Part shown: positions 1 to 59,173 of the stretch, one piece after another
Layout of the letters: every line of letters begins with the position of its first letter
Position numbering within the stretch: the stretch's first letter is position 1
Source of the DNA: Puniceicoccales bacterium
GTDB taxonomy: Bacteria > Verrucomicrobiota > Verrucomicrobiia > Opitutales > UBA953
Length of the DNA stretch: 59,173 nt
Direction of reading: 5' to 3'
NCBI GenBank assembly: GCA_031273045.1
Contig: JAISSQ010000115.1
Span: 1-59,173, forward strand
Notes under the pieces: generated by a model
Databases searched by the model: none
The model's input: the letters and a program-made list of their open reading frames with translations, nothing else
Told to the model about the DNA's origin: nothing
Made by a program: the position numbers and the translations under genes

Positions 1-3000
1 GCGGCGGTGCCGGTGAGGACGAGGATGCCGTTGCGGTCGCCGGTCTTGACCAAGCCGGCGGTCGCGCCGGAGGCGTCCGAAATCGGCTGCGCGACAACCA
101 CGTAGCCGTTGCCGGTGGCACCGGAGGTGGTCATGGCGCTGGGGAGCGTCGTCAAGGTCGTCGCGGCGTCACTGGTCGCGGTGCGCGACGAGGTGGCGGA
201 GGTGTTATAGACGGCGAAGGTCGCGCCGTTGATGGCGATGGTGCTGCCGGTGTCGGACGCCTTGTCGGTCTCGTCGTAGAGGAACAGGCCGTCGAAGCCG
301 TGCTCGCCGAAGAAGTTGAGCGTCGCGCCGGTGAGCGTGACGGTCGCGTTCGCGTTGTGCGCGACGGTCGTGGTCGAGGCGCCGCCGGTGGCGGAGCCAA
401 AGTTGATGATGGCGTCGGTGACGCTGACCGTCGGCTGCGTCGCGCCGGAGGCGAGCAGGTTGAGCCACGCGCCGCCGGCGGCGGTGCCGGCGAAGTTGAC
501 GACCGTCGGGTTCGCGGCGGAGGCGAGCGTCGAGACCGTGACGGCGTTGAAATTCGCGGCGTAGTTACGGCTCGTCGTGGCGTCGAGGGTCGTCGCGTTG
601 AACGAGGTCGCGCCGCCGTCGGCGGTGAAGGAGAGCGCGGCGACGCTGCCGGTGAAGACGAGGCCGGCGTCGAGGTGCTTGACGATGGCGCCGGTGAGCG
701 TGATGGCCTCGGCGACGCCGTTGGTGTCGGCGTTCGTGTCGAGCGCGTTGATGTCGCCGGCGAGGGTCTGCGTGGTGACGGTTCCGGGCAGACGGGAGGC
801 GAGTTGGTTGAAGATGAGCGTCGCGCCGCTCTGGATGGTGATGTCGCCGTTGTAGGTGGCTGTTGCGCCGCCGATGGACCCCTTGCCGCCGGTGCTGCCG
901 ATTTGGAGCGTCGCGCCGGCGCCGGTGCCGCCGGTGCTGTCCTTCGATATCAGGAGGTCGCCTTGGAACGTGTTTTCGGCGGTGAGGATGACGGTTCCGT
1001 TGAAGCCGGCGGCGACGGCGGCGAGGTCGTGGTTGGTGAACGTCGCGCCGCCGATGGTCAGCAAGCCGAGGTCGGTGTCGTAGTCGCTGACAACGCCTTG
1101 GAGGGTGAGCGTGACGCCCGTCTCGGCGCGCAGCGCGCCGCCTTCTTCGGTGAAGGCGATGCCGGCGGCGGAGCCGAGGCCGGCGGTGATGGCGGCGCCG
1201 CTCTTGACGACCTCGAACGCGCCGCTGTCGAGCGTGATGGCGATGCTGTTGACGCCGCTGCCGGCGGCGTCGCCGGTCTCGGTGGTGCTGCGGAAGGTGC
1301 CGGCGGCGGCGGACGCGCTGCCGATGGCGATGGTCGCGACGCCGGAGCCGCCCGCGCTGTCGGCGGCGGTGTAGGTCGTGCCGCCGGCGAGGAAGAGCGC
1401 GCCGGTGTTGATGGTGAGCGCGTTGACGGTGAGCGTCGGCAACGGGACGACCGTTCCGTTCGGCGCGAGCGTGGCGCTCTTCGCGCCGTCGAGCGTCAGC
1501 GAGCCGAGCGTGACGTCGTTCTTGAAGATGAAGTCGCCGGTGTGGGTGCTGTCGCCGATGACGAGCGCGGATGCGGCGGCGTTGAACGCGGTGGGCGCGA
1601 AGCCGGCGGCTTTGGCGGCGGCGACGCCGGCGGTGCTGTTCACCGCGTCGAAGAACGTGATGGCGCCGTTGCCGGTGGACGCGCCGGCGGTGCCGGTCGG
1701 GGCGATTGTGCTCGCCGCGCGGAAGAGCGCGTTGCCGACGACGATGTCGTTGAGCGGGTAGGTCGAGTAGCCGACCGCGCCGAGGTCGCCGACGGTGTTG
1801 GCGACGCCGACGGTGTTGAAGGTGAGCGTCGCGGCGGCGGTCGTCGCGCCGGTGCCGGCGGGCGCGCCGGCGGCGGAGAGCGTGGCGTTCGCGCCGATGG
1901 CGATGGTGACCGCGCTGCTCGCGCCGATTTTCCACGAGTTGCCGAAGATGACTTCCGCGCCGTGCTCGACGGCGATGCCGCGGTTCGTGTTCACCGCCTC
2001 GGTGGTGTTCACGCCGTTGACCAAGCCGTAGTCGGCGAGGTCGCCGACGGACACGCCGGCGTTGAACGTGGCGGTCGCGCCTTCGAGCACGCGGTAGCCG
2101 GCGAAGTCAACGGGGAGGTTGAACGTCGCGTTCGCGGCGGTGACGGGCGCCGTGCTCGCGGAGCTGCCGGTGTCGTAGCCGCCGACGGTCAGCAAGCCGG
2201 TGACGTAGCCGGCGGCGACGAGCGCGCTGTTCGCAAGCGTCGGCGCAAGCGCGGCGGTCAGCGAACCGACGCCGCCGACGGGGCTGAAAATGTATTTGCC
2301 GCCGACGACGCTCATCGCGCCGACGGTGTAGTCGGCGTTGACCTGAACGGCGGCGCTGTTCTGCCGCGGCGTGTTGATATCGGCGACGCCGAGTTTGTTG
2401 CCGGTGTCGAAGGTCGCGCCCGGCTCGACGAACTGCACGACATCGCCGTTGCGGAACGGCACGGCGTGGCGGGTGAGCGGGTAGGAGGCGAACCATTCCT
2501 TGCCGGTGCCGTTCCAGACGCCGAGTTCATCGTAGGCGGAGTTCTTGCTGCGGCTGTCCACCCACGTCAGCAGCAGGTTCGGTTCGACGACGGCGGCGAC
2601 GATGTTCCGTGTGCCGGATTTGAGGGTGGCGAGCGTGTCGTCGTCGGTGACGAGCAGGTAGGCGGTGGCGGGACGGACACCGTTGGAGTTGAGCAGGGCG
2701 GCGGCGGTGACGACGTCGTAGATGCTCTCGCGCAGGAAGGTGAACTCGCCGACGGTCGTGGTGAAGTAGCCGTCGGGCGAGGCGAGCGAGGAGTCGGCGA
2801 GTTTCGCGGCGGGGGCCGCGCCGCGGACGGCGAGGATGTCGGCGTCGGTGTCGAGCAGGAGGTGCGCGGACGCGGCGGCGAGGTCGGCGCCGGTGCTGCC
2901 GATGTAGCCGTGGATGTTCAGGAAGAAGTGCGCGCCTTCGGTGATGGTCGCGACGCCGGCAACGCCGCCGGCGGTGTTGCCGACGACCACCTTGTCGTTG

Positions 3001-6000
3001 TTCGCGGCGCCGAGGTCGGAGACGGTGTTCGCCACGATGTCGGCGTAGGCCTGCGTGGCGTCGAAGGTGACGTCGCCGTTGAGGGTGAGCGTGCCGACGG
3101 CGTCGGTGGCGCCGGCGAGCGTGTAGGGCGCGGTGTTGAGCGCGCCGGTGATTCCGAAGAGCGTTTCGCCGCTGCCGGCGCCGAAGTTGGCGACCGTGCG
3201 GGCGTCGCCCGGAGCGATTGCGCCGGCGATGACGGCTTTGGCGTTGGCGACGGTGAGCGTGATTTCGCCGGTGCCGGCGAGGACGGTCGGCAGGGTGGTC
3301 GCGGCGCCGGTGGCGTAGGACGCGGCGGCGGTGAAGGCGTTGCCGGTGCCGGTGAGTTCGAGGTCGCCGGTGAGGTTGAGCGTGCCGGCGGCGAGCGCGA
3401 CGGTGACGAGCGAGTTGTCCGCGTTCGAGAGGGTCAGGATGCCGTTCGCGGCGGCGGTGCTGCTGCGAACGGTGTTCGCGGCGGCGGCGTAGCCCTCGCC
3501 GATGACGAGGTCGCCGGCGGTCGGCGTGGTGCGGGTGCTGCTCGTGAGCGGGTCAACGATTTCGACGCTTTTGCCGGAGGCGACGGTGATGAGGGCGTTG
3601 CCGACGGAGAGCAGGTTGTCGCCGTAGGAGCCGTTGCCGAGGATGCCGCTGCCGGTGAAGGCGAGGGCGGCGCGCGCGGTGGAGGTGTTGGCGACGGCCG
3701 TTTCGTCGCCGAGGTAGAGCGTGACGAAGTTGTTGGCGGTGATGCCGGAGGGGTTCGCGATTTCGACGCGCGCGCCGCGCCAGAGCGAGATGGCGGCGTT
3801 CGCGGCGTCGAGGGCGTAGGAGCCGCCGCCGGCGAGGGTGTCGCCGCCGATTTTCACGGTGCCGGCGGTGTCGGTGAGGCGCGTGAGGCCTTCGCGCAGG
3901 GTGAGCGTGTCGAACGCGATGGAGGCACCGGAGAGGGTCAGGACGTTGTCGCCGTATTTGGTGATGTCGCCGTCACCGGTGATGTTGCCGGAGAGGATTT
4001 GCTCGTAGGCGAAGCGGTCGCCGGCGGCGGCGTCGCGCTGGTCGAAAATGAGCGCGGCGCTGTCGGCGACAGCGATGTCGGGCGCGTAGGTGGCGACGTT
4101 CGCGGTGGCGCCGGCGGGCGTGGTTCCGGTGTCGGAGAACGCGCCGAGGGACGCGCCGTAAGCGGCGTTGAGTTGGTTGGCGGTCAGCGACTCGTCGCCG
4201 ATGCGCAGCGTACCGGTGGCGACGGTGATGCCGGCGGTGCCGGTGCTCTGCACGGCGTCGGTGAAGTTGCGGCCGGTGAGGACGAGCGTGCCGTTGGCGA
4301 GGACGGACGACGCCACGTTGGCACCGGGAGTGAGATAGCCGCCGACGGTCAGCGGGGCGTCGCCGTAGAACCAAGCGTCGAGGTAGGCGGAGAGGACTTG
4401 CTGGACGCGGATGGTGCCGCCGGCGCCGTCGAGGGTGATGCGGGCGGAGTTGAAGGTGCCGTCGCGCGTGGCGGCGCCGCCGACGACGTAGTCGGTGTCG
4501 GTGGCGATTTGGAGGATTTCGAGGGTGCCGGTGGTGGCGGTGCCGGTGTTGGCGGAGGCGAGCGGCGGGTTGCCGTAGGCGGCGGTGGCGTCCTGTCCGA
4601 GCCAGATGTTCAGGGCGTTGCCGGTGCCGGCGGCGTCGAGGGACGTGTAGGAGCCGAGTTGGGCGACACCGCCGCCGACGATGGTGATGTTCGAGCCGTC
4701 GGTGAGCGTGACGGTCTGGGGTGCGGTTTCCAGGGCGAACGACGCCAGTCCGTTTTCGACGACGATGTCGTGCAGGCCGATTTGGGCGCCGGTGAGGCGG
4801 AGCGTGTTCGCGCCAAGTTTCACGAGGACGCCGGTGGCGGAGGCGGTGCCGGAGTCGTAGTTGATGTTGCCGAGGAGGGTCTGGCGGGTGACGGCGGTGC
4901 TGTCTTGGTCGAAGACGAGGTAGGACTGGTAGGTGTCGGTGCCGTCGGAGTAGGCGCCGATGGCGATGCCGCGGTTGTAAATCGGGAAGGCACTGCTGCC
5001 GCCGAGGCGACCGGTGTTGCCGGTGACGGTGTTGTCGCCGATTTGCAGTGTGCCGGAGGCGACGGTGATGCCGGGCGTGGTCGTCGCCCAAGCGGGCGCG
5101 CCGCCACCGGTGGTGTTGTGGGCACTGTTGAAGATGGTGCCGGTGAGGATGAGTTTGCCGGTGGCGTAGGTGTCGGTCGGCAAGCCGGTTTCGGAGTCGG
5201 TGAGCAGGCCGCCGACGGTCAGCGGGGCGGTGCCGGTGACGGTGCCGTCGAAGGACGCCTTGTTCGGGTCGGTCGCGGAGTCCGCGCCGGCGCCCTCGAC
5301 CCGGACGGTCGCGCCGGTGCCGTTGGCGTAGAGGTTTATGCTCGTGGCGGAGAAGACGCTGCCGGTGGAGCCGATTACGCCGTCGGTGCCGCGCGTCGCG
5401 CCGAGGAGGTAGTCGAGGACCGTGCTCTGTGTGCGGCGGATTTCGAGTGTGCCGGCGGAGGTGCCGTCAGCGGACGTTTGCTCGAACTGCGGGGAGGCGG
5501 CGGTGGCGCCGTTCCACTGCTGGCCGAGGTAGATGTTCGCGTCGGCAGTGGAGCCGAGGTTGTTTCCGGTGAGCGCGACTTCCTCGCCGATGAGCAGGGT
5601 GGCGCCCTTGGTGACGGAGATGGTGCCGGCTTGGCGCAGCGTGAGCGTGGTCTCGGCGAGCAACTCGGTCACGCCGCCGTCGAGCAGCAACTTGTAAACG
5701 GAGACGTTTTCGCCGGTGAGCGAGAGGATGTTGGCGTTGTGTTTGACGATGTTGCCGTAGTTGAGGTCGTTGCCGGTGAGGATGTCGCCGGCAAGGGCTT
5801 GGACGAGGACGGCGGTGGAGTTGAGTTCGTTCTTCTGGTTGAAGACGAGGTAGGTCTCGGTGCCGGAGAGTTCGATGTCCGGCGCGTAGGTGTAAGTGGT
5901 GAGGGTGGTGCCGGCGGTGGTGCCGGTGGTCTTCGCGCCGAGCGAGCCGGTGCCGGTGGTGCCGGTGCCGATTTGCAGGACGCCGGTGGCGACATCAATG

Positions 6001-9000
6001 CCGGTGGCGCCGGCGGCTTGCTGGCCGGTGGTGGAAGCAGAGAAGTTTTCTGCGGAGAGGATGAGTGTGCCGGTCCAGTAGGTCGGGCGGGTGGGATAGT
6101 AAGCGGAGGATTTGCCGGTGGCGGCACCGCCGACGGTCAGTTTGCCGGTGCCCTCGATGTCGGAGTTATAGACGACGGCGGCGTAATCGGAGCGGGCGGG
6201 GACACTGCTGCTGTTGTCACCGGCGACGAGGATGGTCGCGCCGCTGGCTTCGAGGAGCGTCGTGGAGGTGACGCCGTTGCCGGTGATGAAGGCGTAGTCC
6301 ACACGACCGGTGGTGGCGGTTTCGCCGTAATGGAACTCAACGCGGGCGTCGGCAGCGGCGTCGTTGGCGGCGGTGCCGCTGTAAATGCTCGCGCTGCCGA
6401 GGGTGAGGGCGACGACTGGCGAGGCACCGGTGAGACCGGTGACGGTCGTGGAGGTGGCGGCGGTCGTGCCGGCGTAGAAGACGGCGGAGCCGTTGAAGGT
6501 GATGCCCGTCAGGGAGTTATCGGCGTTGTTGGTGGCGGCACCGGCGAGGGACAGGGCGTCGAGGGTCAGTTCGGTGCCGGCGGAGAAGACCGCCGCGCCG
6601 CGCTCGACGGAGACGTCGTGCAGGGTGACGTCGTCCGCGAAAACGAAGGTGCCGCGCGTAACGAGGGCGTCGGCGGGGGTGTTCGCGCGGTCGCCGAGGA
6701 CGAGCGAGGAGTTCGCGACCCACGCGGCGGTGGAGTTCGCGTTGATGGCGTCCTTGATGACGACGCCGGTTTGCGCGGCGGTGGTGGTGACAGCACTGGC
6801 GTCGGCGAGCAGGCGCAGGGTGCCGACGTTGAGGACGTTTCCGCCGTAGAGGCCGAGGTCACCGGCGGCACCGAAGTAAATCGTGCTGCGGGCGGCGGCG
6901 GCGTCGGCGGTGCCGAAGGTTCCGGCGGCGGTGTCGGTTCCGCCGGTCTCGCTGATGCCGAGGTAGGCGTTGAAATACTGCGTGGAGGTGATTTGCGACG
7001 GTCCGGCTTCAAAGCGGGCATAGGCGCCGCCGTTGAGGACGATGGTGACGGCGGGCGAGGCGCCGGCGGACGCGGCGGGGGTCGTGCCGGCGCCAAGGGA
7101 GAGCGCGCTGCCGGTGGTGAAGGTGACGACCGGCGCGGCGGACGTGACGGCGTTGCCCGCGCCGGCGGCGTAGGCGGAGCCGGTGCCCGCGCCGCTGACG
7201 CGCAGGAGGTTGCCGGCGCTGACGAGCACGTCGCCGGCGGCGTTGGTGCGCAGGTAGGCGGCGGGGGTGGTGAAGGCGTTCCCGAAGGTGACGCCGCCGG
7301 AGTAGATGTTCAGGGCGTTCGCCGAAACGTCGTTGTAGAAGAACAGGTTGCCGGAAAACGCGGCGCGGGTGACGGTCTGGCTGGTGCCGGTGCCGGTGGA
7401 GGCGCCGGTGACGTTGCTGCCGAGGACGAGCACGCTCCAACCGGTGGCGGCGGCGTTGGTGGCGATGCCGGCGGCGGAACCGAGGGCGTCGTTGAACACG
7501 GCGGCGTTCACGCCGAAGTGGTTGCTGGTGGTGCCGGGGGTGCCGGTGAGCGCGCTCGCGGCGAGGATTTGCGCGTAGCCGAGGTTGAGCGTGTTCGACG
7601 GGGTGTCGCTGTTGCCGATGATGCCGCCTTCGTTGAATTGCAGGACGGCGGGGCCGGCGGTGGTGACGACCGGCGTGTTCGTGCCGAGTTCGACGGTCAC
7701 GGCGGCGGTGGCGCCGAGCGCCCACGAGTTGTTGGTGCCGCCGGTGCCGGCGGTGGCGGCGGTGGCGCCGAGGATGACGCGCGCGCCGCGCTCAATCGTG
7801 ATGCCGGAATTGGCGTCGGGGTCCGTGACGGTGGGGGCGCCGAGTTCGCGCGGGGTCAGCAGCGCGATGCGGCGGGTGAAGAGCGTCGTGCTGCCTTCAA
7901 GGAATTTGTAGCCGGTGAAGCCGACCGGGACGTTGAAGGTGGCGAGCGCGGTCGCGGGGGTGGAGTTGGACGTGGTGTCGCCGACGGTCAGGATGCCGGT
8001 GAGCAGGCGGTTGGCACGCAGTTCCTTGTTCGCGAGGGTCGGGGTCAGGGCGGCAAGAATCGCGCCGGACTGGGTGTTGCCGTTGCTGGAGTTGAAGGTG
8101 TAGTCGCCGGAGAAGACATGCAGCGCGCCGACAGTCACGGAGAACGCGGTGAGCGTGTCGCTGGCGAGGGCACCGGCACCGGTGGCGCCGCCCAGACCGG
8201 CAACGCCGGTGGCGGCTCCGTTGGCGGAGAGCGCGGTGCCGGCGTTCAGCGTGATGGTCTGCGCGCCGGTCGGGGCGAGGGTCACGCCGCTCTCGGCGGC
8301 GTGGTCGTCGTGGTCGCCGAAATGGACGACGTCGCCGTTCTGGAAGGCGAGTTTGACGGCGCTGGCCGCGTCGGTGCCGTGCCACGCCCAGACGCTGTTG
8401 CTGCCGGTGGTGTTCCAGTTGCCGGTGGTGGCGGAGGCGGCGGTGTTCGTCCAGTCAATGACGAGGTTCGCGGCGACATCGGCGAGGACGATGTTCAGCC
8501 CGACGGAAGCGGAACCGCCGGTGGGGACCCACTTGAAGAGATTTTCGGCGTTGCCGGGGACGCCGGCGAGGGCGGCGGCGTAGCCGGTGTTGTCGTTCTC
8601 GATGGCGCGGGTGAGCAGGTTCGCGGCGGAGGAGCCGCTGCCGGTGATGGTTTCGTCCGTGAGCAGCAGGTAGGCGCGGAGGCGCGGGTTCACGGAGATG
8701 GCGGGGTTGCCGTCAATGGTGACGCTGTCGAGCCAGTTGGACGGCAGGTAAAACCGCTGGTCGGCGGGGTCGTAGCCGGTGCCGGCGGGGAGGGAGGCGG
8801 CGTTCGTGGTGACGTAGGCGGCGAGCGTGGTGCTGTTGCCTTCGATGCCACCTTGGATGCCGGCGGCGGCGTCGGTCGCGACAATCAGGTGGTAGTTCGG
8901 CGTCTGGCTCGGCCAAGTGGTGCCGGAGGACGGCGTGTTGAAGTTCGCGGAGACAAAGTTCGCCGCGTCGAGGTAAAGCGTGCCGTTGACAAGCGTCACG

Positions 9001-12000
9001 CGGTCCCCCGCCCCGTAATCACCCCCAAGAACATCAACATACAAGCGCGTGTGCGAAAGGGTGACGGTGCCGCCGGCGGTGGTGCCGACATTCGTTTTGA
9101 GCGTGAGGCGACCGTAGTCCGACGCGCTGACGTTGGTCGCGCCGCTGGCGAGGAAGGTCGAATCCGGCGCGATGTCGGCGTAGGAGAACGTGATGGAGCC
9201 GGGCTGGTCGCTGCCGACGGAGTAATAAGGGCTATTTTCTTGGAAGGCGTAGAGGTTGCCGGTGCCGGCGAAGGTCACGCGGTCGGACGCGCTGCCGGTG
9301 AAGGCGACGGAGGTCGGGGCGTAGTTCTCCGAGACGCGGAAGGCGTCGGTGGCAAGCGAGACGCCCTGCCCTGTTCCGAGCGAGCCGTAGGCGTTCAGGA
9401 TGCGGAACGTGCCACCGGTGACGGCGGCGGTGCCGGAAACGAAATTGTCACCGACAAATTGCACCAGCCCCACGCCGGTCTTCGTGAGCAAGGAGGAGTA
9501 GTTGTCGTTTCGGTCCGAACCAAGGAAGATGCTATCGTCAACGGTGAGACCGGTGTAGGTGACGCCGTCAATGGTGGTGCTGACGCCGCTTTTGCCGTAG
9601 TCGGCGTTGCCGAAGAAGATATTGTTGTCGCCGGTGAGAACGAGGGTGATGTTGCCGCGAGCGACAATGCCGCCTCGGTTCCGAGCGGTGCCGGTGTTGT
9701 TCACCAAGTTACCGGCGAAGACGATGTCACCATTGTTCGCGCCGGAGGTCGCGCCGGTAGCGTCGAGGGTGATGATGGTGCCGCTCTGGTTGTCAAGGTT
9801 CGCAAGAATTGTGCCGCCGGTGTCGTCACCGCTACTGGTGCTCTTGGTGATAACATTTCCGGTGAAGGCGGTGTTGCCCTCGAAGGAAAGGGCATACTTT
9901 CCATCCCAATACCCCAAATAAATGGCGGAACCGCCGGTGGTGGCGACGTTCTGCGAGAACGTGGTTTCCTCGCCGAAGACGACGGTGTTGCCGGTGCCGG
10001 TAGTGTATGTGCTGTTGAGCGCAATCGCACCGCCGTAGCCGTTAACTCCCGTGGCAAAGTTCTTCGAGAACGTGGTGTTAGCGGCAAATGCCAGCGAAAT
10101 TTTGGAAGTGCCGGCGAATGCGAAAATCGCGCCGCCACGACCAAAATTGTTGGATGAACTCACCCTGTTGCCGGAGAAGGTGGTCGCGCCGGTGATACCG
10201 GAGAAATCAAGCGTGATTTCGGGACCGTCGGTGGAACCGGAAGGCCAAGTTCCAACGCTAATCGCGCCACCGGAGGTAGCACCGTCAAGTACCGCGCCGG
10301 TCACGTATCCAACCCTATTATCGGAGAAGGTTAGGTTGCCCGCGCCAGTAGCAGTAAGTTCGACACTGCCGCCATTCTCACTATCAAGGAAAAGTGCGCC
10401 ACCGGCGGCAGGGACAGGGCTAGTTCCATAAACGGCGGTAACTGTGTTCGAGGCGATGGAAATGTCCGCTCCGTCTGCGGTTTCAAACGTAAGCGAAACC
10501 TTGTCTTTGGCTTTGGCGTAAATCGCGCCACCGTAAGCACCTCCGGCGTATGACCAGAAGGTAATTTGGTTGCCGCTAATACTGCTCCCCGGTCCAAAAC
10601 CAAGTGTAACGTCTCCGCCGGTCGCATTCGCGTAAACCGCTCCACCGCCAATGGTAGAAGCGGAACCATAACGAGTATCCACAGTGCAGTAGATACTGTT
10701 TCCAGTGAGAGTAACCTGCCAATCGGTGCTAAAGAGCGAGACATCGCCGCTTGTTGACGCCGCATAAATCGCGCCGCCTCGGGGATCTACAAGAAAGGAA
10801 TAAGTGCCATAATTGATGTAGTTCCCAGTCGCAGAGAAGACCGGCAAGACATCGTTCACCGGTGCCGGCGCGCTCGTGGCAATGAGAACGTCCCCGTTTG
10901 TGGATTCCGCATAAATCGCGCCACCCAAAGCAGAAGAAGTGCCGTCAGTCGAAACTGAGTTGTCCTTAAAAAGGACATTTCCGCCAAAAGACAGCGTAAC
11001 GTCGTTGGCTGCTTTGGCGTAAATCGCGCCACCGATACCCGCCGCAGTATTATTCCCCCAAGCACTCACAATGTTCCCGATAAAACGTGTCGTTTCGCCA
11101 AAAGTAAGCGTCACGGCGTCTCCGGTGCTACGCGCGTAGATTGCGCCGCCAAAAAAGTGACCGGGAGTGTTTGTGTTTTTCACTCCGCCCTCTAATTCGT
11201 TCGCCTCGAATTCCGTTGTTTCTTTCGCAAAAGTAAGCGAAATTGCACCGTATGTCTGGGCATAAACCGCACCACCGGCACCCCATCTGCCCCCATTGTG
11301 GTAGTTGTTGAGGAAGAAGACATTCTCAAGCCCTGACATGTCAAGGGTCTGCGACGAAAATGCAGAGGTGTAGGGATAAGCAGGAGGAAGAGTAGTGTAA
11401 TTTTCGTAAACAACCGCGCGCAGACCGGCGAGGTTGATGGCACCGCCGCTGGTTCCGGAGTTGCTCTCGAACACGACTGTGCCGCCGCCGGTGAACGTCA
11501 AAACCGGCTGGAGTTGCTTGTTGGCACTGTCGGCAGCACTGTTTGAACCAACCACCCCAGTAAGCGTGTCCAAGTGAATGGCACCGCCGACATTGTTGTA
11601 GGCCACCTCATACCTCGTAGAGTCGGTTCCGCTGGCAACGACGCCCTTGAAAGTAAGCGTTTGGTCGGTTCCGACGTCGAAAATCACGCCGTCACCGGTG
11701 ACAACGAAGCGGTTTTGGAGGGTGACGGCGGTGACGTCCGCGCCGAGCGAGATGGTGCTCACAGCGGTCTGTTTGGCGGCATCGCCGTCATCGCCCGAAA
11801 TCCACACAAGTCCTTGCGCACCAACGGTGAGTTTGCCCGCGTCAGCGCGGTAATAAGGAGTCCAATTGTTGCTAAAATGATTGATTTTGTCGCTTGCGAA
11901 TTCCCCGTTTGTGTTGGCGACCCAAGTTCCGCCGAGGATGGAGGAGGTGCCGGTAGCGGTGGTGTCAAAGCCGAGGATGAGGTTCGCCCCGTTGAGGCGG

Positions 12001-15000
12001 ACGCCTTGGGTGAAAGTGTTTGCGGCGGAAAGGGTTACGGTGGGGAGGTTCTTGGCGGCGATGGCGGTGGCGTCCGAGGTGCCGACGAGCAGTTTGTCAA
12101 AGTCGAGCGGGAGGGCGAAGGTCACCGTGGTGGTGGCGTTCGCGCCGGTGGTGGTGACGGCGAGCAGGTCGGAGATGTTCAGCGGAGTGCCGGCGAGGGC
12201 GGCGGCGTCGCGGTTGGAGCGCAACCAAGTAAGGAGTTGAGTGGCGGAGAGAGTGGTGGTGCCGTCCTCCTCGCGCAGGTCGTAGTTGGCGAGGGTTGCG
12301 GCGGTGGTGCCGGCGAGTTCGGTGCCGGAGGCGGCGGAGGTGTCGAAGGTGTAGGTGCCGGCGAAAATGGTCGCGCTGCCGACGTTCGCGGTGGAAGCAA
12401 GCGTGATGGTCTGCGCGGAGGATGGCGCGAGGGAGCCGTCGCCGAAGTGCACGACATCTCCCTGCTGGAAGGTCAGCGCAGGCGTGTTCACGCCGTGCGG
12501 CACCCAGTTGTCCGTGCCGAAGAAGTCCGTTCCGACGCTGCCGAGGGCGGTCCAGTCGAGGACGAGGTTTCGCGAGACCTCGGCGAGGACGATGTTTTTG
12601 CCGGTGCTGGGCGTGCTGCCGCCCGTGATGAAATTCGCGGTGGTGTTGTCCGCGCCGTCATCGGTCAGCAGCAGGTAGAAGCGCGCGCGCGGGTTGGCGG
12701 CGGCGTCATAAGGCGTGGCGGAGTCGTTGAAATAGACGGACAGCAGGTCGTCATCGAGGAAGAGACGCTGCGTGGTGGCGTCGTAGGTGGCGTAGGAAGT
12801 GGTCGCGAGGGCGACGGGCGAGCCGCCGAGGTCAGCCAAAATGGTCTCCGAGCCGCGGACGATGACGCGGTAAACGCCGTTGTAGTCGGAGCCGTCGGCG
12901 GCGGTGCCGCCGGTTGCGGGCGCCCAGACGGGGTTGGCGCCGGTGTCGAAGTAGTAGTTGGCGTTGACGTGCGCGCCGTCGCCAATGGTCAACTTGGTGC
13001 CGGTGGTGAGCGCGACGAGGTCGTGCGTGGTGCCGGCGATAGGCGCGTAACTGCCCGCGCTGTTCGCGGTGGTGTCAACGCCGACATAGAGGTTCGCGCG
13101 GGCGGCACCGTCGCGGGCGAAGGTGACGCCGCCGGAGGCGGCATCGAAGGTCAGTGTGCCGACCGCCGTGCGGCCGAGAACCGGCTCGACGAGCGTGGAA
13201 GCGGAGTAGAGCGCGGTGTCGCCGGGGCGGATGTCCGCGCCGGTGAGGGTGATTGCGCCGGCGCCGGTGGCGGCGACGGTTCCGTTGCCGGCGAGCGTGC
13301 CGCCGGTGAGCGCGATGTCGGCGCCGCCGGTGGCGGTGAGTTTCGCGCTTTCAAGGACGACGAGGCCGGTGCGTGTGCCGGTGGTGGCGAGGGTCGAGGC
13401 GGCGGCGTTGCCCTCGACCTCGATGGTGGCGGCGGTGAAGTCCGCGGCGAAAACGGTCGCGCCGGCGGTGGCGGCGATGGTCAGCGCGCCGCTGATGGAG
13501 GCGTTGCCGGCGGCGGTGTTCTTGGAGATGTCGGACGCGGTGGTGTCGAAGCGCAACACGCCGCTGCCGGTGTGCGAGAGCGTGACGGCGCCGGAGTTGA
13601 ACGCGCTGCCGGTGAGCGTGACGCCGCCGGTGATTTGCTGGTGGTCGGCGGTGTCGAAGACGAGCGCGGCACCGGCGCCGGAGAAGGTGATTTTGCCGTC
13701 CGAGCCGCCGTAGGTGTAGCCGCCGACGTTGGTCGTGGCGCCGCCGGCGGAGGACGCGGCGAAGAAGGTCGCCGCGCCGGTCGCCACGCCGAGCGAGCCG
13801 TGCGTGTCGTCGTGGACGGAAAGGTTGAAGTCGGCGGCAATTTCGTTCTCGTTGCCGAGGTAGAGCGTGCCGCCGGCAATCTCGACGCCACCGGTGGCGC
13901 CCGAAGCCGCGTAGAAATTCCTGCCGGTGAGGACGAGCGCGCCGGACTGATCGGCGGCGAGCGCGCCGTTGCCGACGGCTCCGGCGGTGTTGTCGGCGTT
14001 CAGGACGAAATGACCGCTGCCGGTGAGCCACGCGGCGAGCAGGGCGGTGACGCCGCTCTCGACGCGGATGTTGCCGCCCGCGCCGGCAAGGTTCACGGCG
14101 GCGGAGGTAATCTTGCCGCCTTCAACATCGCCGATGACGTAGGCGTCGGTCGCGACGCCGCTCTTGTTGACGATTTCGAGGACGCCGGCGGTGGTGGTGG
14201 TCGCGGGGACGGCGGGCGAGTAGTTGTCGCCGGTGACGGCTCCGACGCCGCTCGCGCTGCCGAGGTTCAGGACGAGCGTGACGGGGTCGGTCGCGGACGC
14301 GCCGGCAACGCTCGTGAGCGTGCCGAGTTGCAGGGTCGCGCCGGAGGTGACGTTTATCACGGCGTCGGCGTTCTTGTTGCCGGAAACCGCGCTGCCGAGC
14401 GTGACGCTCTGCGCGGCGGCGGCGGCGACGGTGACGACGGTCTTCGCGCCGTCGGCGGTCAGCACCGCCGGCGCGCCGGCGTCGCCGGTGAGCGCGAGGT
14501 TGCCGGCGAACACGGTCTTGCCGGCGTAGGAGAGGAACTCGTCGAGCGCGACGCTCTTGTTGAACGTCAGCGTGCTGTCACCGGTGAGCGCGCTGCGCAA
14601 AATGCGCGAGCGAACGGCGGTGGAGGCGTTGTCTTGGTCGCCGGCGTAGTCGCCGACGAAGCCCTTGATGGTGACGTCCGTGGTGGTGTTGACGTAGAGC
14701 GTCGCGGCGTCGGTCGCGGCGTCGCCCTTGAAGTAGATGCCGCCCCACTGGGTCGTGGTGACAGTGGTGGCGTCGGCGGTCTGCGGATTGCCGATGTTCA
14801 GCACAGCGGCACCGGTGGAGGCAGCGGCGTCGAGGACGAGGCGGTCAAAGGCGAGGGAACCGGTTCCGCTGACAACGGAGCCGTTGCCGGTGGAGATGTT
14901 GGCAACGCTGGCGACGTTGACGATGTTCTCGATGATGGTGGTGGCGCGGTTCAGACCAGGGCCGCCGTAGCCCGGGTCGGTGGCATTGTTGCCGTTGTTG

Positions 15001-18000
15001 TCGCTCACAGGGTAGCCGAGGTTGCGCAGGGTCGCGCCGTCGGCGGTGCCGTCAACAATGCCGTAGTCAATGCCGCCGTTGCCGACGACGACCTGCTGGT
15101 AGAGCGTTCCGCCGTCGGTGACGCGCAGGCGCGCGGCAGTGTCGCCGACGTAAGTGGAGCCGAGGAGATAGAGGTAAGTGCTGGCAATGCCGCCGATTTG
15201 CGCGGCGTTGGCGACTTGCAGCGTGCCGGCGTCAACGCGCCATGAGTAAAAGGTGCTGGCGGAGTTGTTGTTCCCAGTGTTGGTGAGAATCAACGTGCCG
15301 CCGCCTTGGAGGCGGGGCGCGGCGGATGTACCATAGGTGCCGAGGGTGGACGACGCGCTGGTGGCGTTGAGGATTTGCGCGGAGATGGTGACCGTCTTGC
15401 TGGGCGCGACCTCAATAATCGGCGCCTGCGGCCAATCACCGGAGAGGTAGATGGTGTTGTAGGCGGCGTTCGAGCCGCCGAGGGTGCCGCTGCCGGTGAA
15501 CGCGAGCGTGGCAGAGTTGCCGAAGAGGATGGAGACGAAGGTATCCGCGCTAATCGCTTCGGGGTCGGTGATGGTGACCCGCGTGTATTGCATTGTAGCG
15601 TCACCGAGAATGATGACGCTGGGGTTCGCCTCGCTGTCGGCGGCGGCGTTGAGTCCGTTGGCGATGTGGACGTGACCCGCGAACGTGATGTCTATGCGGG
15701 AGGGGGCGTTAGTCGGCAGTTTGCCGATGATGTAGCGCTGGAAGTCGAGGGCGTTGTTGAAAACGGCGCGTGTGCCGTATTCTTTGACGCCGGGACCGTT
15801 GATGCCGATGGCACTGCCGATTATCGAGGCCTCGCCGTAAGCGCGGAAAACGCCGTCGTTCGTGAAGGTGTTGCCGCCGAGAGTGAATTCAATGGCGTCC
15901 GAAGCCGCCGTGGCGCGACCGGTAATGGTGCCGCCGCTGAAGACGAAGCCGTCGGCGGTGGCGGTGGCGTTGTTCGAGCCGGTCAGGAGGAAGCCGGAAA
16001 CGGTGACGCCGGATGTGTCAACGTTGACGGTGCTGACGATGCCGTTGTCGGTGCCCGGATTGCGCTCGAAGACGGCGTAGTCACCGTGGACGAAGAAGGT
16101 TTCGGGACCGTTTTTCTTTTGGGTGGAGAGGTTCCAGTGAACGGGGAGAGAGGAGGTGTCTGTGGTGATGTCATCGAGCGCAATGCCGACCCACTCGCCG
16201 CCACCGGTGGCGTTGGCAGTGTCGCCCTGCCAGAACACGGGGAGGTTCTTGTAGTATTCCTGCAAGTAGAGGGAGTTTGGGTCGGTGGCGCCGGCGAGGG
16301 CGTTGCCGTTGTAGTAGGGCGAGCCGGCGGCGGGGGAGTCGTCGCCGACAATCACGCGCAACGCCTTGCGGGTGTTCGGGTCGGGCGTGCCGGCGAACAG
16401 GTCGGCGGTGAAACCGACCGCGACGCGCGTGCCGTTCGGGGAGAGGTAGTAGGCAAGACCGCTACCGGACGAGCCGGGCGTGAAGACGCTGCCCGAACCA
16501 GCGGGGACGTCGCCGGTGAGACCGTCGCTGCCGGTGGCAGTCAGGAACTGATAGACGCCGGCCTGCCATGGGTTGTTGACGAGGACTTTGTTGGCGGCGT
16601 CGTGGTCGAGGACTACGCCGCCGGCGCTGGTCACCGTGAAGAGGTCGCTCTCGCCGAGTGAGCCGAACGCGCCGGGGTCGTCGGTGCCGATGAGGAAGGT
16701 GGTGTTGCGGAGCCGGTTGTCGGGCGAGGCGGGGCTGCCGGTGGCGTTCGCGGCGGCGGAGTCGAACGCACCAATCGCGGCCGCATTGAGGACGGTGCCG
16801 GTGTTCACGGCCTCGCCGGCGACAAGGAGGTTCGCCTCGGTGTAGCCGTCGTTGCCGGGCACGATGCCGGTGCCGACGGTTCCGACGCTCGTGAACTGCC
16901 ACGCGCCGCCGCCAAGGCGTCCGTCAAAGGTGTCGAACACGACAACGCCGGTGGCACTCGCCGCGCCAAAGGGATTGAACAGCGTGGCGGGCGCGCCGTT
17001 GGGAGACCCGATTTCCGCGATGGTGCCGAAGTCGAAGACCTTCGTCAGGCGGGCGGCGGGCGTGGTCGCCGAAGCAAACCCGACAAGACCGGAGACGTAG
17101 AGGGTGTCGGTGAATGTGACCGTTCCGCTCGATGCGATGTTCTTCAACACCGCCATCGGCGAGGCGCCGTCGATGTTGCCGGTGGTGCCGTAGAGCGAGA
17201 CGGCTCCCACGCCAAGGTTGGCGCGCGACACAATGCCAAGGGTCACGTCAGCGGTGGCGTCGGTCGTGGGGTCGGGCAGCGTCGCCGAGGAACTCACCCC
17301 AAGGTCGTTGCCATAGACGGAGACGACGGTCTTCCACGCGCCGGCGGCGGTGCCGGTGAGGTGTTGCTCTCCGCCGGTGACGAAGAGGGTCTGGTCGCTG
17401 GCGCCGCCGATGCCGGTGAAGTTGATGACGCCCGCGAAAACGGCGGGGGCGGTGGTGGTGGCGCCGTGCGCGTTCGTCAGCGTCAGGTCGTAGTCGTAGA
17501 GGTCAACCGTGCCGGAGACGCCGGGGGCGGAGCGCAGACCGCCGACGGCGGCGTCGCTGTTCAGGACGAGATTGGAGTTCGAGTGCGCGAAGTAGATTTG
17601 CGAGGAGATTTGCGCGCCGCCTTCGAGGATGAGTTTCGCGCCGCCGCCGGAGCGGCCGACGTTGATGCTGGCGTCGTGCGTGTGCGGCGCGCTGGCGTTG
17701 TAGCCGAGCGTGAAGGTGCCGTCGGCAATCGTCAGGTCGTGGGTGCCGACAAGTTGCCCGTGGAACGAGCCGTTGGCGTTCGCCGTGAGCGTCAGAGCAC
17801 CGGCGGTGAGGTCAATGATACCGCGACCGACGGTGCCGCCGGACGTGAGCGCCTCAATCGTCTGAATGGAGTGGTCGCCCTTGATGATGAGGGCGGCGGC
17901 ATCGGCGGCGGTCGACTCGAAGATGACCTTGGCGGACTGGGCGTCGCCGGCGGCACCGGTGGTGGCGGAATCAATGACGAACTGCCCCTCTTGGGAGATG

Positions 18001-19820
18001 TAGATGTTTTTAACCTCCGCGGCGTTGGTTTGCAGGGTGAACACGGCACCGAGATCCGGGCCGGCACCGGTGACGGCGAAGTCGCCCGTGTAGCCGGAGA
18101 GGTCGGCACCGGAGACAATGGTGAGCGTCATGTCGTCGTCGCCGTCGAGCGTCAGGCGCGAGCCGGTGGAGTTGGCGGTGAGTGTGCCGGAGATGGTGGA
18201 AGCGGTGCCGGTGCTGGGGGACTGGACCAAAAGATTGACAGAATTACCCCAGATGACCTCGCCGATCTCGCCGACCGTCAGTCGCAGAATATTTTGGTTG
18301 GCGGTGATTTGAAGTTTGGCGTCGTTGCTCGTGTCGGTGCCGACGGTGATGTCGCCAGCGAGCGCTCCGGTGGTGCTTGCGAGCAAGGCACCGTTCTCGA
18401 CCGTAATCTTGCCGGAGAACCAGGTGTAGTTGCCGGAGTTTGTGAGTTCCACCTGCGCGCCGCTCGTGGGACGGTTGACGATGAACTCGCCGTCGCCGAA
18501 GGATGTGGAGGAAAGGAGACCCTTGATTTCCTGCGCGGAACCGATGTTGCCGGCGAGAATCAGTTGGGCACCCGCCGAATCGAAAGCGAAGTTGACCGCA
18601 TGCGCGGTGCCGATGGAACCGGTCAACGTGAGCGCGATGTCCTTGAGGGTGACGTCCAGTTCGCGGTCGGTGTTGATGGAACCGTTTATGGTGAGCGCGG
18701 ACTGTGTGCCGCCGGTGATGCCCAGCGTGGCGGTGTGCAGCGAGATGGACGTCGCGGACAGCACCGCGCCCGTGAAGCCCTTCTGGACGTAGATGTTGAC
18801 CGGCGAAGTCGCGGCGATGTCGAGCGTGTCAAGCGTGCCGTTGACGGTGCCGTAGTGGAGCACACCGTCGTTGCCCGCCCACCACTCGCCGGTGCTGTTG
18901 TCAATCCAGCCCGGCGGCGTTGTCGGCCAATCACTGGCGTTGTTGCTGGTGCCGAACCAGAACTCGTTAACCGTGCCGGGCACGGTCACCGCCGCCGCCG
19001 CCGCCCTGCGCGTTCCGGTGATGAGGTCGAAGAAACTCGCCGCCGCCCGCGCGGGTCTCGCCGCTGGGAGCGCGGGTCTCTGACCCGCAATGGGAACGCG
19101 GGTATCCGACCCGCCGAATGCCGCGCCCGACGCCACCGACGACGCCACCGACGCGCCCGCCGCCGACGCGCCCGCCGGCGACGCCGACGACGCCGCCGGT
19201 GCCGGCGAAAAGTCCATTCCGACCAGCGAGCCGAGCCGGTCGAGCGAGCCGGCGTCAATCCCGCCGAACCCCGTGTCGCCGGCGCCGCTTCCGTTGTCGT
19301 GACCGCCCTCGCCGAGCAGCCCGCCCAGCCCCGACGCCAGCAGAGCGGTCCCCGCCAGTGCCGCCGCCTTTTTCAGCAGCGACCGCAGCGGCCTGAACCG
19401 CACCACATTCGCCCGCGCCCCCACCGCGCCACCGGTGCCACCGGCGGCGGCGTCGCCACCGCCACCAACGCCACCGGCAGCACCGGCAGCACCGGCACCG
19501 GCACCGCCGCGCGTGCCGCGCGCCGAACGCGCCTTCGCGAACGCCGCGCGCGTGAAGTCAACCGTGTTGCCCTGCTTCGTTCCATTGAGCGTTTCACGCG
19601 CCGACACCTCGTGCGTGGACGCGGAGACCGCCGAGTGCGACGCCGCCGTTCGCGGCGCGTCCTGCGCGCCCGCCGGCGTCGGCGTCGGGGGCGGCGTCGC
19701 GCCCGTCATCGCGGGCGGCGGCGTCGGGGGCGTCGGCGTTGCCGGCGGCTTCGGCGCGACCGTGGGCGCGGTCGCATCGGGGTCGTTGGTGACGGTGGTG
19801 TCGGTGGTGTCGTGGTTCAT
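1..19820 (-). CDS. Giant secreted surface/adhesin-like repeat protein (partial; >6,600 codons in window, C-terminus beyond left edge)
   Basis: The minus frame with codon first bases at coordinate = 2 mod 3 is stop-free from the TAA at 20160-20162 down to position 1. The track omits it only because its stop lies outside the window, and no other ORF in that frame is listed. Hand translation gives autotransporter-associated beta-strand repeat strings (LVLTGRNFYAASGATGGVEIAGGTLYLGNE, LILTGTIFNSAHNTTGG..ITVASGTLQIGDN, GLVKTGDRNGILVLTGTAA) and GGAIYA Pmp repeats. The start is ambiguous: ATG 20132, ATG 19820, or GTG 19406 just ahead of a signal-peptide-like RFRPLRSLLKKAAALAGTALLASGLGGLL. Confidence 0.85.
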   Translation of the reverse strand, partial: MNHDTTDTTVTNDPDATAPTVAPKPPATPTPPTPPPAMTGATPPPTPTPAGAQDAPRTAASHSAVSASTHEVSARETLNGTKQGNTVDFTRAAFAKARSARGTRGGAGAGAAGAAGGVGGGGDAAAGGTGGAVGARANVVRFRPLRSLLKKAAALAGTALLASGLGGLLGEGGHDNGSGAGDTGFGGIDAGSLDRLGSLVGMDFSPAPAASSASPAGASAAGASVASSVASGAAFGGSDTRVPIAGQRPALPAARPARAAASFFDLITGTRRAAAAAVTVPGTVNEFWFGTSNNASDWPTTPPGWIDNSTGEWWAGNDGVLHYGTVNGTLDTLDIAATSPVNIYVQKGFTGAVLSATSISLHTATLGITGGTQSALTINGSINTDRELDVTLKDIALTLTGSIGTAHAVNFAFDSAGAQLILAGNIGSAQEIKGLLSSTSFGDGEFIVNRPTSGAQVELTNSGNYTWFSGKITVENGALLASTTGALAGDITVGTDTSNDAKLQITANQNILRLTVGEIGEVIWGNSVNLLVQSPSTGTASTISGTLTANSTGSRLTLDGDDDMTLTIVSGADLSGYTGDFAVTGAGPDLGAVFTLQTNAAEVKNIYISQEGQFVIDSATTGAAGDAQSAKVIFESTAADAAALIIKGDHSIQTIEALTSGGTVGRGIIDLTAGALTLTANANGSFHGQLVGTHDLTIADGTFTLGYNASAPHTHDASINVGRSGGGAKLILEGGAQISSQIYFAHSNSNLVLNSDAAVGGLRSAPGVSGTVDLYDYDLTLTNAHGATTTAPAVFAGVINFTGIGGASDQTLFVTGGEQHLTGTAAGAWKTVVSVYGNDLGVSSSATLPDPTTDATADVTLGIVSRANLGVGAVSLYGTTGNIDGASPMAVLKNIASSGTVTFTDTLYVSGLVGFASATTPAARLTKVFDFGTIAEIGSPNGAPATLFNPFGAASATGVVVFDTFDGRLGGGAWQFTSVGTVGTGIVPGNDGYTEANLLVAGEAVNTGTVLNAAAIGAFDSAAANATGSPASPDNRLRNTTFLIGTDDPGAFGSLGESDLFTVTSAGGVVLDHDAANKVLVNNPWQAGVYQFLTATGSDGLTGDVPAGSGSVFTPGSSGSGLAYYLSPNGTRVAVGFTADLFAGTPDPNTRKALRVIVGDDSPAAGSPYYNGNALAGATDPNSLYLQEYYKNLPVFWQGDTANATGGGEWVGIALDDITTDTSSLPVHWNLSTQKKNGPETFFVHGDYAVFERNPGTDNGIVSTVNVDTSGVTVSGFLLTGSNNATATADGFVFSGGTITGRATAASDAIEFTLGGNTFTNDGVFRAYGEASIIGSAIGINGPGVKEYGTRAVFNNALDFQRYIIGKLPTNAPSRIDITFAGHVHIANGLNAAADSEANPSVIILGDATMQYTRVTITDPEAISADTFVSILFGNSATLAFTGSGTLGGSNAAYNTIYLSGDWPQAPIIEVAPSKTVTISAQILNATSASSTLGTYGTSAAPRLQGGGTLILTNTGNNNSASTFYSWRVDAGTLQVANAAQIGGIASTYLYLLGSTYVGDTAARLRVTDGGTLYQQVVVGNGGIDYGIVDGTADGATLRNLGYPVSDNNGNNATDPGYGGPGLNRATTIIENIVNVASVANISTGNGSVVSGTGSLAFDRLVLDAAASTGAAVLNIGNPQTADATTVTTTQWGGIYFKGDAATDAATLYVNTTTDVTIKGFVGDYAGDQDNASTAVRSRILRSALTGDSTLTFNKSVALDEFLSYAGKTVFAGNLALTGDAGAPAVLTADGAKTVVTVAAAAAQSVTLGSAVSGNKNADAVINVTSGATLQLGTLTSVAGASATDPVTLVLNLGSASGVGAVTGDNYSPAVPATTTTAGVLEIVNKSGVATDAYVIGDVEGGKITSAAVNLAGAGGNIRVESGVTALLAAWLTGSGHFVLNADNTAGAVGNGALAADQSGALVLTGRNFYAASGATGGVEIAGGTLYLGNENEIAADFNLSVHDDTHGSLGVATGAATFFAASSAGGATTNVGGYTYGGSDGKITFSGAGAALVFDTADHQQITGGVTLTGSAFNSGAVTLSHTGSGVLRFDTTASDISKNTAAGNASISGALTIAATAGATVFAADFTAATIEVEGNAAASTLATTGTRTGLVVLESAKLTATGGADIALTGGTLAGNGTVAATGAGAITLTGADIRPGDTALYSASTLVEPVLGRTAVGTLTFDAASGGVTFARDGAARANLYVGVDTTANSAGSYAPIAGTTHDLVALTTGTKLTIGDGAHVNANYYFDTGANPVWAPATGGTAADGSDYNGVYRVIVRGSETILADLGGSPVALATTSYATYDATTQRLFLDDDLLSVYFNDSATPYDAAANPRARFYLLLTDDGADNTTANFITGGSTPSTGKNIVLAEVSRNLVLDWTALGSVGTDFFGTDNWVPHGVNTPALTFQQGDVVHFGDGSLAPSSAQTITLASTANVGSATIFAGTYTFDTSAASGTELAGTTAATLANYDLREEDGTTTLSATQLLTWLRSNRDAAALAGTPLNISDLLAVTTTGANATTTVTFALPLDFDKLLVGTSDATAIAAKNLPTVTLSAANTFTQGVRLNGANLILGFDTTATGTSSILGGTWVANTNGEFASDKINHFSNNWTPYYRADAGKLTVGAQGLVWISGDDGDAAKQTAVSTISLGADVTAVTLQNRFVVTGDGVIFDVGTDQTLTFKGVVASGTDSTRYEVAYNNVGGAIHLDTLTGVVGSNSAADSANKQLQPVLTFTGGGTVVFESNSGTSGGAINLAGLRAVVYENYTTLPPAYPYTSAFSSQTLDMSGLENVFFLNNYHNGGRWGAGGAVYAQTYGAISLTFAKETTEFEANELEGGVKNTNTPGHFFGGAIYARSTGDAVTLTFGETTRFIGNIVSAWGNNTAAGIGGAIYAKAANDVTLSFGGNVLFKDNSVSTDGTSSALGGAIYAESTNGDVLIATSAPAPVNDVLPVFSATGNYINYGTYSFLVDPRGGAIYAASTSGDVSLFSTDWQVTLTGNSIYCTVDTRYGSASTIGGGAVYANATGGDVTLGFGPGSSISGNQITFWSYAGGAYGGAIYAKAKDKVSLTFETADGADISIASNTVTAVYGTSPVPAAGGALFLDSENGGSVELTATGAGNLTFSDNRVGYVTGAVLDGATSGGAISVGTWPSGSTDGPEITLDFSGITGATTFSGNRVSSSNNFGRGGAIFAFAGTSKISLAFAANTTFSKNFATGVNGYGGAIALNSTYTTGTGNTVVFGEETTFSQNVATTGGSAIYLGYWDGKYALSFEGNTAFTGNVITKSTSSGDDTGGTILANLDNQSGTIITLDATGATSGANNGDIVFAGNLVNNTGTARNRGGIVARGNITLVLTGDNNIFFGNADYGKSGVSTTIDGVTYTGLTVDDSIFLGSDRNDNYSSLLTKTGVGLVQFVGDNFVSGTAAVTGGTFRILNAYGSLGTGQGVSLATDAFRVSENYAPTSVAFTGSASDRVTFAGTGNLYAFQENSPYYSVGSDQPGSITFSYADIAPDSTFLASGATNVSASDYGRLTLKTNVGTTAGGTVTLSHTRLYVDVLGGDYGAGDRVTLVNGTLYLDAANFVSANFNTPSSGTTWPSQTPNYHLIVATDAAAGIQGGIEGNSTTLAAYVTTNAASLPAGTGYDPADQRFYLPSNWLDSVTIDGNPAISVNPRLRAYLLLTDETITGSGSSAANLLTRAIENDNTGYAAALAGVPGNAENLFKWVPTGGSASVGLNIVLADVAANLVIDWTNTAASATTGNWNTTGSNSVWAWHGTDAASAVKLAFQNGDVVHFGDHDDHAAESGVTLAPTGAQTITLNAGTALSANGAATGVAGLGGATGAGALASDTLTAFSVTVGALHVFSGDYTFNSSNGNTQSGAILAALTPTLANKELRANRLLTGILTVGDTTSNSTPATALATFNVPVGFTGYKFLEGSTTLFTRRIALLTPRELGAPTVTDPDANSGITIERGARVILGATAATAGTGGTNNSWALGATAAVTVELGTNTPVVTTAGPAVLQFNEGGIIGNSDTPSNTLNLGYAQILAASALTGTPGTTSNHFGVNAAVFNDALGSAAGIATNAAATGWSVLVLGSNVTGASTGTGTSQTVTRAAFSGNLFFYNDVSANALNIYSGGVTFGNAFTTPAAYLRTNAAGDVLVSAGNLLRVSGAGTGSAYAAGAGNAVTSAAPVVTFTTGSALSLGAGTTPAASAGASPAVTIVLNGGAYARFEAGPSQITSTQYFNAYLGISETGGTDTAAGTFGTADAAAARSTIYFGAAGDLGLYGGNVLNVGTLRLLADASAVTTTAAQTGVVIKDAINANSTAAWVANSSLVLGDRANTPADALVTRGTFVFADDVTLHDVSVERGAAVFSAGTELTLDALSLAGAATNNADNSLTGITFNGSAVFYAGTTAATSTTVTGLTGASPVVALTLGSASIYSGTAANDAAADARVEFHYGETATTGRVDYAFITGNGVTSTTLLEASGATILVAGDNSSSVPARSDYAAVVYNSDIEGTGKLTVGGAATGKSSAYYPTRPTYWTGTLILSAENFSASTTGQQAAGATGIDVATGVLQIGTGTTGTGSLGAKTTGTTAGTTLTTYTYAPDIELSGTETYLVFNQKNELNSTAVLVQALAGDILTGNDLNYGNIVKHNANILSLTGENVSVYKLLLDGGVTELLAETTLTLRQAGTISVTKGATLLIGEEVALTGNNLGSTADANIYLGQQWNGATAASPQFEQTSADGTSAGTLEIRRTQSTVLDYLLGATRGTDGVIGSTGSVFSATSINLYANGTGATVRVEGAGADSATDPNKASFDGTVTGTAPLTVGGLLTDSETGLPTDTYATGKLILTGTIFNSAHNTTGGGAPAWATTTPGITVASGTLQIGDNTVTGNTGRLGGSSAFPIYNRGIAIGAYSDGTDTYQSYLVFDQDSTAVTRQTLLGNINYDSGTASATGVLVKLGANTLRLTGAQIGLHDIVVENGLASFALETAPQTVTLTDGSNITIVGGGVAQLGSYTSLDAAGTGNALNIWLGQDATAAYGNPPLASANTGTATTGTLEILQIATDTDYVVGGAATRDGTFNSARITLDGAGGTIRVQQVLSAYLDAWFYGDAPLTVGGYLTPGANVASSVLANGTLVLTGRNFTDAVQSTGTAGITVATGTLRIGDESLTANQLNAAYGASLGAFSDTGTTPAGATANVATYAPDIAVADSAALIFDQRDAAAGDRFAYEQILSGNITGDGDITKYGDNVLTLSGASIAFDTLTLREGLTRLTDTAGTVKIGGDTLAGGGSYALDAANAAISLWRGARVEIANPSGITANNFVTLYLGDETAVANTSTARAALAFTGSGILGNGSYGDNLLSVGNALITVASGKSVEIVDPLTSSTRTTPTAGDLVIGEGYAAAANTVRSSTAAANGILTLSNADNSLVTVALAAGTLNLTGDLELTGTGNAFTAAASYATGAATTLPTVLAGTGEITLTVANAKAVIAGAIAPGDARTVANFGAGSGETLFGITGALNTAPYTLAGATDAVGTLTLNGDVTFDATQAYADIVANTVSDLGAANNDKVVVGNTAGGVAGVATITEGAHFFLNIHGYIGSTGADLAAASAHLLLDTDADILAVRGAAPAAKLADSSLASPDGYFTTTVGEFTFLRESIYDVVTAAALLNSNGVRPATAYLLVTDDDTLATLKSGTRNIVAAVVEPNLLLTWVDSRSKNSAYDELGVWNGTGKEWFASYPLTRHAVPFRNGDVVQFVEPGATFDTGNKLGVADINTPRQNSAAVQVNADYTVGAMSVVGGKYIFSPVGGVGSLTAALAPTLANSALVAAGYVTGLLTVGGYDTGSSASTAPVTAANATFNLPVDFAGYRVLEGATATFNAGVSVGDLADYGLVNGVNTTEAVNTNRGIAVEHGAEVIFGNSWKIGASSAVTIAIGANATLSAAGAPAGTGATTAAATLTFNTVGVANTVGDLGAVGYSTYPLNDIVVGNALFRAASTIAPTGTAGASTGNGAITFFDAVNSTAGVAAAKAAGFAPTAFNAAASALVIGDSTHTGDFIFKNDVTLGSLTLDGAKSATLAPNGTVVPLPTLTVNALTINTGALFLAGGTTYTAADSAGGSGVATIAIGSASAAAGTFRSTTETGDAAGSGVNSIAITLDSGAFEVVKSGAAITAGLGSAAGIAFTEEGGALRAETGVTLTLQGVVSDYDTDLGLLTIGGATFTNHDLAAVAAGFNGTVILTAENTFQGDLLISKDSTGGTGAGATLQIGSTGGKGSIGGATATYNGDITIQSGATLIFNQLASRLPGTVTTQTLAGDINALDTNADTNGVAEAITLTGAIVKHLDAGLVFTGSVAALSFTADGGATSFNATTLDATTSRNYAANFNAVTVSTLASAANPTVVNFAGTAAGGAWLNLLASGATQPTVSVTDAIINFGSATGGASTTTVAHNANATVTLTGATLNFFGEHGFDGLFLYDETDKASDTGSTIAINGATFAVYNTSATSSRTATSDAATTLTTLPSAMTTSGATGNGYVVVAQPISDASGATAGLVKTGDRNGILVLTGTA
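10020..11600 (-). repeat. Pmp-type (GGAIYA) repeat block inside the giant gene
   Basis: About 12 spaced copies of GG(A/S)(I/V)(Y/F/H/S/N)A occur in the minus frame. Examples on the + strand are gcgtaaatcgcgccacc near 10515 and 11016, and cataaatcgcgcc near 10760 and 10908. Each is followed by short beta-strand-like T/S/F/N segments. Local GC is visibly lower than in the flanking gene body. Confidence 0.75.
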
Positions 19821-20298
19821 CAGGAAAGGTTTTTCGAGGGAGATTTCGGGAGCGTTTGCGGGAGAGTTTTCGGGAGGCATCGTGAGGTTTGGCGCGTCAG
19901 GGCGAGTGGTGAAATGAGTGTGGGAGAGCGTGGTGATGGTGGTGGTTGGAGAGGGAGTGGAAGAGGCGGGCGAAAGGGGCGGGAGAGCCGGTGGCGTCTG
20001 GGAAGTCGGGCTGTCGGGGCATCGCGCCGACGGTGCCTGACGCTCCGCCGAAACGCGGGCGTCCGCGCGGGGGCGGTCGCGGTCGCCGCGACTGCCACCA
20101 GCGCCATCGTCGAGAGGATGCGAGGGGGTCATGAGATGAGGATTTGGGAAAGAGGTTGGTTAGAGATTGGAAGCGGGTTGCGGGGCGGATGCCCAGAGGT
20201 GGAGTGGGGGAGTTTTGACTGGTGTGGTTGTCTTCTGTTTCGCAAAATTTAGCGAGCACATTTTGCCCACCGCCGGCACCAGCGCGCAACACCGAAAA

Positions 20299-20727
20299 AG
20301 GGAAGGTTGAAGGTTGAAGGAGGAAGGATGGGAAGAAAGGATGAAGGATGAAGGATGAAGGATGAAGGATAAGGGATAAGGGATAAGGGCAAAGGGATAA
20401 GGGTAGTTTCCTGCGGCGTAGCCGCGCACTCTACCCTTTGCCCTTTGCCCTCATCCCTTTGCCCTTTTTTCATGGAGCGCCGCACACTGGGAGCGCCGAC
20501 TTTCAAGTCGGCTCGCCCCCTCCATGCGGCGCAGACGCCACTCTTTAAAAGAAGCAAGGCGGCTACGCCGCAGCACCCCCAAGCCGACTTGAAAGTCGGC
20601 GCTCCATCCCTCACCCTTCGCCTCCTTCATCCCTCATCCTTCCTCCTTCATCCTTCCTCCTTCATCCTTTCTTTCCATCCCTCATCCTTCATCCCTCATC
20701 CTTCATCCTTTCTTTTCATCCTTTCTT
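20299..20727. repeat. Composite heptamer-armed palindromic repeat element (intergenic)
   Basis: A purine-rich 7-nt tandem array (AAGGATG/AGGGATA/AGGGCAA) spans 20299-20406. A loop TTTCCTGCGGCGTAGCCGCGCACT follows, with a complementary arm CTACCCTTTGCCCTTTGCCC at 20431-20464. A perfect 23-bp inverted pair GGAGCGCCGACTTTCAAGTCGGC lies at 20490-20512 and 20583-20605, each half itself a hairpin. A pyrimidine-rich mirror array (CCTTCAT)n spans 20614-20727. Confidence 0.8.
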
Positions 20728-22175
20728 GAACGATACGCATGGGGAATACCTTGTTCTTCTCTTCTTTCCGGAAAACCGGAACCTTGCGCCCTTGCTTTGA
20801 GCGTTGAAACAATTCTTCATCTTCTCCCGTGAGGAGCCATGCGCATTCGCCCTCGCGAACATAACGAAGCGGTTCCGCCTTGAACCGTATATACGAACCG
20901 GGCGGACCCAACGGCACGGTTTTCAAATACGCGGGAATAAAATCCTCAAATTTTTCCGGCAGGGCACCTCGCTTTTCCTCATAGGCACGTATCGCAAGGA
21001 CGCACAAGAGAAGCGAACGGGAAAAATGATTGTCGTTTCTCTTTTTCAATACGTCCGCCAAATCCCAATACCCCAAGCGCCACGTGCACACCATAATTGT
21101 CGCCATGTCCGTCTTCCATGAATAAATCTCGAAAAATTTCGAACCAGCCCCAGTCGTCCCACTCGGTTTCTTTGTAAAAGACAGCGCCTCGTCATCCTTG
21201 CCTTTTTCAAACAAGTCAACCACACGGATGGCCTGAAGAAAAGAATCGCGCCAAATGCGACGAATACGATTCGGCTTGAAGGTGAGCCGAAACTGCGCCT
21301 TCTCGGAGAAACCCATCGAAAACTGCCCATGAATCGCATCTAATTGTTCCAAGAATTCATCCGCCGTTTTTAACTGCAAAGCGGTCAAAAGTTCGCGTTT
21401 GAGTGTCGAGCGAATATCCTCCCATGTTACAATGCCGGCGTCCCCGGCAAGTGCTTTTCGCAGGGAATCGAGCCATTCGGCAGGGAAACGCTTGTGCGCG
21501 ACAAGGCGTGCAATGTCCGAATCGGTAAGTTCTCGCGCTATTTCCACACTGTTCAGAGAGGATAGGTCACGTGTTTCTCCCTTTTGACGGGCGTCCAAAC
21601 GCAAAGTCCGTTCGAGAGCAGCCATGCAATTATCGCGATTCCCAAGATACGCGCTCCACGCGATTTTTCGCGAAAGTATCCCCTTTGCACGAAAGTAACT
21701 CTGTGTGCCTTCCAGACAAAGTGCCTCATTCTGCATTTTGGACATCGGTGTCGCCGGTGCCGCGAGAACGGCATCCACTTTCCGAAAAATCGCCTTGAAT
21801 TCCGCATCTCTTTCAAACGCGCCGCGAACGACATCCTCCGCGAACGACATCCTCCGCGAACGCCGCCCCCTTTTGCATCTTCGCAACTTCATCGTCTTCT
21901 TTCCGGCTCCGGGCACGTTCGGCCGGCGACATCCGCCGGTAGGAATCGTCTTCGGGGAAGAATTCCGTGAGCAAGGTCGTGCAGTCCTTCTGTCCGGCGG
22001 GCAGTTCCGGCGGCACCGGCGGCAGTTGCGCGAGAGCGGCGGAAAGGTCCGGCGGTGCCTCGTCGCGCGCCGCAATCAGGAACGTGACTGACAGCGCGAC
22101 GACGCCCCCGCAGAGCACAAGTGCGGCGGTGCGAAGGATTTTCAGGAGACGGAGACGGGCGGGAGACAAGGGCAT
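20696..22175 (-). pseudogene. Membrane-anchored hypothetical protein disrupted by a 16-bp tandem duplication
   Basis: ORF 21813..22295 (real start MPLSPARLRLLKILRTAALVLCGGVVALSVTF at 22175) ends ..FAEDVVRGGCRSRRV*. ORF 20696..22075 continues ..FAEDVVRGAFERDAEFKAIF in the +1 frame. Deleting one 16-nt unit fuses them into a single ~490-aa ORF. Confidence 0.7.
21824..21862. repeat. 16-bp tandem duplication GCGAACGACATCCTCC x2 plus a partial third copy
   Basis: Units lie at 21824-21839 and 21840-21855, followed by GCGAACG at 21856-21862. This is the classic slipped-strand configuration between 7-nt microhomologies. Confidence 0.9.
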
Positions 22176-22285
22176 GGGGCGCTCGCTACGCAAAACCGTC
22201 ACTGCTGTCCACACGAAAGAGAAGCGTTTCCTTGACACGCAGGCGCGGTTGCGGCAGACACCTCCGCCGATACCACGCTTCCGCC

Positions 22286-22930
22286 ATGTTCGCATTTCTC
22301 AAAAAAATTCTCGGCCGTGATGACAAGTTTTTCGTCCTGCTTGACGCCAGCGCGCAGCAGGCGCTCGAAAGCGCGAAACTGCTCCTGCGGCTCCATGCGG
22401 CAATCGGCGACGAGCAAGCGTTCAACAAGGCGCGCTCCGACCTCTCCCAGTCGCGCCGCATGGACAAGCGCATCGCCACCGACATCATCGCCGCCCTGTG
22501 CAACACCTTCGTGACCCCGTTTGAGCGCGAAGACATCGAGGCGCTCGCCAGCGCGCTCTACAAAATCCCCAAGGTCGCCGAGAAAATCGGCGAGCGCATC
22601 GCCATCTCGCCCAAGAAATTCGCCGCCGAATTCGTCGCCCGCCAACTCCAAATGCTCGAAAAGGCCGCCGGCGGCGTCGTGCGCATGACCGCCATGCTGC
22701 GCGCCATCGGCGACATGGAAAAAATCAAGCAGGCCTACGAGGAGATTCAGGCAATCGAAGGCGAGGCGGACAAACTCATGCTCGGCACGCTGCACGACCT
22801 CTACAACGGCACGCTCGACGCCAAGGACGTGCTCATTCTCACCGACATTCACGAGCACCTCGAACGCTCCATTGACCTGTGCCGCGACGCCGGAAAGGTC
22901 ATCTTCCAAGTTGCGCTCAAACATGCGTAG
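22286..22930 (+). CDS. DUF47 / PhoU-like phosphate transport regulator family protein
   Basis: MFAFLKKILGRDDKFFVLLDASAQ..FVTPFEREDIEALASALYKIPKVAEKI..IQAIEGEADKLM..DVLILTDIHEHLERSIDLCRDA is a typical TIGR00153/DUF47 pattern. It has the usual partnership with a downstream PiT transporter. The internal ATG at 22286 was chosen over the track start at 22121. Confidence 0.8.
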   Translation: MFAFLKKILGRDDKFFVLLDASAQQALESAKLLLRLHAAIGDEQAFNKARSDLSQSRRMDKRIATDIIAALCNTFVTPFEREDIEALASALYKIPKVAEKIGERIAISPKKFAAEFVARQLQMLEKAAGGVVRMTAMLRAIGDMEKIKQAYEEIQAIEGEADKLMLGTLHDLYNGTLDAKDVLILTDIHEHLERSIDLCRDAGKVIFQVALKHA

Positions 22931-22988
22931 GAAAGGATGAAGGATGAAGGATGAAAAATGGAGAATGACGAATGGAGGATGAAAACGG
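22930..22988. repeat. Purine-rich heptamer array (left flank of four-helix-bundle cassette)
   Basis: GGAAAGGATGAAGGATGAAGGATGAAAAATGGAGAATGACGAATGGAGGATGAAAACGG. It is the inverse complement of the array at 23441-23518. Confidence 0.85.
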
Positions 22989-23027
22989 CTTTGATGCCTT
23001 TCAAATGACCCTTACCCCTCTCCGCTT

Positions 23028-23435
23028 ATGAGCACCTCGGCACTTGATTTGAAAACACGCACGCGCGATTTCGCGTTGCGCGTCATCCGCCTGTATTCGT
23101 CCCTGCCCAAGGGAGATGCCGTGGCGCAGGTGCTCGGCAAGCAGATGCTCCGTTCCGCAACCTCGGTTGGCGCGAATTACCGCGAGGGTTGCCGCGGGCG
23201 TTCCGACGCCGAGTTTGTCGCCAAACTCGGCGAAAGTTTGAAGGAGTTGGAGGAGACGCAGTATTGGTTTGAACTCCTCACCGGCGCCGACTGCGTCGCC
23301 GCTCCGCAGATGACCGTGCTCGCTGACGAAGCCGGACAACTCACCGCCATCCTCACCTCCATAGTCAAGGCGCGCCGCACCGCGCGAAGCGCGCAAACGT
23401 CGCGGATTGACACCGCCACCGCAACCACCGCCTAA
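23028..23435 (+). CDS. Four-helix-bundle protein (23S rRNA intervening-sequence protein family)
   Basis: DLKTRTRDFALRVIRLYSSLPK..VAQVLGKQMLRSATSVGANYREGCRGRSDAEFVAKLGESLKELEETQYWFELL matches the family hallmark (SxGANxxEG, EF..KL.I..KE..ET.YW). Confidence 0.85.
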   Translation: MSTSALDLKTRTRDFALRVIRLYSSLPKGDAVAQVLGKQMLRSATSVGANYREGCRGRSDAEFVAKLGESLKELEETQYWFELLTGADCVAAPQMTVLADEAGQLTAILTSIVKARRTARSAQTSRIDTATATTA

Positions 23436-23440
23436 CCGCC

Positions 23441-23518
23441 CCCTCAACCTTCATCCTTCATCCTTCAACCTTCATCCTTCCCCTTCAACCTTCATCCTTC
23501 CTCCTTCATCCTTCCCCC
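23441..23518. repeat. Pyrimidine-rich heptamer array (right flank of four-helix-bundle cassette)
   Basis: CCCTCAACCTTCATCCTTCATCCTTCAACCTTCATCC... runs up to 2 nt before the pit ATG and is complementary to 22930-22988. Confidence 0.85.
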
Positions 23519-23519
23519 A

Positions 23520-24629
23520 ATGGTTTTCCTGATTCTCGTCCTGGTTTGCGCGCTGTTGTTCGAGTTCATCAACGGCTTCCATGACGCCGCGAACGCCATC
23601 GCCACCGTCGTTTCGACCAAGGTGCTCACGCCGCGACAGGCAATCGCGCTCGCCGCCGGCATGGACATGACCGGCGCGTTGCTGGGCACCGCCGTCGCCA
23701 CGACCGTCGCCACCGGCTTTGTGCACATCCACGTCGGCGCGCCGGCAATCGTGTGCGCGCTCGCCGCCGCCATTGTGTGGAACCTCGTCACGTGGTTTTT
23801 CGGCATCCCGTCGAGTTCGAGCCACGCGCTCATCGGCGGACTTTGCGGCGCGGCGCTCGCGCAGGCGGCGGTGCACCACGCCAACCTGCCGCTGGGCGAA
23901 ATTCTCATCTGGAACGAGACCGTCACCAAAGTTGGCGCCGACGGCGTCGCCGTCACCCGCCACATCGGACTGTGGCCGAAACTGATTGAGCCGATGCTCA
24001 TCTCGCCCGTGTTCGGCTTCGCGCTGGGCGTGGTGGTGATGTTCCTGCTGACCGTGCTGCTCGTGAAGGCGCGCCCCGCGCTCGTCCAACGCTGGTTCGG
24101 CAAACTGCAAATCCTCTCCGCCGGCGGCATGGCGCTCGGGCACGGCATGAACGACGCGCAGAAGACGATGGGCATCATCACGCTCGCGCTCGTCGCCGCC
24201 ACCAGCGACGGCGTGTTCGCGGACTTCCCCGAATGGCTTCGCGGCGCGCTCCACGTCAGCAAAGGCGACCCGATACCGCTGTGGGTTCAAATCGTGTGCG
24301 CGCTCACCATCGCCGCCGGCACCGCCAACGGCGGCTGGCGCATCATCCGCACGATGGGGCACAAGATGGTGAAGTTGCAGCCCGTCCACGGCTTCGCCGC
24401 CGAGACCAGCGCGGCGGCGGTCATCCAAGTCGCCAGCCACTTCGGCATCCCGCTCTCGACCACGCACGTCATCTCGACCTCGATTATGGGCGTCGGCGCG
24501 ATGAAACGCTTCAGCGCGGTGAAGTGGGGGCTTGTCGGCCGCATCGTCTGGGCGTGGGTGCTCACGCTGCCGGTGACCGCCACCCTTGGCTGGTGCGCCT
24601 ACCGCCTCGGCTGGGCGCTGACGCATTGA
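23520..24629 (+). CDS. pit: Inorganic phosphate transporter, PiT family
   Basis: An N-terminal FEFINGFHDAANAIATVVST motif and a second GMNDAQKTMGIITLAL motif are present, with multiple hydrophobic helices. 369 aa. Confidence 0.9.
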   Translation: MVFLILVLVCALLFEFINGFHDAANAIATVVSTKVLTPRQAIALAAGMDMTGALLGTAVATTVATGFVHIHVGAPAIVCALAAAIVWNLVTWFFGIPSSSSHALIGGLCGAALAQAAVHHANLPLGEILIWNETVTKVGADGVAVTRHIGLWPKLIEPMLISPVFGFALGVVVMFLLTVLLVKARPALVQRWFGKLQILSAGGMALGHGMNDAQKTMGIITLALVAATSDGVFADFPEWLRGALHVSKGDPIPLWVQIVCALTIAAGTANGGWRIIRTMGHKMVKLQPVHGFAAETSAAAVIQVASHFGIPLSTTHVISTSIMGVGAMKRFSAVKWGLVGRIVWAWVLTLPVTATLGWCAYRLGWALTH

Positions 24630-24653
24630 CGGCGGCACCGGCGGCGGTGCCGG

Positions 24654-25751
24654 CTATCCGAGCCGCCGGAGCACTTCCGCCGCGAATTCGCGGGTGCCGA
24701 CTGCCGGTGCGCCGAAGGCGATGTCGGCGGTGCGAATGCCAGCGGCGACGGTCGCGTTGACGGCGCCGGCGAGGACGTCCGCCTCGGCGTTCAATCCGAA
24801 ACTGTGGCGGAGCATCAACGCGGCGGAGAGCAATTGCGCGCTGGGATTGGCGAGGTTCTTGCCGGCGATGTCGGGTGCGCTGCCGCCGGCGGGTTCGTAA
24901 AGACCGAAGGGGAAGCCGTGGCGGTTTTTGTCCGCGCCGAGCGACGCCGATGAGAGCATTCCGAGGGAGCCGCAGACGACCGCCATCTCGTCGGAAAGAA
25001 TGTCGCCGAACATGTTTTCGGTCAGCAGCACGTCGAACGACGCCGGGTCGCGCACCAACTGCATCGCGGCGGCGTCAACATACATGTGCGACAGGGTGAT
25101 GTCCGGCGCGGTGGCGGCGACGCGCTCGGAGACGACGCGGCGCCAGAGCACGGAGCATTCGAGGACGTTCGCCTTGTCAACGGACAGCAGTCGTTTGCCG
25201 CGCGAACGGGCGGCGGCGACGGCGACGTCGGTGACGCGCTCGATTTCGCTCTTGCGATAGACCATCGTGTCGAACGCCTCGGTGTCGCCGCCGGCGGGCG
25301 TGGTCGTTCCTTTTTTTCCGAAGTAGAGACCGCCGGTGAGTTCGCGGACGCACACCATGTCAATGCCGGCGGGAATGCGTTCGGCGCGGATTGGCGAGGC
25401 GCCGGCGAGCGCGGCGGGCAGGAAGCCGGGGCGCAGGTTTGCGAACAGTTTGAAGTGCTTGCGCAACGGCAGCAGCGCGGCGCGTTCGGGCTGCTCGGCG
25501 GGCGGCAAGTGCTCCCATTTCGGGCCGCCGACACTTCCGAAGAGAATGGCGTCCGCCGCGCGGGCGGCGTCGAGCGTGGCGTCGGGCAGTGCTTTGCCGG
25601 CGGCGTCAATGCCGGCACCGCCGACAGGATGAGCGGAGTGTTCGAGCGTGTGACCGGCGCGTTTGAGGACGGTTTCGAGGACGGGCAGCGCTGCGTCCAT
25701 GACTTCGGGGCCGATGTAGTCGCCCGCGAGAACTGCGATTTTGAGATGCAT
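24654..25751 (-). CDS. leuB: 3-isopropylmalate dehydrogenase
   Basis: MHLKIAVLAGDYIGPEV..LFGSVGGPKWE..LRKHFKLFANLRP..VRELTGGLYFG..SVDKANVL..LLTENMFGDILSDE..GSLGMLSSASL..GLYEPAGGSAPDIAGKNLANP. The internal ATG at 25751 was chosen over the track start at 25826. Confidence 0.92.
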   Translation of the reverse strand: MHLKIAVLAGDYIGPEVMDAALPVLETVLKRAGHTLEHSAHPVGGAGIDAAGKALPDATLDAARAADAILFGSVGGPKWEHLPPAEQPERAALLPLRKHFKLFANLRPGFLPAALAGASPIRAERIPAGIDMVCVRELTGGLYFGKKGTTTPAGGDTEAFDTMVYRKSEIERVTDVAVAAARSRGKRLLSVDKANVLECSVLWRRVVSERVAATAPDITLSHMYVDAAAMQLVRDPASFDVLLTENMFGDILSDEMAVVCGSLGMLSSASLGADKNRHGFPFGLYEPAGGSAPDIAGKNLANPSAQLLSAALMLRHSFGLNAEADVLAGAVNATVAAGIRTADIAFGAPAVGTREFAAEVLRRLG

Positions 25752-25857
25752 GAGTAGCCACAAGAAAAACGCGCCCCCGCCCAACCGGCAAGCGCGGCGG
25801 GCGGAACGGCGGCAACCTCCGAACACCTGCCTGCCTTGCGTCTCCCGCTCTGGGAAA

Positions 25858-25983
<126 letters not shown>

Positions 25984-26041
25984 TTAGTGGTTCGGGGGGA
26001 AGGGGTTATGTGGGTGGGGGGAGGGGTGGAGAGAAGGACGG

Positions 26042-26088
26042 GGTAATGTTTGGTAATGGATGGTAATGGGCGGTAATGAGGGGGAATG
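26042..26088 (+). promoter_or_regulatory. Five GGTAATG boxes at exact 10-bp phasing (candidate arm-type integrase/Xis sites)
   Basis: GGTAATG occurs at 26042, 26052, 26062 and 26072, with GGGAATG at 26082. The array lies about 60 bp inside attL. AAGCGAACCCAC is also repeated near 26093 and 26152. Confidence 0.5.
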
Positions 26089-26172
26089 CGTAAAGCGAAC
26101 CCACTTTCTGAACAGTAGCGCACTCACTTGTGCAGGGGGAAATGATGTCAGAAGCGAACCCACGGGAACCGG

Positions 26173-26757
26173 TTATTCGGGGAGGAAGAATGACCAGCGA
26201 TAGTCGTTGGTGTGGGCGCGGTAGAAGTGGGGATGTTGTGCGAGGATGGGGATGATGTGGTCGCGGGAGACGGTGGTGTCGAAGGAGGCGAAGGGGACGC
26301 AGTGGGGGTTGTTGAGGATGTAGCGGGCGATGCACTGTCCGGCGTCGGTAGGGGTGGGGAAGAGGAGGGCAAGGTAGTGCTCTGGGTCGGTGGGAAGGGG
26401 GGTATGAAAGACGCAGATGTAGGCGGCGTGGTCGCTCCATGCTTTGCGGGCGGCGGAGAGGACTGCTGCGGCGGCGGATTGGGTCGAGGTGGCACGGACG
26501 ATGTCGCTGGATGGGGCGTAGAGAAGGGTGGCGATGTGGGCGTCGCCTCGTCGGCGGTGATGGAAGAAGGCGCGGTGGGTGGCTCCGTGGGCGTGGATGA
26601 CGGGGGGGGGCACGGAGGGGTTGCTCGGTGCGCAATTTTCTTGCGCGGTGGCGGAGGTCGTGGCGGCGGTGGCGGTAGTGCCGGCGCTGACTCCGCTGCG
26701 CTTCGTTGGCGCTGGGGGCGCTGGGTGGTGGATGGGGATGATGGTGTGGGAGGGCAT
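26173..26757 (-). CDS. Hypothetical protein downstream of integrase (prophage-end cargo gene)
   Basis: 194-aa ORF following int on the same strand. The C-terminal ~130 aa have non-repetitive, globular-looking composition (..AAYICVFHTPLPTDPEHYLALLFPTPTDAGQCIARYILNNPHCVPFASF..). No motif was recognised and the start is uncertain. Confidence 0.5.
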   Translation of the reverse strand: MPSHTIIPIHHPAPPAPTKRSGVSAGTTATAATTSATAQENCAPSNPSVPPPVIHAHGATHRAFFHHRRRGDAHIATLLYAPSSDIVRATSTQSAAAAVLSAARKAWSDHAAYICVFHTPLPTDPEHYLALLFPTPTDAGQCIARYILNNPHCVPFASFDTTVSRDHIIPILAQHPHFYRAHTNDYRWSFFLPE

Positions 26758-26792
26758 GGTATGATGTGTGCGGAGGTTGGATGTGTGGGTGA

Positions 26793-28076
26793 TTAGTGGG
26801 TGGTGAGGAGGGTGGGTGATGGGGAGGTGGTGGTGACGGGGGTGAGGTAGCGGGCGTAGTGGGCGCGGGCGACGGCGGGGGTGTTGCGGAGGGCGGCGGC
26901 GGCGGCTTCGATGCTGCCGGTGGCGGTAAGGACTTCGCTGCCGTAGAGTTTGCGGAGGTTGTAGGTGGTCTTGCTGCCGGTCTTGCCGAGATGGGTCTGA
27001 ACGAGGTGGCTGATGCGGCGATAGACGAGGTCGTGGGCGGGGGTGTGCGCGGCGCGGGAGGGATGCTGGGGGTAGAGGAGGTAGTGGGTCGGGGGGATGT
27101 CGGCGAGGATGGTGAGGAGGTGGTGGGCGAGGTCGGGGGAGACGGCGATGCGGGTCTCGCGTTCGCCGTGGCGTTTGAAGGCGAAGTCGTCGCGGTTGCG
27201 GAGGACGAGGTGGAGGATGGGCACGGGAGAGCCGCTTCGCTCCATAGTGGTCAGTGGTCGGTGGTCAGTGGTCAGTGAATTTTCCCACTCGTCCAACTCG
27301 AACCAGTTGGCGCGGAGGTGGAGGGCTTCGCGGTTGCGGAGGCCGAAGTGGCGGAAGAGGAGGTAGGCGATGTGGAGTTGGCGGTCGTCGGGGGTGCCGT
27401 GCCAGAGTGCCCAGCCGGCGGTGTCGAGGGCGCGGAGGGCGTCGGGTGAGGGGGCGGCGAAGGCGGGCGTGGAGGCGGGGAGTAGGGGGGCGCGGAGGAA
27501 GCCGGTGAGGGTGGCTTCGTCGAGGGTGGCGCCGTGTCGGTAGTAGTAGTCGAGGGCGGAGCGGGAGAAGAGGGAGCGGACGAAGCGGAGGGTGGAGTTG
27601 ATGGTGTTGGCGCGGGCGGCGCGGGCGGCGGGGGTTAGGTCGCGTGTGGCGGCGAGGCGGTAGCGTTCGGCGGTGGCGCGGTCGGGGGCGCAGGGGGCGG
27701 AGCGGTCGGTGCCGATGAGGGCGAGGTAGCGGTCGAGGGCGTGGAGGTTGGCTCGCCATGTGGTGGGGGCGATGTCGCCGGAGCGGGCGCGTTCGGCGGC
27801 GTAGGCGGCGTAGAGGTCGGCGATTTGGGCGTAGGTGGAGAGGGCGGCGGTGGTGCCGGTGTTTGTGCCGGCGTGAACGCCGGGGCTGGAACCGGCGCGG
27901 GCGGCGGTGGAGTGTCCGCCGCGCAGGGTGCCGGCGCGGGCGGCGAGGTGGAGTGCGCGGGCGGCGGCGAGGGCTTCGCGGCGGTCGGCGGTGCCGGTGG
28001 AGAGGGAGTGGTAGGTGCCGCAGACGCGGAAGCGGACGAACCAGTTTCGGGAGTTTGGCTTTTTGAGGAGTTGCAT
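26793..28076 (-). CDS. int: Tyrosine recombinase / phage integrase
   Basis: 427 aa. It has an N-terminal SAM-like region, FGLRNREALHLRANW (catalytic Arg box), and C-terminal YNLRKLYGSEV..LRNTPAVARAHYARY (His/Arg/Tyr region). It lies adjacent to attL. It carries an odd in-frame heptamer insert at 27246-27280. Confidence 0.88.
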   Translation of the reverse strand: MQLLKKPNSRNWFVRFRVCGTYHSLSTGTADRREALAAARALHLAARAGTLRGGHSTAARAGSSPGVHAGTNTGTTAALSTYAQIADLYAAYAAERARSGDIAPTTWRANLHALDRYLALIGTDRSAPCAPDRATAERYRLAATRDLTPAARAARANTINSTLRFVRSLFSRSALDYYYRHGATLDEATLTGFLRAPLLPASTPAFAAPSPDALRALDTAGWALWHGTPDDRQLHIAYLLFRHFGLRNREALHLRANWFELDEWENSLTTDHRPLTTMERSGSPVPILHLVLRNRDDFAFKRHGERETRIAVSPDLAHHLLTILADIPPTHYLLYPQHPSRAAHTPAHDLVYRRISHLVQTHLGKTGSKTTYNLRKLYGSEVLTATGSIEAAAAALRNTPAVARAHYARYLTPVTTTSPSPTLLTTH

Positions 28077-28171
28077 GTGTGGTCGGCGTGGAGGTTCGCA
28101 GGAATTCGCAACTGCGCAAGAAAATTGTGCGGTTGCGAAATTGGCGGGCGGGCGGATAGAGACGGCGGTCT

Positions 28172-30064
28172 ATGCCTATCGAACATATCCAGCCGTCGCA
28201 CCCGGTGATGGGGCTGACGCAGGAGCAGTATTTGAAGATCTACCGCGAGCGCGGTGGGCCGGAGACGGACGACTTGGTGCGGCGGCTGAATGCGGCGATA
28301 TTGTTGGAGCGGAGCGACCCGTATCGTGGGTGCTACGTGCCGTGGTATTGGCGCGAGGTGGAGGAGGCGCTGATGTCGGAGACGAGTGTGACTATCTTTG
28401 GGGGGAATCGGTCGGGGAAGAGCACGTTCGCGGCAAGGGCGGTGGTGCGGGTGTTAGTGGAGGGGCCGCCGTGGCAGGACGAGGAGACGCGGGCGCGACG
28501 GCCTCCGATGGTGGCGTGTTTCCATGCGAACGAGAAGTCGTCACGTCTGCAGCAACAGAAGTTGATTCACTACTTTCTGCCGAGGGAGTGGAAGGGGTTG
28601 AGTTCGGATAGGAAGACGGGTGCGAAAGTGAATTACACGCCCACGAATGGGTTCACTGACAATATCATCACGTTGCCGAATGGTGCGCAGTGTCTGTTCT
28701 TCTTCTACAACCAGAAGGAGGACGTGTTGGAGGGGTTTGAGTTCGACTTGGTGTGGATGGACGAATTGTTCACGGTGCCGTGGATGGAGGCGGCGGACTT
28801 CCGCGTGAGCACGCGGCGGGGGCGTGTGCTGAAGACCTACACGCCTATCACGGGCTACTCGGCGGCGGTGAATGCGGACATCGCGGGCGGAGTGGTGGTG
28901 CGGAGCGCGCCGTTGGATGAGCGGGTTTGGGCGGACAGGCGGGACGCGCAGGGGCGGCCACCGGTGCTGGCACCGGATGCGGTGTATTTGCCGGAGGAGG
29001 GCTGCGCTGGCGCGGGAGATGGTGAAGGCGCAATAGTATTGCGCGATTGCGGAGAGCGTGGCGGAGGGGTGCCGCGTGGGGAGGTGCCGGTGAAGATGCG
29101 GTGCCGGAAGGCGCGGAGCGTGGCGTTCTGGTATTTGACGCAATGGAATGCTTACAATCCTTTCGGCGAGATTTTGGACAAGGTGTCGGACAAGCCGTTG
29201 GAGCAGCGGCTGATTCGGACGGCGGGCTGGGCGACAAGGACGGAGGGCGGGGTGTTCGGGAAGTATGGTCCGGCGCACATCGTGAGTGTGCAGCGGTGGC
29301 GCGAGGTGGTGAGCAAGGGTGGCGGATTGCGCTATTGTGTCACCGACCCGGGAAACGCGAAGAACTGGGTCATCAAGTGGTATCTGCTGACGCCGCAGAA
29401 TCACATTGTGCTCTACCGTGAGTGGCCGGATGTCGAGACGTATGGGGAGTGGGCGGTGCCGGCGGATGGCGCGTCGGGCGGGGCGGCGTTCCGCGCCGGA
29501 CCGGCGCAGAAGACGGGGCGCGGGCGAGGTATTCTCGACTACAAGCGGATTGTGATGGAGGCGGAGGGTTGGCGGTGGGACGAGGCGCGGGGAGAGTGGG
29601 ACGGTAGTGCGGCGGAGAAGATTGAGTTGCGGCTGATTGACCCTCGGTTCGGCGCGATGGAGGTGCCGAGCGATCGGCAGGAGAGCACGTCCATCATCGA
29701 ACTGATGTCGGACGAGCAGCGCGATGGGAAGGGGCGCGTCGTGGGTCCGAGGATGGAGTGGGAGCCGGCGCCGGCGGGGGCGGCGCGGGATGGGACGACG
29801 CCAGTGGGCGTGGGGGTGCAAATGCTGTGCGAGAAGATGTCGTGGGACGACTCGCAGCCGATGTCGGTGCTGAATTGTCCGAAGTGGTATGTGGTGGAAT
29901 CGTGCCGGCAGAGCGACTTGGCTTATCGCGAATACACGGGGAGCGCGGGTGCGCTCGACCCGCTGAAGGACTTGGTGGACCCGGACAGGTATCTGCTGTT
30001 CTTCAATCCGGAGTGGTATGAGGCGCAGGCGATGGAGGTGCGGGGCGGCGGAGCGGTACACTGA
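28172..30064 (+). CDS. terL: Terminase large subunit
   Basis: Walker A FGGNRSGKSTFAA and Walker B DLVWMDE are present, plus a C-terminal nuclease-like region (YCVTDPGNAKNWVIKWYLL..). 630 aa. Confidence 0.85.
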   Translation: MPIEHIQPSHPVMGLTQEQYLKIYRERGGPETDDLVRRLNAAILLERSDPYRGCYVPWYWREVEEALMSETSVTIFGGNRSGKSTFAARAVVRVLVEGPPWQDEETRARRPPMVACFHANEKSSRLQQQKLIHYFLPREWKGLSSDRKTGAKVNYTPTNGFTDNIITLPNGAQCLFFFYNQKEDVLEGFEFDLVWMDELFTVPWMEAADFRVSTRRGRVLKTYTPITGYSAAVNADIAGGVVVRSAPLDERVWADRRDAQGRPPVLAPDAVYLPEEGCAGAGDGEGAIVLRDCGERGGGVPRGEVPVKMRCRKARSVAFWYLTQWNAYNPFGEILDKVSDKPLEQRLIRTAGWATRTEGGVFGKYGPAHIVSVQRWREVVSKGGGLRYCVTDPGNAKNWVIKWYLLTPQNHIVLYREWPDVETYGEWAVPADGASGGAAFRAGPAQKTGRGRGILDYKRIVMEAEGWRWDEARGEWDGSAAEKIELRLIDPRFGAMEVPSDRQESTSIIELMSDEQRDGKGRVVGPRMEWEPAPAGAARDGTTPVGVGVQMLCEKMSWDDSQPMSVLNCPKWYVVESCRQSDLAYREYTGSAGALDPLKDLVDPDRYLLFFNPEWYEAQAMEVRGGGAVH

Positions 30065-30106
30065 CAGAAAGGATGAAGGATAAGGGATAAGGGATAAGGG
30101 TAGCAA

Positions 30107-30142
30107 TTCGCGACCGACGCACTCGCGCAATACTATTGCGTT
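30107..30142 (+). promoter_or_regulatory. Conserved phage promoter module TTCGCG-N18-TACTAT-N6-ATG (copy 1)
   Basis: TTCGCG at 30107-30112, TACTAT at 30131-30136, ATG at 30143. It overlaps the perfect palindrome CGCAATACTATTGCG at 30126-30140. Confidence 0.55.
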
Positions 30143-30757
30143 ATGAGCAAGAGAGTAGGCGGCTGGGCGGAGCGGTGGCGGACGTCACCGGTGACGGTGC
30201 TGCCGATAGTGTTTTCGCGGGAGCCGGTGGGGGCGTCTCTGCCGGCTTTCCTGAAACCGGTGTTGGCGCAGAAAAACGGGCAGCAGGCGTGGAGCGTGAC
30301 GGAGGGGCACGTCAACAACTGCTTTCCGAAGGTCGGCGGGGTGCGAATGGGTGAGCCGACAGGGAAGGTCAGCGATTGGGCTGTGCCTATCAGCGACGCT
30401 GGGCTGATTTATTTGCGGGCGGAATGGGGGAATGGCGGTCCGTTTCCGGGCGGGTTCGAGTATGACGTGATATACGCGCAGCCGGGGACGATTGAGGACA
30501 CGGAGACGCAGGGGCATATGTTGATTGGGCGGATTGCGCCGGTGCAGACGGGAGCGGGACAACAGCAGCGGTGGAAGGTGATTCCGTATAATGCGGCGAA
30601 CTGGCAGGTGATGGTGACGGGGCAGACGTGGGTGTGGGTGCCGAGGTCGCTGCCTATCTGGACGATGGCTGTGCAGACGGACGAGGCGGAGGCGGAGGCA
30701 GGGGCGATGCCGGGAGAATCGGATGCGGGGTTCCCGCCGCTGATGTCGGCGCAATAA
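30143..30757 (+). CDS. Hypothetical phage protein
   Basis: 204-aa ORF starting exactly at the conserved module. Composition is non-repetitive. Confidence 0.65.
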   Translation: MSKRVGGWAERWRTSPVTVLPIVFSREPVGASLPAFLKPVLAQKNGQQAWSVTEGHVNNCFPKVGGVRMGEPTGKVSDWAVPISDAGLIYLRAEWGNGGPFPGGFEYDVIYAQPGTIEDTETQGHMLIGRIAPVQTGAGQQQRWKVIPYNAANWQVMVTGQTWVWVPRSLPIWTMAVQTDEAEAEAGAMPGESDAGFPPLMSAQ

Positions 30758-30758
30758 T

Positions 30759-31364
30759 ATGGCGCGTTTGCGAAATCCGATGGCTCACAAAAACTACATT
30801 CACAAGGAGGACTTGCTGGCGCCGAACCAGCAACTGCGGTCGTTTTACGATGGCGGCTATGGTCGGCGGTTCACGATTGAGCGCGCGGACGTGCGGCCGC
30901 GCGACACGCCGGAGAAGGTGGGGCTGTATTTCGCGTGGCTGTTTTTTGAGCCGGCGTTGGTGTCGCGGGCGGTCAGCGACGGTCTGACGGTGACGGAGAA
31001 ATGGACGAATTTGACGACGGGGATGCACTACCGGATTTATGCGGAATACACGCCGCCGGTCGGGAACGACGGGAGCGGCGGAACGGCGGCAAGGGTGCTG
31101 TCGGTGGTCGAGGAGGATTGGGAGGCGACTGCGCCGGAGATGCCGTGGGACGGGCGTCCGGTCGGGAGCACGGGAGAGGGCGGCGGTTTTTACGCCTACT
31201 ATATTGAGCCAAGGAGCGCGGCGATGGCGTCGCCGGCGTATCCGATGGAGTATTGGTATTCGCTGTTTCCGTTGGTGAAGCAGGACGAGGCGGGGTTCCC
31301 GTATTGGTGGCTCCCCTACAATCCGGCGAATTACCAAGGCGAGTTGTTCAATCCGCCGTCGTAG
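30759..31364 (+). CDS. Hypothetical phage protein
   Basis: 201-aa ORF starting 1 nt after the preceding stop. It is rich in aromatic residues (YWYSLFPLV..FPYWWLPYNPANYQGELF) and looks structural. Confidence 0.65.
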   Translation: MARLRNPMAHKNYIHKEDLLAPNQQLRSFYDGGYGRRFTIERADVRPRDTPEKVGLYFAWLFFEPALVSRAVSDGLTVTEKWTNLTTGMHYRIYAEYTPPVGNDGSGGTAARVLSVVEEDWEATAPEMPWDGRPVGSTGEGGGFYAYYIEPRSAAMASPAYPMEYWYSLFPLVKQDEAGFPYWWLPYNPANYQGELFNPPS

Positions 31365-31968
31365 GAGCGGCGGCGGTGCTCGGCGGCGGCGGGAGTGCGC
31401 CGGAGAGGAATTTCGCAAGTGCGCAAATTAGTTGCTCGGTTGCGGAAGAGGCGCGGCCGGCGGCGGCGAGGGTTGTGAGGGCGGTGTCGAGCGCACGGGC
31501 GGGCGGCGCTTTGTGGACGGGAGCAGAGACGAGGCGGCGGCGGATTTCGGCGCGGTAGGCGGGCGGGACGGTGTCGAGAATGTAGTCGGCAAGGAGGAGG
31601 TCGGCGATGGGTGGCTCGACGTGAGAGAGGAGCGCGTGGAGGGTTTCGGGGGTCGGGCGCGTGATGGCGGCGAGGTAGCGGGAGACGGCTGATTCGCTGA
31701 TGCGGCGGCGGGTGTGGCGGGAGAACTCGGCGGCACCGCCAAAGTCGGTGATGTAGCGGGCGAAGGAAGCGGAGAAGAGGGTTTGGTTTCGGCGCGAGGT
31801 GACGCCAGCGCGGGCGGCGGCGGAATCGGCGCGGGGTTTGCGCTGGCGGCGGGAGACGACGCCGGTTGTGGGGGTGTGTCCGGTAAGCGCGGGCGTGAGG
31901 GCGATGCCGTCGGAGTTGATGTGACCGGCTTTCTTGTGCGGGCGTTTTTTGGCGGTTGCGGTGCTCAT
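31348..31968 (-). CDS. HTH (XRE-like) DNA-binding protein, candidate prophage repressor
   Basis: The internal start MSTATAKKRPHKK.. at 31968 overlaps the upstream stop (ATGA). A candidate HTH is AAEFSRHTRRRISESAVSRYLAAITRPTPETLHALL. The upstream part of track ORF 31348..32706 is P/R-rich out-of-frame junk. Confidence 0.6.
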   Translation of the reverse strand: MSTATAKKRPHKKAGHINSDGIALTPALTGHTPTTGVVSRRQRKPRADSAAARAGVTSRRNQTLFSASFARYITDFGGAAEFSRHTRRRISESAVSRYLAAITRPTPETLHALLSHVEPPIADLLLADYILDTVPPAYRAEIRRRLVSAPVHKAPPARALDTALTTLAAAGRASSATEQLICALAKFLSGALPPPPSTAAAPTTAD

Positions 31969-32372
31969 GGGCGGGCTGTTTGGGCGGTGGTTGGCGCAGT
32001 GACGGGCTGCGATTGCGGTTCGGGTGCGGGGGTTTCGCGCCGAACGGGGAGGGAAACCACGACCCAAGCGTCGTCGCGGAGGACTTGAAGTTGGTTTGTC
32101 CAGCGGTCTTCGCGCAAGACATTTGTGGGGGTGACGCGATAGACGTAGCGGTTGAAAACGAGGCGGTCGAAGAGGAGGTAGGCGGCGGCGATGGCGGCGA
32201 GAACGCCGATGGCAACGAGGACGGCGGGCGGAAACGGGAGGCGTCGTGGCGCGGGTTGGCGGGCGGTGTCGCGCTGGGGTGAGTGGTTGAAGGGGCGCGC
32301 GTCGCGGAGGATTTCGGTCGCGCCGGGGAGTTTGAGCGAAGGCGGAGCGGGAGGCGGAGCGGGAGGCGGCAT
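31965..32372 (-). CDS. Single-pass membrane protein in the lysogeny operon (possible superinfection-exclusion function)
   Basis: 135 aa with one clear TM helix (LPFPPAVLVAIGVLAAIAAAYLLF). It is translationally coupled to the downstream HTH gene. Confidence 0.6.
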   Translation of the reverse strand: MPPPAPPPAPPSLKLPGATEILRDARPFNHSPQRDTARQPAPRRLPFPPAVLVAIGVLAAIAAAYLLFDRLVFNRYVYRVTPTNVLREDRWTNQLQVLRDDAWVVVSLPVRRETPAPEPQSQPVTAPTTAQTARP

Positions 32373-32446
32373 GCGGGGAATTAGGTCGCGCTGGGCGGGC
32401 GCGGGCGAGACATTTTCGGTTAGGACGGAGACGGGAGCGGGCGGGG

Positions 32447-32746
32447 TCAGCGGGCGCGGGATTTGGGCGCACGGCGGGCGGTGGCGGCTGACTTGGCGGG
32501 AGCGGTGGAGAGGCGGACAGTGCGGGCGGATTTCGGCGTGGAAGGCGGGGACGCTGGGGCGGTGTTGCTCGCGGAGGCGGAGGCGGATGTGGCGGAGGCA
32601 TCGAACACGCTGCCGATGCCGATGTCGCGGCGAACGAGTTGGTTGAGGTAGGCGGAGAAACTGATTCCGCAGGAGGCGGCGCGGCGTTTGCCACGAACAA
32701 GAACATCGGGGTTGGGGAATGAAATCCCGTAAACGGTTTTTTTCAT
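32447..32746 (-). CDS. Ribbon-helix-helix (CopG/Arc-like) regulator
   Basis: The internal start MKKTVYGISFPNPDVLVRGKRRAASCGISFSAYLNQLVRRDI gives a beta-strand, helix A, G-x-S turn and helix B pattern. It is the first gene of the leftward operon. Confidence 0.65.
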   Translation of the reverse strand: MKKTVYGISFPNPDVLVRGKRRAASCGISFSAYLNQLVRRDIGIGSVFDASATSASASASNTAPASPPSTPKSARTVRLSTAPAKSAATARRAPKSRAR

Positions 32747-32861
32747 AGCGGACGGAAAGTGTGCGGGGCTGGCGGCGTTTTTCAAGTGTTGAAAAAGGTT
32801 GAAAACTTTTAGCGCATTCGCGCTTGACGGTTCGCGAAGAGTTAGCGAACTTTTAGCGCGT
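32747..32861. promoter_or_regulatory. Divergent switch region between leftward and rightward RHH genes
   Basis: A 115-bp, relatively AT-rich spacer with repeated boxes. CTTTTAGCGC occurs twice (near 32806 and 32850). GGTTCGCGAAGAG and GAGTTAGCGAAC are the same TTCGC(G/T)AA core used elsewhere in the phage. GTTGAAAA also occurs twice. Confidence 0.6.
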
Positions 32862-33053
32862 ATGATAAACCACGAAGAAATTATTCCGCGCCGGCGATGC
32901 ATCGGCGTGGCATGGGAGCCGCAGGTGCTCGAAGCGGGGCGCCGGAAGGCGGCGAGCGAACGGAGGTCGTTCTCGAACTACGTCAACCGGCTCGTTGATT
33001 TGGACACGACGACCACGAAGAGCGTGGAAGGAGGGAAGAAGGATGAAAACTGA
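32862..33053 (+). CDS. Ribbon-helix-helix regulator (Cro-like position)
   Basis: MINHEEIIPRRRCIGVAWEPQVLEAGRRKAASERRSFSNYVNRLVDLD is paralogous to the leftward RHH protein (shared G(K/R)R(R/K)AAS..SFS.Y(L/V)N.LV). ATG at 32862. Confidence 0.6.
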   Translation: MINHEEIIPRRRCIGVAWEPQVLEAGRRKAASERRSFSNYVNRLVDLDTTTTKSVEGGKKDEN

Positions 33054-33495
33054 TAAGAATGAGGCGGTGGCGTCGGAGGTGATATGCGTCAGAGCGCGCG
33101 AGGAGGAGGTCGGTCTGCTACTCGCGGCGAAGCGACGCGACGAAGCGTTGGGCGACTTCGTGCTGCGGTCGGCGTTGCGGTCGGCGCGTGACGCGAACGC
33201 AGCGACGGCGACGGCGACGTGGCTCGACGAAATTGGCGCGACACTGCCGGCGTTGTTGACGTTGGCGCAGGCGGCGGAGGTGCTGGGGTTGGGCGGCAAG
33301 GGCGGAAGTGGCAAGGGTGATATGCGTGGCGAGAGGCGCGGGAGGACAAGTGCGCCGCAAACAGCGGCAAAGTGGCTGCGCGAGTGGCTGATTCAGTTGC
33401 CGGACAAGTCGTTGCGGGTGCCGAGAAAGGATTTTCTGGCGTTCCTCGCGAGCCGTCGTTTTGGCACGAAGAACAATTCCGCAAAAACGCAATAA
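33043..33495 (+). CDS. RHH + excisionase-type HTH protein (candidate Xis/early regulator)
   Basis: MKTDKNEAVASEVICVRAREEEVGLLLAAKRRDEALGDFVLRSALRSA is a third RHH. It is followed by LLTLAQAAEVLGLGG...LRVPRKDFLAFLASRRFG, which resembles the excisionase/MerR-type HTH. The ATG follows GGAGGGAAGAAGG. Confidence 0.55.
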   Translation: MKTDKNEAVASEVICVRAREEEVGLLLAAKRRDEALGDFVLRSALRSARDANAATATATWLDEIGATLPALLTLAQAAEVLGLGGKGGSGKGDMRGERRGRTSAPQTAAKWLREWLIQLPDKSLRVPRKDFLAFLASRRFGTKNNSAKTQ

Positions 33496-33523
33496 CATTG
33501 CACGAATGAGAAGTTTTTATTTT

Positions 33524-34165
33524 ATGGACAACAAAACAGAGAGAGACGGGTTGCTTCCGTTGGAACTGCCAACAACGGAAGAAGTGGAGCGGAAATTGCA
33601 TTCGCACGAATACTCGCTCGCGCTCATCGAGCAGAGACGCCCGGATGTCATTGAGGGAGTGGCGCGGGCGTATGCCGGCGGCGCAAGCATGCGAAGCATA
33701 GCGCGAGCGTTCGGCGTCTCAATGAACACGATTTCCCAAATACTGGACAAGCGGACGGACGCCGTAGATGCACATAAAGACGACGTTCTCAAACACTTGC
33801 GGCGAGGAATTAGGGTGGCGGCGGAGACGCTCGCCGAAGACATCGAGAACGGCGACCTGCGCGGGAAGGACTTGGCGATCGCGATGGGCATCATGGTTGA
33901 CCAGATGGGCAAACTGTCCGGGACGAATGCGGAAATCAATCGGACGAAAGCAGAGACAGTGAACGACCTCGAAACAGTGCTACGGGCACTTCCGTCCGGT
34001 TCGTCAGTGCAAATCAATGTCGGGCAACCGGTTGTGAAGGGGGAAAAAAGCCGCCCAAAGGGCGGCGGCGGAGGCGCAGCGGCGAGTGAGACGGTCATTG
34101 ACATCACGCCGAAAAATGGGGCGGCAAGTGACAATAGGGCAATTGCGAATGCTGGCGCAACCTGA
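33524..34165 (+). CDS. HTH-domain protein (regulator or small terminase-like)
   Basis: An N-terminal HTH (GGASMRSIARAFGVSMNTISQILDKR) is followed by a helical region and a G-rich tail. The start is ambiguous (33461, 33506 or 33524). Confidence 0.5.
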   Translation: MDNKTERDGLLPLELPTTEEVERKLHSHEYSLALIEQRRPDVIEGVARAYAGGASMRSIARAFGVSMNTISQILDKRTDAVDAHKDDVLKHLRRGIRVAAETLAEDIENGDLRGKDLAIAMGIMVDQMGKLSGTNAEINRTKAETVNDLETVLRALPSGSSVQINVGQPVVKGEKSRPKGGGGGAAASETVIDITPKNGAASDNRAIANAGAT

Positions 34166-34321
34166 TGAAAGCCAATGAGTTACGCATAGAAAATTTTGAG
34201 GTGGGTGCGTTTTGGGATGAAAATCGGAGCGAAAGAAGGGGGGGGCGGGGGTGCCGCGAACGCCGCCGAGTGAATGGAGTGGATAGGTTGATACGGGGAA
34301 ATTTTGTGACAAAGGAACAAC

Positions 34322-35017
34322 ATGAAAACACTGAAAAAACCATATGACCGCCGCACTTGGCGGCAAGTGAACCGCGCCGCAGACATCGGTGACGCTGTCG
34401 CGCAACTAAACGCCGCGAACACGCGCATCGCCTACGCGCTGCATTGCGTGGCGTGGGCGATGACGACGCAGGAATCTCTCGACGCCAAGCGCGAACTCGC
34501 CGCCGCCCGCGCCGCCTACGCCGCCGCCCGCGACCCGCTCCTGACCATTCCCTCGCACTGTCTCCTCTTCGGCGGTGCCTTCGCCGGCGCCATCGACGCC
34601 CGACAAAAAAACACCACCATCCGGCGCGCCAAACGCGCGCACAAAAGATGGTCACCCGGCGACATCCTCGAATTGCGCACGTGGAGCGCTCGCCCCTACC
34701 GCTCTCGGCAAACCATCATCGCCTACGCAATCCTCGACGACGTGTGCGAGGTTCGTCCGAAGCGAGACGCCATCTGGACACGTCCTCACCTCGGCGACCG
34801 CGTCCTGCTCGATTACCCGCACGGCGACGACTACTTCGCCGACGACGACATCTCCGCCTTCGCCGCCCGCGAAGGATTCGCCTCGCACACAGACCTGCTC
34901 GCCTACCTGCGCGATGCCTACGGCTACACGCCCGAAGTGCCGGAGCCGCTGCTCATGCTCATTTCGTGGAACATCCCTCAACTCCCTCAACTCCCTCAAC
35001 AACCCAAAACCACATAA
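34322..35017 (+). CDS. ASCH/PUA-like domain protein
   Basis: The C-terminal half (QKNTTIRRAKRAHKRWSPGDILELRTWSARPYRSRQTIIAYAILDDVCEV...FAAREGFASHTDLLAYLRDAYG) resembles the ASCH domains common in phage early regions. Confidence 0.5.
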   Translation: MKTLKKPYDRRTWRQVNRAADIGDAVAQLNAANTRIAYALHCVAWAMTTQESLDAKRELAAARAAYAAARDPLLTIPSHCLLFGGAFAGAIDARQKNTTIRRAKRAHKRWSPGDILELRTWSARPYRSRQTIIAYAILDDVCEVRPKRDAIWTRPHLGDRVLLDYPHGDDYFADDDISAFAAREGFASHTDLLAYLRDAYGYTPEVPEPLLMLISWNIPQLPQLPQQPKTT

Positions 35018-35020
35018 AAA

Positions 35021-35944
35021 ATGCCTGCTCGATACATCCGTGAAGGAATACTCACAAGCGAGCGCGTGAACGCGCTCACGGCCGAGGAGGAGGTCTTCTT
35101 CCGCCGGCTGCTCAACGTCGTGGACGACTATGGTCGCTTCCATGCGGACGCCCGGCTGTTGCGCTCGGCCTGCTACCCGCTGCGCGAGGAGACCACATCC
35201 GCCCAATGCCGTGCGTGGCTCGACGCGCTCATCCGCACCGACCTCGTGCGCGCCTACGTTGCCGACGAGAAGTCATACCTCGAAGTGCGGCGATTCGGAT
35301 GCCAGATGCGTTCGCGCAGCAAGTTCCCCGCCCCGCCGCCCGACGCACCGGACGTCCCCGAGAACCCGCCGCCTCCGCAATCGCGCACGAGTATCGCACA
35401 CTGCGAAACTCCGCCGCCGCCGCCAGCGCCGGAACAAACTCCCGCGCAACCTCCTGCGCCGCAATGGTTACTGCCCGCGAACACCTGCGAGCGACCCGTA
35501 ACCACCTGCGAGCAACCGCTTACTTATAACGATAACGATATACGTATACCCCCCTTACCCCCCAAGGGGGGCACCCGCGCCGCTGCGCTCTCTGACGCAT
35601 TCGCCACGTTCTGGGCGGCCTATCCGCCGACCGGACGCCGCCGGTCCTCGCAGAGCAAGTGCCTCACCCTTTGGCGACGCCTACGCCTCGACGCCCCCGG
35701 CGCCGCCGACGCCGTCCTCGCCGACCTGCGCGCCCGCACTGCCGGTGCCGACTGGACGAAATCCGGCGGCCAATACGTCCCAGCCGCCCATCGCTACCTC
35801 CGCGACAAAATGTTCGCCGACGCCATCCTCTCCTCGCCGCACTCCGCCACCGCGCAAAAAAATTGCGCACCGCGCAACTCCGCCCTCGACGCCGGCACCA
35901 ACCTCGCCGACATCCTCGAAGCCGAAGGCCTCACCGGCGACTGA
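35021..35944 (+). CDS. Putative replication initiation / replisome-organizer protein
   Basis: N-terminal YIREGILTSERVNALTAEEEVFFRRLLNVVDDYGRFHADARLLRSACYPL and C-terminal FATFWAAYPPTGRRRSSQSKCLTLWRRL resemble phage replication organizers. It lies directly upstream of the helicase. Confidence 0.5.
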   Translation: MPARYIREGILTSERVNALTAEEEVFFRRLLNVVDDYGRFHADARLLRSACYPLREETTSAQCRAWLDALIRTDLVRAYVADEKSYLEVRRFGCQMRSRSKFPAPPPDAPDVPENPPPPQSRTSIAHCETPPPPPAPEQTPAQPPAPQWLLPANTCERPVTTCEQPLTYNDNDIRIPPLPPKGGTRAAALSDAFATFWAAYPPTGRRRSSQSKCLTLWRRLRLDAPGAADAVLADLRARTAGADWTKSGGQYVPAAHRYLRDKMFADAILSSPHSATAQKNCAPRNSALDAGTNLADILEAEGLTGD

Positions 35945-36003
35945 CCCTCGCCACGCCAGCCCAATCCAGCCAACCTCACCTCCGCCAACCTCACCACCTC
36001 GCC

Positions 36004-37860
36004 ATGTCGCAACGCTCACGCCAACCCTCCACCTCCGCAACCGCGCAAGATTATCGCTCGCTACGCAACTCCGCCGCCGCCGCCCACCGCGACCCGGACG
36101 ACCGCCTCGAAGACATCCCCGCGACCATCGCCTCGCCTGAATCCGAGACCATCCTCCTCGGCACCGCCATGCGAGGCACCCGCCTCACCGCCGGAGTCGC
36201 CGAGAAAATGCGCGGTGCCGGAATGACCACCGAGTGGTTCAGCACGCACCAGCACCGCCTCATCTGGGACGCCATCTGCGCAGACCTCGACTCCGGAGTC
36301 GTGCCCGAGGCGCACACCGTCGCCGAGCGCCTCATCGCCGCCGGCGACGACCTCGCCACCGCCCACATCGAGACCAGCCGCCTCGTCGAGAGCGTCGGCT
36401 TCGTGCCAAACTGGGAACGCTACTTCGCCATCGTGCGCGACAAGCACCGCCTCCGTCGCCTCGCCGAACGCGCCCTCCTCACGCTCCAATGCGCCGCCGC
36501 GCCCGACGCAGACCCGACCGCCGAGACCGCCCGCGCCGAAGAGGCCTTCTTCACACTCGCCCAATCCGGCCGCCTCGCCGGCGACACCGCCGAACGACTC
36601 GCGCCCACCGTAGCCCGCCTAAAGACCGAGGTCGCCCTCTGGGAACGCGGCGAGGCCGACGCCGCCGCCACCGACCGCATGCTCACGTGGGGACTGCCCA
36701 TCCTCGACAAAAAGTTCACGCGCCTCGACCCCGCGAAAGGCGACCTCGTCATCGGACTGCTCGGAATGTCGAGCCACGGCAAGAGCACTTTCGCACGCCA
36801 CATGGTCGGCGCCAACATCCTCGCTGGAAAGACCGCCGTGGTCTTCTCGCTCGAGACCTCGCGCGACATGTTCGTCCAGCGCCTCGCCGGCCTCTACTCC
36901 TGCTTCGACGTGGCCGTCTTCCGGCGCGAAAATCCTGACGGCTCGCCGCCCTCGCTCACCGCTGCCCGCGCCGCCGTCGCCGAAGCCAGCCGCCGCCGCG
37001 CATCCAGCGGAAACGCCGGTGTCGAGCACATCCAAGCGCTCAAAGGCAACCCGGACCAGACCGAGGCCGCCGCCCGCGCCGTCGCCGTCTTCGACCACAA
37101 CCTCATCTGCTACCGCTCCTGGCTCGACTACCTCGGCACCATTGCCGACGAGCGCCTCCACGTGTTTCAGACCGCCAGCACCATTGACTCCATAATCGCC
37201 AAAATGCGCGAGCAACTCCGCCAGCGCACCGTGCACATGTTCGTCGTGGACTACCTCCAAATTGTGCAGTCCGAAAAGCACCGCGTGGGCAAGGCCGGCT
37301 GGGAAATCCTCAAGGACGTCGCCATGCTCTTCAAATCATTCGCGCAAGAAACTTGCGTGCCTGTCCTCCTCGTTTCGTCCATCACCGACCGAGGTGAGCA
37401 CAACGGCAACACCACGCCATCGTTCACGGACGCGCGCGGCTCGCTCGACATCTCCTACGCCCTCGACCGAGCCATCGTCATCTTCAGACCAGACAACGGC
37501 TCGGACGGATCGCCTCAAGAGCGCAACCGCGCGCTCGGTCTGCCAGTGCTCGTTCGTGTCAAACAAAGCAAGTCGCGCGACCTGCCCATCTGGGAAGAGA
37601 CGCTGCTCTTCCACGGCAAGACCGGTGCCTACTTCCCGCTGCCGCGCAAGGACGCCGACGGCGACACGCCTGCGCCCGGCCGCCCAAAGGGCGTGCGCAA
37701 CGGCATGGGAAAGGCGAACGTCGGCGTGATGCCGCCCGGTCTCACCATCCAGAACGACCCGCTCGCCCCATACCTCGAACCCGACCCGCCGCCACCCGCG
37801 CCGCCGGTGCAGACGACACTCCCGCTCGACCCGCCGCCCGCGGACGAAATCCCATTTTGA
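36004..37860 (+). CDS. dnaB: DnaB-family replicative helicase
   Basis: A DnaB N-domain-like region (PESETILLGTAMRG..) is present, then LTWGLPILDKKF..GDLVIGLLGMSSHGKSTFARHM (Walker A), FVVDYLQIV (Walker B) and a RecA-like C-terminus. In-frame ATG at 36004. Confidence 0.8.
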   Translation: MSQRSRQPSTSATAQDYRSLRNSAAAAHRDPDDRLEDIPATIASPESETILLGTAMRGTRLTAGVAEKMRGAGMTTEWFSTHQHRLIWDAICADLDSGVVPEAHTVAERLIAAGDDLATAHIETSRLVESVGFVPNWERYFAIVRDKHRLRRLAERALLTLQCAAAPDADPTAETARAEEAFFTLAQSGRLAGDTAERLAPTVARLKTEVALWERGEADAAATDRMLTWGLPILDKKFTRLDPAKGDLVIGLLGMSSHGKSTFARHMVGANILAGKTAVVFSLETSRDMFVQRLAGLYSCFDVAVFRRENPDGSPPSLTAARAAVAEASRRRASSGNAGVEHIQALKGNPDQTEAAARAVAVFDHNLICYRSWLDYLGTIADERLHVFQTASTIDSIIAKMREQLRQRTVHMFVVDYLQIVQSEKHRVGKAGWEILKDVAMLFKSFAQETCVPVLLVSSITDRGEHNGNTTPSFTDARGSLDISYALDRAIVIFRPDNGSDGSPQERNRALGLPVLVRVKQSKSRDLPIWEETLLFHGKTGAYFPLPRKDADGDTPAPGRPKGVRNGMGKANVGVMPPGLTIQNDPLAPYLEPDPPPPAPPVQTTLPLDPPPADEIPF

Positions 37861-37907
37861 TTTTCTTCTTGCACGACTGCGGAAAATTCCGCAAACACGC
37901 AACCGTC

Positions 37908-38501
37908 ATGACCGCCCGACGCCAGCAACCTCACGCCACCTCGCCCGCCTCCGCGCGTGGCCGCGGTGTCACCGAGTTGCCGGGCGCGGACACGGCACGA
38001 CACGATGTTGATTCCGCCGCCGGCGGCGCGCTCCTCGCGGAGACGCCGCCGGCGGATTTCCTCGCCCTCACCGGCGGGGCACCATTGAAGCAAGAGAAGC
38101 AAGAAAACCAATCAGCATCGCACACCGACGGCACTGCCGTTTTTCCGCGCTCGCAAGAGCGCGGCACCAATGCGGAGGGGCAGCCGGCGACGGCTGTCCC
38201 TCCATCCATCTCCGCCGCCCCGGTCGCCGCCGGCGAAAGTGCTGTGCCGCCCGTGAACGGGCGGAAAGACGAGCAGCCCACCGCGCCCACCGCGCCCACC
38301 GCGCCGCTCGAAGACGACGCCGCCGTCACCCACGTCTGGCCTAACCCGCGCTTCCTCGGCATCCGCTCGCTCACCGACCCGGACCATCGCGGCACCCTCG
38401 TCATCATCCCGCGCCGCCACGCCGGACTCCGCCGCCTCGGCGCCCGCTGCCGAGTCGTCTGGTCGCACACAGACCCGCGCTTCGCCGCCCTCGCCGACTG
38501 A
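37908..38501 (+). CDS. Hypothetical phage protein (carries one 27-nt hairpin repeat)
   Basis: ORF with start MTARRQQ at 37908, low-complexity in the middle, with a conserved-looking C-terminus (VTHVWPNPRFLGIRSLTDPDHRGTLVIIPRRHAG). Confidence 0.5.
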   Translation: MTARRQQPHATSPASARGRGVTELPGADTARHDVDSAAGGALLAETPPADFLALTGGAPLKQEKQENQSASHTDGTAVFPRSQERGTNAEGQPATAVPPSISAAPVAAGESAVPPVNGRKDEQPTAPTAPTAPLEDDAAVTHVWPNPRFLGIRSLTDPDHRGTLVIIPRRHAGLRRLGARCRVVWSHTDPRFAALAD

Positions 38502-38541
38502 CGCTGTCACCGCCCTTCATCCCTCATCTCAAAATCTTCAA

Positions 38542-38916
38542 ATGTCTCCCCTCCTAAACAAACTCGACATCCCGCGCCCGAAGTGGACGCCCAAGAACGA
38601 CGCCGCGCTACGCCGCGCCCTCGCCAACCTCACCGACAACGAGGACTTCCGCACATACCTCTCGTGGTGCGAAGCCCAGCGCGAGGAAGCCGTCGCCGCG
38701 TCCATTGACTACATCGGCTCGCCCGAACTCGGCGCCGAACGCCTCACGCTCACCGGCAAGGAACTCGGCAAAATCGAACTGCTCGACCACATCGCGAACA
38801 TGATTCTCGGTGCGCTCATCAACCGCACACAACGCCTCGACGCCGCCGGAACCGGCCCAGCCGCCGATGGCGTCGCGCTCGACGCGCCAGTCACCGGCGG
38901 CGCCGCCGCCCACTGA
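38542..38916 (+). CDS. Hypothetical phage protein
   Basis: 124-aa ORF with balanced helical composition (..FRTYLSWCEAQREEAVAASIDYIGSPELGAERLTLTGKELGKIELLDHIANMILGAL..). Confidence 0.6.
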   Translation: MSPLLNKLDIPRPKWTPKNDAALRRALANLTDNEDFRTYLSWCEAQREEAVAASIDYIGSPELGAERLTLTGKELGKIELLDHIANMILGALINRTQRLDAAGTGPAADGVALDAPVTGGAAAH

Positions 38917-39053
38917 CGACGCGCACTCAATTCCGTCGTGGCGACATACGACGGTTGTTGGCCTCGCGCCGGCGGACACCTCCGCCGGCGCGTTTTGCTT
39001 CCCTGCGGAAATTTTCGCAGACCTGAAAAACCGCCGCTACACTCCGCGCCGAC

Positions 39054-40127
39054 ATGAGCACCACAGCACATCCCTCTCCCGCCGCGCAGCCGCCGGCACC
39101 GGCCGCCGCAATCCCGCCCGCGCCCGCCGCGCCCGCCAAGGACATCACCTCCGTCCCCGCCCTCTCCCGCGCCTTCCTCGAAGCCGCCGCCGACCTCGAC
39201 CCCGCCGCCTCCGGCGAAAGTGCTGTGCCGCCCGTTCACGGGCAGGAAGCCGCGCCCGCAGCCACCACTACCGCCACCACCGAGCCACCCACCACCGGCG
39301 AGAGTGCTGTGCCGCCCGTTCACGGGCGGGATGCTGACCCACTCGCCGACCTCGCTCTCCCCTCCGACTCGACCCCCGCCGCCGGAACCACCTCCACCGA
39401 GCCACCCGCCACCACCGAGCCGCCCACCACCGCCGCAAGTGCTGTGCCGCCCGTTCACGGGCGGGATGCCGCGCCCGCCGCCGCCGCCGCCGCCGACCTC
39501 GCCCCCGAAATCGCCGCCGCGGACTACAAGACCCTCGCCCAGGTGCAGGCCTCCGCCGAGCAATGGCTCGACCGCATCGCCGACGTGCTCGCCGGCGATG
39601 GCGACCCCATCAAGGCCGCCGACGGCACCGACATCCCGGACGAGAAACTCAAGGCGTGGCGCGACCAACTCCGCGACACCCTGCGGCGCCAAATCCCCGC
39701 CCGCCTCGGGCAACTCTCCGCAGCCGCCGCCGCCGAACGCGCCCGCACTGCCGCCGCCGAGCACGCCGCAAAGACATTCCCCGCCTACGCCGACGCCAAA
39801 TCCGCCGAGCGCAAGTGGGCGGATGCCTTCCTCGCCGCGCCCGAAAACGCCGCCCTCGCCGCGCATCCGCGCGGCGCCACCCTCGCGCTGCTCATCCGCC
39901 TCGGTCAGAAGGCCTACGCCGCCCAAGCCGCCGCCCAAGCCAGTTCCAGCGCCGGCGGTCACGCCGCCCAAGCCGCCGCCAATCCCAACCTCCCAACGTC
40001 CACCCCCGCCGCCGGCGCCGCAGCCACCGCCGCCGCCAAGCCCGCCAGCCGCACAGCAGCGAAAATGCGCGCCGCCGGAATCACCGACACAAACGCCCTC
40101 GCGACCTACTTCGCCGAGGTTGCGTAG
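39054..40127 (+). CDS. Capsid scaffolding-like protein (three 27-nt hairpin repeats in the N-terminal linker)
   Basis: Ala/Gln/Glu-rich predicted coiled-coil protein immediately upstream of the major capsid gene. 357 aa. Confidence 0.6.
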   Translation: MSTTAHPSPAAQPPAPAAAIPPAPAAPAKDITSVPALSRAFLEAAADLDPAASGESAVPPVHGQEAAPAATTTATTEPPTTGESAVPPVHGRDADPLADLALPSDSTPAAGTTSTEPPATTEPPTTAASAVPPVHGRDAAPAAAAAADLAPEIAAADYKTLAQVQASAEQWLDRIADVLAGDGDPIKAADGTDIPDEKLKAWRDQLRDTLRRQIPARLGQLSAAAAAERARTAAAEHAAKTFPAYADAKSAERKWADAFLAAPENAALAAHPRGATLALLIRLGQKAYAAQAAAQASSSAGGHAAQAAANPNLPTSTPAAGAAATAAAKPASRTAAKMRAAGITDTNALATYFAEVA

Positions 40128-40193
40128 AAGCGGTATTTTCCGCGCTCTCCAATTTCCCCGACAACACACACCAACACCAACACCAATACACCA

Positions 40194-41189
40194 ATGCCGG
40201 AAGCAACCACCTACAACACGCGAGACCGCGAGGACCTCCTCGACATCGTCACCACGCTCTCTCCCCAAGAAACGCCGCTCTTCGCCTCGACGCGCAAGGG
40301 CAAGCGGCCGGGCAACGTCCTGACTGAATGGCTCACCGACTCGCTCGACCTGCCCAACATCGCGGGCAAGATCGAGGGCGAGGACGTCACCAGCCACAAG
40401 AACCCCTTCGCCAATCGCGCGGTCGTGAAGAATCGCGTCCAGACCTTCACCGAGTCGTGGAAGGTCAGCCGCGAGCAAGAAATCATCAGCGGTCCGACCT
40501 CCGTGAAGGCCAACATCGCCGACGCAAAGGCGAAGGCACTCAACCAACTCAAGGTCAACATGGCCGCCGCCCTCGGAAGCGACCAGCAGGCCGTCACCGC
40601 CGCGTCTGGCGTCGCCACGCTCACGCGCGGCCTCGGCGCGTGGGTGAGCGACACGCAGAGCGGCAGTGGCACATCTGACATCCCCGCGTCAGTCCGCACT
40701 CCGTCGAGTTCCATCGTGTCCACGAACGAACTTTCGGAGACGCAATTCAACGGGATTTTGCAATCCGTCTATGAGGCGAGCGGCGCCAAGAAGAACTACA
40801 CCGCCTATCTCGGCCCGACCCTCAAACGCATCGTCACCGAATGGAAGCGCGGTCTGAACGCAATCAAGGACGACTCGCTCGACGTGCCCGTGGATGGCGA
40901 AGTCAAGACCATCGTGCTCGCGGTCGAGATTTACGAAGGCGACTTCGGCGTGGTCAAACTCGTGCCCGACCTCTTCCTCGGCCGTGCAAACAATACCGGT
41001 CTCACCTCGAACAGTCGTTATCGCGGCTACGTGGTCACACCGGAGTTGCTCGAACTCGGCTTCGCCGAGGCGCCGACCGCCGTTGACCAACCAGATCAAG
41101 GCGGCGGCAAGCGTGGCTACTTCGAGGCGATGATGTCCATCCGCTGCCTTCACCCTGCCGGGTTCGGCAAGATTGTGGCCGCCGCGTAA
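40194..41189 (+). CDS. Major capsid protein (HK97 fold, SU10/DUF5309-like)
   Basis: N-terminal YNTRDREDLLDIVTTLSPQETPLFASTRKGKRPGNVLTEWLTD is the hallmark start of this capsid family. 331 aa, following the scaffold gene. Confidence 0.8.
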   Translation: MPEATTYNTRDREDLLDIVTTLSPQETPLFASTRKGKRPGNVLTEWLTDSLDLPNIAGKIEGEDVTSHKNPFANRAVVKNRVQTFTESWKVSREQEIISGPTSVKANIADAKAKALNQLKVNMAAALGSDQQAVTAASGVATLTRGLGAWVSDTQSGSGTSDIPASVRTPSSSIVSTNELSETQFNGILQSVYEASGAKKNYTAYLGPTLKRIVTEWKRGLNAIKDDSLDVPVDGEVKTIVLAVEIYEGDFGVVKLVPDLFLGRANNTGLTSNSRYRGYVVTPELLELGFAEAPTAVDQPDQGGGKRGYFEAMMSIRCLHPAGFGKIVAAA

Positions 41190-41323
41190 ATTTCCCCGCC
41201 ATAGCAGCACGACAGAGAAAGAACGGGATATTCACGGCGCCATGCCGTGACGGCGCGTCCGGTCGCGGGGATGCCGGCGCGCCGATTTCCCGCTCGCTCA
41301 CCCAACCACAGAATTTCGCACCT

Positions 41324-41605
41324 ATGCAATTTTCTTTCACGGATGCAGAAGTCGCCGCCCTCAACCGCAAAATCCGACTCGGCGTCGAGGTCAAGCGACA
41401 CCTCCACCGCTCTCGGCAGCAGCGCATCGCGCGCGCCTCGGAGCGCCTCGGCGGTCATCGCGTGGACGGACTCGGCCAACTGCGCGCCCGCATAGACCTC
41501 GACACATTCCTGCGCTGGCAAATCGCCGAACCCGGCATCTGGGAAGACCCCGCCAGCGTCAAGGCCTTCCTCCGCGACAACGACGACATGCGGGTCAAAG
41601 GATGA
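41324..41605 (+). CDS. Hypothetical small phage protein
   Basis: 93-aa ORF between the capsid and membrane-protein genes. It stops immediately before the CTGACCA heptamer array. Confidence 0.5.
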   Translation: MQFSFTDAEVAALNRKIRLGVEVKRHLHRSRQQRIARASERLGGHRVDGLGQLRARIDLDTFLRWQIAEPGIWEDPASVKAFLRDNDDMRVKG

Positions 41606-41610
41606 ATTCA

Positions 41611-41644
41611 CTGACCACTGACCACCGACCACTGACCACTGACA
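41611..41644 (+). repeat. CTGACCA heptamer array (5 units)
   Basis: CTGACCA CTGACCA CCGACCA CTGACCA CTGACA. The stretch 41606-41640 is the exact reverse complement of 27246-27280 inside int. Confidence 0.9.
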
Positions 41645-42607
41645 ATGCTCCGCCACGCTGAAAACAACTGGATTACTTTCGCGTTCGCCGGCGCCGCCGG
41701 CGGAACCGTCTCCCAATTTCTCAAGAGCGGATTGGAGTGGGTGGTGCTCATCGGAAGCGCCATCTCTGCGCTCGCCGGCGCTGTTCTCGCCGTCGCCAAA
41801 ATCTACCGCAAGTTTCGCGCGTGGCGCATCGCCGCGCGTCTCGCCACCTCCACCGGTGGCACAATTTCGACAGGAGCAGAAGCCGAGAAGTTTTTACCGA
41901 GGTTTTCTTCTCGTGGCATTCCGGCGGAAAGCAAGTGGTCCGCCCCTGTCGTCCTTTTCATCTGCGCAATACTATCCTCCGGTTGCGCAGGGTGCTCCTA
42001 CCTGCACGACGTCCCACCCACTAAAGGCGGCACCTACACCGTCGAGACGTGGGGGATTGGCAGTGCACAGGAACAAGGGCAAAGGGATAAGGGCAAAGGG
42101 CAAAGGGCAGAAAGCGCACCTCTAAAGCGGGAGACCTTCACCCAAGGTGACAACGCCACCGGTCGCGCACGCTTCACGCGCGCTCCCGATGGCGCGGTAA
42201 CCCTCTCCCTCTCCGCGAACGCGCCCAACGCCGTCACCATTCCGCCCGTCCCCGACTACACCAAATACATCGCCCTCGTCGTCTCGCTGATGCTCGCTGC
42301 GCTCGGCGCCGCGCTCTGCGGATACGGCTACGCCGGCGTCGGCTCGCGTCTCTTCCTTGCCGGCGCCGGCGGTGCCGTCCTCTCCCTCACAGTCACCGAC
42401 TACGGCTGGCTCTATGCAGCAGCCGCTGTCGCCATCGGCCTCTACGTAGCATGGGAGAAGTTGCGCGCCTACGCCGCCGGCGTGAGCGAGAGCAGCGAGC
42501 CGGACACGTGGCTCGACCGCCTCGTCGGCGCCGCGAACGGCGCCTCCGCCTCCACCGCCTCCACCGCCGCCCCCACCGCCTCCGCGCCACTGACCACCGA
42601 AACATAA
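41645..42607 (+). CDS. Multi-TM membrane protein with internal lipobox (possible holin/spanin-like lysis function)
   Basis: TM segments include WITFAFAGAAGG and WVVLIGSAISALAGAVLAVA. An internal VVLFICAILSSGCAGC lipobox-like string and C-terminal TM helices (IALVVSLMLAALGAALCGYGYAG..) are present. It carries the in-frame 51-nt GGGCAAA element. Confidence 0.55.
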   Translation: MLRHAENNWITFAFAGAAGGTVSQFLKSGLEWVVLIGSAISALAGAVLAVAKIYRKFRAWRIAARLATSTGGTISTGAEAEKFLPRFSSRGIPAESKWSAPVVLFICAILSSGCAGCSYLHDVPPTKGGTYTVETWGIGSAQEQGQRDKGKGQRAESAPLKRETFTQGDNATGRARFTRAPDGAVTLSLSANAPNAVTIPPVPDYTKYIALVVSLMLAALGAALCGYGYAGVGSRLFLAGAGGAVLSLTVTDYGWLYAAAAVAIGLYVAWEKLRAYAAGVSESSEPDTWLDRLVGAANGASASTASTAAPTASAPLTTET

Positions 42608-42705
42608 TTTGCCGCCGCTGCCGGGGAATGCTCGCGAGTTGCATGTGGTCATGTCTGCGAGAACCGGCGCGGCGGCTCCTATTTCCAGCACCAACCTCGC
42701 CTCCC

Positions 42706-45700
42706 ATGTCCGCGCCCTCACTCACACAGTCCGACGAATACCAGCGCGAACTCGCGCGCCAGCGCACCTTCCGCGAGATGTGGCAGAACGGCGTGCCAGC
42801 CGGCTCGCGTGTCGGAATCCCGCTCCCCGACGGCACCACCGAAATCACCGACCTCCCCTCGCCACCGCCGGAATTCGCCACCGACCACCAGCCAATGGAC
42901 ACTGGCCACTTGGAGCGAAGCGGCTCTCCGGACCCGCGCGACCTCTTCGGTCTCACCGGCGGCGGAACCCTCCGCGACCCGGTCGCCGACCACCGCGCCC
43001 GCTACGCCGACCTCACCGACGACCAATACCGCGCGCGGATGGAGTCGCAGGACGCGACCATCGCCCACTCCATCGCCAACCGCGCCGCGACCGGAGTGAC
43101 CGGCGCGCTCATCGGAATCGGGCGGAAGGTCCTGCCCGTCCTCGCCACCCCGCTCGACGCCGTCGCGCCCGGCACCTCGGACGCCATCCGTCTCCGCTAC
43201 GACGACGCCCGACGCGAACTCGACGACCTCAAGACCGCCCATGCGCCCTACTCGCAACTCTCGCCGTTCTGGGGAGACACCGTCGAGGGCGTCGCCGACA
43301 GCATGACCAAGATGCTCGCCCTGCGCGCCGCCGGCGGCGGAATGAAGACGATGGCGACCGGCTTCGGTATCGACGCCGCCACCGACGCCTACGAGCGCGG
43401 CCGGCAGGACGGTCTCGACCACAACCGCGCGCTGCTCTACGGAGCGGCTCACGGCGCAGCCGAAGCCGGCGTGATGTCCATCTTCGACCGCCTTGGTCTC
43501 GGCGGCGCCGAGCGCGCCGTCATCGACGCCTTCGGTGCCTCCGCTGCCGCCGGCGTCCGAACCGTCAAGGACGTGCTCAAGGCCGCCGCCAAGCAAACCA
43601 TTCTTGGTGAGGTGCCGGAGGAACTCGTCACTTCCGCCGTGCAGAAAATCGCCGACGACATCGCCCTCAACGACAGCAGCACGTGGGAGGAAACCATCAA
43701 AAGCACTCTCGCACAGACGCTGCTCACCATGGGCATCGTCAACGCCAAGCCCACCGGCGCCGCCGCCCTCAACGACCTCATCAGAAAGGTTGAAGGAGGA
43801 AGGATGAAGGATGAAACAGCAAGTGGTGCCACAGGGGGCGGCACCGCCGCCGCCGGCACCGCCGCCGCCGGAACAACCGCTGCCGCCCCAGCCGGCACCG
43901 CAAGTGCTGTGCCGCCCATGCATGGTCGGTCCCCTGCCTCCCCTACCGCCGGCTACGATATCCTCCGCCCAAACGCCGCAGCAGCCACTCCCGCCACTCC
44001 CGCCGCGCCCGCCGCGCCCGCGCCCAATCCAGTTCCAGCGCCGGCGTTCACGCCGGCACAAACACCGGCACCACCGCCGCCACCCACCACCACCACACCC
44101 ACCACCGCCTCTGACCGCGCCGCCCAGCAGCCCGCGCCACCGGCACCGCCGCGCGCCGCCAATCCCATCACAGTCACTTGGGACCAATCTAAACTCTCCG
44201 ACGAAGAGAAGACCGCGCAGAACCAATTCATCTCCGAACTCAACGCGCGAACCGATGAGGAGAACGACGCGCTCTACGACGCCGCCGCAAAAGACGGAAA
44301 CCACACCGGTGTCTATATCAACGCCGACACGGCACGCTCACTGTTCAGCGGATGGAAAGACAGCGACGCAAACCGCCGGAAGTGGAAGGACGATGTCACC
44401 TACCAAGTCGCCGCCGCCTATGTCGCCAATCGCTTCCGCCGAGAGTTGGAGCGGACAAAAGGGCGAGGCAGCGTCACCTTCCTCGCCGGCGGTGCCGGTA
44501 GCGGCAAGGGAAGCGCGAACGTCAAGGGAACAGACGCCGACATCGTCTTCGACTCAAACTTCGCCGGCAGTCAGAACCCTGACGGCACACTCAACTTCGA
44601 GAAGCAGGAAGCCCTCATCGCCGCCGCCCGCGCAGCCGGAAAGAGAGTCAGTATTATCTACGTCCACGTGCCTATAGAACAGGCAGCGGCACAAGCGCAC
44701 TCACGGTTTGAAAAAACTGGACGAGACGTTGAGCCGGAGCACCAAGGAGGTCTCCACTACCGAGCGCAACAGACGTTTCTCCATTTTCTCAACTCTTACC
44801 TGAACGGAAATCAAAACCACATTTCCTCTATCAAAATCTATGACAACGGACATCCACTCGGAGAAGGTGTCTGGATAGGACAAGAGGAAGCAAAGAATGT
44901 CCCTGAAAGCGCAGAGAATAACTTCCTCGCTCATGCTGCGCTTGACTTCATGAGTGAACGAGGGAACATCCTTTACCGCGATGAACACGACCCAAAGACA
45001 AGAGCCAGAAACACAAGAAGTGACTTGGCAGGAACTGGAGCGACAGGGGCGGTTTCGCGAAGCCAACGCCCTTCTCCTTCGCCAGATGAACGAGGGAATC
45101 CGCCAGTCGGTGGAACGCCTACAAGCGATGCCGGTGAAGTATCCGCCGGCGAAGTAGCCACAAACCAATCTCCTGATTCACGCGCTAATTCTGTCGACGG
45201 CTCCGCCCTATCGGATCCCGGTATCAGTGGCGGTGAATCAGGAACCACTTCCTCAACTGCGGAAAATTCCGCAAACGAGCAAGACACCACCGCCGCACCC
45301 GCCGAAAGTGCTGTGCCGCCCGTTCACGGGCGGGGCGTCTCAGCCCGTCCGGGCGGCACCCCATCTTCCGATGCGCCGGTGGACTCCCCAAAGTTCACGC
45401 CCGCACCCGCCGGAAAAGTGCCGTGGCTCGACCAGCGAAGCGAAACCCAATCCGGCCGCCAACTGCGCCAGCGAATCGCCGCCGACACCAAGGGCGCCAA
45501 ATACGGCGCGCCATCCGTCTTCACCTACCTGCGAGAACAACTCGGCGGTCTGCTCACCCTCAAATCCCGCAGCCAGACATCACGCAAACACCCCGCCAAC
45601 TACCACCCAGACAGCGACACCATCTTCACCCGCAGCGGCGCCGCCAACGAGGTCAACACGCACGAGGTCGGGCACGCAATCCACGCCCGGCTTACCGAAC

Positions 45701-48700
45701 TCGGCTGGACGTTCCCGCCGAACGTCAACATCCACGACTTCACGCGCCTCGCCAGCAATCGCATGTCCTACGCCTCCGCAGACAACGCGAGCGAAGCCGT
45801 CGCCGAGTGGGTGAGGCGCTACATCAACGACCCGGTCTCCGTTGCCGGACATCCGCTCACCAAATCCATTGAGAATTTCCTGGTCACTCACGACAGCCGC
45901 GGAATCCAAATCATCAACACCCTGCGCGACGCCGCCCGCGCCCAGAACGAGACCTACCGCCGGCCGCTGCTCGCCCAATTCCACGCACTCAACGCCGACC
46001 AATCAACGCCGCAGAAATCGTGGCACGAGACGCTCGCCGCAGTCCCAGGGCAAATGCACTCGCTCATCACTGCGCTCATCTCGCGCGGCCACGCGTGGCG
46101 CGCCCTCGAAGCCCGCGCATTCCGCGCCATCCGACGCGCCGCCGCGAACGACGACCTCGGTCTCGCCGCCGCCCGCGCTTGGCGAGCAGACGCGGGCAAC
46201 TCCCTCGGAAACGCATACCAAGAGACGCTTCTCGCCAAGGGGCAAGTCACCACCGGATTCCTCGGCAAGGGCGGCCTGACGGTCTTCGACGACAAGGGGC
46301 AGAAGGTCGTCGTCCATCCGAAATCCTACGCCGAAATCATCAGCGCGATTCCGGGCGAGCAGTGGCAGGACTTCGAGGCCTACGGATGGGCGCGCACGAT
46401 GCTCGCCCGCTACCGCGCGAAAGCACTCGACTACCCGGGGCGAAACAGCGGATGGGGACCGCAGCGGCTCGCACGGATGGTCAAGGAGGCAGAAGCAGCC
46501 AATCCGACTTGGGGCGAGACCTACAAGCAGGTCGAGTCGCTGATGGACTCGCTGCTCAAACTCGACGTGCGCACAGGTCTCGTGACTGGCGAGGAATACC
46601 AGCGCATCCGCGAGGCCTACGAGGACTACTGGCCGCTGCCGCGACTCATCCGGCGCGACATGGGGCAGACAGGCACGAGCGTCGGCGGCGCCGCCGGCCT
46701 CGAAAGCAAGTCGGGTGTCCATCGCGCCTACGGCAGCGAGGAGGCCGTCCTGTCGCTGCACGAGGCGGTCGAGCGACGGATGTGGGCGAGCGTCAAGGCC
46801 TACGCTCATGAGAAATTCAAGCGGACGCTCGTGAAGACCGTCGCCGACCTCGCCAAGCGCGACGGTCTCGACCGCGAGACGCGCGCGTCGTTCGCCCAAC
46901 TCTTCACGCCTCTGAAGCCCGAAAAAAGCACGGTTGCGAAAATTTCCGCATCTATGCAAGCGGACATCATCGCAAAGGCCGCCAAGGATCTCGGCCTAAC
47001 GGTCACCGACGAGAAGACAGGACAGCGGCGCGCGGTCACCGCCGAGGACATCACCGTGCTCGGTCTCGACGGCATCCCCATCACAAAGACCGACAAGCCG
47101 ACCGACTTCACGGTGATGTCCGTCGCGAACGGCACACCGACACCGGACTTCTATCTCATCACCGACCCTGCGCTACTGTCACTCATCGCCAACAACCCGA
47201 TGCCCAAGGACGGCGCCGCCGAACGCGCCATCGCGTTCGCGAAGAGTATCTTCTCTCCCTACATCCGCGAGATGAAGCAACTGGCGACCCAAAACGCCGC
47301 CTTCATCATCAAGAACGTCGTAGCCGACGCGTTCAACACCATGCTGACCGGGCGCGGAAAGCGGTCATTCCTGCCGTTCGCAAATCACGTCCGGGGAATC
47401 ATCGGCCGGATGCGCGGCGAGACCACCGGCATCGCGACGGACACAGAGATGCTGTCGCACGAACTTTCCGGCGAGACCGACCTCGCCGCCGCAATCAATC
47501 GCTCGGCGTGGGAGGAGATTTGGAAGAGCAACTGGTTCCGCTTGGAGGGTAAACCCAAGTTGCAGCAGGCGGCCGCCATCATCGGGAACATTTTGATGTT
47601 CCCGTTCAAGGTGTCGCACACGGCTCTGGTATTCACGGGGCAACGCGCCGCCGCGACATTCACCGAGGCGCTCGCGCGCGAGGGTGCGGCGCTCAACGAA
47701 CGCGACCGTGGCGGCAGCGCCGCCAGTAGCGCGAAGCAATACGCGCTCTCGTCCGGCGACTTCGGCGAACGCCCGGGAAATGCGACGTGGTCGGAATTCA
47801 CCACGCTGCTGCCATTCTTCAATCCGATGTTGCAGGCAGGTCGCCAAGAGTGGGGCAAACTCACTGACCCGGACCCGGCAGTGCGCCGAGCCACCGCACT
47901 CAAAATCGCCGTCGGCGGTCTCGCGCTGCCAACGCTCGCGTGGGCACTCGCGCGGCTGGTCTTCCCCGATGACGACGAGGAGAAGCGCAAGGCGGCAGAA
48001 CGCGACCCAGCGGAGAAGGCGCGCTGGGCGCAGGTCGGTCCGGTGCGATTCCCGTTCCCGCGCGGCGCGATGGGCGCCGCCGCCGCCACCGTCTGGAACA
48101 CGCTCGACGAGGTGGTGCTCGGAATGAAGACGCGCCAGAAGACCAGATTCGCCAAGGCCGTCCTCGCCGAAGCAGTCACCATCTCCGGCACGTGGTCAGA
48201 CCTCATTCCGTGGGGCGTCAAGCAAGCGGTCGAAGTCGCAAGCAATCACTCGTTCTGGTCGGACAAGCCAATCGTTCCGCTCTACCTCGAACGCCTCTCC
48301 GAGCCGGACTTGCAGGTGCGCGCGGACACGCCTCGCCTCTATCGCTCAATCGCCTCGCTCTTCCACGCCTCGCCGCTCGTGGTCGAGCACATGTTCCGCC
48401 AGACCTACGGCCGCCAACTGTCCTACGCCATTGAGGTCGCAGACAAATTCCTTGCCGGCGAAAACATCGCCAAGACAGCCGGCGCCGGCCGCGCGATGCC
48501 ACTCATCGGCTCGTTCGTGGCGACTGACCCGAAGACGTGGTCGAGCGCATCCGTCCAAGACCTGCAAGAAATTGAAAAGCGATACGACGCGCTCAACGCC
48601 CGGCTGCGCTCGGTCGGCTTCGAGGCCGGTGTCCGGGGACTGCTCACGTGGGACCCGGACAGCGCGCCGTGGCGACTGGGCGAAAGAGAGGTTGCAGACA

Positions 48701-49029
48701 TCACCGCGCTCCAAAATGTCGTTGGTCAGGCATACCGGATGCACGTGATGAGCAACGCCGTCGAGAAACTCGCCACCGAAGCGAGCAAACTCAAGCGCGC
48801 CGGATTCCGCCTCGCTGCCGAAGACGCCGAAAAGCGAATGACCACGCTCGCCATCCGCGTCGCCGCCGACCACTACGACGCCTCCTCCCGCGCCCTCGAC
48901 GAGGCAATGCGCCTCGAAGCGGCGACCCGCGCAACATTCTCCGAACTCTCCGAATTCTCCCGGAACTCCAACGCCACCCGCGAAGAGCAGGAACGCCAGC
49001 GAGAAAAAAGGATGAAGGATGAAGGATAA
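42706..49029 (+). CDS. Giant phage polyvalent-type protein (2,107 aa): zeta-toxin-like P-loop kinase + HExxH metallopeptidase-like + long helical C-terminal modules
   Basis: The Walker A FLAGGAGSGKGS (about 44478-44513) sits in a ~200-aa zeta/AAA_33-like region. NTHEVGHAIHARL has its HExxH at 45661-45675. About 1,100 aa of helical region follow. The start MSAPSLTQ at 42706 was chosen, since the upstream track sequence is R-rich junk. Confidence 0.7.
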   Translation: MSAPSLTQSDEYQRELARQRTFREMWQNGVPAGSRVGIPLPDGTTEITDLPSPPPEFATDHQPMDTGHLERSGSPDPRDLFGLTGGGTLRDPVADHRARYADLTDDQYRARMESQDATIAHSIANRAATGVTGALIGIGRKVLPVLATPLDAVAPGTSDAIRLRYDDARRELDDLKTAHAPYSQLSPFWGDTVEGVADSMTKMLALRAAGGGMKTMATGFGIDAATDAYERGRQDGLDHNRALLYGAAHGAAEAGVMSIFDRLGLGGAERAVIDAFGASAAAGVRTVKDVLKAAAKQTILGEVPEELVTSAVQKIADDIALNDSSTWEETIKSTLAQTLLTMGIVNAKPTGAAALNDLIRKVEGGRMKDETASGATGGGTAAAGTAAAGTTAAAPAGTASAVPPMHGRSPASPTAGYDILRPNAAAATPATPAAPAAPAPNPVPAPAFTPAQTPAPPPPPTTTTPTTASDRAAQQPAPPAPPRAANPITVTWDQSKLSDEEKTAQNQFISELNARTDEENDALYDAAAKDGNHTGVYINADTARSLFSGWKDSDANRRKWKDDVTYQVAAAYVANRFRRELERTKGRGSVTFLAGGAGSGKGSANVKGTDADIVFDSNFAGSQNPDGTLNFEKQEALIAAARAAGKRVSIIYVHVPIEQAAAQAHSRFEKTGRDVEPEHQGGLHYRAQQTFLHFLNSYLNGNQNHISSIKIYDNGHPLGEGVWIGQEEAKNVPESAENNFLAHAALDFMSERGNILYRDEHDPKTRARNTRSDLAGTGATGAVSRSQRPSPSPDERGNPPVGGTPTSDAGEVSAGEVATNQSPDSRANSVDGSALSDPGISGGESGTTSSTAENSANEQDTTAAPAESAVPPVHGRGVSARPGGTPSSDAPVDSPKFTPAPAGKVPWLDQRSETQSGRQLRQRIAADTKGAKYGAPSVFTYLREQLGGLLTLKSRSQTSRKHPANYHPDSDTIFTRSGAANEVNTHEVGHAIHARLTELGWTFPPNVNIHDFTRLASNRMSYASADNASEAVAEWVRRYINDPVSVAGHPLTKSIENFLVTHDSRGIQIINTLRDAARAQNETYRRPLLAQFHALNADQSTPQKSWHETLAAVPGQMHSLITALISRGHAWRALEARAFRAIRRAAANDDLGLAAARAWRADAGNSLGNAYQETLLAKGQVTTGFLGKGGLTVFDDKGQKVVVHPKSYAEIISAIPGEQWQDFEAYGWARTMLARYRAKALDYPGRNSGWGPQRLARMVKEAEAANPTWGETYKQVESLMDSLLKLDVRTGLVTGEEYQRIREAYEDYWPLPRLIRRDMGQTGTSVGGAAGLESKSGVHRAYGSEEAVLSLHEAVERRMWASVKAYAHEKFKRTLVKTVADLAKRDGLDRETRASFAQLFTPLKPEKSTVAKISASMQADIIAKAAKDLGLTVTDEKTGQRRAVTAEDITVLGLDGIPITKTDKPTDFTVMSVANGTPTPDFYLITDPALLSLIANNPMPKDGAAERAIAFAKSIFSPYIREMKQLATQNAAFIIKNVVADAFNTMLTGRGKRSFLPFANHVRGIIGRMRGETTGIATDTEMLSHELSGETDLAAAINRSAWEEIWKSNWFRLEGKPKLQQAAAIIGNILMFPFKVSHTALVFTGQRAAATFTEALAREGAALNERDRGGSAASSAKQYALSSGDFGERPGNATWSEFTTLLPFFNPMLQAGRQEWGKLTDPDPAVRRATALKIAVGGLALPTLAWALARLVFPDDDEEKRKAAERDPAEKARWAQVGPVRFPFPRGAMGAAAATVWNTLDEVVLGMKTRQKTRFAKAVLAEAVTISGTWSDLIPWGVKQAVEVASNHSFWSDKPIVPLYLERLSEPDLQVRADTPRLYRSIASLFHASPLVVEHMFRQTYGRQLSYAIEVADKFLAGENIAKTAGAGRAMPLIGSFVATDPKTWSSASVQDLQEIEKRYDALNARLRSVGFEAGVRGLLTWDPDSAPWRLGEREVADITALQNVVGQAYRMHVMSNAVEKLATEASKLKRAGFRLAAEDAEKRMTTLAIRVAADHYDASSRALDEAMRLEAATRATFSELSEFSRNSNATREEQERQREKRMKDEG

Positions 49030-49126
49030 GGGATGAAATGCGTTCCAAGTGCTGTGCGCCCATTCGCGAGTGCTGTGCCGCCCATTCATGGGCGGAAGGC
49101 GCCGCCCATGGAGCGCCGACTTGCGT

Positions 49127-49162
49127 TTCGCGAACTGCGCATTCACGCAATACTATCGCCAC
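49127..49162 (+). promoter_or_regulatory. Conserved phage promoter module TTCGCG-N18-TACTAT-N6-ATG (copy 2)
   Basis: TTCGCG at 49127-49132, TACTAT at 49151-49156, ATG at 49163. Confidence 0.55.
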
Positions 49163-49906
49163 ATGAGCACGCGCTTCGTGAAGAAACCCGCGACAGTCGC
49201 CGGCGCGACAGGACCGCAAGGCCCGCAAGGACCGCAAGGCCCGCAAGGACCCCAAGGCGAAACCGGACCGCAAGGACCGCAAGGACCCCAAGGACCCCAA
49301 GGCGAAACCGGACCGCAAGGACCCCAAGGACCCCAAGGCGAAACCGGACCGCAAGGACCCCAAGGCGAACCGGGCACCGGTTCCGGCAGCGGCGCCGGCC
49401 TCCTCTACAAATCCATCTTCCTCACCGAGGAATGGACTGACGCGAATCAATACGCTCTAACCGGTCAGTGGGCGGCCGAATGGGAGGCGGAGGACTGGGT
49501 GCCGGAGATCGTCTGGGATCTCGATGGCGTCATGCTGAACTCGCGTGCCTACGCGCTACGCATTGACGGTCCGTCGCCAAAGTGGGGTTCGTTTCTCATA
49601 GATAATTACGGCGGAAATGGCCGAAACATGAATCTGCCGGCCCATGCGTCCACGAATCGTGTGATGGACCGAACGTACGACATCAACGCCCCCCAAGGTT
49701 CGGTCTCTGCGAACGACCAGACCAACTACTATCGGTCGCTGCAAGACAAGTGGTGCGACATTCTGTGCCCATCCCTCGGCAAATTGCTGCGCATCCACAT
49801 CGTTCGCGACTATTGGTCGCCGCTGTCATATTGCGTCCCGTCCAGCAACGTGACACGCCCGCACACGGCAGCACGCCTCGAATTCTTCAACGTGGAGGTC
49901 CGCTAA
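49163..49906 (+). CDS. Collagen-like (G-X-Y) repeat fibre protein
   Basis: [40 protein letters not shown]...[12 protein letters not shown] gives about 21 uninterrupted GXY triplets (49199-49390), followed by a ~170-aa globular C-terminus. Confidence 0.8.
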
Positions 49907-49907
49907 T

Positions 49908-52088
49908 ATGAACCAAACCACCGCCGGCGCGCTCACGCCCGCCACAATCCCTGCCTACTTCGCCTCCGTCGAGGGCGGCTCAACGGCGTGGCAATCACGC
50001 ACACGCGAAAACATTCGCACGCGCTATTGCGTCTGGCCCGGGCAATCTCCCGATGGACGCAAGCGCGGTTCGCGCACCGGGAACGCAAAGCCGTGGGAAG
50101 GCGCGAGCGACCAGCGCACATTCATCGTGGACGGTCTCATCGCCTCGGATGCCGCGATGCTCACCGTCGCCCTCGCCCGCGCGAACGTGGACGCCGTGCC
50201 CGTCGCTGGCGACGACATCGAGCGCGCCTCGCTCGTGTCGCGCTTCACCCGCTGGCTCTTGCAGCGCGGGATTCCGCACTTCTTTACCGAGGCCAAAATC
50301 CTCGCCAACACCGTCCTCACCCACGGCGTCGGCGTGATGAGCATCGCGTGGCGCCGCGAGGTCATCCACCAGCCAATCCGCCTCGCTCGTAGTGAGATTT
50401 TGAGAATGGGAAATAGTTCGGAGGAACAAGGGCAAAAGGATGAGGGCAAAGGGCAAAGGGCAGAAAGCGCACCGGACCTTATCCCTTCCACGTGGAGCAC
50501 CGACCCCTCCGGCGACTTTCTATCCGCCATAGACGACCCAGCCCGCGAAGCCGAAGCGCGCGCGCTGCTTTCGCTCGCATTCCCCGATGCGACGACCGCC
50601 GAACTCACCGCCGCTGTCCGCGACCTCCGCCCACGCGATGGCGTCGCCGACCCAACCGCCACGCTCTACCGCGCAGAGGAGGTCGCCAACCAACCGACCG
50701 TCCGCGCCCTCACAGTCGGCACCGACATCTTCTTCCCGCCGGAGACGGACGACCTCGAACAAGCACCGGCTGTCTTCGAGGTGCAATGGCTCACGCGCGA
50801 AGAACTCGAAGCGCGGCGCGACGACCAGAATTGGGACGCCGAGTGGACCGAGCGCGTCATCGCCACCGCGCTCAAGACGCCCGACCTCCGCGACGACGAT
50901 GCCGCGCGGCTCCTCGCCTCGCCCGGGAGCGAGACGCTCAAGGCGCGCGTCATCTGCGCTTACTACCGCTCACGCGACGAGCACACCGGGCGCGCGCAGA
51001 CGCGCTACTGCGTCTTTGCAGCCGACGCGCCCGACGCCGGCTGCGCGCTCGACGAGGTCTTCGCCTACACGCACAGTCGCTACCCCTACGTCGTCTTTAC
51101 GCGCGACCGCGAGACGCGGCGCATCTTGGAAAGCCGCGGGATGGCGGAAATCGGTCAATCGGCGCAGGATGAGATCAAACTCCAGCGCGACGGCCGCGCC
51201 GACCACACCGAACTCGCTCACCTCCCGCCTCTCTACCATCCGCTCGACGGCGCGCCGGCGGCGTGGGGACCGATGGCTTTTGTGCCGCGCCGCCGCGGCG
51301 ACCAAACCCCCTATGAATACGTCAAGGTGCCGCCGCCGCCGGCAGGCAGCATAGAGGTCGAGCAGACACTGCTCGCCAATCTCGACAAGCGGTTCGGAAA
51401 CGCCGGCGCCGATGGCGAGGGAGGCCGCGCGTGGCTCAAACAGGAGTTGGTCAACGAGTGGCTGCGCAGCATGGCGCAGGTCGCCGCTCACGCATTCGCC
51501 TTGTGGAATGCCTACGGCCCGGAGGACATCTTCTTCCGCGTCGTGGGCGACGAGTCGCGCTCGCCGGCGCGCCTTGTGCGCGGTAGCAAGCAGGAGCGCT
51601 ACGACTTCTTCCTCTCGTTCACCGTTGACCTCCTCGACCCGAAGTCCGCCGAGACACGACTCAATAAGCTTGGCGAGGCGCTCGCCCGCTACGACCGCCA
51701 AGGTCTCGTGAATTGGGGCGCATTCCTGCGCATGCTCGCGAACACCTACGACCCGGCGACCGCCGACAAACTCATCATGTCGCGCGACGACGCCGCCGAG
51801 CAGGAATTCGCGCGAGCCAAGCAGGACCTGACCCAAATCTGGGCAGGCATGGATGTGGATTTCCCCGACATCGGACGCGACCCGGACACCGCCGCCCAAG
51901 TCCTGCAAGAGTATCTCGCCGGCAGCGAGCAAATCCCGGCCAACGACGTGCAGACACGATTCGCGAACGACGAGGCGTTCCGCGCCCGCCTCGAGAAATA
52001 CCAGAAGCAAATCCGCTTCCAGCAACAGCAGCACGAGAACGCGCAGACAGGCCGCCTCGGCGCCGCCGCCGGAAACATGTCCGAGTGA
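49908..52088 (+). CDS. Putative portal protein
   Basis: 726 aa. The N-terminal RYCVWPGQSPDGRKR...KPWEGASDQRTFIVDGLI pattern is recalled from podovirus-type portals, and the size fits. It carries the in-frame 51-nt GGGCAAA element. Confidence 0.6.
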   Translation: MNQTTAGALTPATIPAYFASVEGGSTAWQSRTRENIRTRYCVWPGQSPDGRKRGSRTGNAKPWEGASDQRTFIVDGLIASDAAMLTVALARANVDAVPVAGDDIERASLVSRFTRWLLQRGIPHFFTEAKILANTVLTHGVGVMSIAWRREVIHQPIRLARSEILRMGNSSEEQGQKDEGKGQRAESAPDLIPSTWSTDPSGDFLSAIDDPAREAEARALLSLAFPDATTAELTAAVRDLRPRDGVADPTATLYRAEEVANQPTVRALTVGTDIFFPPETDDLEQAPAVFEVQWLTREELEARRDDQNWDAEWTERVIATALKTPDLRDDDAARLLASPGSETLKARVICAYYRSRDEHTGRAQTRYCVFAADAPDAGCALDEVFAYTHSRYPYVVFTRDRETRRILESRGMAEIGQSAQDEIKLQRDGRADHTELAHLPPLYHPLDGAPAAWGPMAFVPRRRGDQTPYEYVKVPPPPAGSIEVEQTLLANLDKRFGNAGADGEGGRAWLKQELVNEWLRSMAQVAAHAFALWNAYGPEDIFFRVVGDESRSPARLVRGSKQERYDFFLSFTVDLLDPKSAETRLNKLGEALARYDRQGLVNWGAFLRMLANTYDPATADKLIMSRDDAAEQEFARAKQDLTQIWAGMDVDFPDIGRDPDTAAQVLQEYLAGSEQIPANDVQTRFANDEAFRARLEKYQKQIRFQQQQHENAQTGRLGAAAGNMSE

Positions 52089-52178
52089 AGGAAGAAGGAT
52101 AAGGGATAAGGGTAGTTTCCGGCGGCAAAGCCGTGCATTCCACCCTTATCCCTTTGCTCTTTGCCCTTTGCCTTCTCC
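52087..52178. repeat. Heptamer-armed stem-loop element (same family as 20299-20464)
   Basis: The arm GAAGGAAGAAGGATAAGGGATAAGGGTAG is followed by the loop TTTCCGGCGGCAAAGCCGTGCATTC and the arm CACCCTTATCCCTTTGCTCTTTGCCCTTTGCC. The loop is about 75% identical to the loop at 20407-20430. Confidence 0.8.
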
Positions 52179-52238
52179 GCTAACAGTTCGCTAACTTTTC
52201 GCTACCACTTTGCTAAAAGTTCGCTAACACTTCGCGCG
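52179..52238 (+). promoter_or_regulatory. Array of TTCGCTAAC-type boxes at 11-bp phasing
   Basis: Boxes start at 52187 (TTCGCTAAC), 52198 (TTCGCTACC), 52209 (TTTGCTAAA), 52220 (TTCGCTAAC) and 52231 (TTCGCGCGT), with CGCTAAC at 52179. The array ends 2 nt before the ATG at 52241. Confidence 0.6.
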
Positions 52239-52240
52239 TC

Positions 52241-52480
52241 ATGACCACCAAGACCTTCCTCGCCATCGCCGCCGGCGCAATCGCGCTCGCCTTCGCCGCC
52301 GCCGGCGGAGCAATGCTCTCGCTCGGAACAATCGGCCGCTGGCTCAACGACGCCTCGCTGCCGGCGTGGCCGCGGGCGGTCGCCGAATGGGACGAGCGAA
52401 TCGGCTGCGCGCTGCTCGCCATCGGCCTCGCCGGAAACATCATCACCCTCATCGCGCTCGCCCTGCGCCGCGCGGAATAG
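52241..52480 (+). CDS. Small two-TM membrane protein
   Basis: 79 aa with two hydrophobic helices (FLAIAAGAIALAFAAAGGAMLSL and CALLAIGLAGNIITLIALAL). Confidence 0.6.
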   Translation: MTTKTFLAIAAGAIALAFAAAGGAMLSLGTIGRWLNDASLPAWPRAVAEWDERIGCALLAIGLAGNIITLIALALRRAE

Positions 52481-52490
52481 CCGCCGCCAA

Positions 52491-52709
52491 ATGCCCGCAC
52501 GCCTCACCCCAGCCGCCACGCCCGACACACTCATCACCGCGATGCTGCCGCTGATGGCGGCGCGCGCAGAGCCGGAGCGCGCCTACTCACGGATGGAAAT
52601 CGCCGAGTTCTGCGGGGTCGATGATTACCAGATCATGCTCATCGAACGCCGAGCCATGGCGTCCATCCGCCGCGCAATCGGCGAGCCGGAACGCGCGGGC
52701 AAGTTTTAG
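52491..52709 (+). CDS. Sigma-70 region-4-like / LuxR-type HTH protein (candidate late-gene activator; small terminase not excluded)
   Basis: 72 aa. YSRMEIAEFCGVDDYQIMLIERRAMASIRRAI fits the region 4.2 HTH pattern (S..EIA...G.s...V..i..RA...lR). Confidence 0.5.
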   Translation: MPARLTPAATPDTLITAMLPLMAARAEPERAYSRMEIAEFCGVDDYQIMLIERRAMASIRRAIGEPERAGKF

Positions 52710-52810
52710 ATGGCGCGCCAAGTGCTGTGCCGCCCGCTCATGAAGCGCCGACTTTCAATTCGGCTCGGCGGCGCTGCGGCGCAGCCGCCTCGCTAACACT
52801 TCGCGAACTT

Positions 52811-52846
52811 TTCGCGAAGTGCGCATTCACGCAATACTATCGCCAC
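52811..52846 (+). promoter_or_regulatory. Conserved phage promoter module TTCGCG-N18-TACTAT-N6-ATG (copy 3)
   Basis: TTCGCG at 52811-52816 (preceded by a second TTCGCGAAC at about 52800), TACTAT at 52835-52840, ATG at 52847. Confidence 0.55.
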
Positions 52847-53101
52847 ATGACCGCCTCCGTCTCCACCTCCGCCTCCATCATCTACGAACCGCCGCAAGGC
52901 GTCCGCTGGTGCGTCATCCAGAATCGCTCGACCGACACGGACATCTACCTCGACATCACCGGCGCGACCGCCGCCACCGTCTTCGGCGGCCTCCGCCTCG
53001 AGCCGTCAGAGATCCTCTCGCTCGAAGGCACCAACGCCACTGCCTCCGTCTCCGCCATCACCGAATCAGGCATCGCCACCGTCGTCATCCAGTATGGTTG
53101 A
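52847..53101 (+). CDS. Small hypothetical virion-module protein
   Basis: 84 aa from the in-frame ATG at 52847 (MTASVSTSASIIYEPPQGVRWCVIQNRSTDTDIYLDITG..). It looks beta-rich. Confidence 0.55.
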   Translation: MTASVSTSASIIYEPPQGVRWCVIQNRSTDTDIYLDITGATAATVFGGLRLEPSEILSLEGTNATASVSAITESGIATVVIQYG

Positions 53102-53119
53102 TAATCCCTTATCCCTCCC

Positions 53120-53887
53120 ATGCGCCCCTGCACCTACCAATCCTGCTACGCCGCCTTCCTCGCTGCCATCCGCATGGCGCCAGCGGACGCCACACCGCAA
53201 ATCGCCGAGTCCTTCCGCGCCTCTTTCAACGACGCCTTCCAGAACCTCTGGACGCGCGCACAGTGGCCGTTCGCCGTGCGCACCGCCAACCTCACCATCC
53301 AGACGGACTCCACCAAAATCACGAACCAGTCGCGCCTCGCCGCCGGCGTGTTCTGCGCCGACATCGTCCGCCTGTTCGAGCGAGATCCGCGCACGTTCGA
53401 GAATCAGACACCCCTGAAATTCTCCGAGCAATCCGACGGCTACTCCATCTACCTCGCCGACGCGGAACGCTGCCGCGAGCACGGCGTGTGGGCAGTGTGC
53501 CGGATGTGGACGCCGGAGTGGGACGGCGAGCAGTGGCAGACGGGCACGTCCTACGTCGCCGGCGACACCGTCCAATACGCCGGCGAATTTTTTTCCAAGA
53601 TCTATGGCGCCGGACTGTCGTTCGGTGCCGGCAGCAGCGGTCTCGCGCTCGGGGATGTCGAGTATCCGCCGGACAACTCCGACACGAGCGAATGGCTCTG
53701 GACTGCGGTGCCCCACGACTGGCGCCGCGCGCTCGTCGCCCGCGCACTCGCCGACTACCTCACCTACTCGCAAACGGACGACCGCCTCGCCGCCGTCGCC
53801 GCCAATCGTGCCACCTCCCTTGAAGAAGACCTCCTCGAAGACCTCGTGAAGCACCGCGCCCAAAACCCGCTCTACGCCCTGCTTTAA
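53120..53887 (+). CDS. Hypothetical virion protein with CBM5/12-like W..Y..GD.V.Y.G motif
   Basis: 255 aa. WQTGTSYVAGDTVQYAGEFFSKIY resembles the carbohydrate-binding CBM5/12 signature. It sits in the structural module. Confidence 0.55.
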   Translation: MRPCTYQSCYAAFLAAIRMAPADATPQIAESFRASFNDAFQNLWTRAQWPFAVRTANLTIQTDSTKITNQSRLAAGVFCADIVRLFERDPRTFENQTPLKFSEQSDGYSIYLADAERCREHGVWAVCRMWTPEWDGEQWQTGTSYVAGDTVQYAGEFFSKIYGAGLSFGAGSSGLALGDVEYPPDNSDTSEWLWTAVPHDWRRALVARALADYLTYSQTDDRLAAVAANRATSLEEDLLEDLVKHRAQNPLYALL

Positions 53888-53906
53888 GAATGAAGGATGG
53901 GCGGCA

Positions 53907-53942
53907 TTCGCTAACTCCGCACGCGCGCAATACTATCGCCCA
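53907..53942 (+). promoter_or_regulatory. Conserved phage promoter module TTCGCT-N18-TACTAT-N6-ATG (copy 4)
   Basis: TTCGCT at 53907-53912, TACTAT at 53931-53936, ATG at 53943. Confidence 0.5.
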
Positions 53943-55990
53943 ATGCCAGCCGCCACGCTCCCTCCGCTCACGCCGCCCGCCTCATTCCTCACGCCCATCG
54001 GCACTGACCTTGGGCAGCCGGTCGAACTCGACACACTCCCCGGGAACAAGCAGCGCGTCGTGCGACGCTACCTCGTGCCCGACACGCTGCTCCACCGCGC
54101 CGGAACGGCGCCGGAACCGCCCGCCGCCGCCGGCGGTGTCGCCCAGTCGTGGGACAATCCGCAGACAATCGCTGACCATCCGCTCATTGAGAAGGTGCTG
54201 CGGCCTTACGGCACGCGCGACCACGAGTTCCCTGTCTGCAAATTGGTCGAGCAACACGTCCGCCCCATCGCGGGCAGCGCATCCAAAAACTACGGCGGGA
54301 AGGCAATCCTCGAATGGGTGTTCGAGCAGACACCCTATGCGCGTGCAGCGCGCACCTCAACGTCTGGCGGAATCACCCGGACACACGGAGAAATGGTCTA
54401 TTGCGAAACGGAGGCGCCGAGCACATCGGACATCGCCGGCTACGTCGGCTCAATGACCGAGACCAGCCACGACCAAGGGCGCGTCATCTATGCTTACGAG
54501 ACGCTGTCCGGCGAGGGACTGCTCGGCAAAGGCGTGTCCTATCGCGTCGCGCAGAGCGCCACCGCCGGACAGCAGGGCGCGCCGCAGACGGACCACGCGA
54601 CCAAGCGCTGGACGTTCCGCATCCTCACCTCATCGCCCGAAGTGCCGACCACCTACGAGCCGCCAGCGGGAGCGGTGCTACTCGACGACGAGTCGAGCGT
54701 GCACGAAATCAATGGCAAGTATGTGCATACGCTCGTTTTCGAGAAATCCGACGGGCAAATCCGGGAATCCTCGTGGGAGTGGCGCGGCGGCGAGGGAAAG
54801 AAGCAGTGCAGCGAGACGGTCGAGACGACCAACGACAACGAGACAGACGAGGATCGCGACGCCAAGTATCTCGGCGGCTGGCAGCGCGACCGCACCGATA
54901 GCGGGTTTCGCTACACCGGGACAAAGATGGAGACAGACAACAGCCGGTTCAGCCGGTCGTCGCGCAAGGGCGAGTTCCTCGGCTCGTGGATTCGCCGCCG
55001 CCGCATCGCGTTTCCAGCGCCGACAGCGCCGGAAGGCGATACGCTGCCGGAAAACGTCTCCGCCGACCGGCCCTCGACATGGCCGGCGCCAAGCAACGAC
55101 GACCTCGACGCAGAGTTCCCGGAGGGCTGGGAGTTGGAGTGGACGCCGACGGGGTGGGAAGGCACCGGCGACGAGTTCGTCGCAGACCCGGATGAATTGC
55201 AGGACGATAAGTCGCTCCGCATCACGGGCGATGTCGCAGAGGAGACGCGCACGCGGCTCTTTCAGGTCAACACCTCGACGCCGCCGGCTGAGACAGAGCC
55301 GGGAGTCGTCGTCGCGGACACCATCGCGAAATGGAAGGAGCACCTGCCCGTCGCGAGCAACCTCACCACACACCCGCTCATCACGCTCGCCGCCGTCGAG
55401 ATTGCGTGGACGCGCAAGGGCTGGGTGCGCATCGCGGCAACGTGGCGACACTACCGCGCCAACAAGGTCTGGCCGGACTACCTCCGCTGGCAGTGTCCGG
55501 GCTGGGCACAGATGGTCACCGGCAACGACAACACGCTCTACATCTCCGCGCAAGTGACCTCAACGTTAGCGGGCATTGGCATCGCGAGCACTATCTGCTG
55601 CAGAATGGTGCGCAAGAGAAGCGGCACGGCCGACCGTGGGCACTCATCCGGCCCGTCTGCATCATGTATCACTACGAGGACGCGAAAGGCGAAATCCACT
55701 ACCGAGTCGAATCGCGCGAAGGCGTGATGGGCGGCGGCTTCGGCGCGATGGGCGACACGTTCAATGGCGACGAGGTCACCGAGGGCTACTACGACATCCG
55801 CTCCTATCCGCACACCTACCCGGGCAGCGGCTCCGTTCTCGCCGCGCGCCCCGTTGACACCGTCGGACACGACCTCCTCACCGGAAAGGATATCCAGGTC
55901 GCCGAATGGTTCGAGTGCAACGAGGACATCGCTGTCCTCGCCGGCTACCTCCCGGGTCAAAACAACCTGCCCGAAGCAGTGCCAACGTAA
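53943..55990 (+). CDS. Large virion (tail-like) protein requiring a -1 frame change near 55.55 kb
   Basis: The frame from 53943 looks protein-like to about 55560 (..YLRWQCPGWAQMVTGNDNTLYISAQ), then degrades and stops at 55727. The -1 frame (track ORF 55331..55990) becomes protein-like from about 55560 (..GHWHREHYLLQNGAQEKRHGRPWALIRPVCIMYHYEDAKGEIHYRVES..) with no convincing start of its own. Confidence 0.5.
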
Positions 55991-56024
55991 CCCTTTGCCC
56001 TTTTCGCAAAGGGTTCGCGAACTT

Positions 56025-56060
56025 TTCGCGAACTGCGCATCCGCGCAATACTATCGCCCA
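56025..56060 (+). promoter_or_regulatory. Conserved phage promoter module TTCGCG-N18-TACTAT-N6-ATG (copy 5)
   Basis: TTCGCG at 56025-56030 (second TTCGCGAAC at about 56014), TACTAT at 56049-56054, ATG at 56061. Confidence 0.55.
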
Positions 56061-57032
56061 ATGGCACAATATCAGCGCGACTTCGACAAAGGGTCTTCCC
56101 TCTCTGACGCCCAGTGGGGAATGAACGGCAGCGACCCGTGGTATATGCAAAAGCCCCGCGACGAGCGACAGCCTCGCGCGTCGAGCAAATACACCGAACT
56201 CGGCATCCTCCTACGCACAAACCCAGCCGCCGTCGGCCGCGGCCGACAAGGACGCCAAGACCTCCGCGCCTACGCGCAAGCCGTCCGCGACGGCCGCGCC
56301 AGCACACCATGGGACGAAGAAGTCAGTAGTCGAGAACGCGCCGCCACCGCCCAGCGTGACCACGAGACCGGACAGCAGAAAGCGCGCTTCGAGCACGAGA
56401 CCGGCCGCGCCAAGCAGGAACACGAGTGGGCCGCCGCCCGCGCCTCCGCTGCCCACGACCGAGCGAAGGAATACTACGACTGGACGCAGACAGGCGAAGC
56501 GCGCCGGCGCGGCATCACCGACCCAGCCAAACAGACCCAATTCTTCGGCGCAAAGGGAGCCATCGCCGACACCAAGGACGCCGCCGAAGCCGCCGCAGCC
56601 ACATCGCGCGCCTCCATCCTCAACGACCAAGCGTGGACATCCGGCACCCAGACCACCGAAGCCAAACGCCGCCTCGCCACCACCGCCGCCGACGCCAAGC
56701 AGGGCTTCGCGACCCAAGACCAGAAAGACGCCGCCGACTTCTTCACCGCCCACGGCCGATTCCCAACGCCCCAAGAGAAAGAGGCCCTGCGCCTCCAACG
56801 CCGCGCACCCTCCATCACCACCATCCCCGGCCCCGACGGCAACCCCGTCTCCGTCTTCACCCCGGGCGCCGAAGGTGCTCATTTGCTCCCACCAGCCAAA
56901 CCCACCCAGCAAGAAGTCACCACACCCACCGGCGAGAAAATCACCATCATCGCCGGTCGCGCCTACCGCACCAACAAAGCCGGGAAACTCGAACCCATCG
57001 CCACCCCCAACCCCCTCGGCGGCATCCAGTAG
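56061..57032 (+). CDS. Hypothetical charged/helical virion protein (last gene before attR)
   Basis: 323 aa from the in-frame ATG at 56061 (MAQYQRDFDKGSS..). It is rich in Q/E/K/A/R and may be an internal or tail-associated protein. Confidence 0.55.
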   Translation: MAQYQRDFDKGSSLSDAQWGMNGSDPWYMQKPRDERQPRASSKYTELGILLRTNPAAVGRGRQGRQDLRAYAQAVRDGRASTPWDEEVSSRERAATAQRDHETGQQKARFEHETGRAKQEHEWAAARASAAHDRAKEYYDWTQTGEARRRGITDPAKQTQFFGAKGAIADTKDAAEAAAATSRASILNDQAWTSGTQTTEAKRRLATTAADAKQGFATQDQKDAADFFTAHGRFPTPQEKEALRLQRRAPSITTIPGPDGNPVSVFTPGAEGAHLLPPAKPTQQEVTTPTGEKITIIAGRAYRTNKAGKLEPIATPNPLGGIQ

Positions 57033-57052
57033 CAGCGCACCGCTCCGCTCCA

Positions 57053-57115
57053 CAGTGACCAGTGACCAGTGGCCAGTGGTCAGTGGCCAGTGGTTAGTGG
57101 TTAGTGGTCAGTGCC
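57053..57115 (+). repeat. Nine tandem heptamers CAGTGAC/CAGTGGC/CAGTGGT/TAGTGGT
   Basis: Exact 7-nt periodicity from 57053. Related (T/C)AGTCAGTGCCGGAAG units follow to about 57180. The array lies between the last phage gene and attR. Confidence 0.85.
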
Positions 57116-57321
57116 TGTAGTCAGTGCCGGAAGGCAGGTGTTGGTCGGTAGTCAGTGCCGGAAGTCAGTCGCCGGAAGTCATCGTTTTCTCATACCTAAC
57201 ATCAATCAATTGCCCTACCACTTCCTACCCTCCACCCAACCCTGCAAACATCGCACCCACCCTCTCTTTCGCCCCTTAAAAACCCTTCATTTTCAACATC
57301 TTACGCCACGCCTGCAATTTG

Positions 57322-57409
<88 letters not shown>

Positions 57410-57439
57410 GCGGCGGCGGCGCGGTCGCCACCGGTGGCA

Positions 57440-59173
57440 TCACTCACGCGCGTTTTCCTGCAAGGTCTCTTGGGCGCGGACGAGGTCGTGAAGCGTGAGA
57501 ATGCCGACGAGTTTACCGGCACCGATGCACAGCACGTTCGCCGGCGACTCAACGAGCAAGTCCTGCGCCGCACCGAGCGGCACCGACGGCTCCGCCCAGA
57601 CCGCCGGCTCCAATCGCGGCACCTCGCCGGTGGCGAGGGCGAGTTCGGCGGCGGGGCGCGTCAACATCCCGCGCACGGTGCCGCCGACGGCGACGTCAAC
57701 GACGGGGAAGCAATTGAAGCGGTAAGTCGCGAGCGCGTCGCGCAGCGCCGCCGCGCCGGCGGCACCGGCAGTCAAAACCTGCGCCGCGTCGAGCGTCACC
57801 GGTCGAAAGTTTGCGAGTTCGCCGACCGGCATTTCGAGCCACCGCCGGTAGTCGCGCGGAGGCAGGACGCGCAGCGGGTCGTCGCCGTCCTGTCGCAGCA
57901 TACAATCATACATTCCTTCTTTGACGAGGTGGCGGCTGACAACGCTCGCGACCAATGCGGCGACCAACAAAAACGGCACCGTCTCGAACTGCCGCGTCAC
58001 CTCGAATATCAACAAAATCGCCGTCACCGGCGCCCGCACGACGGCGACGAATCCCGCGCACATTCCGGTCATCACGAGCATCGCGTTGTCCGCCGCCGTG
58101 AGCGTGAACGCGCCGCCGGCAACGCCGTCCGTCGCCGCCGCAACCGCCGCCGACAACGCCGCCGCAAACAGTCCGCCAATGCAAAAACTCGGCGCAAAAA
58201 TTCCTCCGCAACCGCCGCTGCCCGACGCGAGGAACGACGCCACGAGTTTCGCCGCCGCCAACACCAGCGCGGCGTGCCAGACGAACGCGCCGGAAATCGC
58301 GCCGGTGATGTCGCCGTAGCCGATTCCGAAGACGCCGGTGCTGCCCGTCCACGCGAACGCCGCCATTCCCGCCGCCCACGTTCCGAGCGCACCGAGTGCC
58401 GGCGCGAGCCAGCGAGCGACGAATCCGCCGGCACCGGCACCACCGCCGGCATTCGCGCCGCCGGCACCGGTGAACGTCCCCGTCAACGTCCGTTTCAAAA
58501 ACAGCCGCCGCGTCGCTAACGAACCGCATTGAAAAGCGACGCCGCCGGCAGCGCCGGCAGCCGCCACGAGCGGGCACAGCAACGCGCCGAAGAGCGTCGG
58601 GCTTTCAAGCGTCGCCACTTGAAACGCCGGTTGCGGCCCGATGAGCGCGTGGGCGACGAACGCGCCGGCGGCCGCCGCCAACAGCACCGCGCCGATGAGG
58701 CGGCTCGACAGGTCGCCGATGATTTCCTCCAACACAAACGCGATGGCTGCCATCGGCGCGTTGAACACCGCCGCCAACGCCGCCGCCGCTCCGCTCGCGC
58801 TGTATAGCCGCCGGCGTTGACGCGCCACGCCGAGCGCACCGGCGCCGGCGGACATCGCGGACGCGCCGACTTGCACCACCGGTCCCTCCGGTCCGAGCGA
58901 GACGCCGCCGCCAAGCGTCAACGCCGACGCCGCGAACTTCACCAAGCCCGTCCGCAGCGGCACGTCTCCGAAGTCGCGCCAGAACGCGAGTTTCACCGGC
59001 AGCACTCCCCCGCCCGCCGCCGGCGGCGCGAACCTGCGCACGAGGAACGTCGCGAGCAGCGAGGCGAGCGTCACGCTCGCGCAAGAAATGCCGGCGAACT
59101 CCCAGAAGCCGAGCGTCGCCGGCACCTCAATCGTCCAGTGCCGCAGGAACGCGACCACGTTGTGAAAACCGAC
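57440..59173 (-). CDS. ClC-family chloride channel / H+-Cl- antiporter with C-terminal CBS pair (N-terminus may extend past right edge)
   Basis: GPEGPVVQVGA (GxEGP), GGIFAPSFCIGG (GxFxP) and many TM helices are present. The C-terminal CBS-like region reads ..RFNCFPVVD..GMLTR.. / ..LVGILTLHDLVRA. The frame is open to the window end, and the M at 59158 in the track is a GTG. Confidence 0.85.
   Translation of the reverse strand, partial: VGFHNVVAFLRHWTIEVPATLGFWEFAGISCASVTLASLLATFLVRRFAPPAAGGGVLPVKLAFWRDFGDVPLRTGLVKFAASALTLGGGVSLGPEGPVVQVGASAMSAGAGALGVARQRRRLYSASGAAAALAAVFNAPMAAIAFVLEEIIGDLSSRLIGAVLLAAAAGAFVAHALIGPQPAFQVATLESPTLFGALLCPLVAAAGAAGGVAFQCGSLATRRLFLKRTLTGTFTGAGGANAGGGAGAGGFVARWLAPALGALGTWAAGMAAFAWTGSTGVFGIGYGDITGAISGAFVWHAALVLAAAKLVASFLASGSGGCGGIFAPSFCIGGLFAAALSAAVAAATDGVAGGAFTLTAADNAMLVMTGMCAGFVAVVRAPVTAILLIFEVTRQFETVPFLLVAALVASVVSRHLVKEGMYDCMLRQDGDDPLRVLPPRDYRRWLEMPVGELANFRPVTLDAAQVLTAGAAGAAALRDALATYRFNCFPVVDVAVGGTVRGMLTRPAAELALATGEVPRLEPAVWAEPSVPLGAAQDLLVESPANVLCIGAGKLVGILTLHDLVRAQETLQENARE

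Follow-up and report, generated by a model that had tools for sequence, protein, structure and literature searches.

A single block of DNA recurs in front of five genes in this Verrucomicrobiota contig, always at the same distance from the ATG. This raises the question of whether the block is a promoter that produces leaderless mRNAs, an operator bound by a regulator, or both.

The repeated cassette and its prophage

The pattern TTCGCK-N18-TACTAT occurs five times in the window (the whole 59,173-nt stretch of DNA analysed), at 30107, 49127, 52811, 53907 and 56025, on the + strand only; dinucleotide-preserving shuffles gave 0.00 expected matches. The same five sites were recovered when N6-ATG was added and up to two mismatches were permitted, bearing out the TTCGC(G/T)-N18-TACTAT-N6-ATG geometry that the initial annotation had described upstream of five ATGs. 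Its finer details also held: all five 18-nt spacers finish in CGCGCAA or CACGCAA, no Shine-Dalgarno sequence is present in the 6-nt gaps (TGCGTT, CGCCAC, CGCCAC, CGCCCA and CGCCCA), the box TTCGCGAA is doubled at 52800/52811 and 56014/56025 with 11 nt between copies, and CGCAATA-C-TATTGCG is a perfect palindrome at 30126-30140.

The genes had been called phage genes, and indeed every cassette lies inside the two att copies of a 31-kb prophage (25896-57409) that is integrated at tRNA-Lys and flanked by an 88-bp direct repeat. The prophage is temperate, podovirus-like and of Verrucomicrobiota (Opitutae); the proposed PVC host agrees with a host LeuB that shares 74% identity with its counterpart in Opitutae bacterium BS10. 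All five cassettes occupy short gaps (55-137 nt) downstream of the stop codon of a same-strand gene, and all five linked starts are ATG. In GC3 frame plots the coding signal begins at this ATG, and for the ORFs at 30143 and 53943 the cassette ATG is the first possible start codon. Since the cassette is free of stop codons in the ATG frame, other evidence was needed to rule out a coding role.

Table 1. Features of the prophage discussed in the text.
Feature	Position	Strand	Description
attL	25896..25983		88-bp direct repeat with 5' half of tRNA-Lys and its promoter
Partial antisense cassette copy	29027..29062	-	CGCA..CGCGCAATACTATTGCGC, without box or ATG
Cassette 1	30107..30145	+	TTCGCGAC box, CGCA/CGCAA spacer elements, TACTAT, 6 nt, ATG of 204-aa gene
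Candidate ribbon-helix-helix regulator gene, paralogue 2	32447..32746	-	Small, divergent
Box array	32809..32858		TTAGCG/TTCGCG boxes, four in 11-nt phase, without TACTAT
Candidate ribbon-helix-helix regulator gene, paralogue 1	32862..33053	+	Small gene
Predicted promoter of same skeleton, other spacer	39014..39043	+	TTCGCA-N18-TACACT, ends 10 nt upstream of ATG 39054 (scaffold-like gene)
Predicted promoter of same skeleton	40110..40139	+	TTCGCC-N18-TATTTT, 54 nt upstream of major capsid ATG 40194
Partial cassette copy	41958..41975	+	CATCTGCGCAATACTAT, without box or ATG at N6; in 1.26-kb gap from capsid gene to giant gene
Structured region	49030..49126	+	Giant-gene stop to cassette 2, z = -2.4
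Cassette 2	49127..49165	+	Upstream of collagen-like tail-fibre gene 49163-49906 and portal gene 49908-52088
Box array	52187..52240	+	Five TTCGCTAA-type boxes, 11-nt phase, ending at ATG 52241, without TACTAT
Cassette 3	52811..52849	+	Upstream of 84-aa gene 52847-53101 and 255-aa gene 53120-53887
Cassette 4	53907..53945	+	TTCGCTAA box; upstream of gene starting 53943
Stable hairpin	55991..56013	+	CCCTTTGC-N7-GCAAAGGG, z = -4.8
Cassette 5	56025..56063	+	Upstream of 323-aa gene 56061-57032
attR	57322..57409		Second copy of 88-bp repeat

The copies are identical to one another at 29-38 of 39 positions, and their similarity breaks off abruptly, on one side at the box and on the other at the ATG. 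Identity in the 40-nt flanks on either side is random, except where upstream boxes are common; therefore, we take the unit to extend from box to ATG. Exact-pattern searches of public collections found no further copy of the cassette. Such likeness could arise without any regulatory role if the cassette had spread by selfish copying, were the product of a recent duplication or marked a recombination boundary. A single position in 39 separates the copies at 49127 and 52811, and the phage is a mosaic, with a terminase block of different GC skew bracketed by a 45-nt repeat. However, all copies have the same orientation and the same register relative to an ATG at the head of a real ORF, and they vary only at positions 8-11, 16-19 and 31-36. 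Cassette 1, the most divergent of them, which carries the perfect palindrome CGCAATACTATTGCG and lies in the compositionally foreign block, still has every key element. We give the absence of a regulatory role hardly any credence; with n = 5 and some copies 38/39 identical, recent copying, and not selection, may lie behind some of the conservation.

Promoter geometry at the start codon

Leaderless genes have a published signature, TANNNT-N6-ATG (PMC3160421, PMC12340547), with TANNNT placed ~12 bp upstream of the start codon (PMC3160421). Approximately 10% of Akkermansia muciniphila transcription starts were located at a start codon by Cappable-seq (PMC4782308), and across 377 kb of loci from Opitutae and other verrucomicrobia TANNNT-Nk-ATG is most frequent at k = 6 (14 cases, versus ~5 at other offsets). 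We consider it moderately probable that the five cassettes are regulated promoters of prophage virion-gene operons that start transcription at the ATG. Host sigma-70-type RNA polymerase would recognise TACTAT as the -10 hexamer and, because TACTAT ends exactly 6 nt upstream, would begin at the A of the start codon, or 1 nt upstream in two copies. The resulting mRNAs would have neither leader nor Shine-Dalgarno sequence, and a ribosome carrying initiator tRNA would bind the 5'-terminal AUG. The invariant CGCA and CGCAA words of the spacer may supply extra contacts. From this geometry we infer both the transcription start and leaderless translation; the initial annotation's proposal of a phage promoter cassette giving leaderless mRNA has computational support, from the geometry, a relative phage and verrucomicrobial starts.

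The closest relative phage (loci L103 and L009; TerL 54% and MCP 57% identical) has its own cassette, TTYGCGG...GGGGTAnGAT-N6-8-ATG, three times, and one of those in L103 precedes a homologue of window gene 53120-53887. TANNNT lies 5-8 nt upstream of the ATG in 5 of 11 L103 genes, versus 1 of ~60 genes in four more distant relatives. Within the window, the relaxed pattern TTCGC-N19-TANNNT gave 7 matches against 0.74 expected, the two extra matches being upstream of the scaffold-like and capsid genes. The leader predicted for the former is 2-4 nt; that of the latter is ~48 nt, A/C-rich and devoid of a Shine-Dalgarno sequence. The idea that one cassette defines the late regulon is therefore incomplete, as genes 39054 and 40194 use other spacers and have leaders.

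Stable hairpins are found upstream of cassette 2, cassette 5 and the 52187 box array. The hairpin at 55991, directly after the upstream stop codon and ahead of cassette 5, looks like a terminator or insulator, and the order of hairpin then cassette is as expected of a terminator followed by a promoter. The rigid distance to the start codon and the location of all copies on the sense strand would also suit an element acting in RNA, for translation initiation or regulator binding on polycistronic transcripts; cluster K mycobacteriophage start-associated sequences and the RegA-type translational operator are parallels. We regard this as very unlikely. Cassette RNA has no structure above shuffle level (z between +0.3 and -0.5) and no complementarity to the anti-Shine-Dalgarno sequence, the TANNNT identity and N6 spacing are what a promoter predicts, and box arrays in both orientations, with no relation to start codons, point to recognition of double-stranded DNA.

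The box family and its candidate regulators

The initial annotation placed a -35 element at TTCGCG. The reading as a promoter hexamer requires modification: TTCGCG matches TTGACA at 3/6 positions, its boxes form phased palindromic arrays, and in the relative phage 14 nt separate box and -10 hexamer, versus 18 in the prophage, a misfit with a fixed -35 role that is also awkward for one common activator geometry. By comparison, the att repeat contains a canonical host promoter, that of tRNA-Lys (TTGACC-16-TGC-TACCTT). Unaided, the cassette promoter could have low activity: its -35 is weak, its spacer of 18 nt is long for the usual range, and it lacks a TGn extended -10.

The box, TTCGCKAA, is a palindrome of 8 bp and shows ~27-fold enrichment in the intergenic DNA of the phage; 10 of 15 TT[CA]GC[GT]AA sites fall in this DNA, which makes up 7% of the window. 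Boxes are separated by 11 (nine times), 22 (six), 33 (three) or 44 nt (two). Two extra in-phase boxes lie upstream of cassette 3 (52789 and 52800) and of cassette 5 (56003 and 56014), and elsewhere the arrays are unrelated to start codons and occur in both orientations. The annotation's fallback, an operator for a dimeric regulator, is probably true for the box part, because phased arrays occur without TACTAT, one of them between divergent Arc-like genes. Judged by sequence, the box is probably a regulator site that overlaps a weak -35: the element at -35 would be the promoter-proximal member of an 11-bp-phased family bound by a phage-encoded dimeric regulator.

The array at 32809 occupies the divergent region separating the two Arc-like genes and is a candidate autoregulatory operator. 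The products of these genes share 42% identity over their aligned N-terminal parts. Pfam and PDB sequence searches with them gave no match; for one of them, the structure model has hits to hardly anything but ribbon-helix-helix proteins (Arc, CopG, VapB- and MazE-type antitoxins), at a level that makes the assignment a weak one (Foldseek E-values all at least 1, mean pLDDT 71.5, N-terminal strand absent from the model). Adjacency to the array, and that only, makes them the best candidates for box binding.

Could the cassette be a repressor-binding site and nothing else, like L5 stoperators, with its proximity to ATG incidental? Both TTCGCGAA and GCGCAATA-N-TATTGCGC are palindromes, every copy is oriented with transcription, and boxes are present in the immunity region too. 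Moreover, the antisense partial copy, a fragment with the perfect palindrome, stands alone within the terminase gene, in an insertion that is lineage-specific. Such a site would leave unexplained the exact 6 nt to ATG in 5/5 copies and the TANNNT there, the same geometry with different sequence in the relative phage, and the translation of genes without Shine-Dalgarno sequences from RNA reading through the hairpins. We think it improbable.

Conservation in the five copies reaches well past the -10 hexamer, to 11 invariant bases CGCAATACTAT plus CGCA and the box. A phage-specific specificity factor (a sigma-like protein or sigma-appropriation factor) that reads the whole cassette, in place of unaided host holoenzyme and a box-binding regulator, would account for the invariant CGCA-N4-CGCAATACTAT block, and the relative's different but equally long cassette is as expected if cassette and factor co-evolve. 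A helix-turn-helix in the protein encoded at 33506-34165 faintly resembles sigma region 4 and late activators; however, the domain order of this protein is wrong for an ECF sigma, and it could be a small terminase subunit. Pfam and PHROGs revealed no sigma factor, RNA polymerase or known appropriator in any prophage ORF, and the two promoters that keep box, spacing and TANNNT although their spacers are unrelated suggest that box and -10 hexamer suffice. A dedicated factor is thus unlikely in our view.

Comparison with known systems

In leaderless genes of Actinobacteria and Deinococcus-Thermus, the -10 hexamer adjoins the ORF (PMC3160421, PMC12340547). The cassettes share with these genes a TANNNT 6-7 nt upstream of AUG without a Shine-Dalgarno sequence and, by prediction, a transcription start at the A of this codon, but have a palindromic box in place of the -35. 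In known leaderless genomes the -10 hexamer is all that genes have in common, whereas the five cassettes of this one phage are nearly identical over the entire 36 nt upstream of the ATG. The initial annotation's claim of novelty was too strong, as PMC3594737, in a statement citing Sevostyanova et al. 2007, reports most middle and late genes of Thermus phage phiYS40 as leaderless mRNAs with their own promoter class. That phage is a lytic myovirus whose host phylum has very common leaderless genes; ours is a temperate podovirus-like prophage of Verrucomicrobiota, with leaderless mRNAs predicted only. The phiYS40 promoters are not known to have a -35 element or a box array. On sequence grounds, the cassettes appear to be a neat example of a strategy already known in other phages and bacteria.

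Lambda CII (TTGC-N6-TTGC), Mu C, P2 Ogr and the T4 MotA box exemplify regulator-dependent promoters with a common site at or near -35. As in these systems, several promoters of one phage have a weak -35 overlapped by a common repeat, and the TTCGC-N6-TTCGC repeats show the same kind of one-turn phasing as CII sites. Here, in contrast, the repeat is palindromic, 8 bp long and arrayed in up to five copies, leaderless promoters are predicted and an activator is only hypothetical. Like L5/Bxb1 stoperators and start-associated sequences, the motif is short, recurs in intergenic gaps near gene starts and is oriented with transcription. Stoperators are asymmetric 13-mers with no fixed start-codon distance and no -10 hexamer, and cluster K start-associated sequences include a Shine-Dalgarno sequence; unlike the cassettes, neither gives leaderless geometry.

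P22 Arc and Mnt, CopG and omega repressor bind cooperatively as dimers to short (pseudo)palindromic subsites about one helical turn apart. As with such ribbon-helix-helix repressors, whose genes lie beside their own operators, the two Arc-like paralogues adjoin a box array that they may bind. Arc and Mnt control one promoter region, whereas the prophage boxes occupy six or more places across the late region. If the Arc-like proteins bind the boxes, the decision between lysis and lysogeny would extend to all cassette operons, which would be either repressed in the lysogen or activated once it is induced.

Cassette pattern and its boundaries

The pattern TTCGCK-N18-TACTAT occurred five times in the 59-kb window, as the initial annotation had reported; all copies are on the + strand, and the pattern was absent from 100 dinucleotide-preserving shuffles; the same five sites were recovered when N6-ATG was added and two mismatches were allowed (see table). 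Other details of that annotation also held: each spacer has CGCGCAA or CACGCAA at its end, no Shine-Dalgarno sequence is found in the 6-nt gaps (TGCGTT, CGCCAC, CGCCCA), a second copy of TTCGCGAA lies 11 nt upstream of the first at 52800 and 56014, and CGCAATACTATTGCG at 30126-30140 is a perfect palindrome. This CGCAATA/TATTGCG symmetry is perfect in copy 1 only.

Pairwise comparison of the copies gave identity at 29-38 of 39 positions, dropping to the random level in the 40 nt flanking each side. The unit is therefore bounded by the ATG and by the box, the 8-bp TTCGCKAA-type palindromic element at the -35 position, and the distance between these two is fixed at 36 nt. Invariant positions comprise TTCGC, CGCA (12-15) and CGCAATACTAT (20-30), and variable positions cluster at 8-11, 16-19 and 31-36. 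Each cassette occupies a 55-137-nt gap between the stop codon of a same-strand gene and the one or two genes that follow; cassettes 2 and 5 each have a stable hairpin upstream (z = -2.4 and -4.8, respectively). That the cassette is a functionless repeat is scarcely credible, since every copy keeps the same orientation and register. A coding origin was likewise considered, as the ATG frame of the cassette contains no stop codon, yet this reading was ruled out because at 30143 and 53943 the stretch from the upstream in-frame stop to the cassette ATG holds no start codon. The DNA upstream of 56061 codes in a different frame.

Coordinates of the cassettes and associated features in the window
Feature	Position	Strand	Context
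Cassette 1	30107	+	ATG 30143
Cassette 2	49127	+	ATG 49163
Cassette 3	52811	+	ATG 52847
Cassette 4	53907	+	ATG 53943
Cassette 5	56025	+	ATG 56061
Extra skeleton match	39014	+	before scaffold-like gene; leader about 3 nt predicted
Extra skeleton match	40110	+	before capsid gene; A/C-rich leader about 48 nt predicted
Box array	52789, 52800, 52811		upstream of cassette 3
Box array	56003, 56014, 56025		upstream of cassette 5
Box array, five boxes	abutting ATG 52241		without TACTAT
Box array	32809-32858		between two divergent small genes
Candidate regulator gene	32862-33053	+	ribbon-helix-helix (Arc-like) candidate
Candidate regulator gene	32447-32746	-	ribbon-helix-helix (Arc-like) candidate
AGTGCTGTGCCGCCC element copies	38238, 39219, 39303, 39438, 43903, 45307, 49048, 49069, 52721	+	
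Heptamer repeats, prophage	30074-30103, 42067-42110, 49006-49035, 50420-50463, 52086-52115, 57047-57115		
Heptamer repeats, host part	22938-23027, 23436-23519		inverted, either side of 23S-rRNA-IVS-protein gene

Several other repeats were seen in the window. The element AGTGCTGTGCCGCCC(G/A)TTCA(C/T)GGGCGG, with a hairpin inside, has nine copies, all on the + strand. Six lie in three different ORFs, in one frame throughout, and encode SAVPP(V/M)(H/N)G(R/Q); three are intergenic, directly upstream of cassettes 2 and 3, and the two that follow the giant gene are in frame with it past its TAA stop. The element may act as a signal in DNA or RNA, or encode a peptide motif common to head-internal proteins. 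Tandem heptamers, (GAAGGAT/AAGGGAT/AAGGGCA)n and (CAGTGRY)n, follow stop codons in both prophage and host DNA, and at 52089-52186 a heptamer repeat pairs with its own complement in a long hairpin.

Partial cassettes occur at two places. One lies antisense in the terminase gene (29027-29062, - strand), with a perfect palindrome, GCGCAATA-N-TATTGCGC, in a 32-aa stretch missing from the closest terminase homologue. The other (41958-41975; no box, no ATG) shares with a hairpin (41885-41912) and heptamer repeats a 1.26-kb gap between the capsid and giant genes (41190-42450) that lacks convincing coding signal; the giant ORF begins with 100 open codons (42151-42450) among which no start codon occurs. 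In the ORF for the 594-aa protein (53943-55990), the GC3 frame plot changes reading frame near 55560, and the second frame ends in a TAA (55988-55990) directly before cassette 5. This switch is a frameshift, programmed or from sequencing error, or an overlapping gene, and the C-terminus annotated for the product seems to be out of frame.

Promoter and leaderless start

All five cassettes carry TACTAT, a TANNNT match, as their -10 hexamer, and in all five N6 separates it from an ATG start codon, leaving no room for a Shine-Dalgarno element. A TANNNT ending 6 nt before an ATG is a published computational signature of bacterial leaderless genes (PMC3160421). In three copies the -1/+1 pyrimidine-purine step coincides with the A of the ATG; in the other two it lies 1 nt further upstream. 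Coding signal in GC3 frame plots begins at the cassette ATG, which at 30143 and 53943 is the earliest possible start codon of its ORF; in-frame GTG or ATG codons are present upstream at 49049/49088, 52727 and 55764.

Relaxing the pattern to the skeleton TTCGC-N19-TANNNT gave seven matches in the window, all on the + strand, against 0.74 expected. None fell in the host DNA. The spacers of the two extra matches are unrelated to the cassette spacer, which suggests that the box, the fixed spacing and the -10 hexamer behave as the functional core. Judged from sequence, the cassettes are probably regulated phage promoters that would give leaderless mRNA; our confidence is higher in the promoter itself than in the identity of its regulator. 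An element acting at the RNA level is very unlikely: cassette RNA is no more structured than shuffles, which disfavours such a role, and the boxes are palindromic and phased, as if read in double-stranded DNA.

A phage-specific sigma or appropriation factor might read the whole cassette; we regard this as unlikely. No such gene was found, and the prophage ORFs yielded neither a phage RNA polymerase nor a sigma factor. Promoters for single-subunit (T7-like) or virion RNA polymerases were rejected because no prophage ORF, including that of the 2192-aa protein, has an RNA polymerase domain. ECF-sigma, sigma-54, sigma-28 and Bacteroidetes-type promoters were set aside by inspection only, as their spacings and consensus words do not fit.

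Leaderless genes adjoining a -10 hexamer are already well known. Leaderless expression is described as a common mode in Deinococcus-Thermus (PMC12340547), phage phiYS40 is reported to make mostly leaderless middle and late mRNAs (PMC3594737), and about 10% of transcription starts in Akkermansia muciniphila are leaderless by Cappable-seq (PMC4782308). Across 377 kb of Opitutae and other verrucomicrobial loci, we found a peak of TANNNT-Nk-ATG at k = 6 (14 cases versus about 5 at other offsets), with one case conserved between the two nearest species. The novelty lies in the phylum of the host, in the rigid cassette of 39 nt, and in the way this is combined with palindromic boxes at 11-bp phasing and with Arc-like genes.

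The palindromic box and candidate regulators

The initial annotation had placed a -35 hexamer at the box. TTCGCG or TTCGCT matches TTGACA at only 3/6 positions, at 18-nt spacing; in the closest relative of the prophage the box and the -10 hexamer are separated by 14 nt, not 18, which argues against a strict -35 role. By comparison, the host tRNA-Lys promoter, which lies within the att repeat, has the canonical form TTGACC-16-TGC-TACCTT.

The 8-mer family TT[CA]GC[GT]AA, in which TTCGCGAA is a perfect 8-bp palindrome, has 15 sites in the window, 10 of them in phage intergenic DNA (7% of the window). Boxes are most often 11 nt apart (nine times), followed by 22 (six), 33 (three) and 44 nt (two). 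A box is present at 5/5 cassettes, and cassettes 3 and 5 have further boxes in phase with it.

The products of the two divergent small genes are paralogues (42% identity). An AlphaFold2 model of one had a mean pLDDT of 71.5, with helices at about 90 and the strand not modelled. Its top Foldseek matches were nearly all ribbon-helix-helix proteins (Arc, CopG, PutA, FitA, VapB-/MazE-type antitoxins) at E >= 1 and probability <= 0.92, E-values that are non-significant for a domain so small. Pfam and PDB sequence searches with these candidates returned no matches, and PDB searches for 33506-34165, 34322-35017 and 26173-26757 were equally uninformative. Ribbon-helix-helix dimers bind short palindromes spaced about one helical turn apart, and the arrays resemble Arc/Mnt/CopG-type operators in having such subsites at this spacing, including beside the candidate regulator genes. 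Candidate activators are the ribbon-helix-helix paralogues and a helix-turn-helix protein (33506-34165).

Classical phage promoter sets with a regulator site at -35 include those of lambda CII, Mu C, P2 Ogr and T4 MotA; as in these late promoters, a shared repeat lies over a weak -35 at the five cassettes. Given the array and palindrome pattern, the Arc-like neighbours and the poor TTGACA match, we read the box as the predicted operator or activator site of a phage regulator, overlapping a weak -35. The operator originally offered as an alternative to the promoter is thus probably real alongside it, not in its place. A pure operator or 'stoperator' is improbable, as it leaves the exact ATG register and the geometry of the relative unexplained. 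L5-type stoperators in particular were rejected because the box is palindromic, its 36-nt ATG distance fixed and a -10 hexamer present; the only likeness is related boxes in the immunity region.

Palindromes of the form GCGGAAA(A/T)TT(C/T)CGC (37861-37907, 38990-39020, 40128-40150) lie upstream of the genes at 37908, 39054 and 40194, and may be a second operator family or a box variant.

Relative phages, prophage setting and significance

We searched for the cassette beyond the window. TTCGC-N6-CGCA-N4-CGCAATACTAT had 0 matches in 185,579 species genomes and one chance match in IMG/VR, in a coding region of an unrelated low-GC contig. CGCA-N4-CGCAATACTAT-N6-ATG gave 8 single matches in JGI metagenomes; none has the box, the contexts are unrelated, and chance could account for them.

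The closest relative phage came from JGI metagenome 3300042606 (loci L103 and L009; TerL 54% and MCP 57% identical). It has its own cassette, TTYGCGG-N..-G(T)TTGGGG-TAnGAT-N6-8-ATG, at L103:619, 12307 and 13141, and also TATCTT-N7-ATG, TGCTATTCT-N6-ATG and, on L009, TGCTATAAT-N5-ATG. A TANNNT lies 5-8 nt before the ATG in 5/11 L103 genes, but in only 1 among about 60 genes of four more distant relatives (L011, L106, L108, L110). In these relatives the genes are closely spaced, their leaders are A/C-rich or carry a Shine-Dalgarno sequence, and the cassette is absent. One L103 cassette precedes a homologue (33% identity) of window gene 53120-53887, the only cassette gene with a homologue in the relative. 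The 594-aa protein had no relative among 5.8 billion proteins, so the region upstream of its gene could not be compared with orthologues. Geometry kept while sequence differs within a phage lineage is as function predicts.

A bolder and rather doubtful extension is that the cassette and its counterpart in the relative are private promoter classes, each recognized by a factor specific to its phage that redirects the verrucomicrobial RNA polymerase. Such a factor might be an Arc-like ribbon-helix-helix protein that activates from the -35 position, or else a sigma-like or appropriation factor that escaped recognition. If so, the cassettes would form an orthogonal, switchable, leaderless expression system co-evolving with each phage.

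The 31.4-kb prophage is flanked by an 88-bp direct repeat (25896-25983 / 57322-57409) and encodes an integrase, large terminase, replication initiator, DnaB-like helicase, SU10-type major capsid protein, a 2192-aa protein with a Zeta-toxin domain and a collagen-like tail-fibre protein; by synteny with relatives, 49908-52088 is assigned as the portal gene. The closest capsid among cultured phages is only 33% identical; the capsid gene itself also occurs in Logan run SRR14710912. The host belongs to the Opitutae (Verrucomicrobiota), its LeuB being 74% identical to that of 'Opitutae bacterium BS10'. The att repeat contains the tRNA-Lys(CTT) 5' half and 50 nt of its promoter, versus the usual 3' end; the phage therefore supplies both to the functional tRNA copy adjoining the integrase gene.

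Other features of the region were also recorded. GC skew changes sign sharply at about 34000 (+0.3 to -0.2), beside the replication genes (34322-37860). A 45-nt element, AGGAA(T)TTCGCAAnTGCGCAA-N10-CGGTTGCGRAA, repeated directly at 28099-28145 and 31405-31452, flanks a terminase-plus-two-gene block (28172-31364). Coding-strand GC skew in this block is +0.29 to +0.33 (+0.28 in the relative phage), against -0.10 to -0.23 in the remaining + strand phage genes; it looks like a mosaic or exchanged module, and holds the most divergent cassette. Besides its Zeta-toxin-like domain, the 2192-aa protein (42451-49029) has a weak LPD14 match. It aligns over 1,295 positions, at 38% identity, with a 2391-aa protein of the relative (L103:653-7828, weak LPD38 match), and probably serves as a polyvalent virion protein, either internal or ejected. 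The relative has its own intergenic heptamers on L103 and L009, (AATTACG)n and (CCACTAA)n, and a 9-mer, (GGGACGAAT)n. A host ORF (3-20159, - strand; GC3 0.86) of >6,700 codons runs past the window end.

To our knowledge, the transcription and translation signals of Verrucomicrobiota and their phages are almost wholly undescribed. If confirmed, the 39-nt cassettes would give this phylum its first defined phage promoters, and the link between phage late-gene expression and leaderless translation would reach beyond Thermus phages. The cassette is compact, apparently regulated and Shine-Dalgarno-free, and offers clear mutational targets (box, spacer words, -10 hexamer, N6); once confirmed, it would be directly usable as a genetic-tool part in Opitutae. 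The box arrays and the two Arc-like genes also provide a testable model in which one small regulator would hold many dispersed late promoters of a temperate phage.

Follow-up and report, generated by a model that had tools for sequence, protein, structure and literature searches.

A 27-base hairpin repeat in a Puniceicoccales prophage that probably descends from a host-lineage REP family

The window analysed here, a stretch of 59,173 nucleotides from a Puniceicoccales bacterium, contains a prophage flanked by an 88-nt direct repeat, and every copy of a 27-base GC hairpin repeat, AGTGCTGTGCCGCCCGTTCACGGGCGG, falls between these two boundary repeats. The 27-mer is found in its exact form at 39303, 39438 and 45307 and, with mismatches, at 39219 (one), 38238 and 49069 (two each), 43903 (four) and 52721 (six). 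Together with a partial head copy at 49048, there are eight 27-base copies and one partial copy across 38238-52747, all on the + strand, while a shuffled-sequence control gave 0 matches. The existence of the repeat, proposed in a preliminary description of this DNA, is therefore borne out, and the repeat is both non-random and sharp-edged. Six copies lie within genes (one in ORF 37908-38501, three in the scaffold-like gene 39054-40127 and two in the polyvalent gene 42706-49029), in proline/alanine/threonine-rich linkers of the carrier proteins. They share one reading frame, as had been described, but their carriers are three ORFs and not four. The features are as follows.

25896..25983 (left) and 57322-57409 (right), no strand: 88-nt direct repeat at the prophage boundaries, overlapping the 5′ half of tRNA-Lys
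38238..38264, + strand: copy in ORF 37908-38501, read ESAVPPVNGRK, with the centre GTGAAC (TGAA)
39219..39245, + strand: first copy in the scaffold-like gene, read SAVPPVHGQEA; its one mismatch breaks one stem pair
39303..39329, + strand: second copy in the scaffold-like gene, exact, with ~32 nt of upstream flank common to the third
39438..39479, + strand: third scaffold-like gene copy, exact and extended by decayed sequence of the second REP (repetitive extragenic palindrome) unit, read VPPVHGRDAAPA
43903..43929, + strand: M-type copy (CCCATGCATGG), read SAVPPMHGR, in polyvalent-gene linker 1, which separates module 1 from the Zeta-toxin module
45307..45359, + strand: exact copy within polyvalent-gene linker 2, followed by a second 3′ arm, CGGGCGGCAC (45350-45359), capable of pairing with GTGCCGCCCG
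49048..49122, + strand: extragenic copy A, consisting of the partial head (49048-49068), an M-type copy (49069-49095) and a CATGGAGCGCCGACTT module
52721..52773, + strand: extragenic copy B, with head and 5′ arm, the loop replaced by a 29-nt nested hairpin module (GCGCCGACTTTCAATTCGGC), and the 3′ arm CGGCGGC

The conservation of the repeat is markedly uneven. The first 15 nt at the 5′ side, AGTGCTGTGCCGCCC, are invariant in all eight copies, including five synonymous positions and both non-coding copies, and the 7-9 substitutions observed among copies all lie in the 3′ 12 nt, a distribution for which our own arithmetic gives (12/27)^7, or ~0.003. This substitution-free head hints at selection or homogenisation, and is not predicted by a purely selfish relic. 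The head is single-stranded and is followed by a hairpin, whose 7-bp stem is retained in 47 of 49 cells; stem pairing is also retained, in nested form, in copy B and in the copy at 45307. For the copies within genes, the folding z-scores are unremarkable. Both V-type and M-type variants occur among the window copies, and what had been described as covariation in the stem matches this same polymorphism, known in the GTAG-19 REP family, so that it need not represent local compensation. Similarly, the loop at 38238, previously regarded as flipped, differs by a single substitution, which falls at the mirror position of what was ancestrally a perfect palindrome.

Both extragenic copies were also confirmed, and are located 40 nt and 12 nt past stop codons and ~70-100 nt upstream of leaderless late promoters. 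Copy A follows the stop codon of the polyvalent gene by 40 nt, upstream of the promoter at 49126-49156, and its parts fold jointly into one long hairpin (z = -2.9). The module fused to the extragenic copies does recur in a host repeat, as had been noticed: GAGCGCCGACTT is present at 20491(+), 20593(-) and 49111(+), with a variant at 52744, and other intergenic modules are also common to the host flank and the prophage. The host flank (27.6 kb) is free of the 27-base repeat itself, and the window nowhere contains a complete canonical REP unit. Additionally, searches of 185,579 species-representative genomes, IMG/VR and JGI metagenomes did not find the exact repeat, no Rfam family matches it, and the subset of prophage ORFs submitted to Pfam and PHROGs gave no match to RAYT or other HUH transposases.

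The closest resemblance is to the GTAG-19 REPs of Opitutus terrae, the species with most intragenic GTAG-type REPs (PMC3733652, Di Nocera et al. 2013, BMC Genomics 14:522). In this family, the unit is GTGG-CACGGGCG-loop-CGCCCGTG; intragenic units are translated as GTGVPPV and HGRDARAT, their M-type variants as GMGVPPM and MGGTPMPR, and tail-to-tail dimers, with partners only 1-2 bp apart, as GTGVPPV...HGRDARAT (PMC3733652). Because one peptide is read from each strand, the nucleotides of the unit are fixed as CACGGGCGGGACGCCCGTGCCAC. IMG/VR has 8 contigs with this exact unit, which carries the CCAC tag in six, and other viral contigs with a canonical REP carry 1-2 per locus, a density far below that of the window. 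Compared with the abutted inner arms of a tail-to-tail GTAG-19 dimer, the core of the window repeat, GTGCCGCCCGT.CACGGGCGG(GATGCC), matches at 23-25 of 27 positions in V-type copies and at 20-21 of 27 in M-type copies, and the copy at 39438, which continues as HGRDAAPA, matches the O. terrae dimer model at 28 of 35 positions.

Both sets are short GC-rich palindromes with a common core (GTGCCGCCCGT / CACGGGCGG), V-type and M-type variants, in-frame VPPV and HGR(DA), a linker or protein-end location and a tail-to-tail arrangement with almost no spacer. By contrast, the window copies hold only the inner arms of the doublet, with a stem polarity reversed relative to a single REP unit, and carry no GTAG or GTGG tag beside the stem; their conserved head, AGTGCT, is foreign to the O. 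terrae family and is not explained by the dimer model. They are also uniformly oriented and lie in a prophage at ~1 per 2 kb, whereas REPs usually form inverted pairs, and neither host copies nor a RAYT are visible in the 59 kb. A density of eight copies in 14.5 kb is unusually high, given that the prophages of Pseudomonas have been described as “REP deserts” (PMC3390384).

That the repeat is a DNA- or RNA-level element and not a conserved peptide, as originally favoured, is supported by its codons, by peptide-free homologues, by its relatedness to REPs and by a sibling in-frame insertion. In confident phage genes, AGT, GCT, GTT, GGG and CGG account for 3.6, 3.9, 5.3, 11 and 11 % of the codons in their respective synonymous sets, and the codon string of the repeat, given the peptide, has P ~3e-8, which rules out the independent encoding of a selected peptide. 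Homologues of all three carriers lack the peptide (P0139 for the polyvalent protein, P0147 and P0177 for the scaffold, and L010_10961, a relative of gp37908), and SAVPPVHGR is also absent from the homologue P0233. The alignment with homologues that had been suggested confirms the missing peptide, but a clean 9-aa indel is not demonstrable for the 27-mer. Homology to P0139 begins immediately 3′ of the copy at 45307, alignment to the scaffold homologues is limited to the part from residues 148/155 on, and homology to L010_10961 starts 24 aa after the copy at 38238. The common frame is less striking than it seems. The three scaffold copies share flanking sequence and therefore look like a local tandem duplication, which leaves about four independent events within genes and weakens the same-frame coincidence to (1/3)^3 = 0.04. 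Moreover, by our tally, about half of the intragenic O. terrae units of the GTAG-19 family read in the same phase, in unrelated housekeeping proteins, so neither phase nor peptide needs a function. The shared peptide is best read as a by-product of the DNA and not as a protein signal.

Other short repeats in the window have also entered genes.

44029..44081, + strand: sister repeat family, with a head and the hairpin GCCGGCG-TTCA-CGCCGGC
50422..50473, + strand: purine-heptad element, in frame in the portal-like gene 49908-52088, read EEQGQKDEGKGQRAESAP, with a twin at 42069-42120
43786..43816, + strand: purine-heptad segment in the polyvalent ORF, read RKVEGGRMKDE
45256..45276, + strand: 21-nt ACTGCGGAAAATTCCGCAAAC in the polyvalent ORF, identical to the palindrome upstream of the 37908 ATG and 30 nt before a repeat copy

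The sister repeat shares an identical 41-nt stretch with 27843-27883 on the minus strand (the integrase gene), where the frame differs from that in the polyvalent gene, and has a diverged copy at 39940-39969. The segment at 43786-43816 shares a stretch of 14 nt or more, without mismatch, with the host intergenic repeat at ~20310 (AAGGTTGAAGGAGGAAGGATG is common by eye), further 14-mers of this block recur elsewhere, and the block is similar to the 3′ terminus of its own gene (49007-49034). The element at 50422-50473 coincides exactly with a 17-aa gap relative to the orthologue L010_1190 (49 % identical) and is a proven, clean in-frame insertion of 17 aa. In a related phage, the polyvalent protein P0139 contains the inserts NYELRITNYEL and GTNGTNGTNGT, nucleotide-identical to intergenic repeats of that phage. 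Both the 50422 repeat and the P0139 inserts sit inside conserved domains.

Altogether, we have shown identity at the DNA level, homologues free of the peptide, sequence relatedness to the REP family and in-frame sibling insertions in this phage and in a relative. We consider it probable that the 27-mer, as a DNA-level repeat, derives from a host-lineage REP family and was copied in-frame into prophage linkers. The in-frame palindromic elements of Rickettsia (RPEs), proposed as a precedent, are supported as such by these four lines. The classic RPE-1 is much longer (~100-150 bp). Like the 27-mer, RPEs are palindromic DNA of selfish appearance that lies within ORFs, adds a translated segment to the protein and is tolerated where that segment falls in a linker or at the surface, but they carry a CGTC tag and are found on the chromosome of an obligate intracellular bacterium (PMC3733652). 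Indels relative to homologues, another shared trait, are seen here for the sibling repeats of the window and the related phage, but not for the 27-mer itself. REPINs, or REP doublets, are extragenic, ~60-110 bp long, composed of two full REPs and a spacer, and linked to a RAYT gene, and the 27-mer shows none of these features. They resemble it in having a hairpin unit formed by an inverted pair of REP arms and in being amplified within a genome as near-identical copies (Bertels and Rainey 2011, PMC3116915).

Alternatively, although we regard this as unlikely, the repeat could be a cis-acting phage signal, possibly a co-opted REP, whose invariant head and hairpin a protein of the phage or the host would recognise in DNA or RNA form, with sites wherever the coding sequence allows. 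Candidates would include a “stoperator”-type repressor roadblock, nut/put-like antitermination, an RNA processing or stability site and a strand-specific nick site. The invariance of the head at synonymous and non-coding positions, its place before the hairpin and a density far above that of canonical-REP viral contigs are consistent with such a signal, as are the sense orientation of all copies, their restriction to the structural-gene region (38.2-52.7 kb) and the location of the extragenic ones between stop codons and late promoters, within larger hairpins. Stoperators of cluster A mycobacteriophages, reported by Brown et al. in EMBO J in 1997, are reportedly 13 bp, mostly intergenic and repressor-bound, with no hairpin. 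They are similarly asymmetric, nucleotide-conserved sites, about a dozen of them dispersed through the prophage in one orientation relative to transcription, but their repressor is known, whereas the 27-mer is a hairpin found mostly within genes, with a hypothetical binder. The lack of a T-run, which the phage's real terminator at 38965-38992 has, means that the repeat is not an intrinsic terminator. Furthermore, the copies within genes do not fold unusually well, promoters of the same class at 30128, 53928 and 56046 have no copy, and no single structure is strictly kept, as the loop is replaced in copy B and the stem is broken at 43903. Neither an Rfam match nor a binding protein was identified, and the 27-mer is found in no related phage.

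It is quite improbable, in our view, that the 27-mer is an in-frame recombination joint or gene-fusion relic, which would mark, and may promote, the joining of modules, either because read-through intergenic regions became linkers or because shared patches allow in-frame swaps of polyvalent modules. GC3 in the polyvalent gene is 0.87 in module 1, 0.59-0.69 in linker 1, 0.64 in the Zeta-toxin module, 0.43 before linker 2 and 0.81 in module 3, so that the copies stand at compositional and module boundaries, as also occurs in gp37908 (0.75 upstream and 0.91 downstream of the copy at 38238). Homology to relatives begins directly past the copies, with unrelated N-terminal parts; linker 1 mirrors the gene's true 3′ end (...RMKDE, purine heptads and then an M-type copy); and linker 2 holds the promoter-region palindrome of gene 37908. 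However, independent capture of intergenic copies should produce random frames, recombinogenic direct repeats in one genome would delete essential genes, and no exchange partners are seen because the 27-mer is in no other genome searched. Insertion tolerated only in linkers predicts the same placement, and the 50422 and P0139 repeats are insertions within conserved domains, not fusion joints.

It is very improbable that SAVPPVHGR is a functional peptide kept identical by concerted evolution, whether as the site at which the HExxH metallopeptidase within the polyvalent protein cuts, or as a peptide for capsid targeting or cargo loading common to scaffold and packaged proteins. Such a role would fit the single frame of the six genic copies, their place in disordered linkers of scaffold-like and polyvalent proteins, which are probably virion-internal, an HEVGH motif ~100 aa past the 45307 copy and an invariant S-A-V-P-P. 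However, the copies use identical codons although these are rare, two of them are extragenic, each of the residues V, H and R is variable (PPMHGR, PPVNGR, PPVHGQ), the homologues named above lack the motif, and O. terrae units share its phase in unrelated proteins. Neither the protease or capsid-targeting peptide nor the RNA pause hairpin suggested earlier has found positive support.

Under descent from a REP family, the 21-nt core GTGCCGCCCGT.CACGGGCGG would correspond to the two inner arms of a tail-to-tail GTAG-19-type doublet which, abutted with no spacer, pair mutually to form the hairpin. One degenerate doublet with the head AGTGCT would have been copied to at least five or six prophage sites, perhaps by a HUH/Y1 transposase of RAYT type, encoded by the host and using single-stranded hairpins as substrate, or by short-patch recombination or template switching. 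Genic landings would be retained only where 27 additional bases do no harm, in disordered P/A/T-rich linkers at domain boundaries, and would be translated as (S-A-)V-P-P-V-H-G-R(-D-A), the commonest phase for intragenic O. terrae REPs. Intergenic landings would have become parts of larger hairpins after stop codons, where they may exert a REP-like effect on RNA, such as 3′-end stabilisation or insulation.

Every copy of the repeat in the window lies within a prophage. At either boundary of the prophage (25896-25983 and 57322-57409) stands a perfect direct repeat of 88 nt that overlaps a tRNA-Lys gene (25858-25933, minus strand) in its 5′ half, together with the sequence upstream of it. The two 88-nt copies look like the attL and attR sites of a prophage of ~31.4 kb; it is uncommon for integration to take place on the 5′ side of a tRNA gene.

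Genes of the prophage
26793-28076, minus strand, integrase
28172-30064, terminase
32995-33495 and 33461-34165, HTH proteins
35021-35944, replication initiator
35659-37860, DnaB helicase
40194-41189, SU10-type capsid protein
42706-49029, polyvalent protein of 2107 aa with a Zeta-toxin domain and an HEVGH motif
49163-49906, collagen-like gene
49908-52088, portal-like gene

Exact matches to the 27-mer, AGTGCTGTGCCGCCCGTTCACGGGCGG, are found at 39303, 39438 and 45307; further copies differ from it by one (39219), two (38238 and 49069), four (43903) or six nucleotides (52721), and a partial copy of the head lies at 49048. All are on the plus strand, in a single orientation, and within the prophage, with no copy in the 27.6 kb of host flank and no match in shuffled sequence. 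A covariance model run with its filters off recovered no additional or diverged copies (a weak match at 57556 is unconvincing). The copies are spaced by 84 nt, 135 nt and thereafter kilobases. Six copies are embedded in coding sequence in one and the same frame, in ORF 37908-38501, in the scaffold-like gene (39054-40127, three copies) and in the polyvalent gene (two copies), whose true start is 42706; the preliminary description was right about the six copies and their frame, but it had distributed them over four ORFs, and we found three. The three scaffold copies have flanking sequence in common and resemble the products of a local tandem duplication, so that the independent events within genes would number approximately four. 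The copies at 49048-49095 and 52721-52747, which had also been described as lying outside coding sequences, are indeed extragenic, and are located downstream of stop codons (40 nt and 12 nt past them) and upstream of late promoters. The exact repeat is missing from every collection that could be searched, the scans of genome_contigs, viral_contigs and metagenome_contigs giving chance matches only; the genome and metagenome collections do not contain the source genome. Additionally, no GenBank phage matched 35-50 kb by megablast.

REPs are tagged palindromes of 20-40 bp (Di Nocera et al., PMC3733652) whose G+C-rich stem-loop has a stem of 5-13 bp and a loop of 2-20 nt (PMC3733652, Table 1), and those of the GTAG type that lie within genes are most numerous in Opitutus terrae, one of the Verrucomicrobia (PMC3733652). 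Units of its GTAG-19 family encode GTGVPPV and HGRDARAT, have M-type variants (GMGVPPM, MGGTPMPR) and form dimers, e.g., GTGVPPV...HGRDARAT (PMC3733652, Additional file 3), tail-to-tail partners being spaced by only 1-2 bp (PMC3733652). As GTGVPPV and HGRDARAT are read from opposite strands of a single palindrome, all codon positions of the unit are fixed, and these published peptide readings allow it to be reconstructed as GTGG-CACGGGCG-TCC-CGCCCGTG. The reconstructed unit has exact matches in eight IMG/VR contigs, in six of them with the CCAC tag. The canonical Opitutus-type unit, CACGGGCGGGACGCCCGTGCCAC, is present once or twice per contig in eight viral contigs (L012-L018) of 57-69 % G+C, one of which, L013, contains an inverted pair of units ~100 nt apart; therefore, REP-type host repeats may be commoner in (pro)phage contigs than has been assumed.

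Positions 7-27 of the repeat, in some copies together with the following GATGCC, read GTGCCGCCCGT.CACGGGCGG(GATGCC), and this core is, to judge from its sequence, the 3′ arm of one REP unit abutting the 5′ arm of another in inverted orientation. V-type copies are identical to the inner arms of a tail-to-tail GTAG-19 dimer at 23-25 of 27 positions, and copy 39438 runs on as HGRDAAPA; the window contains neither a canonical O. terrae REP unit nor a canonical peptide. The in-frame DNA element preferred in the preliminary description is thereby supported and sharpened: the finding is real and, on sequence grounds, is a degenerate Opitutus-type REP doublet core placed in frame in linkers. This identification accounts for three features. 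The hairpin would be formed by the two inner arms of the doublet. The G>A/C>T change thought to be compensatory is present in copies 43903 and 49069, but it matches the M-type variant of O. terrae instead. Finally, the loop of 38238 does read GTGAAC as opposed to GTTCAC, but, if the ancestral centre was the perfect palindrome GTGCAC, it would result from one substitution at the mirror position and not from a flip; the centre of copy 43903 is still perfect (ATGCAT).

That the copies are identical as DNA and not as a peptide, in line with the reading preferred in the preliminary description, is supported by the rare codons, by the extragenic copies and by homologues free of the motif. AGT, GCT, GTT, GGG and CGG are minor codons in the confident phage genes, and the probability of the codon string given the peptide is ~3e-8. 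The three carrier proteins also served as queries in an exhaustive HMMER search, and none of the relatives recovered bears the motif (word-indexed searches with the scaffold and polyvalent proteins returned only the queries themselves). When the carriers were compared with their homologues, as had been proposed, the peptide was missing from P0139, P0233, P0147, P0177 and L010_10961. For instance, alignment to the scaffold homologues P0147 and P0177 does not begin until residues 148/155, just past the third copy, P0177 lacking the whole N-terminal repeat region, and all that L010_10961 has in common with the product of ORF 37908-38501 is the domain that follows the copy. The polyvalent homologue P0139 aligns at 38 % identity up to the C-terminus, starting directly past copy 45307, and has EYATPSRG in place of that copy, where BLAST opens only a 3-aa gap; all 27-mer copies lie in non-alignable linkers. 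A conserved peptide motif (a protease or targeting site) finds no support, as the homologues do not carry the same peptide in divergent codons. Furthermore, approximately half of the GTAG-19 units located within genes for housekeeping proteins of O. terrae read in this phase (our tally from the supplement of PMC3733652), and thus the shared frame is no evidence of peptide function.

Of the 49 cells of the 7-bp stem, 47 (95.9 %) are paired, compared with 35-49 % in slid controls. In copy A (extragenic, 49048-49122), the element caps a 75-nt hairpin (z = -2.9); in copy B (extragenic, 52721-52773), a nested hairpin replaces the loop and is followed by a 3′ arm; and the 45307 copy has a second 3′ arm 17 nt downstream. 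The copies within coding sequences fold no better than shuffles because their flanks are G+C-rich. With a unit of 27 nt, an all-G/C stem of 7 bp and a loop of 4 nt, the repeat has the dimensions of a REP, and the inner arms of the GTAG-19 dimer relate it to a described family. No terminal GTAG/GTGG/CGTC tag was found on either strand, the head being AGTGCTGTG, whereas canonical REPs in viral contigs carry CCAC/GTGG. REPs number from tens to thousands per host chromosome, where they are scattered and lie mostly outside genes; the 27.6 kb of host flank contains none of the present repeat. Among those prophage ORFs that were searched against Pfam or PHROGs, which were a part of the total, none matched RAYT, the IS200/IS605-like Y1 transposase tied to REPs.

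The unexplained head, the bias of substitutions, the single orientation, the density, and the absence of RAYT from the scanned ORFs and of copies from the host flank and the searched collections keep two other readings alive. The first, which we regard as rather unlikely, is that the repeat is a co-opted cis-signal. As to the points just listed, AGTGCT in the head is conserved although it lies outside the O. terrae unit and is foreign to it; the first 15 nt are unchanged in eight of eight copies, all 7-9 substitutions falling in the last 12 of the 27 nt (by our own arithmetic, the chance of this is (12/27)^7, ~0.003); and every copy has one orientation, at a density that is high for a prophage; Pseudomonas mobile elements have been reported as REP deserts (PMC3390384). 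Quite unlikely, in our estimation, is the more specific proposal that a temperate phage domesticated a REP-derived head and hairpin, selected as a strand-specific signal at domain boundaries and gene ends, where it could mark a site for a repressor or roadblock or for RNA processing, or else a joint for in-frame recombination. That the copies are such joints, which would permit polyvalent and scaffold modules to be swapped without breaking the frame, appears very unlikely, although there are compositional breaks at the copies and homology starts directly after them.

Other classes of element were rejected. MITEs have terminal inverted repeats of 15-30 bp, a size of 70-300 bp and a target-site duplication, whereas the unit here has only 27 nt and no consistent duplication in its flanks. 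An intrinsic terminator would need a T-run, which is missing, and no copy was picked up when terminators were scanned for (the phage has one of its own at 38965-38992, with TTTT). A CRISPR array or solitary CRISPR repeat, with its regular spacing and unique spacers of similar size, does not fit the irregular spacing and the copies within ORFs, nor does a pac/cos site or a set of origin iterons fit copies scattered over 14.5 kb; the size and symmetry are unfit for an integron attC or dif-like site, and a DGR target hairpin lacks both the TR/VR pair and a reverse transcriptase. A -1 frameshift signal lacks a conserved slippery heptamer upstream, and an internal leaderless start at the in-frame GTG lacks a promoter, copy A being out of frame with the next gene. 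Rfam covariance models had no matches at E <= 1 over 37800-53000.

Embedding of repeats in frame is a general trait of this phage lineage. Purine heptads (AAGGGCA / AAGGGAT) make up a second family, with twin elements in two unrelated ORFs (50422-50473 and 42069-42120), reading EEQGQ.D.GKGQRAESAP, and the first coincides exactly with a 17-aa gap relative to L010_1190, the 49 % identical orthologue of the portal-like gene. An identical 41-nt element, starting with the hairpin GCCGGCG-TTCA-CGCCGGC, is present in the polyvalent linker (44041-44081) and in the integrase gene (27843-27883, minus strand) in different frames (PAFTPAQTPAPP vs PGVHAGTNTGTTAA). Similarly, an identical 36-nt block of CACTGAC heptads is found in the integrase ORF (27246-27281, minus strand), where it reads NSLTTDHRPLTT at residues 266-277 of 427, in the second half of the protein, and in the intergenic region upstream of 41645 (41605-41640). 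Two further sequences of this sort lie in the polyvalent ORF, namely host-type purine heptads (43786-43816) and 21 nt that repeat the palindrome preceding gene 37908. In the closest relative, represented by contigs L002 and L010 from one sample, P0139 has two inserts (24 aa and 41 aa) with respect to the window protein that are nucleotide-identical to intergenic composite repeats of the same phage. Thus, indels like those of Rickettsia palindromic elements are found for the sibling repeats (50422-50473 and the P0139 inserts). The composite repeat, of ~250 nt, consists of AATTACG heptads, GCGGTTTGGCGGTGGGTGCTGCTGGCG, GGGACGAAT nonamers and CACTAAC heptads, and lies between most genes, with pieces in frame in the polyvalent gene (NYELRITNYEL, GTNGTNGTNGT).

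Composite repeat of the relative
L010: 3299-3619, 7562-7610, 8362-8447, 11262-11584, 12741-12973
L002: 3624-3884, 5101-5371

No DNA homology was detected by blastn between the repeat regions and the contigs of the related phage. L002, the closest phage by its capsid protein (57 % identity), has no scaffold gene between its DnaB and capsid genes, and the ORF that follows its capsid gene shows no relationship to the N-terminus of the polyvalent protein.

Purine-heptad terminator arms and the GAGCGCCGACTT hairpin module are common to the host flank and the prophage. A host intergenic region (20294-20745) has arms of ~120 nt, composed of GGATGAA/GGATAAG heptads plus the complementary heptads, flanking two inverted copies of GGAGCGCCGACTTTCAAGTCGGC with a T-run; it has the appearance of a large, bidirectional palindrome resembling a terminator, and near-identical pieces of its arms recur in the prophage at 30066, 49007 and 52094. 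The adjoining host sequence (1-20159, minus strand) is a single open frame of >6,700 codons that runs off the contig end (GC3 0.86), with recurring GGAIYA and FxxN motifs like the repeats of PVC-superphylum polymorphic membrane proteins (Pmp), which give the one hint at the phylum of the host; two 1,500-aa slices of it had no match in Pfam.

Regarding expression of the prophage, a conserved promoter-like box, CAATACTAT, TTCGCGAA...GCGCAATACTAT, is found at 30128, 49148, 52832, 53928 and 56046, and the late mRNAs are probably leaderless, as the ATG of five genes lies exactly 6 nt past it. The box also occurs at 41967 and, on the minus strand, at 29033; since the former is within ORF 41645-42607, this ORF may really be two genes. 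A late-promoter motif scan of viral contigs found nothing. Another palindrome, TGCGGAAA(A/T)TT(C/T)CGCA, may be an operator or middle-promoter element: it is located at 37878-37893, 39004-39019 and 40129-40144, 14-50 nt upstream of the gene starts 37908, 39054 and 40194, and twice inside the polyvalent ORF (45258-45273 and 46935-46950). In that ORF, third-position G+C is 0.64 in the Zeta-toxin module and 0.43 in the following linker (44191-45306), vs 0.87 and 0.81 in the flanking modules, which suggests that the Zeta-toxin module was recently acquired. The next gene, which probably encodes a fibre, starts with ~20 G-P-Q / G-E-T triplets produced by 9-nt tandem repeats (49192-49392) and matches Pfam Collagen (E = 8e-9).

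A puzzling “peptide motif” has thus gained a concrete identification at the sequence level, with the caution that repeat-encoded peptides in phage proteins should not be taken for functional motifs. Should the head turn out to be selected for, a phage would here have put a selfish repeat to its own use, and, if domestication is true, host repeat families would be raw material for phage linkers, fusions and regulatory sites. In any case, the prophage is densely colonised by a REP-derived repeat and by other short repeats also found in the host flank, some of them embedded inside structural, integrase and portal-like genes. Such repeats may supply disordered linkers and module junctions of polyvalent proteins, and private repeat families shared in this way could link phages to uncultured hosts of the Verrucomicrobia type (a phylum that we infer).

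Follow-up and report, generated by a model that had tools for sequence, protein, structure and literature searches.

The window analysed here, a stretch of 59,173 nucleotides on one contig of a 3.1-Mb metagenome-assembled genome (MAG) in 247 contigs, carries a prophage of ~31.5 kb bounded by attL (25896-25983) and attR (57322-57409), which are identical at 88 of 88 positions. The attL site overlaps a tRNA-Lys gene (25858-25933), at which the prophage is integrated. The prophage encodes an N4/SU10-like portal and an SU10-type capsid protein, and the hosts of related phages suggest that the bacterium is probably a verrucomicrobial inhabitant of the termite gut. Two prophage genes on the forward strand share a short segment. 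One, at 41645-42607, is predicted from its sequence to encode a membrane/lipoprotein-like protein of 320 aa (P0001); the other, at 49908-52088, encodes a protein of 726 aa (P0002) with the predicted fold of a portal. The segments at 42070-42120 and 50423-50473 are identical at 49 of 51 bases and lie in the reading frame of their respective long ORFs, where they read ..SAQEQGQRDKGKGQRAESAP.. in the membrane protein and ..SSEEQGQKDEGKGQRAESAP.. in the portal; no match between the two 51-mers arose in 100 dinucleotide-preserving shuffles. BLASTP finds a block of 21 residues as the sole similarity between the two proteins. The identity, the shared frame and the otherwise unrelated protein surroundings reported in a preliminary description of this DNA are all borne out, but the full extent of the block was underestimated there, the element-derived stretches being 72 and 86 nt long.

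Sequence comparison identifies the 51-nt block as part of a dispersed palindromic mosaic element of 140-210 nt, of which it covers the G-rich arm and the beginning of the loop. The order of modules in a full element is (GGGGAGC)n, GAGATAGTGCGG, (GGGCAAA/GGGATAA)n, loop, (CCCTTAT/CCCTTTG)n, CCGCACTTCC, (GCTCCCC)n, and this arm-loop-arm layout is seen in the sequence flanking copies of the block. The terminal inverted repeats consist of an outer GGGGAG(A/G)(T/A)AGTGCGGCGG with its complement, plus the heptamer arms, and a full copy has a predicted RNA folding energy of -122.7 kcal/mol (z -9.4). A genome census, suggested in the preliminary description as a check, recovered 11 copies of a 32-mer core (<=3 mismatches) on 10 contigs, with none in the reversed control, and 90 BLAST matches in the genome when a 190-nt full copy served as the query; the GGGCAAA core is present at about 23 sites. 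The elements are mosaic in make-up: the neighbour of the GGGCAAA arm can be loop A, loop B or a AGCCGCTTCGCTCC module, at least three in all. The earlier proposal of a repeat family that is common to chromosome and prophage and keeps the frame in coding DNA is upheld and turns out to hold far more widely, but the family is a composite palindromic element rather than a simple repeat. Heptamer arrays are prone to slippage and common in this lineage, and the blocks might have arisen independently in each gene by local heptamer slippage; however, the identity includes non-repetitive flanks (GGAACAA.. and ..CAGAAAGCGCACC) and reaches 53 of 53 positions with chromosomal copies, against 0 matches in 100 shuffles. 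Because the identity extends beyond the tandem part, we assign next to no probability to such convergence and regard it as all but refuted.

Both phage copies of the element are truncated, and both lie in frame on the forward strand. The copy in the membrane-protein gene (42051-42122, 72 nt) comprises the left arm and the loop start; it matches positions 30-97 of the 190-nt LigA copy in a gapped alignment and is identical at 53 of 53 positions to a chromosomal copy on contig C8. The copy in the portal gene (50402-50487, 86 nt), which codes for portal residues ~166-194, covers element positions 16-124 in a gapped alignment with three internal gaps. Most of its loop and its second arm are gone, a CCTTATCCCTT remnant stays, and both of its variant bases are common to the chromosomal copy C63:2395-2560. 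Folding gave no hairpin in either phage copy (z +0.55 and +0.66, the latter for the membrane-protein copy). Because each has its own best chromosomal match, the two were presumably not copied from one another and would have been acquired separately from chromosomal copies; gene conversion between the two genes, which the preliminary description had named as an observation that would speak against its reading, was not found. Both copies stop at nearly the same element position (..GCGCACC), which could alternatively reflect copying of one from the other or descent of both from a half-element subfamily. A diversity-generating retroelement (TR/VR) was considered and rejected: the two differences are opposite to each other (G>A, A>G) and at least 11 copies exist genome-wide, while no reverse transcriptase was seen among the prophage ORFs scanned.

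On the chromosome the element is found predominantly inside genes. At 18 of the 22 genome sites examined it lies in a single ORF that is open through the whole element, and of the 19 genic copies, 18 keep the frame and are free of stops. The genes that carry copies include those for LigA, MurF, MetH (twice), UvrA, ArgS and an MFS transporter, among others. Pfam domains of one protein flank the element, or a single domain match runs across it, in LigA, MurF, MetH, SQS_PSY and DUF4011/AAA_11, and likewise in UPF0004/Radical_SAM, BcrAD/DUF2229, MFS_1, ArgS and a TPP enzyme. The inserts occupy the HhH|BRCT linker of LigA, interdomain linkers of MetH and the central loop of the MFS transporter. LigA and MetH have orthologues in 7-9 same-genus genomes, and the corresponding sites in these are empty; element DNA is absent from all nine same-genus genomes, and 31 further relatives have loose heptamer arrays only, in 5 of the 31. 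The polarity of insertion is clear because the same-genus genomes have empty sites.

Most chromosomal copies share their reading frame with the phage copies (…EQGQRDKGKGQRAESAP…), and a complete element, read in the same orientation, has a stop in each of its two remaining frames (TAA in GGGATAA; TAG in GAGATAGTG). The use of one frame, and hence one peptide, by nearly all copies would fit a functional peptide module favoured by selection, for example a binding or localisation motif common to both phage proteins, each of which plausibly faces other components (portal wing, periplasmic segment). We regard this as very unlikely, given that the same peptide occurs in LigA, MurF, MetH, UvrA, ArgS and the MFS loop, which have no common partner, and that the stop codons in the other frames explain the choice of frame. 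The identity is moreover at the level of DNA (53/53, with no synonymous drift), the unit is palindromic DNA, and the region is predicted to be disordered.

The constraint on frame and stop codons suggests translation of the inserts. Clean read-through has an exception among the genic copies: the copy in UxaC changes frame within the element, with the halves of the gene intact on both sides; as this case shows, heptamer units in genes allow slippage to shift the frame. The UxaC copy also gives some support to the view that inserts are cut from the mRNA, for instance by an RNase III-type hairpin excision, or bypassed by the ribosome, as do the very stable hairpin of full-length copies and the resemblance of related PF05635 cassettes to rRNA intervening sequences (IVS), which are excised by RNase III (PMC4990558). 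Removal, however, would leave length and stops unconstrained, contrary to what 18 of the 19 genic copies show, and the phage copies offer no hairpin for recognition. We also know of no bacterial system that rejoins an mRNA after such a cut, and consider excision or bypass highly improbable.

In the portal gene, the insertion can be set against a large protein family (1160 representatives). The AlphaFold2 model of the portal (pLDDT 72) has the N4 portal as its best Foldseek match (E 3e-17), with the SU10, P22 and T7 portals also matching. The nearest homologue, at 49% identity, is without 17+5 residues at the insert point, and in an alignment of 32 portal sequences the insert site is a loop of hypervariable length. 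Model residues 170-199 have pLDDT <50, and the element codes for residues 166-194. Alignment and model together show the insert site to be a permissive loop, which agrees with the preliminary reading of the portal block as an insertion and answers its question of where the block falls on the predicted structure. A homologous segment in distant portals, which that reading had named as evidence against itself, was not found, the sequence there being unrelated and variable in length.

The membrane protein has hydrophobic segments at its N-terminus and C-terminus and an internal lipobox-like LSSGC, with the element located ~25 residues past the lipobox. No homologue was detected among 5.8 billion proteins, and there was no match to Pfam or PHROG. 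Because P0001 has no homologues, orthologue comparison cannot show an insertion in this gene, and the earlier claim of one is sustained instead by the 53/53 identity to chromosomal copies. By third-position GC, the frame of ORF 41645 is coding on either side of the block.

A 247-contig MAG with a multi-copy repeat invites the suspicion that reads were joined or collapsed at a genome-wide repeat, such that the blocks are unreal or of another length, and independent contigs (Logan, k=31) break within the repeat; the exact junctions consequently rest on the MAG assembly. Against such an artefact, the sequences to the left and right of the portal copy match the same portal protein without a change of frame, ORF 41645 has coding character before and after its block, and each flank is joined to its own part of the repeat in Logan contigs from two runs. 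The block is also much shorter than a read pair, and 18 chromosomal cases behave alike, most with Pfam domains on either side, leaving an assembly error with very little probability.

Other modules of host type are scattered through the prophage. On the reverse strand, the integrase gene carries at 27228-27277 (CACTGAC)n followed by ATGGAGCGAAGCGGCTCT, in frame and read ..SLTTDHRPLTTMERSGSP.., with 90% identity over 51 nt to the right arm of a PF05635 cassette on contig C118. Positions 27246-27280 of the integrase gene recur, reverse-complemented and without a mismatch, as an intergenic (CACTGAC)5 array at 41609-41643, immediately before ORF 41645. The gene for a polyvalent protein of 2192 aa, on the forward strand, has four such modules. 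At 42909-42928, CTTGGAGCGAAGCGGCTCTC is read in frame as ..LERSGSP..; the genome contains its 16-mer core 11 times without mismatch, the reversed control never. An AAGGTTG/AAGGAGG/AAGGATG array at 43786-43815 is in frame as ..VEGGRMKDE.., and, as stated earlier, its AAGGTTGAAGGAGGAAGGATG at 43786-43806 is identical to host positions 20310-20330 at 21 of 21 bases. A "Loop-B" module (..GGCGTTCACGCCG..) known from the chromosomal elements, at 44023-44055, in frame as ..PNPVPAPAFTP.., is 91% identical to a copy on contig C126. The ORF ends, again as described before, within a heptamer array, the AAGGATG units at 49008-49037 supplying its last codons, ..RMKDEG, and the stop. The "host pseudogene" said to end likewise (..RKDEG and a stop) proved to be a short reading of an intergenic array, with no gene evident there.

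Intergenic copies and arrays in the window further include a short complete hairpin of the same family, with heptamer arms and loop (52097-52174), beginning 9 nt past the portal stop codon; a GGATAAG/GGGTAG array (30078-30103), beginning 14 nt past the stop codon of the terminase large subunit; a (CAGTGGY)n heptamer array (57067-57111) close to the right prophage end; and, in host DNA outside the prophage, a hairpin copy (20367-20471) within AAGGATG/TCATCCT arrays at 20302-20721. Element copies or modules are present in at least four prophage genes (portal, membrane protein, integrase and polyvalent protein); they amount to seven genic insertions, all of them frame-preserving, which implies that the phage genes stayed under selection after invasion. 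With 5 of 34 module copies in ~1% of the assembly, the prophage appears enriched in modules, though assembly bias may contribute to these numbers. A repeat repertoire specific to the host can leave its mark on a temperate phage, including the portal and integrase genes, and such inserts could report a long phage-host association and be usable for phage-host assignment in metagenomes.

The same heptamers surround genes of the PF05635 family. A cassette on the forward strand at 22930-23518 consists of (AGGATGA)n, a gene at 23028-23435 for a 23S rRNA IVS protein (PF05635, Pfam E 2e-19), and (TCATCCT)n. We take the PF05635 protein to be an Avd-like four-helix bundle. A location in helix 25 or 45 of the 23S rRNA does not apply to this cassette, which sits between a DUF47/PhoU-like gene and a PiT gene at a site that is empty in 7 same-genus genomes; the flanks read of the two other cassettes, on contigs C114 and C118, show no sign of an rRNA context. 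All three PF05635 genes in the genome lie inside hairpins of inverted heptamer arrays, one heptamer type per cassette (GGGCAAA/GGGATAA, TGGTCAG and AAGGATG), and all three types have in-frame copies in prophage genes. Across PF05635 loci of this genome and 24 relatives' genomes, the inverted-repeat score is >=13 in 24 of 27, compared with 0 of 54 shifted controls. For the AAGGATG heptamer family, the 22930-23518 cassette is a candidate "master" form. More broadly, though we consider it rather doubtful, heptamer-armed hairpins might form a class of mobile elements in which the "master" holds a PF05635 gene in its loop and the short ORF-less hairpins and half-arms in coding DNA, those of the four prophage genes included, are non-autonomous derivatives. 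IVSs have been proposed to derive from mobile elements, and in the 23S IVS of Coxiella burnetii variable tandem heptamers lie beside an S23p/PF05635 ORF (PMC4990558). The cassettes here likewise have the PF05635 gene in the loop of a long terminal-inverted-repeat stem, but they differ in that all three appear to lie between protein-coding genes, their stems are heptamer arrays, and short ORF-less derivatives with the same arms occur inside protein-coding genes. This association makes the role of IVS proteins and of prokaryotic heptamer arrays testable.

We consider it likely that the shared block belongs to a dispersed selfish element of the host, similar in kind to the Rickettsia palindromic elements (RPE), and that the prophage was colonised by this host-specific repertoire. 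Copies would arise at new sites, and those persisting in genes would be the ones with a frame-keeping length, a stop-free frame and a linker or surface-loop position. The insert would be translated as a hydrophilic stretch rich in Gly/Glu/Arg/Gln/Lys, followed by a probably disordered stretch rich in Pro/Leu/Ser. Invasion of the prophage by the host repertoire would account for the portal and membrane-protein copies, minus their second arm, and for the in-frame modules of the integrase and polyvalent protein. We infer that the whole palindrome inserts first and an arm is lost afterwards, because the breakpoints of both phage copies fall in the hairpin tip, as palindrome instability predicts.

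How copies spread could be seen differently. Copies could have spread between dispersed heptamer arrays, for instance from chromosome to prophage, through gene conversion or through recombination at homologous or microhomologous stretches, with no transposition-like insertion of a discrete element; the 51-mer would then be a conversion tract. We hold this to be possible, if less than probable. It accords with the mosaic elements, in which the GGGCAAA arm has at least three different neighbours, with the portal copy mixing variants of two chromosomal copies, and with the element junctions read, at which no direct repeats (target-site duplication) were evident. Set against it, the empty sites (LigA and MetH linkers, DUF47-PiT spacer) are without a seeding heptamer array, as is the corresponding site of the nearest portal homologue. 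Recombination of this kind bears on mechanism alone and is compatible with the main description.

By analogy, the closest known case to this selfish host element is that of the RPE, whose source study is reportedly Ogata et al. 2000, Science 290:347. RPE are dispersed palindromes of ~100-200 nt, many of them in frame in unrelated housekeeping genes, which add a peptide at fold-compatible positions, have no known transposase and are lineage-restricted (PMC10969869, PMC3184786). The full element here is likewise a dispersed, hairpin-forming palindrome of this size range, in frame in unrelated housekeeping genes at linker and loop positions where a peptide is compatible with the fold, lineage-restricted and with no known transposase; the two phage half-elements lack the hairpin feature. 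No sequence relationship is claimed, and homology to RPE-1 to RPE-10 is unlikely from composition and heptamer architecture, so that RPE-like denotes a functional class and not a homology family. The system differs further in its host, a high-GC bacterium probably of the termite gut, in arms that are tandem heptamer arrays, in being a mosaic of exchangeable modules, in a larger genic share (18 of 22 examined) and in copies within prophage structural and integration genes. To our knowledge, RPE copies in such prophage genes have not been described. The element would constitute a second dense case of putatively translated selfish palindromes, outside Rickettsia.

Cyanobacterial STRR heptamers with nested small dispersed repeats are said to have been described by Mazel in 1990 and Elhai in 2008. 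In Xanthomonas and Nostoc, GGGNATC repeats form tandem arrays of 7-nt units of G3N4 type, often placed after stop or before start codons; they vary in copy number, could in principle form G-quadruplexes and are depleted in coding regions (Rehm et al. 2015, PMC4692102). Like both, the present arrays consist of G-rich 7-nt units at gene ends, here after the terL, portal and polyvalent genes, and they too vary in copy number and might fold into G-quadruplexes. Unlike them, they serve as the arms of a long hairpin, and the composite copies lie mostly in genes and in frame. MITEs and REP/BIME elements occasionally form in-frame fusions with ORFs. Like these, the element described here is small, non-autonomous, hairpin-forming and dispersed, mosaic as in BIMEs and bounded by terminal inverted repeats as in MITEs, but no target-site duplication was evident at the junctions read, no GTAG/CGTC REP tag was identified, and its mainly intragenic placement is atypical of such elements.

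The two copies of the 51-nt block in the prophage, at 42070-42120 and 50423-50473, are identical at 49 of 51 bases, as the preliminary description had it, and none of 100 dinucleotide-preserving shuffles produced a match. Both lie in frame within long open reading frames, one (41645-42607) encoding a 320-aa membrane/lipoprotein-like protein, P0001 (..GSAQEQGQRDKGKGQRAESAP.. at the block), and the other (49908-52088) the 726-aa portal protein, P0002 (..NSSEEQGQKDEGKGQRAESAP..). The frame of P0001 is supported by third-position GC on either side of the block, which is the sole BLASTP similarity between two otherwise unrelated proteins, again as first described.

The block is part of a much larger family. 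Its 3' 32 bases occur in 11 copies (with at most three mismatches) on ten contigs of the same genome, against none for the reversed control, and the remaining genomic copies show the block as the left arm within a longer unit. This hairpin-forming palindromic repeat of 140-210 nt, hereafter the element, consists of an outer left part, (GGGGAGC)n and GAGATAGTGCGG, a left arm, GGAACAA(GGGCAAA/GGGATAA)nGGGCAGAAAGCGC, a loop, either A (ACCTCCGCCGCAGGAAAC) or a longer loop B, and a right arm, (CCCTTAT/CCCTTTG)n, CCGCACTTCC and (GCTCCCC)n. A 190-nt copy used as query gave 90 BLAST hits in the genome, and folds as RNA into a near-perfect hairpin (-122.7 kcal/mol, z -9.4). The family is a mosaic, with one arm joined to different loops or to a AGCCGCTTCGCTCC module. 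A DGR (TR/VR) reading of the block pair was ruled out by the mixed direction of the changes and the many copies. The 27-mer core was not found in IMG/VR, and neither it nor the 24-mer loop/arm junction was found among JGI metagenome contigs; Logan contigs from two runs, possibly one data set, break inside the repeat and so provide no independent check of junctions or of copy-number variation, and a search for RNA runs yielded none.

Most copies lie within genes. At 18 of 22 readable sites the element is contained in a single open reading frame that stays open throughout, and, for flanking genes with Pfam matches, it falls between two domains of one protein or inside one domain match. It separates HHH_2 from BRCT in LigA, Mur_ligase_M from Mur_ligase_C in MurF, DUF4011 from AAA_11 in a helicase, UPF0004 from Radical_SAM in a methylthiotransferase, BcrAD from DUF2229, and the N- and C-terminal TPP domains of a TPP enzyme; MetH carries it at two sites, between Pterin_bind and B12-binding_2 and before Met_synt_B12. 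By the same Pfam evidence it lies inside the domain of a squalene/phytoene synthase, inside DALR of ArgS and in the central loop of an MFS transporter, while GH20 and GH106 proteins have a domain match upstream of it only. In UvrA, a reading of the translation places it between the ABC signature and Walker B. The remaining genic copies lie in long open reading frames without two-sided Pfam support.

The element is usually read as ..GERGAGSGERGDSAEEQGQRDKGKGQRAESAPPPQETTLIPLPSSLIPSAALPPRSPLPAPRS.., in a frame identical to that of both phage genes. A complete element in the same orientation carries a stop in each alternative frame (TAA from GGGATAA, TAG from GAGATAGTG), so that the uniform frame is explained by selection against stops, and we infer that the inserts are translated. 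In UxaC (glucuronate isomerase; C233:1562-1714, locus L013, on another contig of the assembly) the reading frame changes precisely where the element sits, Pfam profile positions 1-172 and 178-464 falling in different frames; a pseudogene, an assembly error in the CTCCCCG run and a recent 7-nt slip resembling phase variation are the candidate explanations. Three copies are intergenic, at 20367-20471 and 52097-52174 of the window and on contig C153. Smaller pieces also occur in host genes: LigA (contig C132, L012) has a second, different low-complexity insert at residues ~338-380 of the reading frame (..TGTGTTGTRATGEEEDLFAGAESSCSGGVHAATTTATATATA.., containing the loop-B GGCGTTCACGCC motif), and MetH and UvrA contain further small element-derived segments (..SPLPAPHSP.., ..SPRSPLPAPRS..). 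On contig C238 (L021), directly upstream of MetH and in the same open frame, a match to Pfam LPD3 (large polyvalent protein-associated domain 3; E 8e-13) falls within the initial 126 residues of the stop-to-stop frame, and perhaps belongs to a different mobile element that abuts the gene.

Relatives of the same genus have empty sites. The LigA region is present in all nine same-genus genomes, and in the eight with an aligned linker this is a short, unrelated stretch of ~10-25 residues, compared with 64 element-coded residues here; in all seven same-genus genomes that have MetH, its linkers are empty too. A DNA search found the element in none of nine same-genus genomes, and five of 31 more distant relatives have loose heptamer arrays only, mostly just upstream of start codons. 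From the empty LigA and MetH sites and the absence of the element from these nine genomes we conclude that the composite element is a recent, lineage-specific expansion. Its closest functional parallel is the palindromic elements of Rickettsia, palindromes of ~150 bp that sit in frame within many genes (PMC10969869, PMC3184786). The sequences are probably unrelated, and the element differs in having heptamer arrays as arms, a mosaic structure, and a spread into prophage genes; it is not placed in the REP/RAYT or classical MITE classes and falls outside the DGR definition.

The prophage that received these sequences belongs to a 3.1-Mb MAG (247 contigs, 84% complete), of which the window is one whole 59-kb contig, and the sequencing runs containing the window sequence are labelled termite gut metagenome. 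It spans ~31.5 kb and is bounded by an 88/88 direct repeat (25896-25983 = 57322-57409) overlapping tRNA-Lys. It encodes a T4-type terminase large subunit, a DnaB-like helicase, an SU10-type major capsid protein, a collagen-like protein, a 2192-aa polyvalent protein with a zeta-toxin-like segment, and an integrase, recognised by eye from its translation because a Pfam match is absent. P0002 had no match in Pfam, PHROG or a PDB sequence-profile search; in a fold search its AlphaFold2 model (14-sequence alignment; pLDDT 72, pTM 0.63) retrieves the N4 portal (E 3e-17) and those of Pa223, SU10, P22 and T7, and on the strength of this predicted fold P0002 is a portal protein. Its family comprises 1160 representatives. 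Related portals come from MAGs of Chthoniobacteraceae, Terrimicrobiaceae, Lentisphaerota and Kiritimatiellia, which are the only guide used here to the host taxon. P0001 has no match in Pfam or PHROGs, and no homologues of it were found, tblastn against related phage loci giving no significant match. Mid-frame, at residues ~100-118 (41945-42000), it contains an internal lipobox-like signal (..VVLFICAILSSGC..) with hydrophobic segments C-terminal to it; the frame may comprise two lysis-type genes that overlap, or encode a protein resembling a unimolecular spanin.

Both phage copies are truncated. In gapped alignments to the LigA copy, that in P0001 is 72 nt long (42051-42122, element positions 30-97) and that in the portal gene 86 nt (50402-50487, positions 16-124 with three gaps). 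Each keeps the G-rich arm and ends in the hairpin tip (..GCGCACC), the portal copy also keeping a second-arm remnant, CCTTATCCCTT, and neither is predicted to form a hairpin (z +0.55 and +0.66). Phage DNA tolerates long palindromes poorly when the host is sbcCD+, and the loss of an arm would be the expected product of such palindrome instability. That the portal block is an insertion, as had been proposed, is borne out by P0004, the nearest homologue (49% identical, from a different metagenome): it lacks 17+5 residues present here, and no such arrays were found on its contig. An alignment of 32 sequences shows the site to be a loop, of widely varying length and unrelated in sequence between homologues, and mapping onto the model, also proposed earlier, places the element-encoded residues 166-194 over a segment with pLDDT <50 (residues 170-199). 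For P0001, which has no homologues, the evidence for insertion is the match of its copy, at 53/53 bases, to copies in the chromosome. The two variant bases of the portal copy are those of the chromosomal copy C63:2395-2560, which suggests that the phage copies came from separate chromosomal sources and that neither was copied from the other.

Comparison of the window by BLAST with a library of chromosomal element copies revealed further host modules in the prophage. The integrase contains (CACTGAC)n and ATGGAGCGAAGCGGCTCT in frame (..SLTTDHRPLTTMERSGSP..), and the polyvalent protein contains, also in frame, AAGGATG arrays, a loop-B module (..PNPVPAPAFTP..) and CTTGGAGCGAAGCGGCTCTC (..LERSGSP..). 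The frame is preserved by each of the seven insertions into prophage genes, which argues that phage genes remained under selection after invasion. The previously noted 21/21 identity of 43786-43806 and 20310-20330 holds, as does the ending of the polyvalent frame (..RMKDEG*) in an AAGGATG array; the supposed host pseudogene ending ..RKDEG* is no more than an intergenic array translated over a short distance. Arrays stand right at the stop codons of the terL (terminase large-subunit), polyvalent and portal genes. Heptamer arrays or hairpins at 30078-30103 and 52097-52174 begin no more than ~14 nt past the terL and portal stop codons, and the polyvalent gene takes its stop codon from the array at 49008-49037. 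This gene-end placement is that reported for GGGNATC repeats of Xanthomonas; G3N4 heptamer arrays of Xanthomonas and Nostoc avoid coding DNA (PMC4692102). The prophage (25.9-57.4 kb, ~1% of the assembly) holds five of ~34 counted module copies, namely three of ~23 GGGCAAA-core copies and two of the 11 exact genome copies of the 16-mer GGAGCGAAGCGGCTCT (control 0), an apparent enrichment that we treat as a lead only, since contig breaks at chromosomal repeats bias the count and may inflate it. Some phage reading frames have proline-rich low-complexity segments in common (39271-39507 and 43839-44110): a Pro/Thr-rich frame carries a 135-nt tandem duplication (1.8 copies), and the motif ..AVPP(M/V)HGR.. 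recurs in the polyvalent protein.

A possible source of the arms is found in the three PF05635 (23S rRNA IVS protein) genes of this genome, each bracketed by inverted arrays built from a single type of heptamer. The cassette on contig C114 has arms of GGGATGA/GGGCAAA..GGGCAGAAGGC and its in-frame prophage counterpart is the block in the portal and membrane-protein genes; that on C118, with arms of (TGGTCAG)n plus GGAGCGAAGCGGCTCT, corresponds to the integrase insert; and that at 22930-23518 of the window, with (AGGATGA)n followed by (TCATCCT)n, corresponds to the polyvalent-protein arrays. The window cassette lies between DUF47/PhoU-like and PiT genes, and in seven same-genus genomes the DUF47 stop is followed by a short spacer without heptamer array or PF05635 gene and then the PiT start; by this comparison the cassette is an insertion. 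Among the 27 PF05635 loci compared, drawn from this genome and from 24 relatives, a flanking inverted repeat scores at least 13 in 24 and at least 20 in 13, and 0/54 shifted control positions reach either score; most arms are purine-rich arrays of short period, the unit varying from copy to copy. Across the order, 28 of 41 genomes have at least one PF05635 gene, with up to ten per genome (the flank-tested loci, from 25 genomes, are among L092-L123). We hypothesise that these cassettes are autonomous and supplied the arms of the short, ORF-less hairpins. Only the arms of the short element, including GGGCAGAA(A/G)GC, clearly match the C114 cassette, and the model stays at this level because homology between the loop and the inner ends of that cassette was not demonstrable. 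The cassettes resemble the Coxiella IVS, for which a mobile origin has been proposed, in combining an open reading frame (there S23p), a terminal inverted-repeat stem and variable heptamers (PMC4990558).
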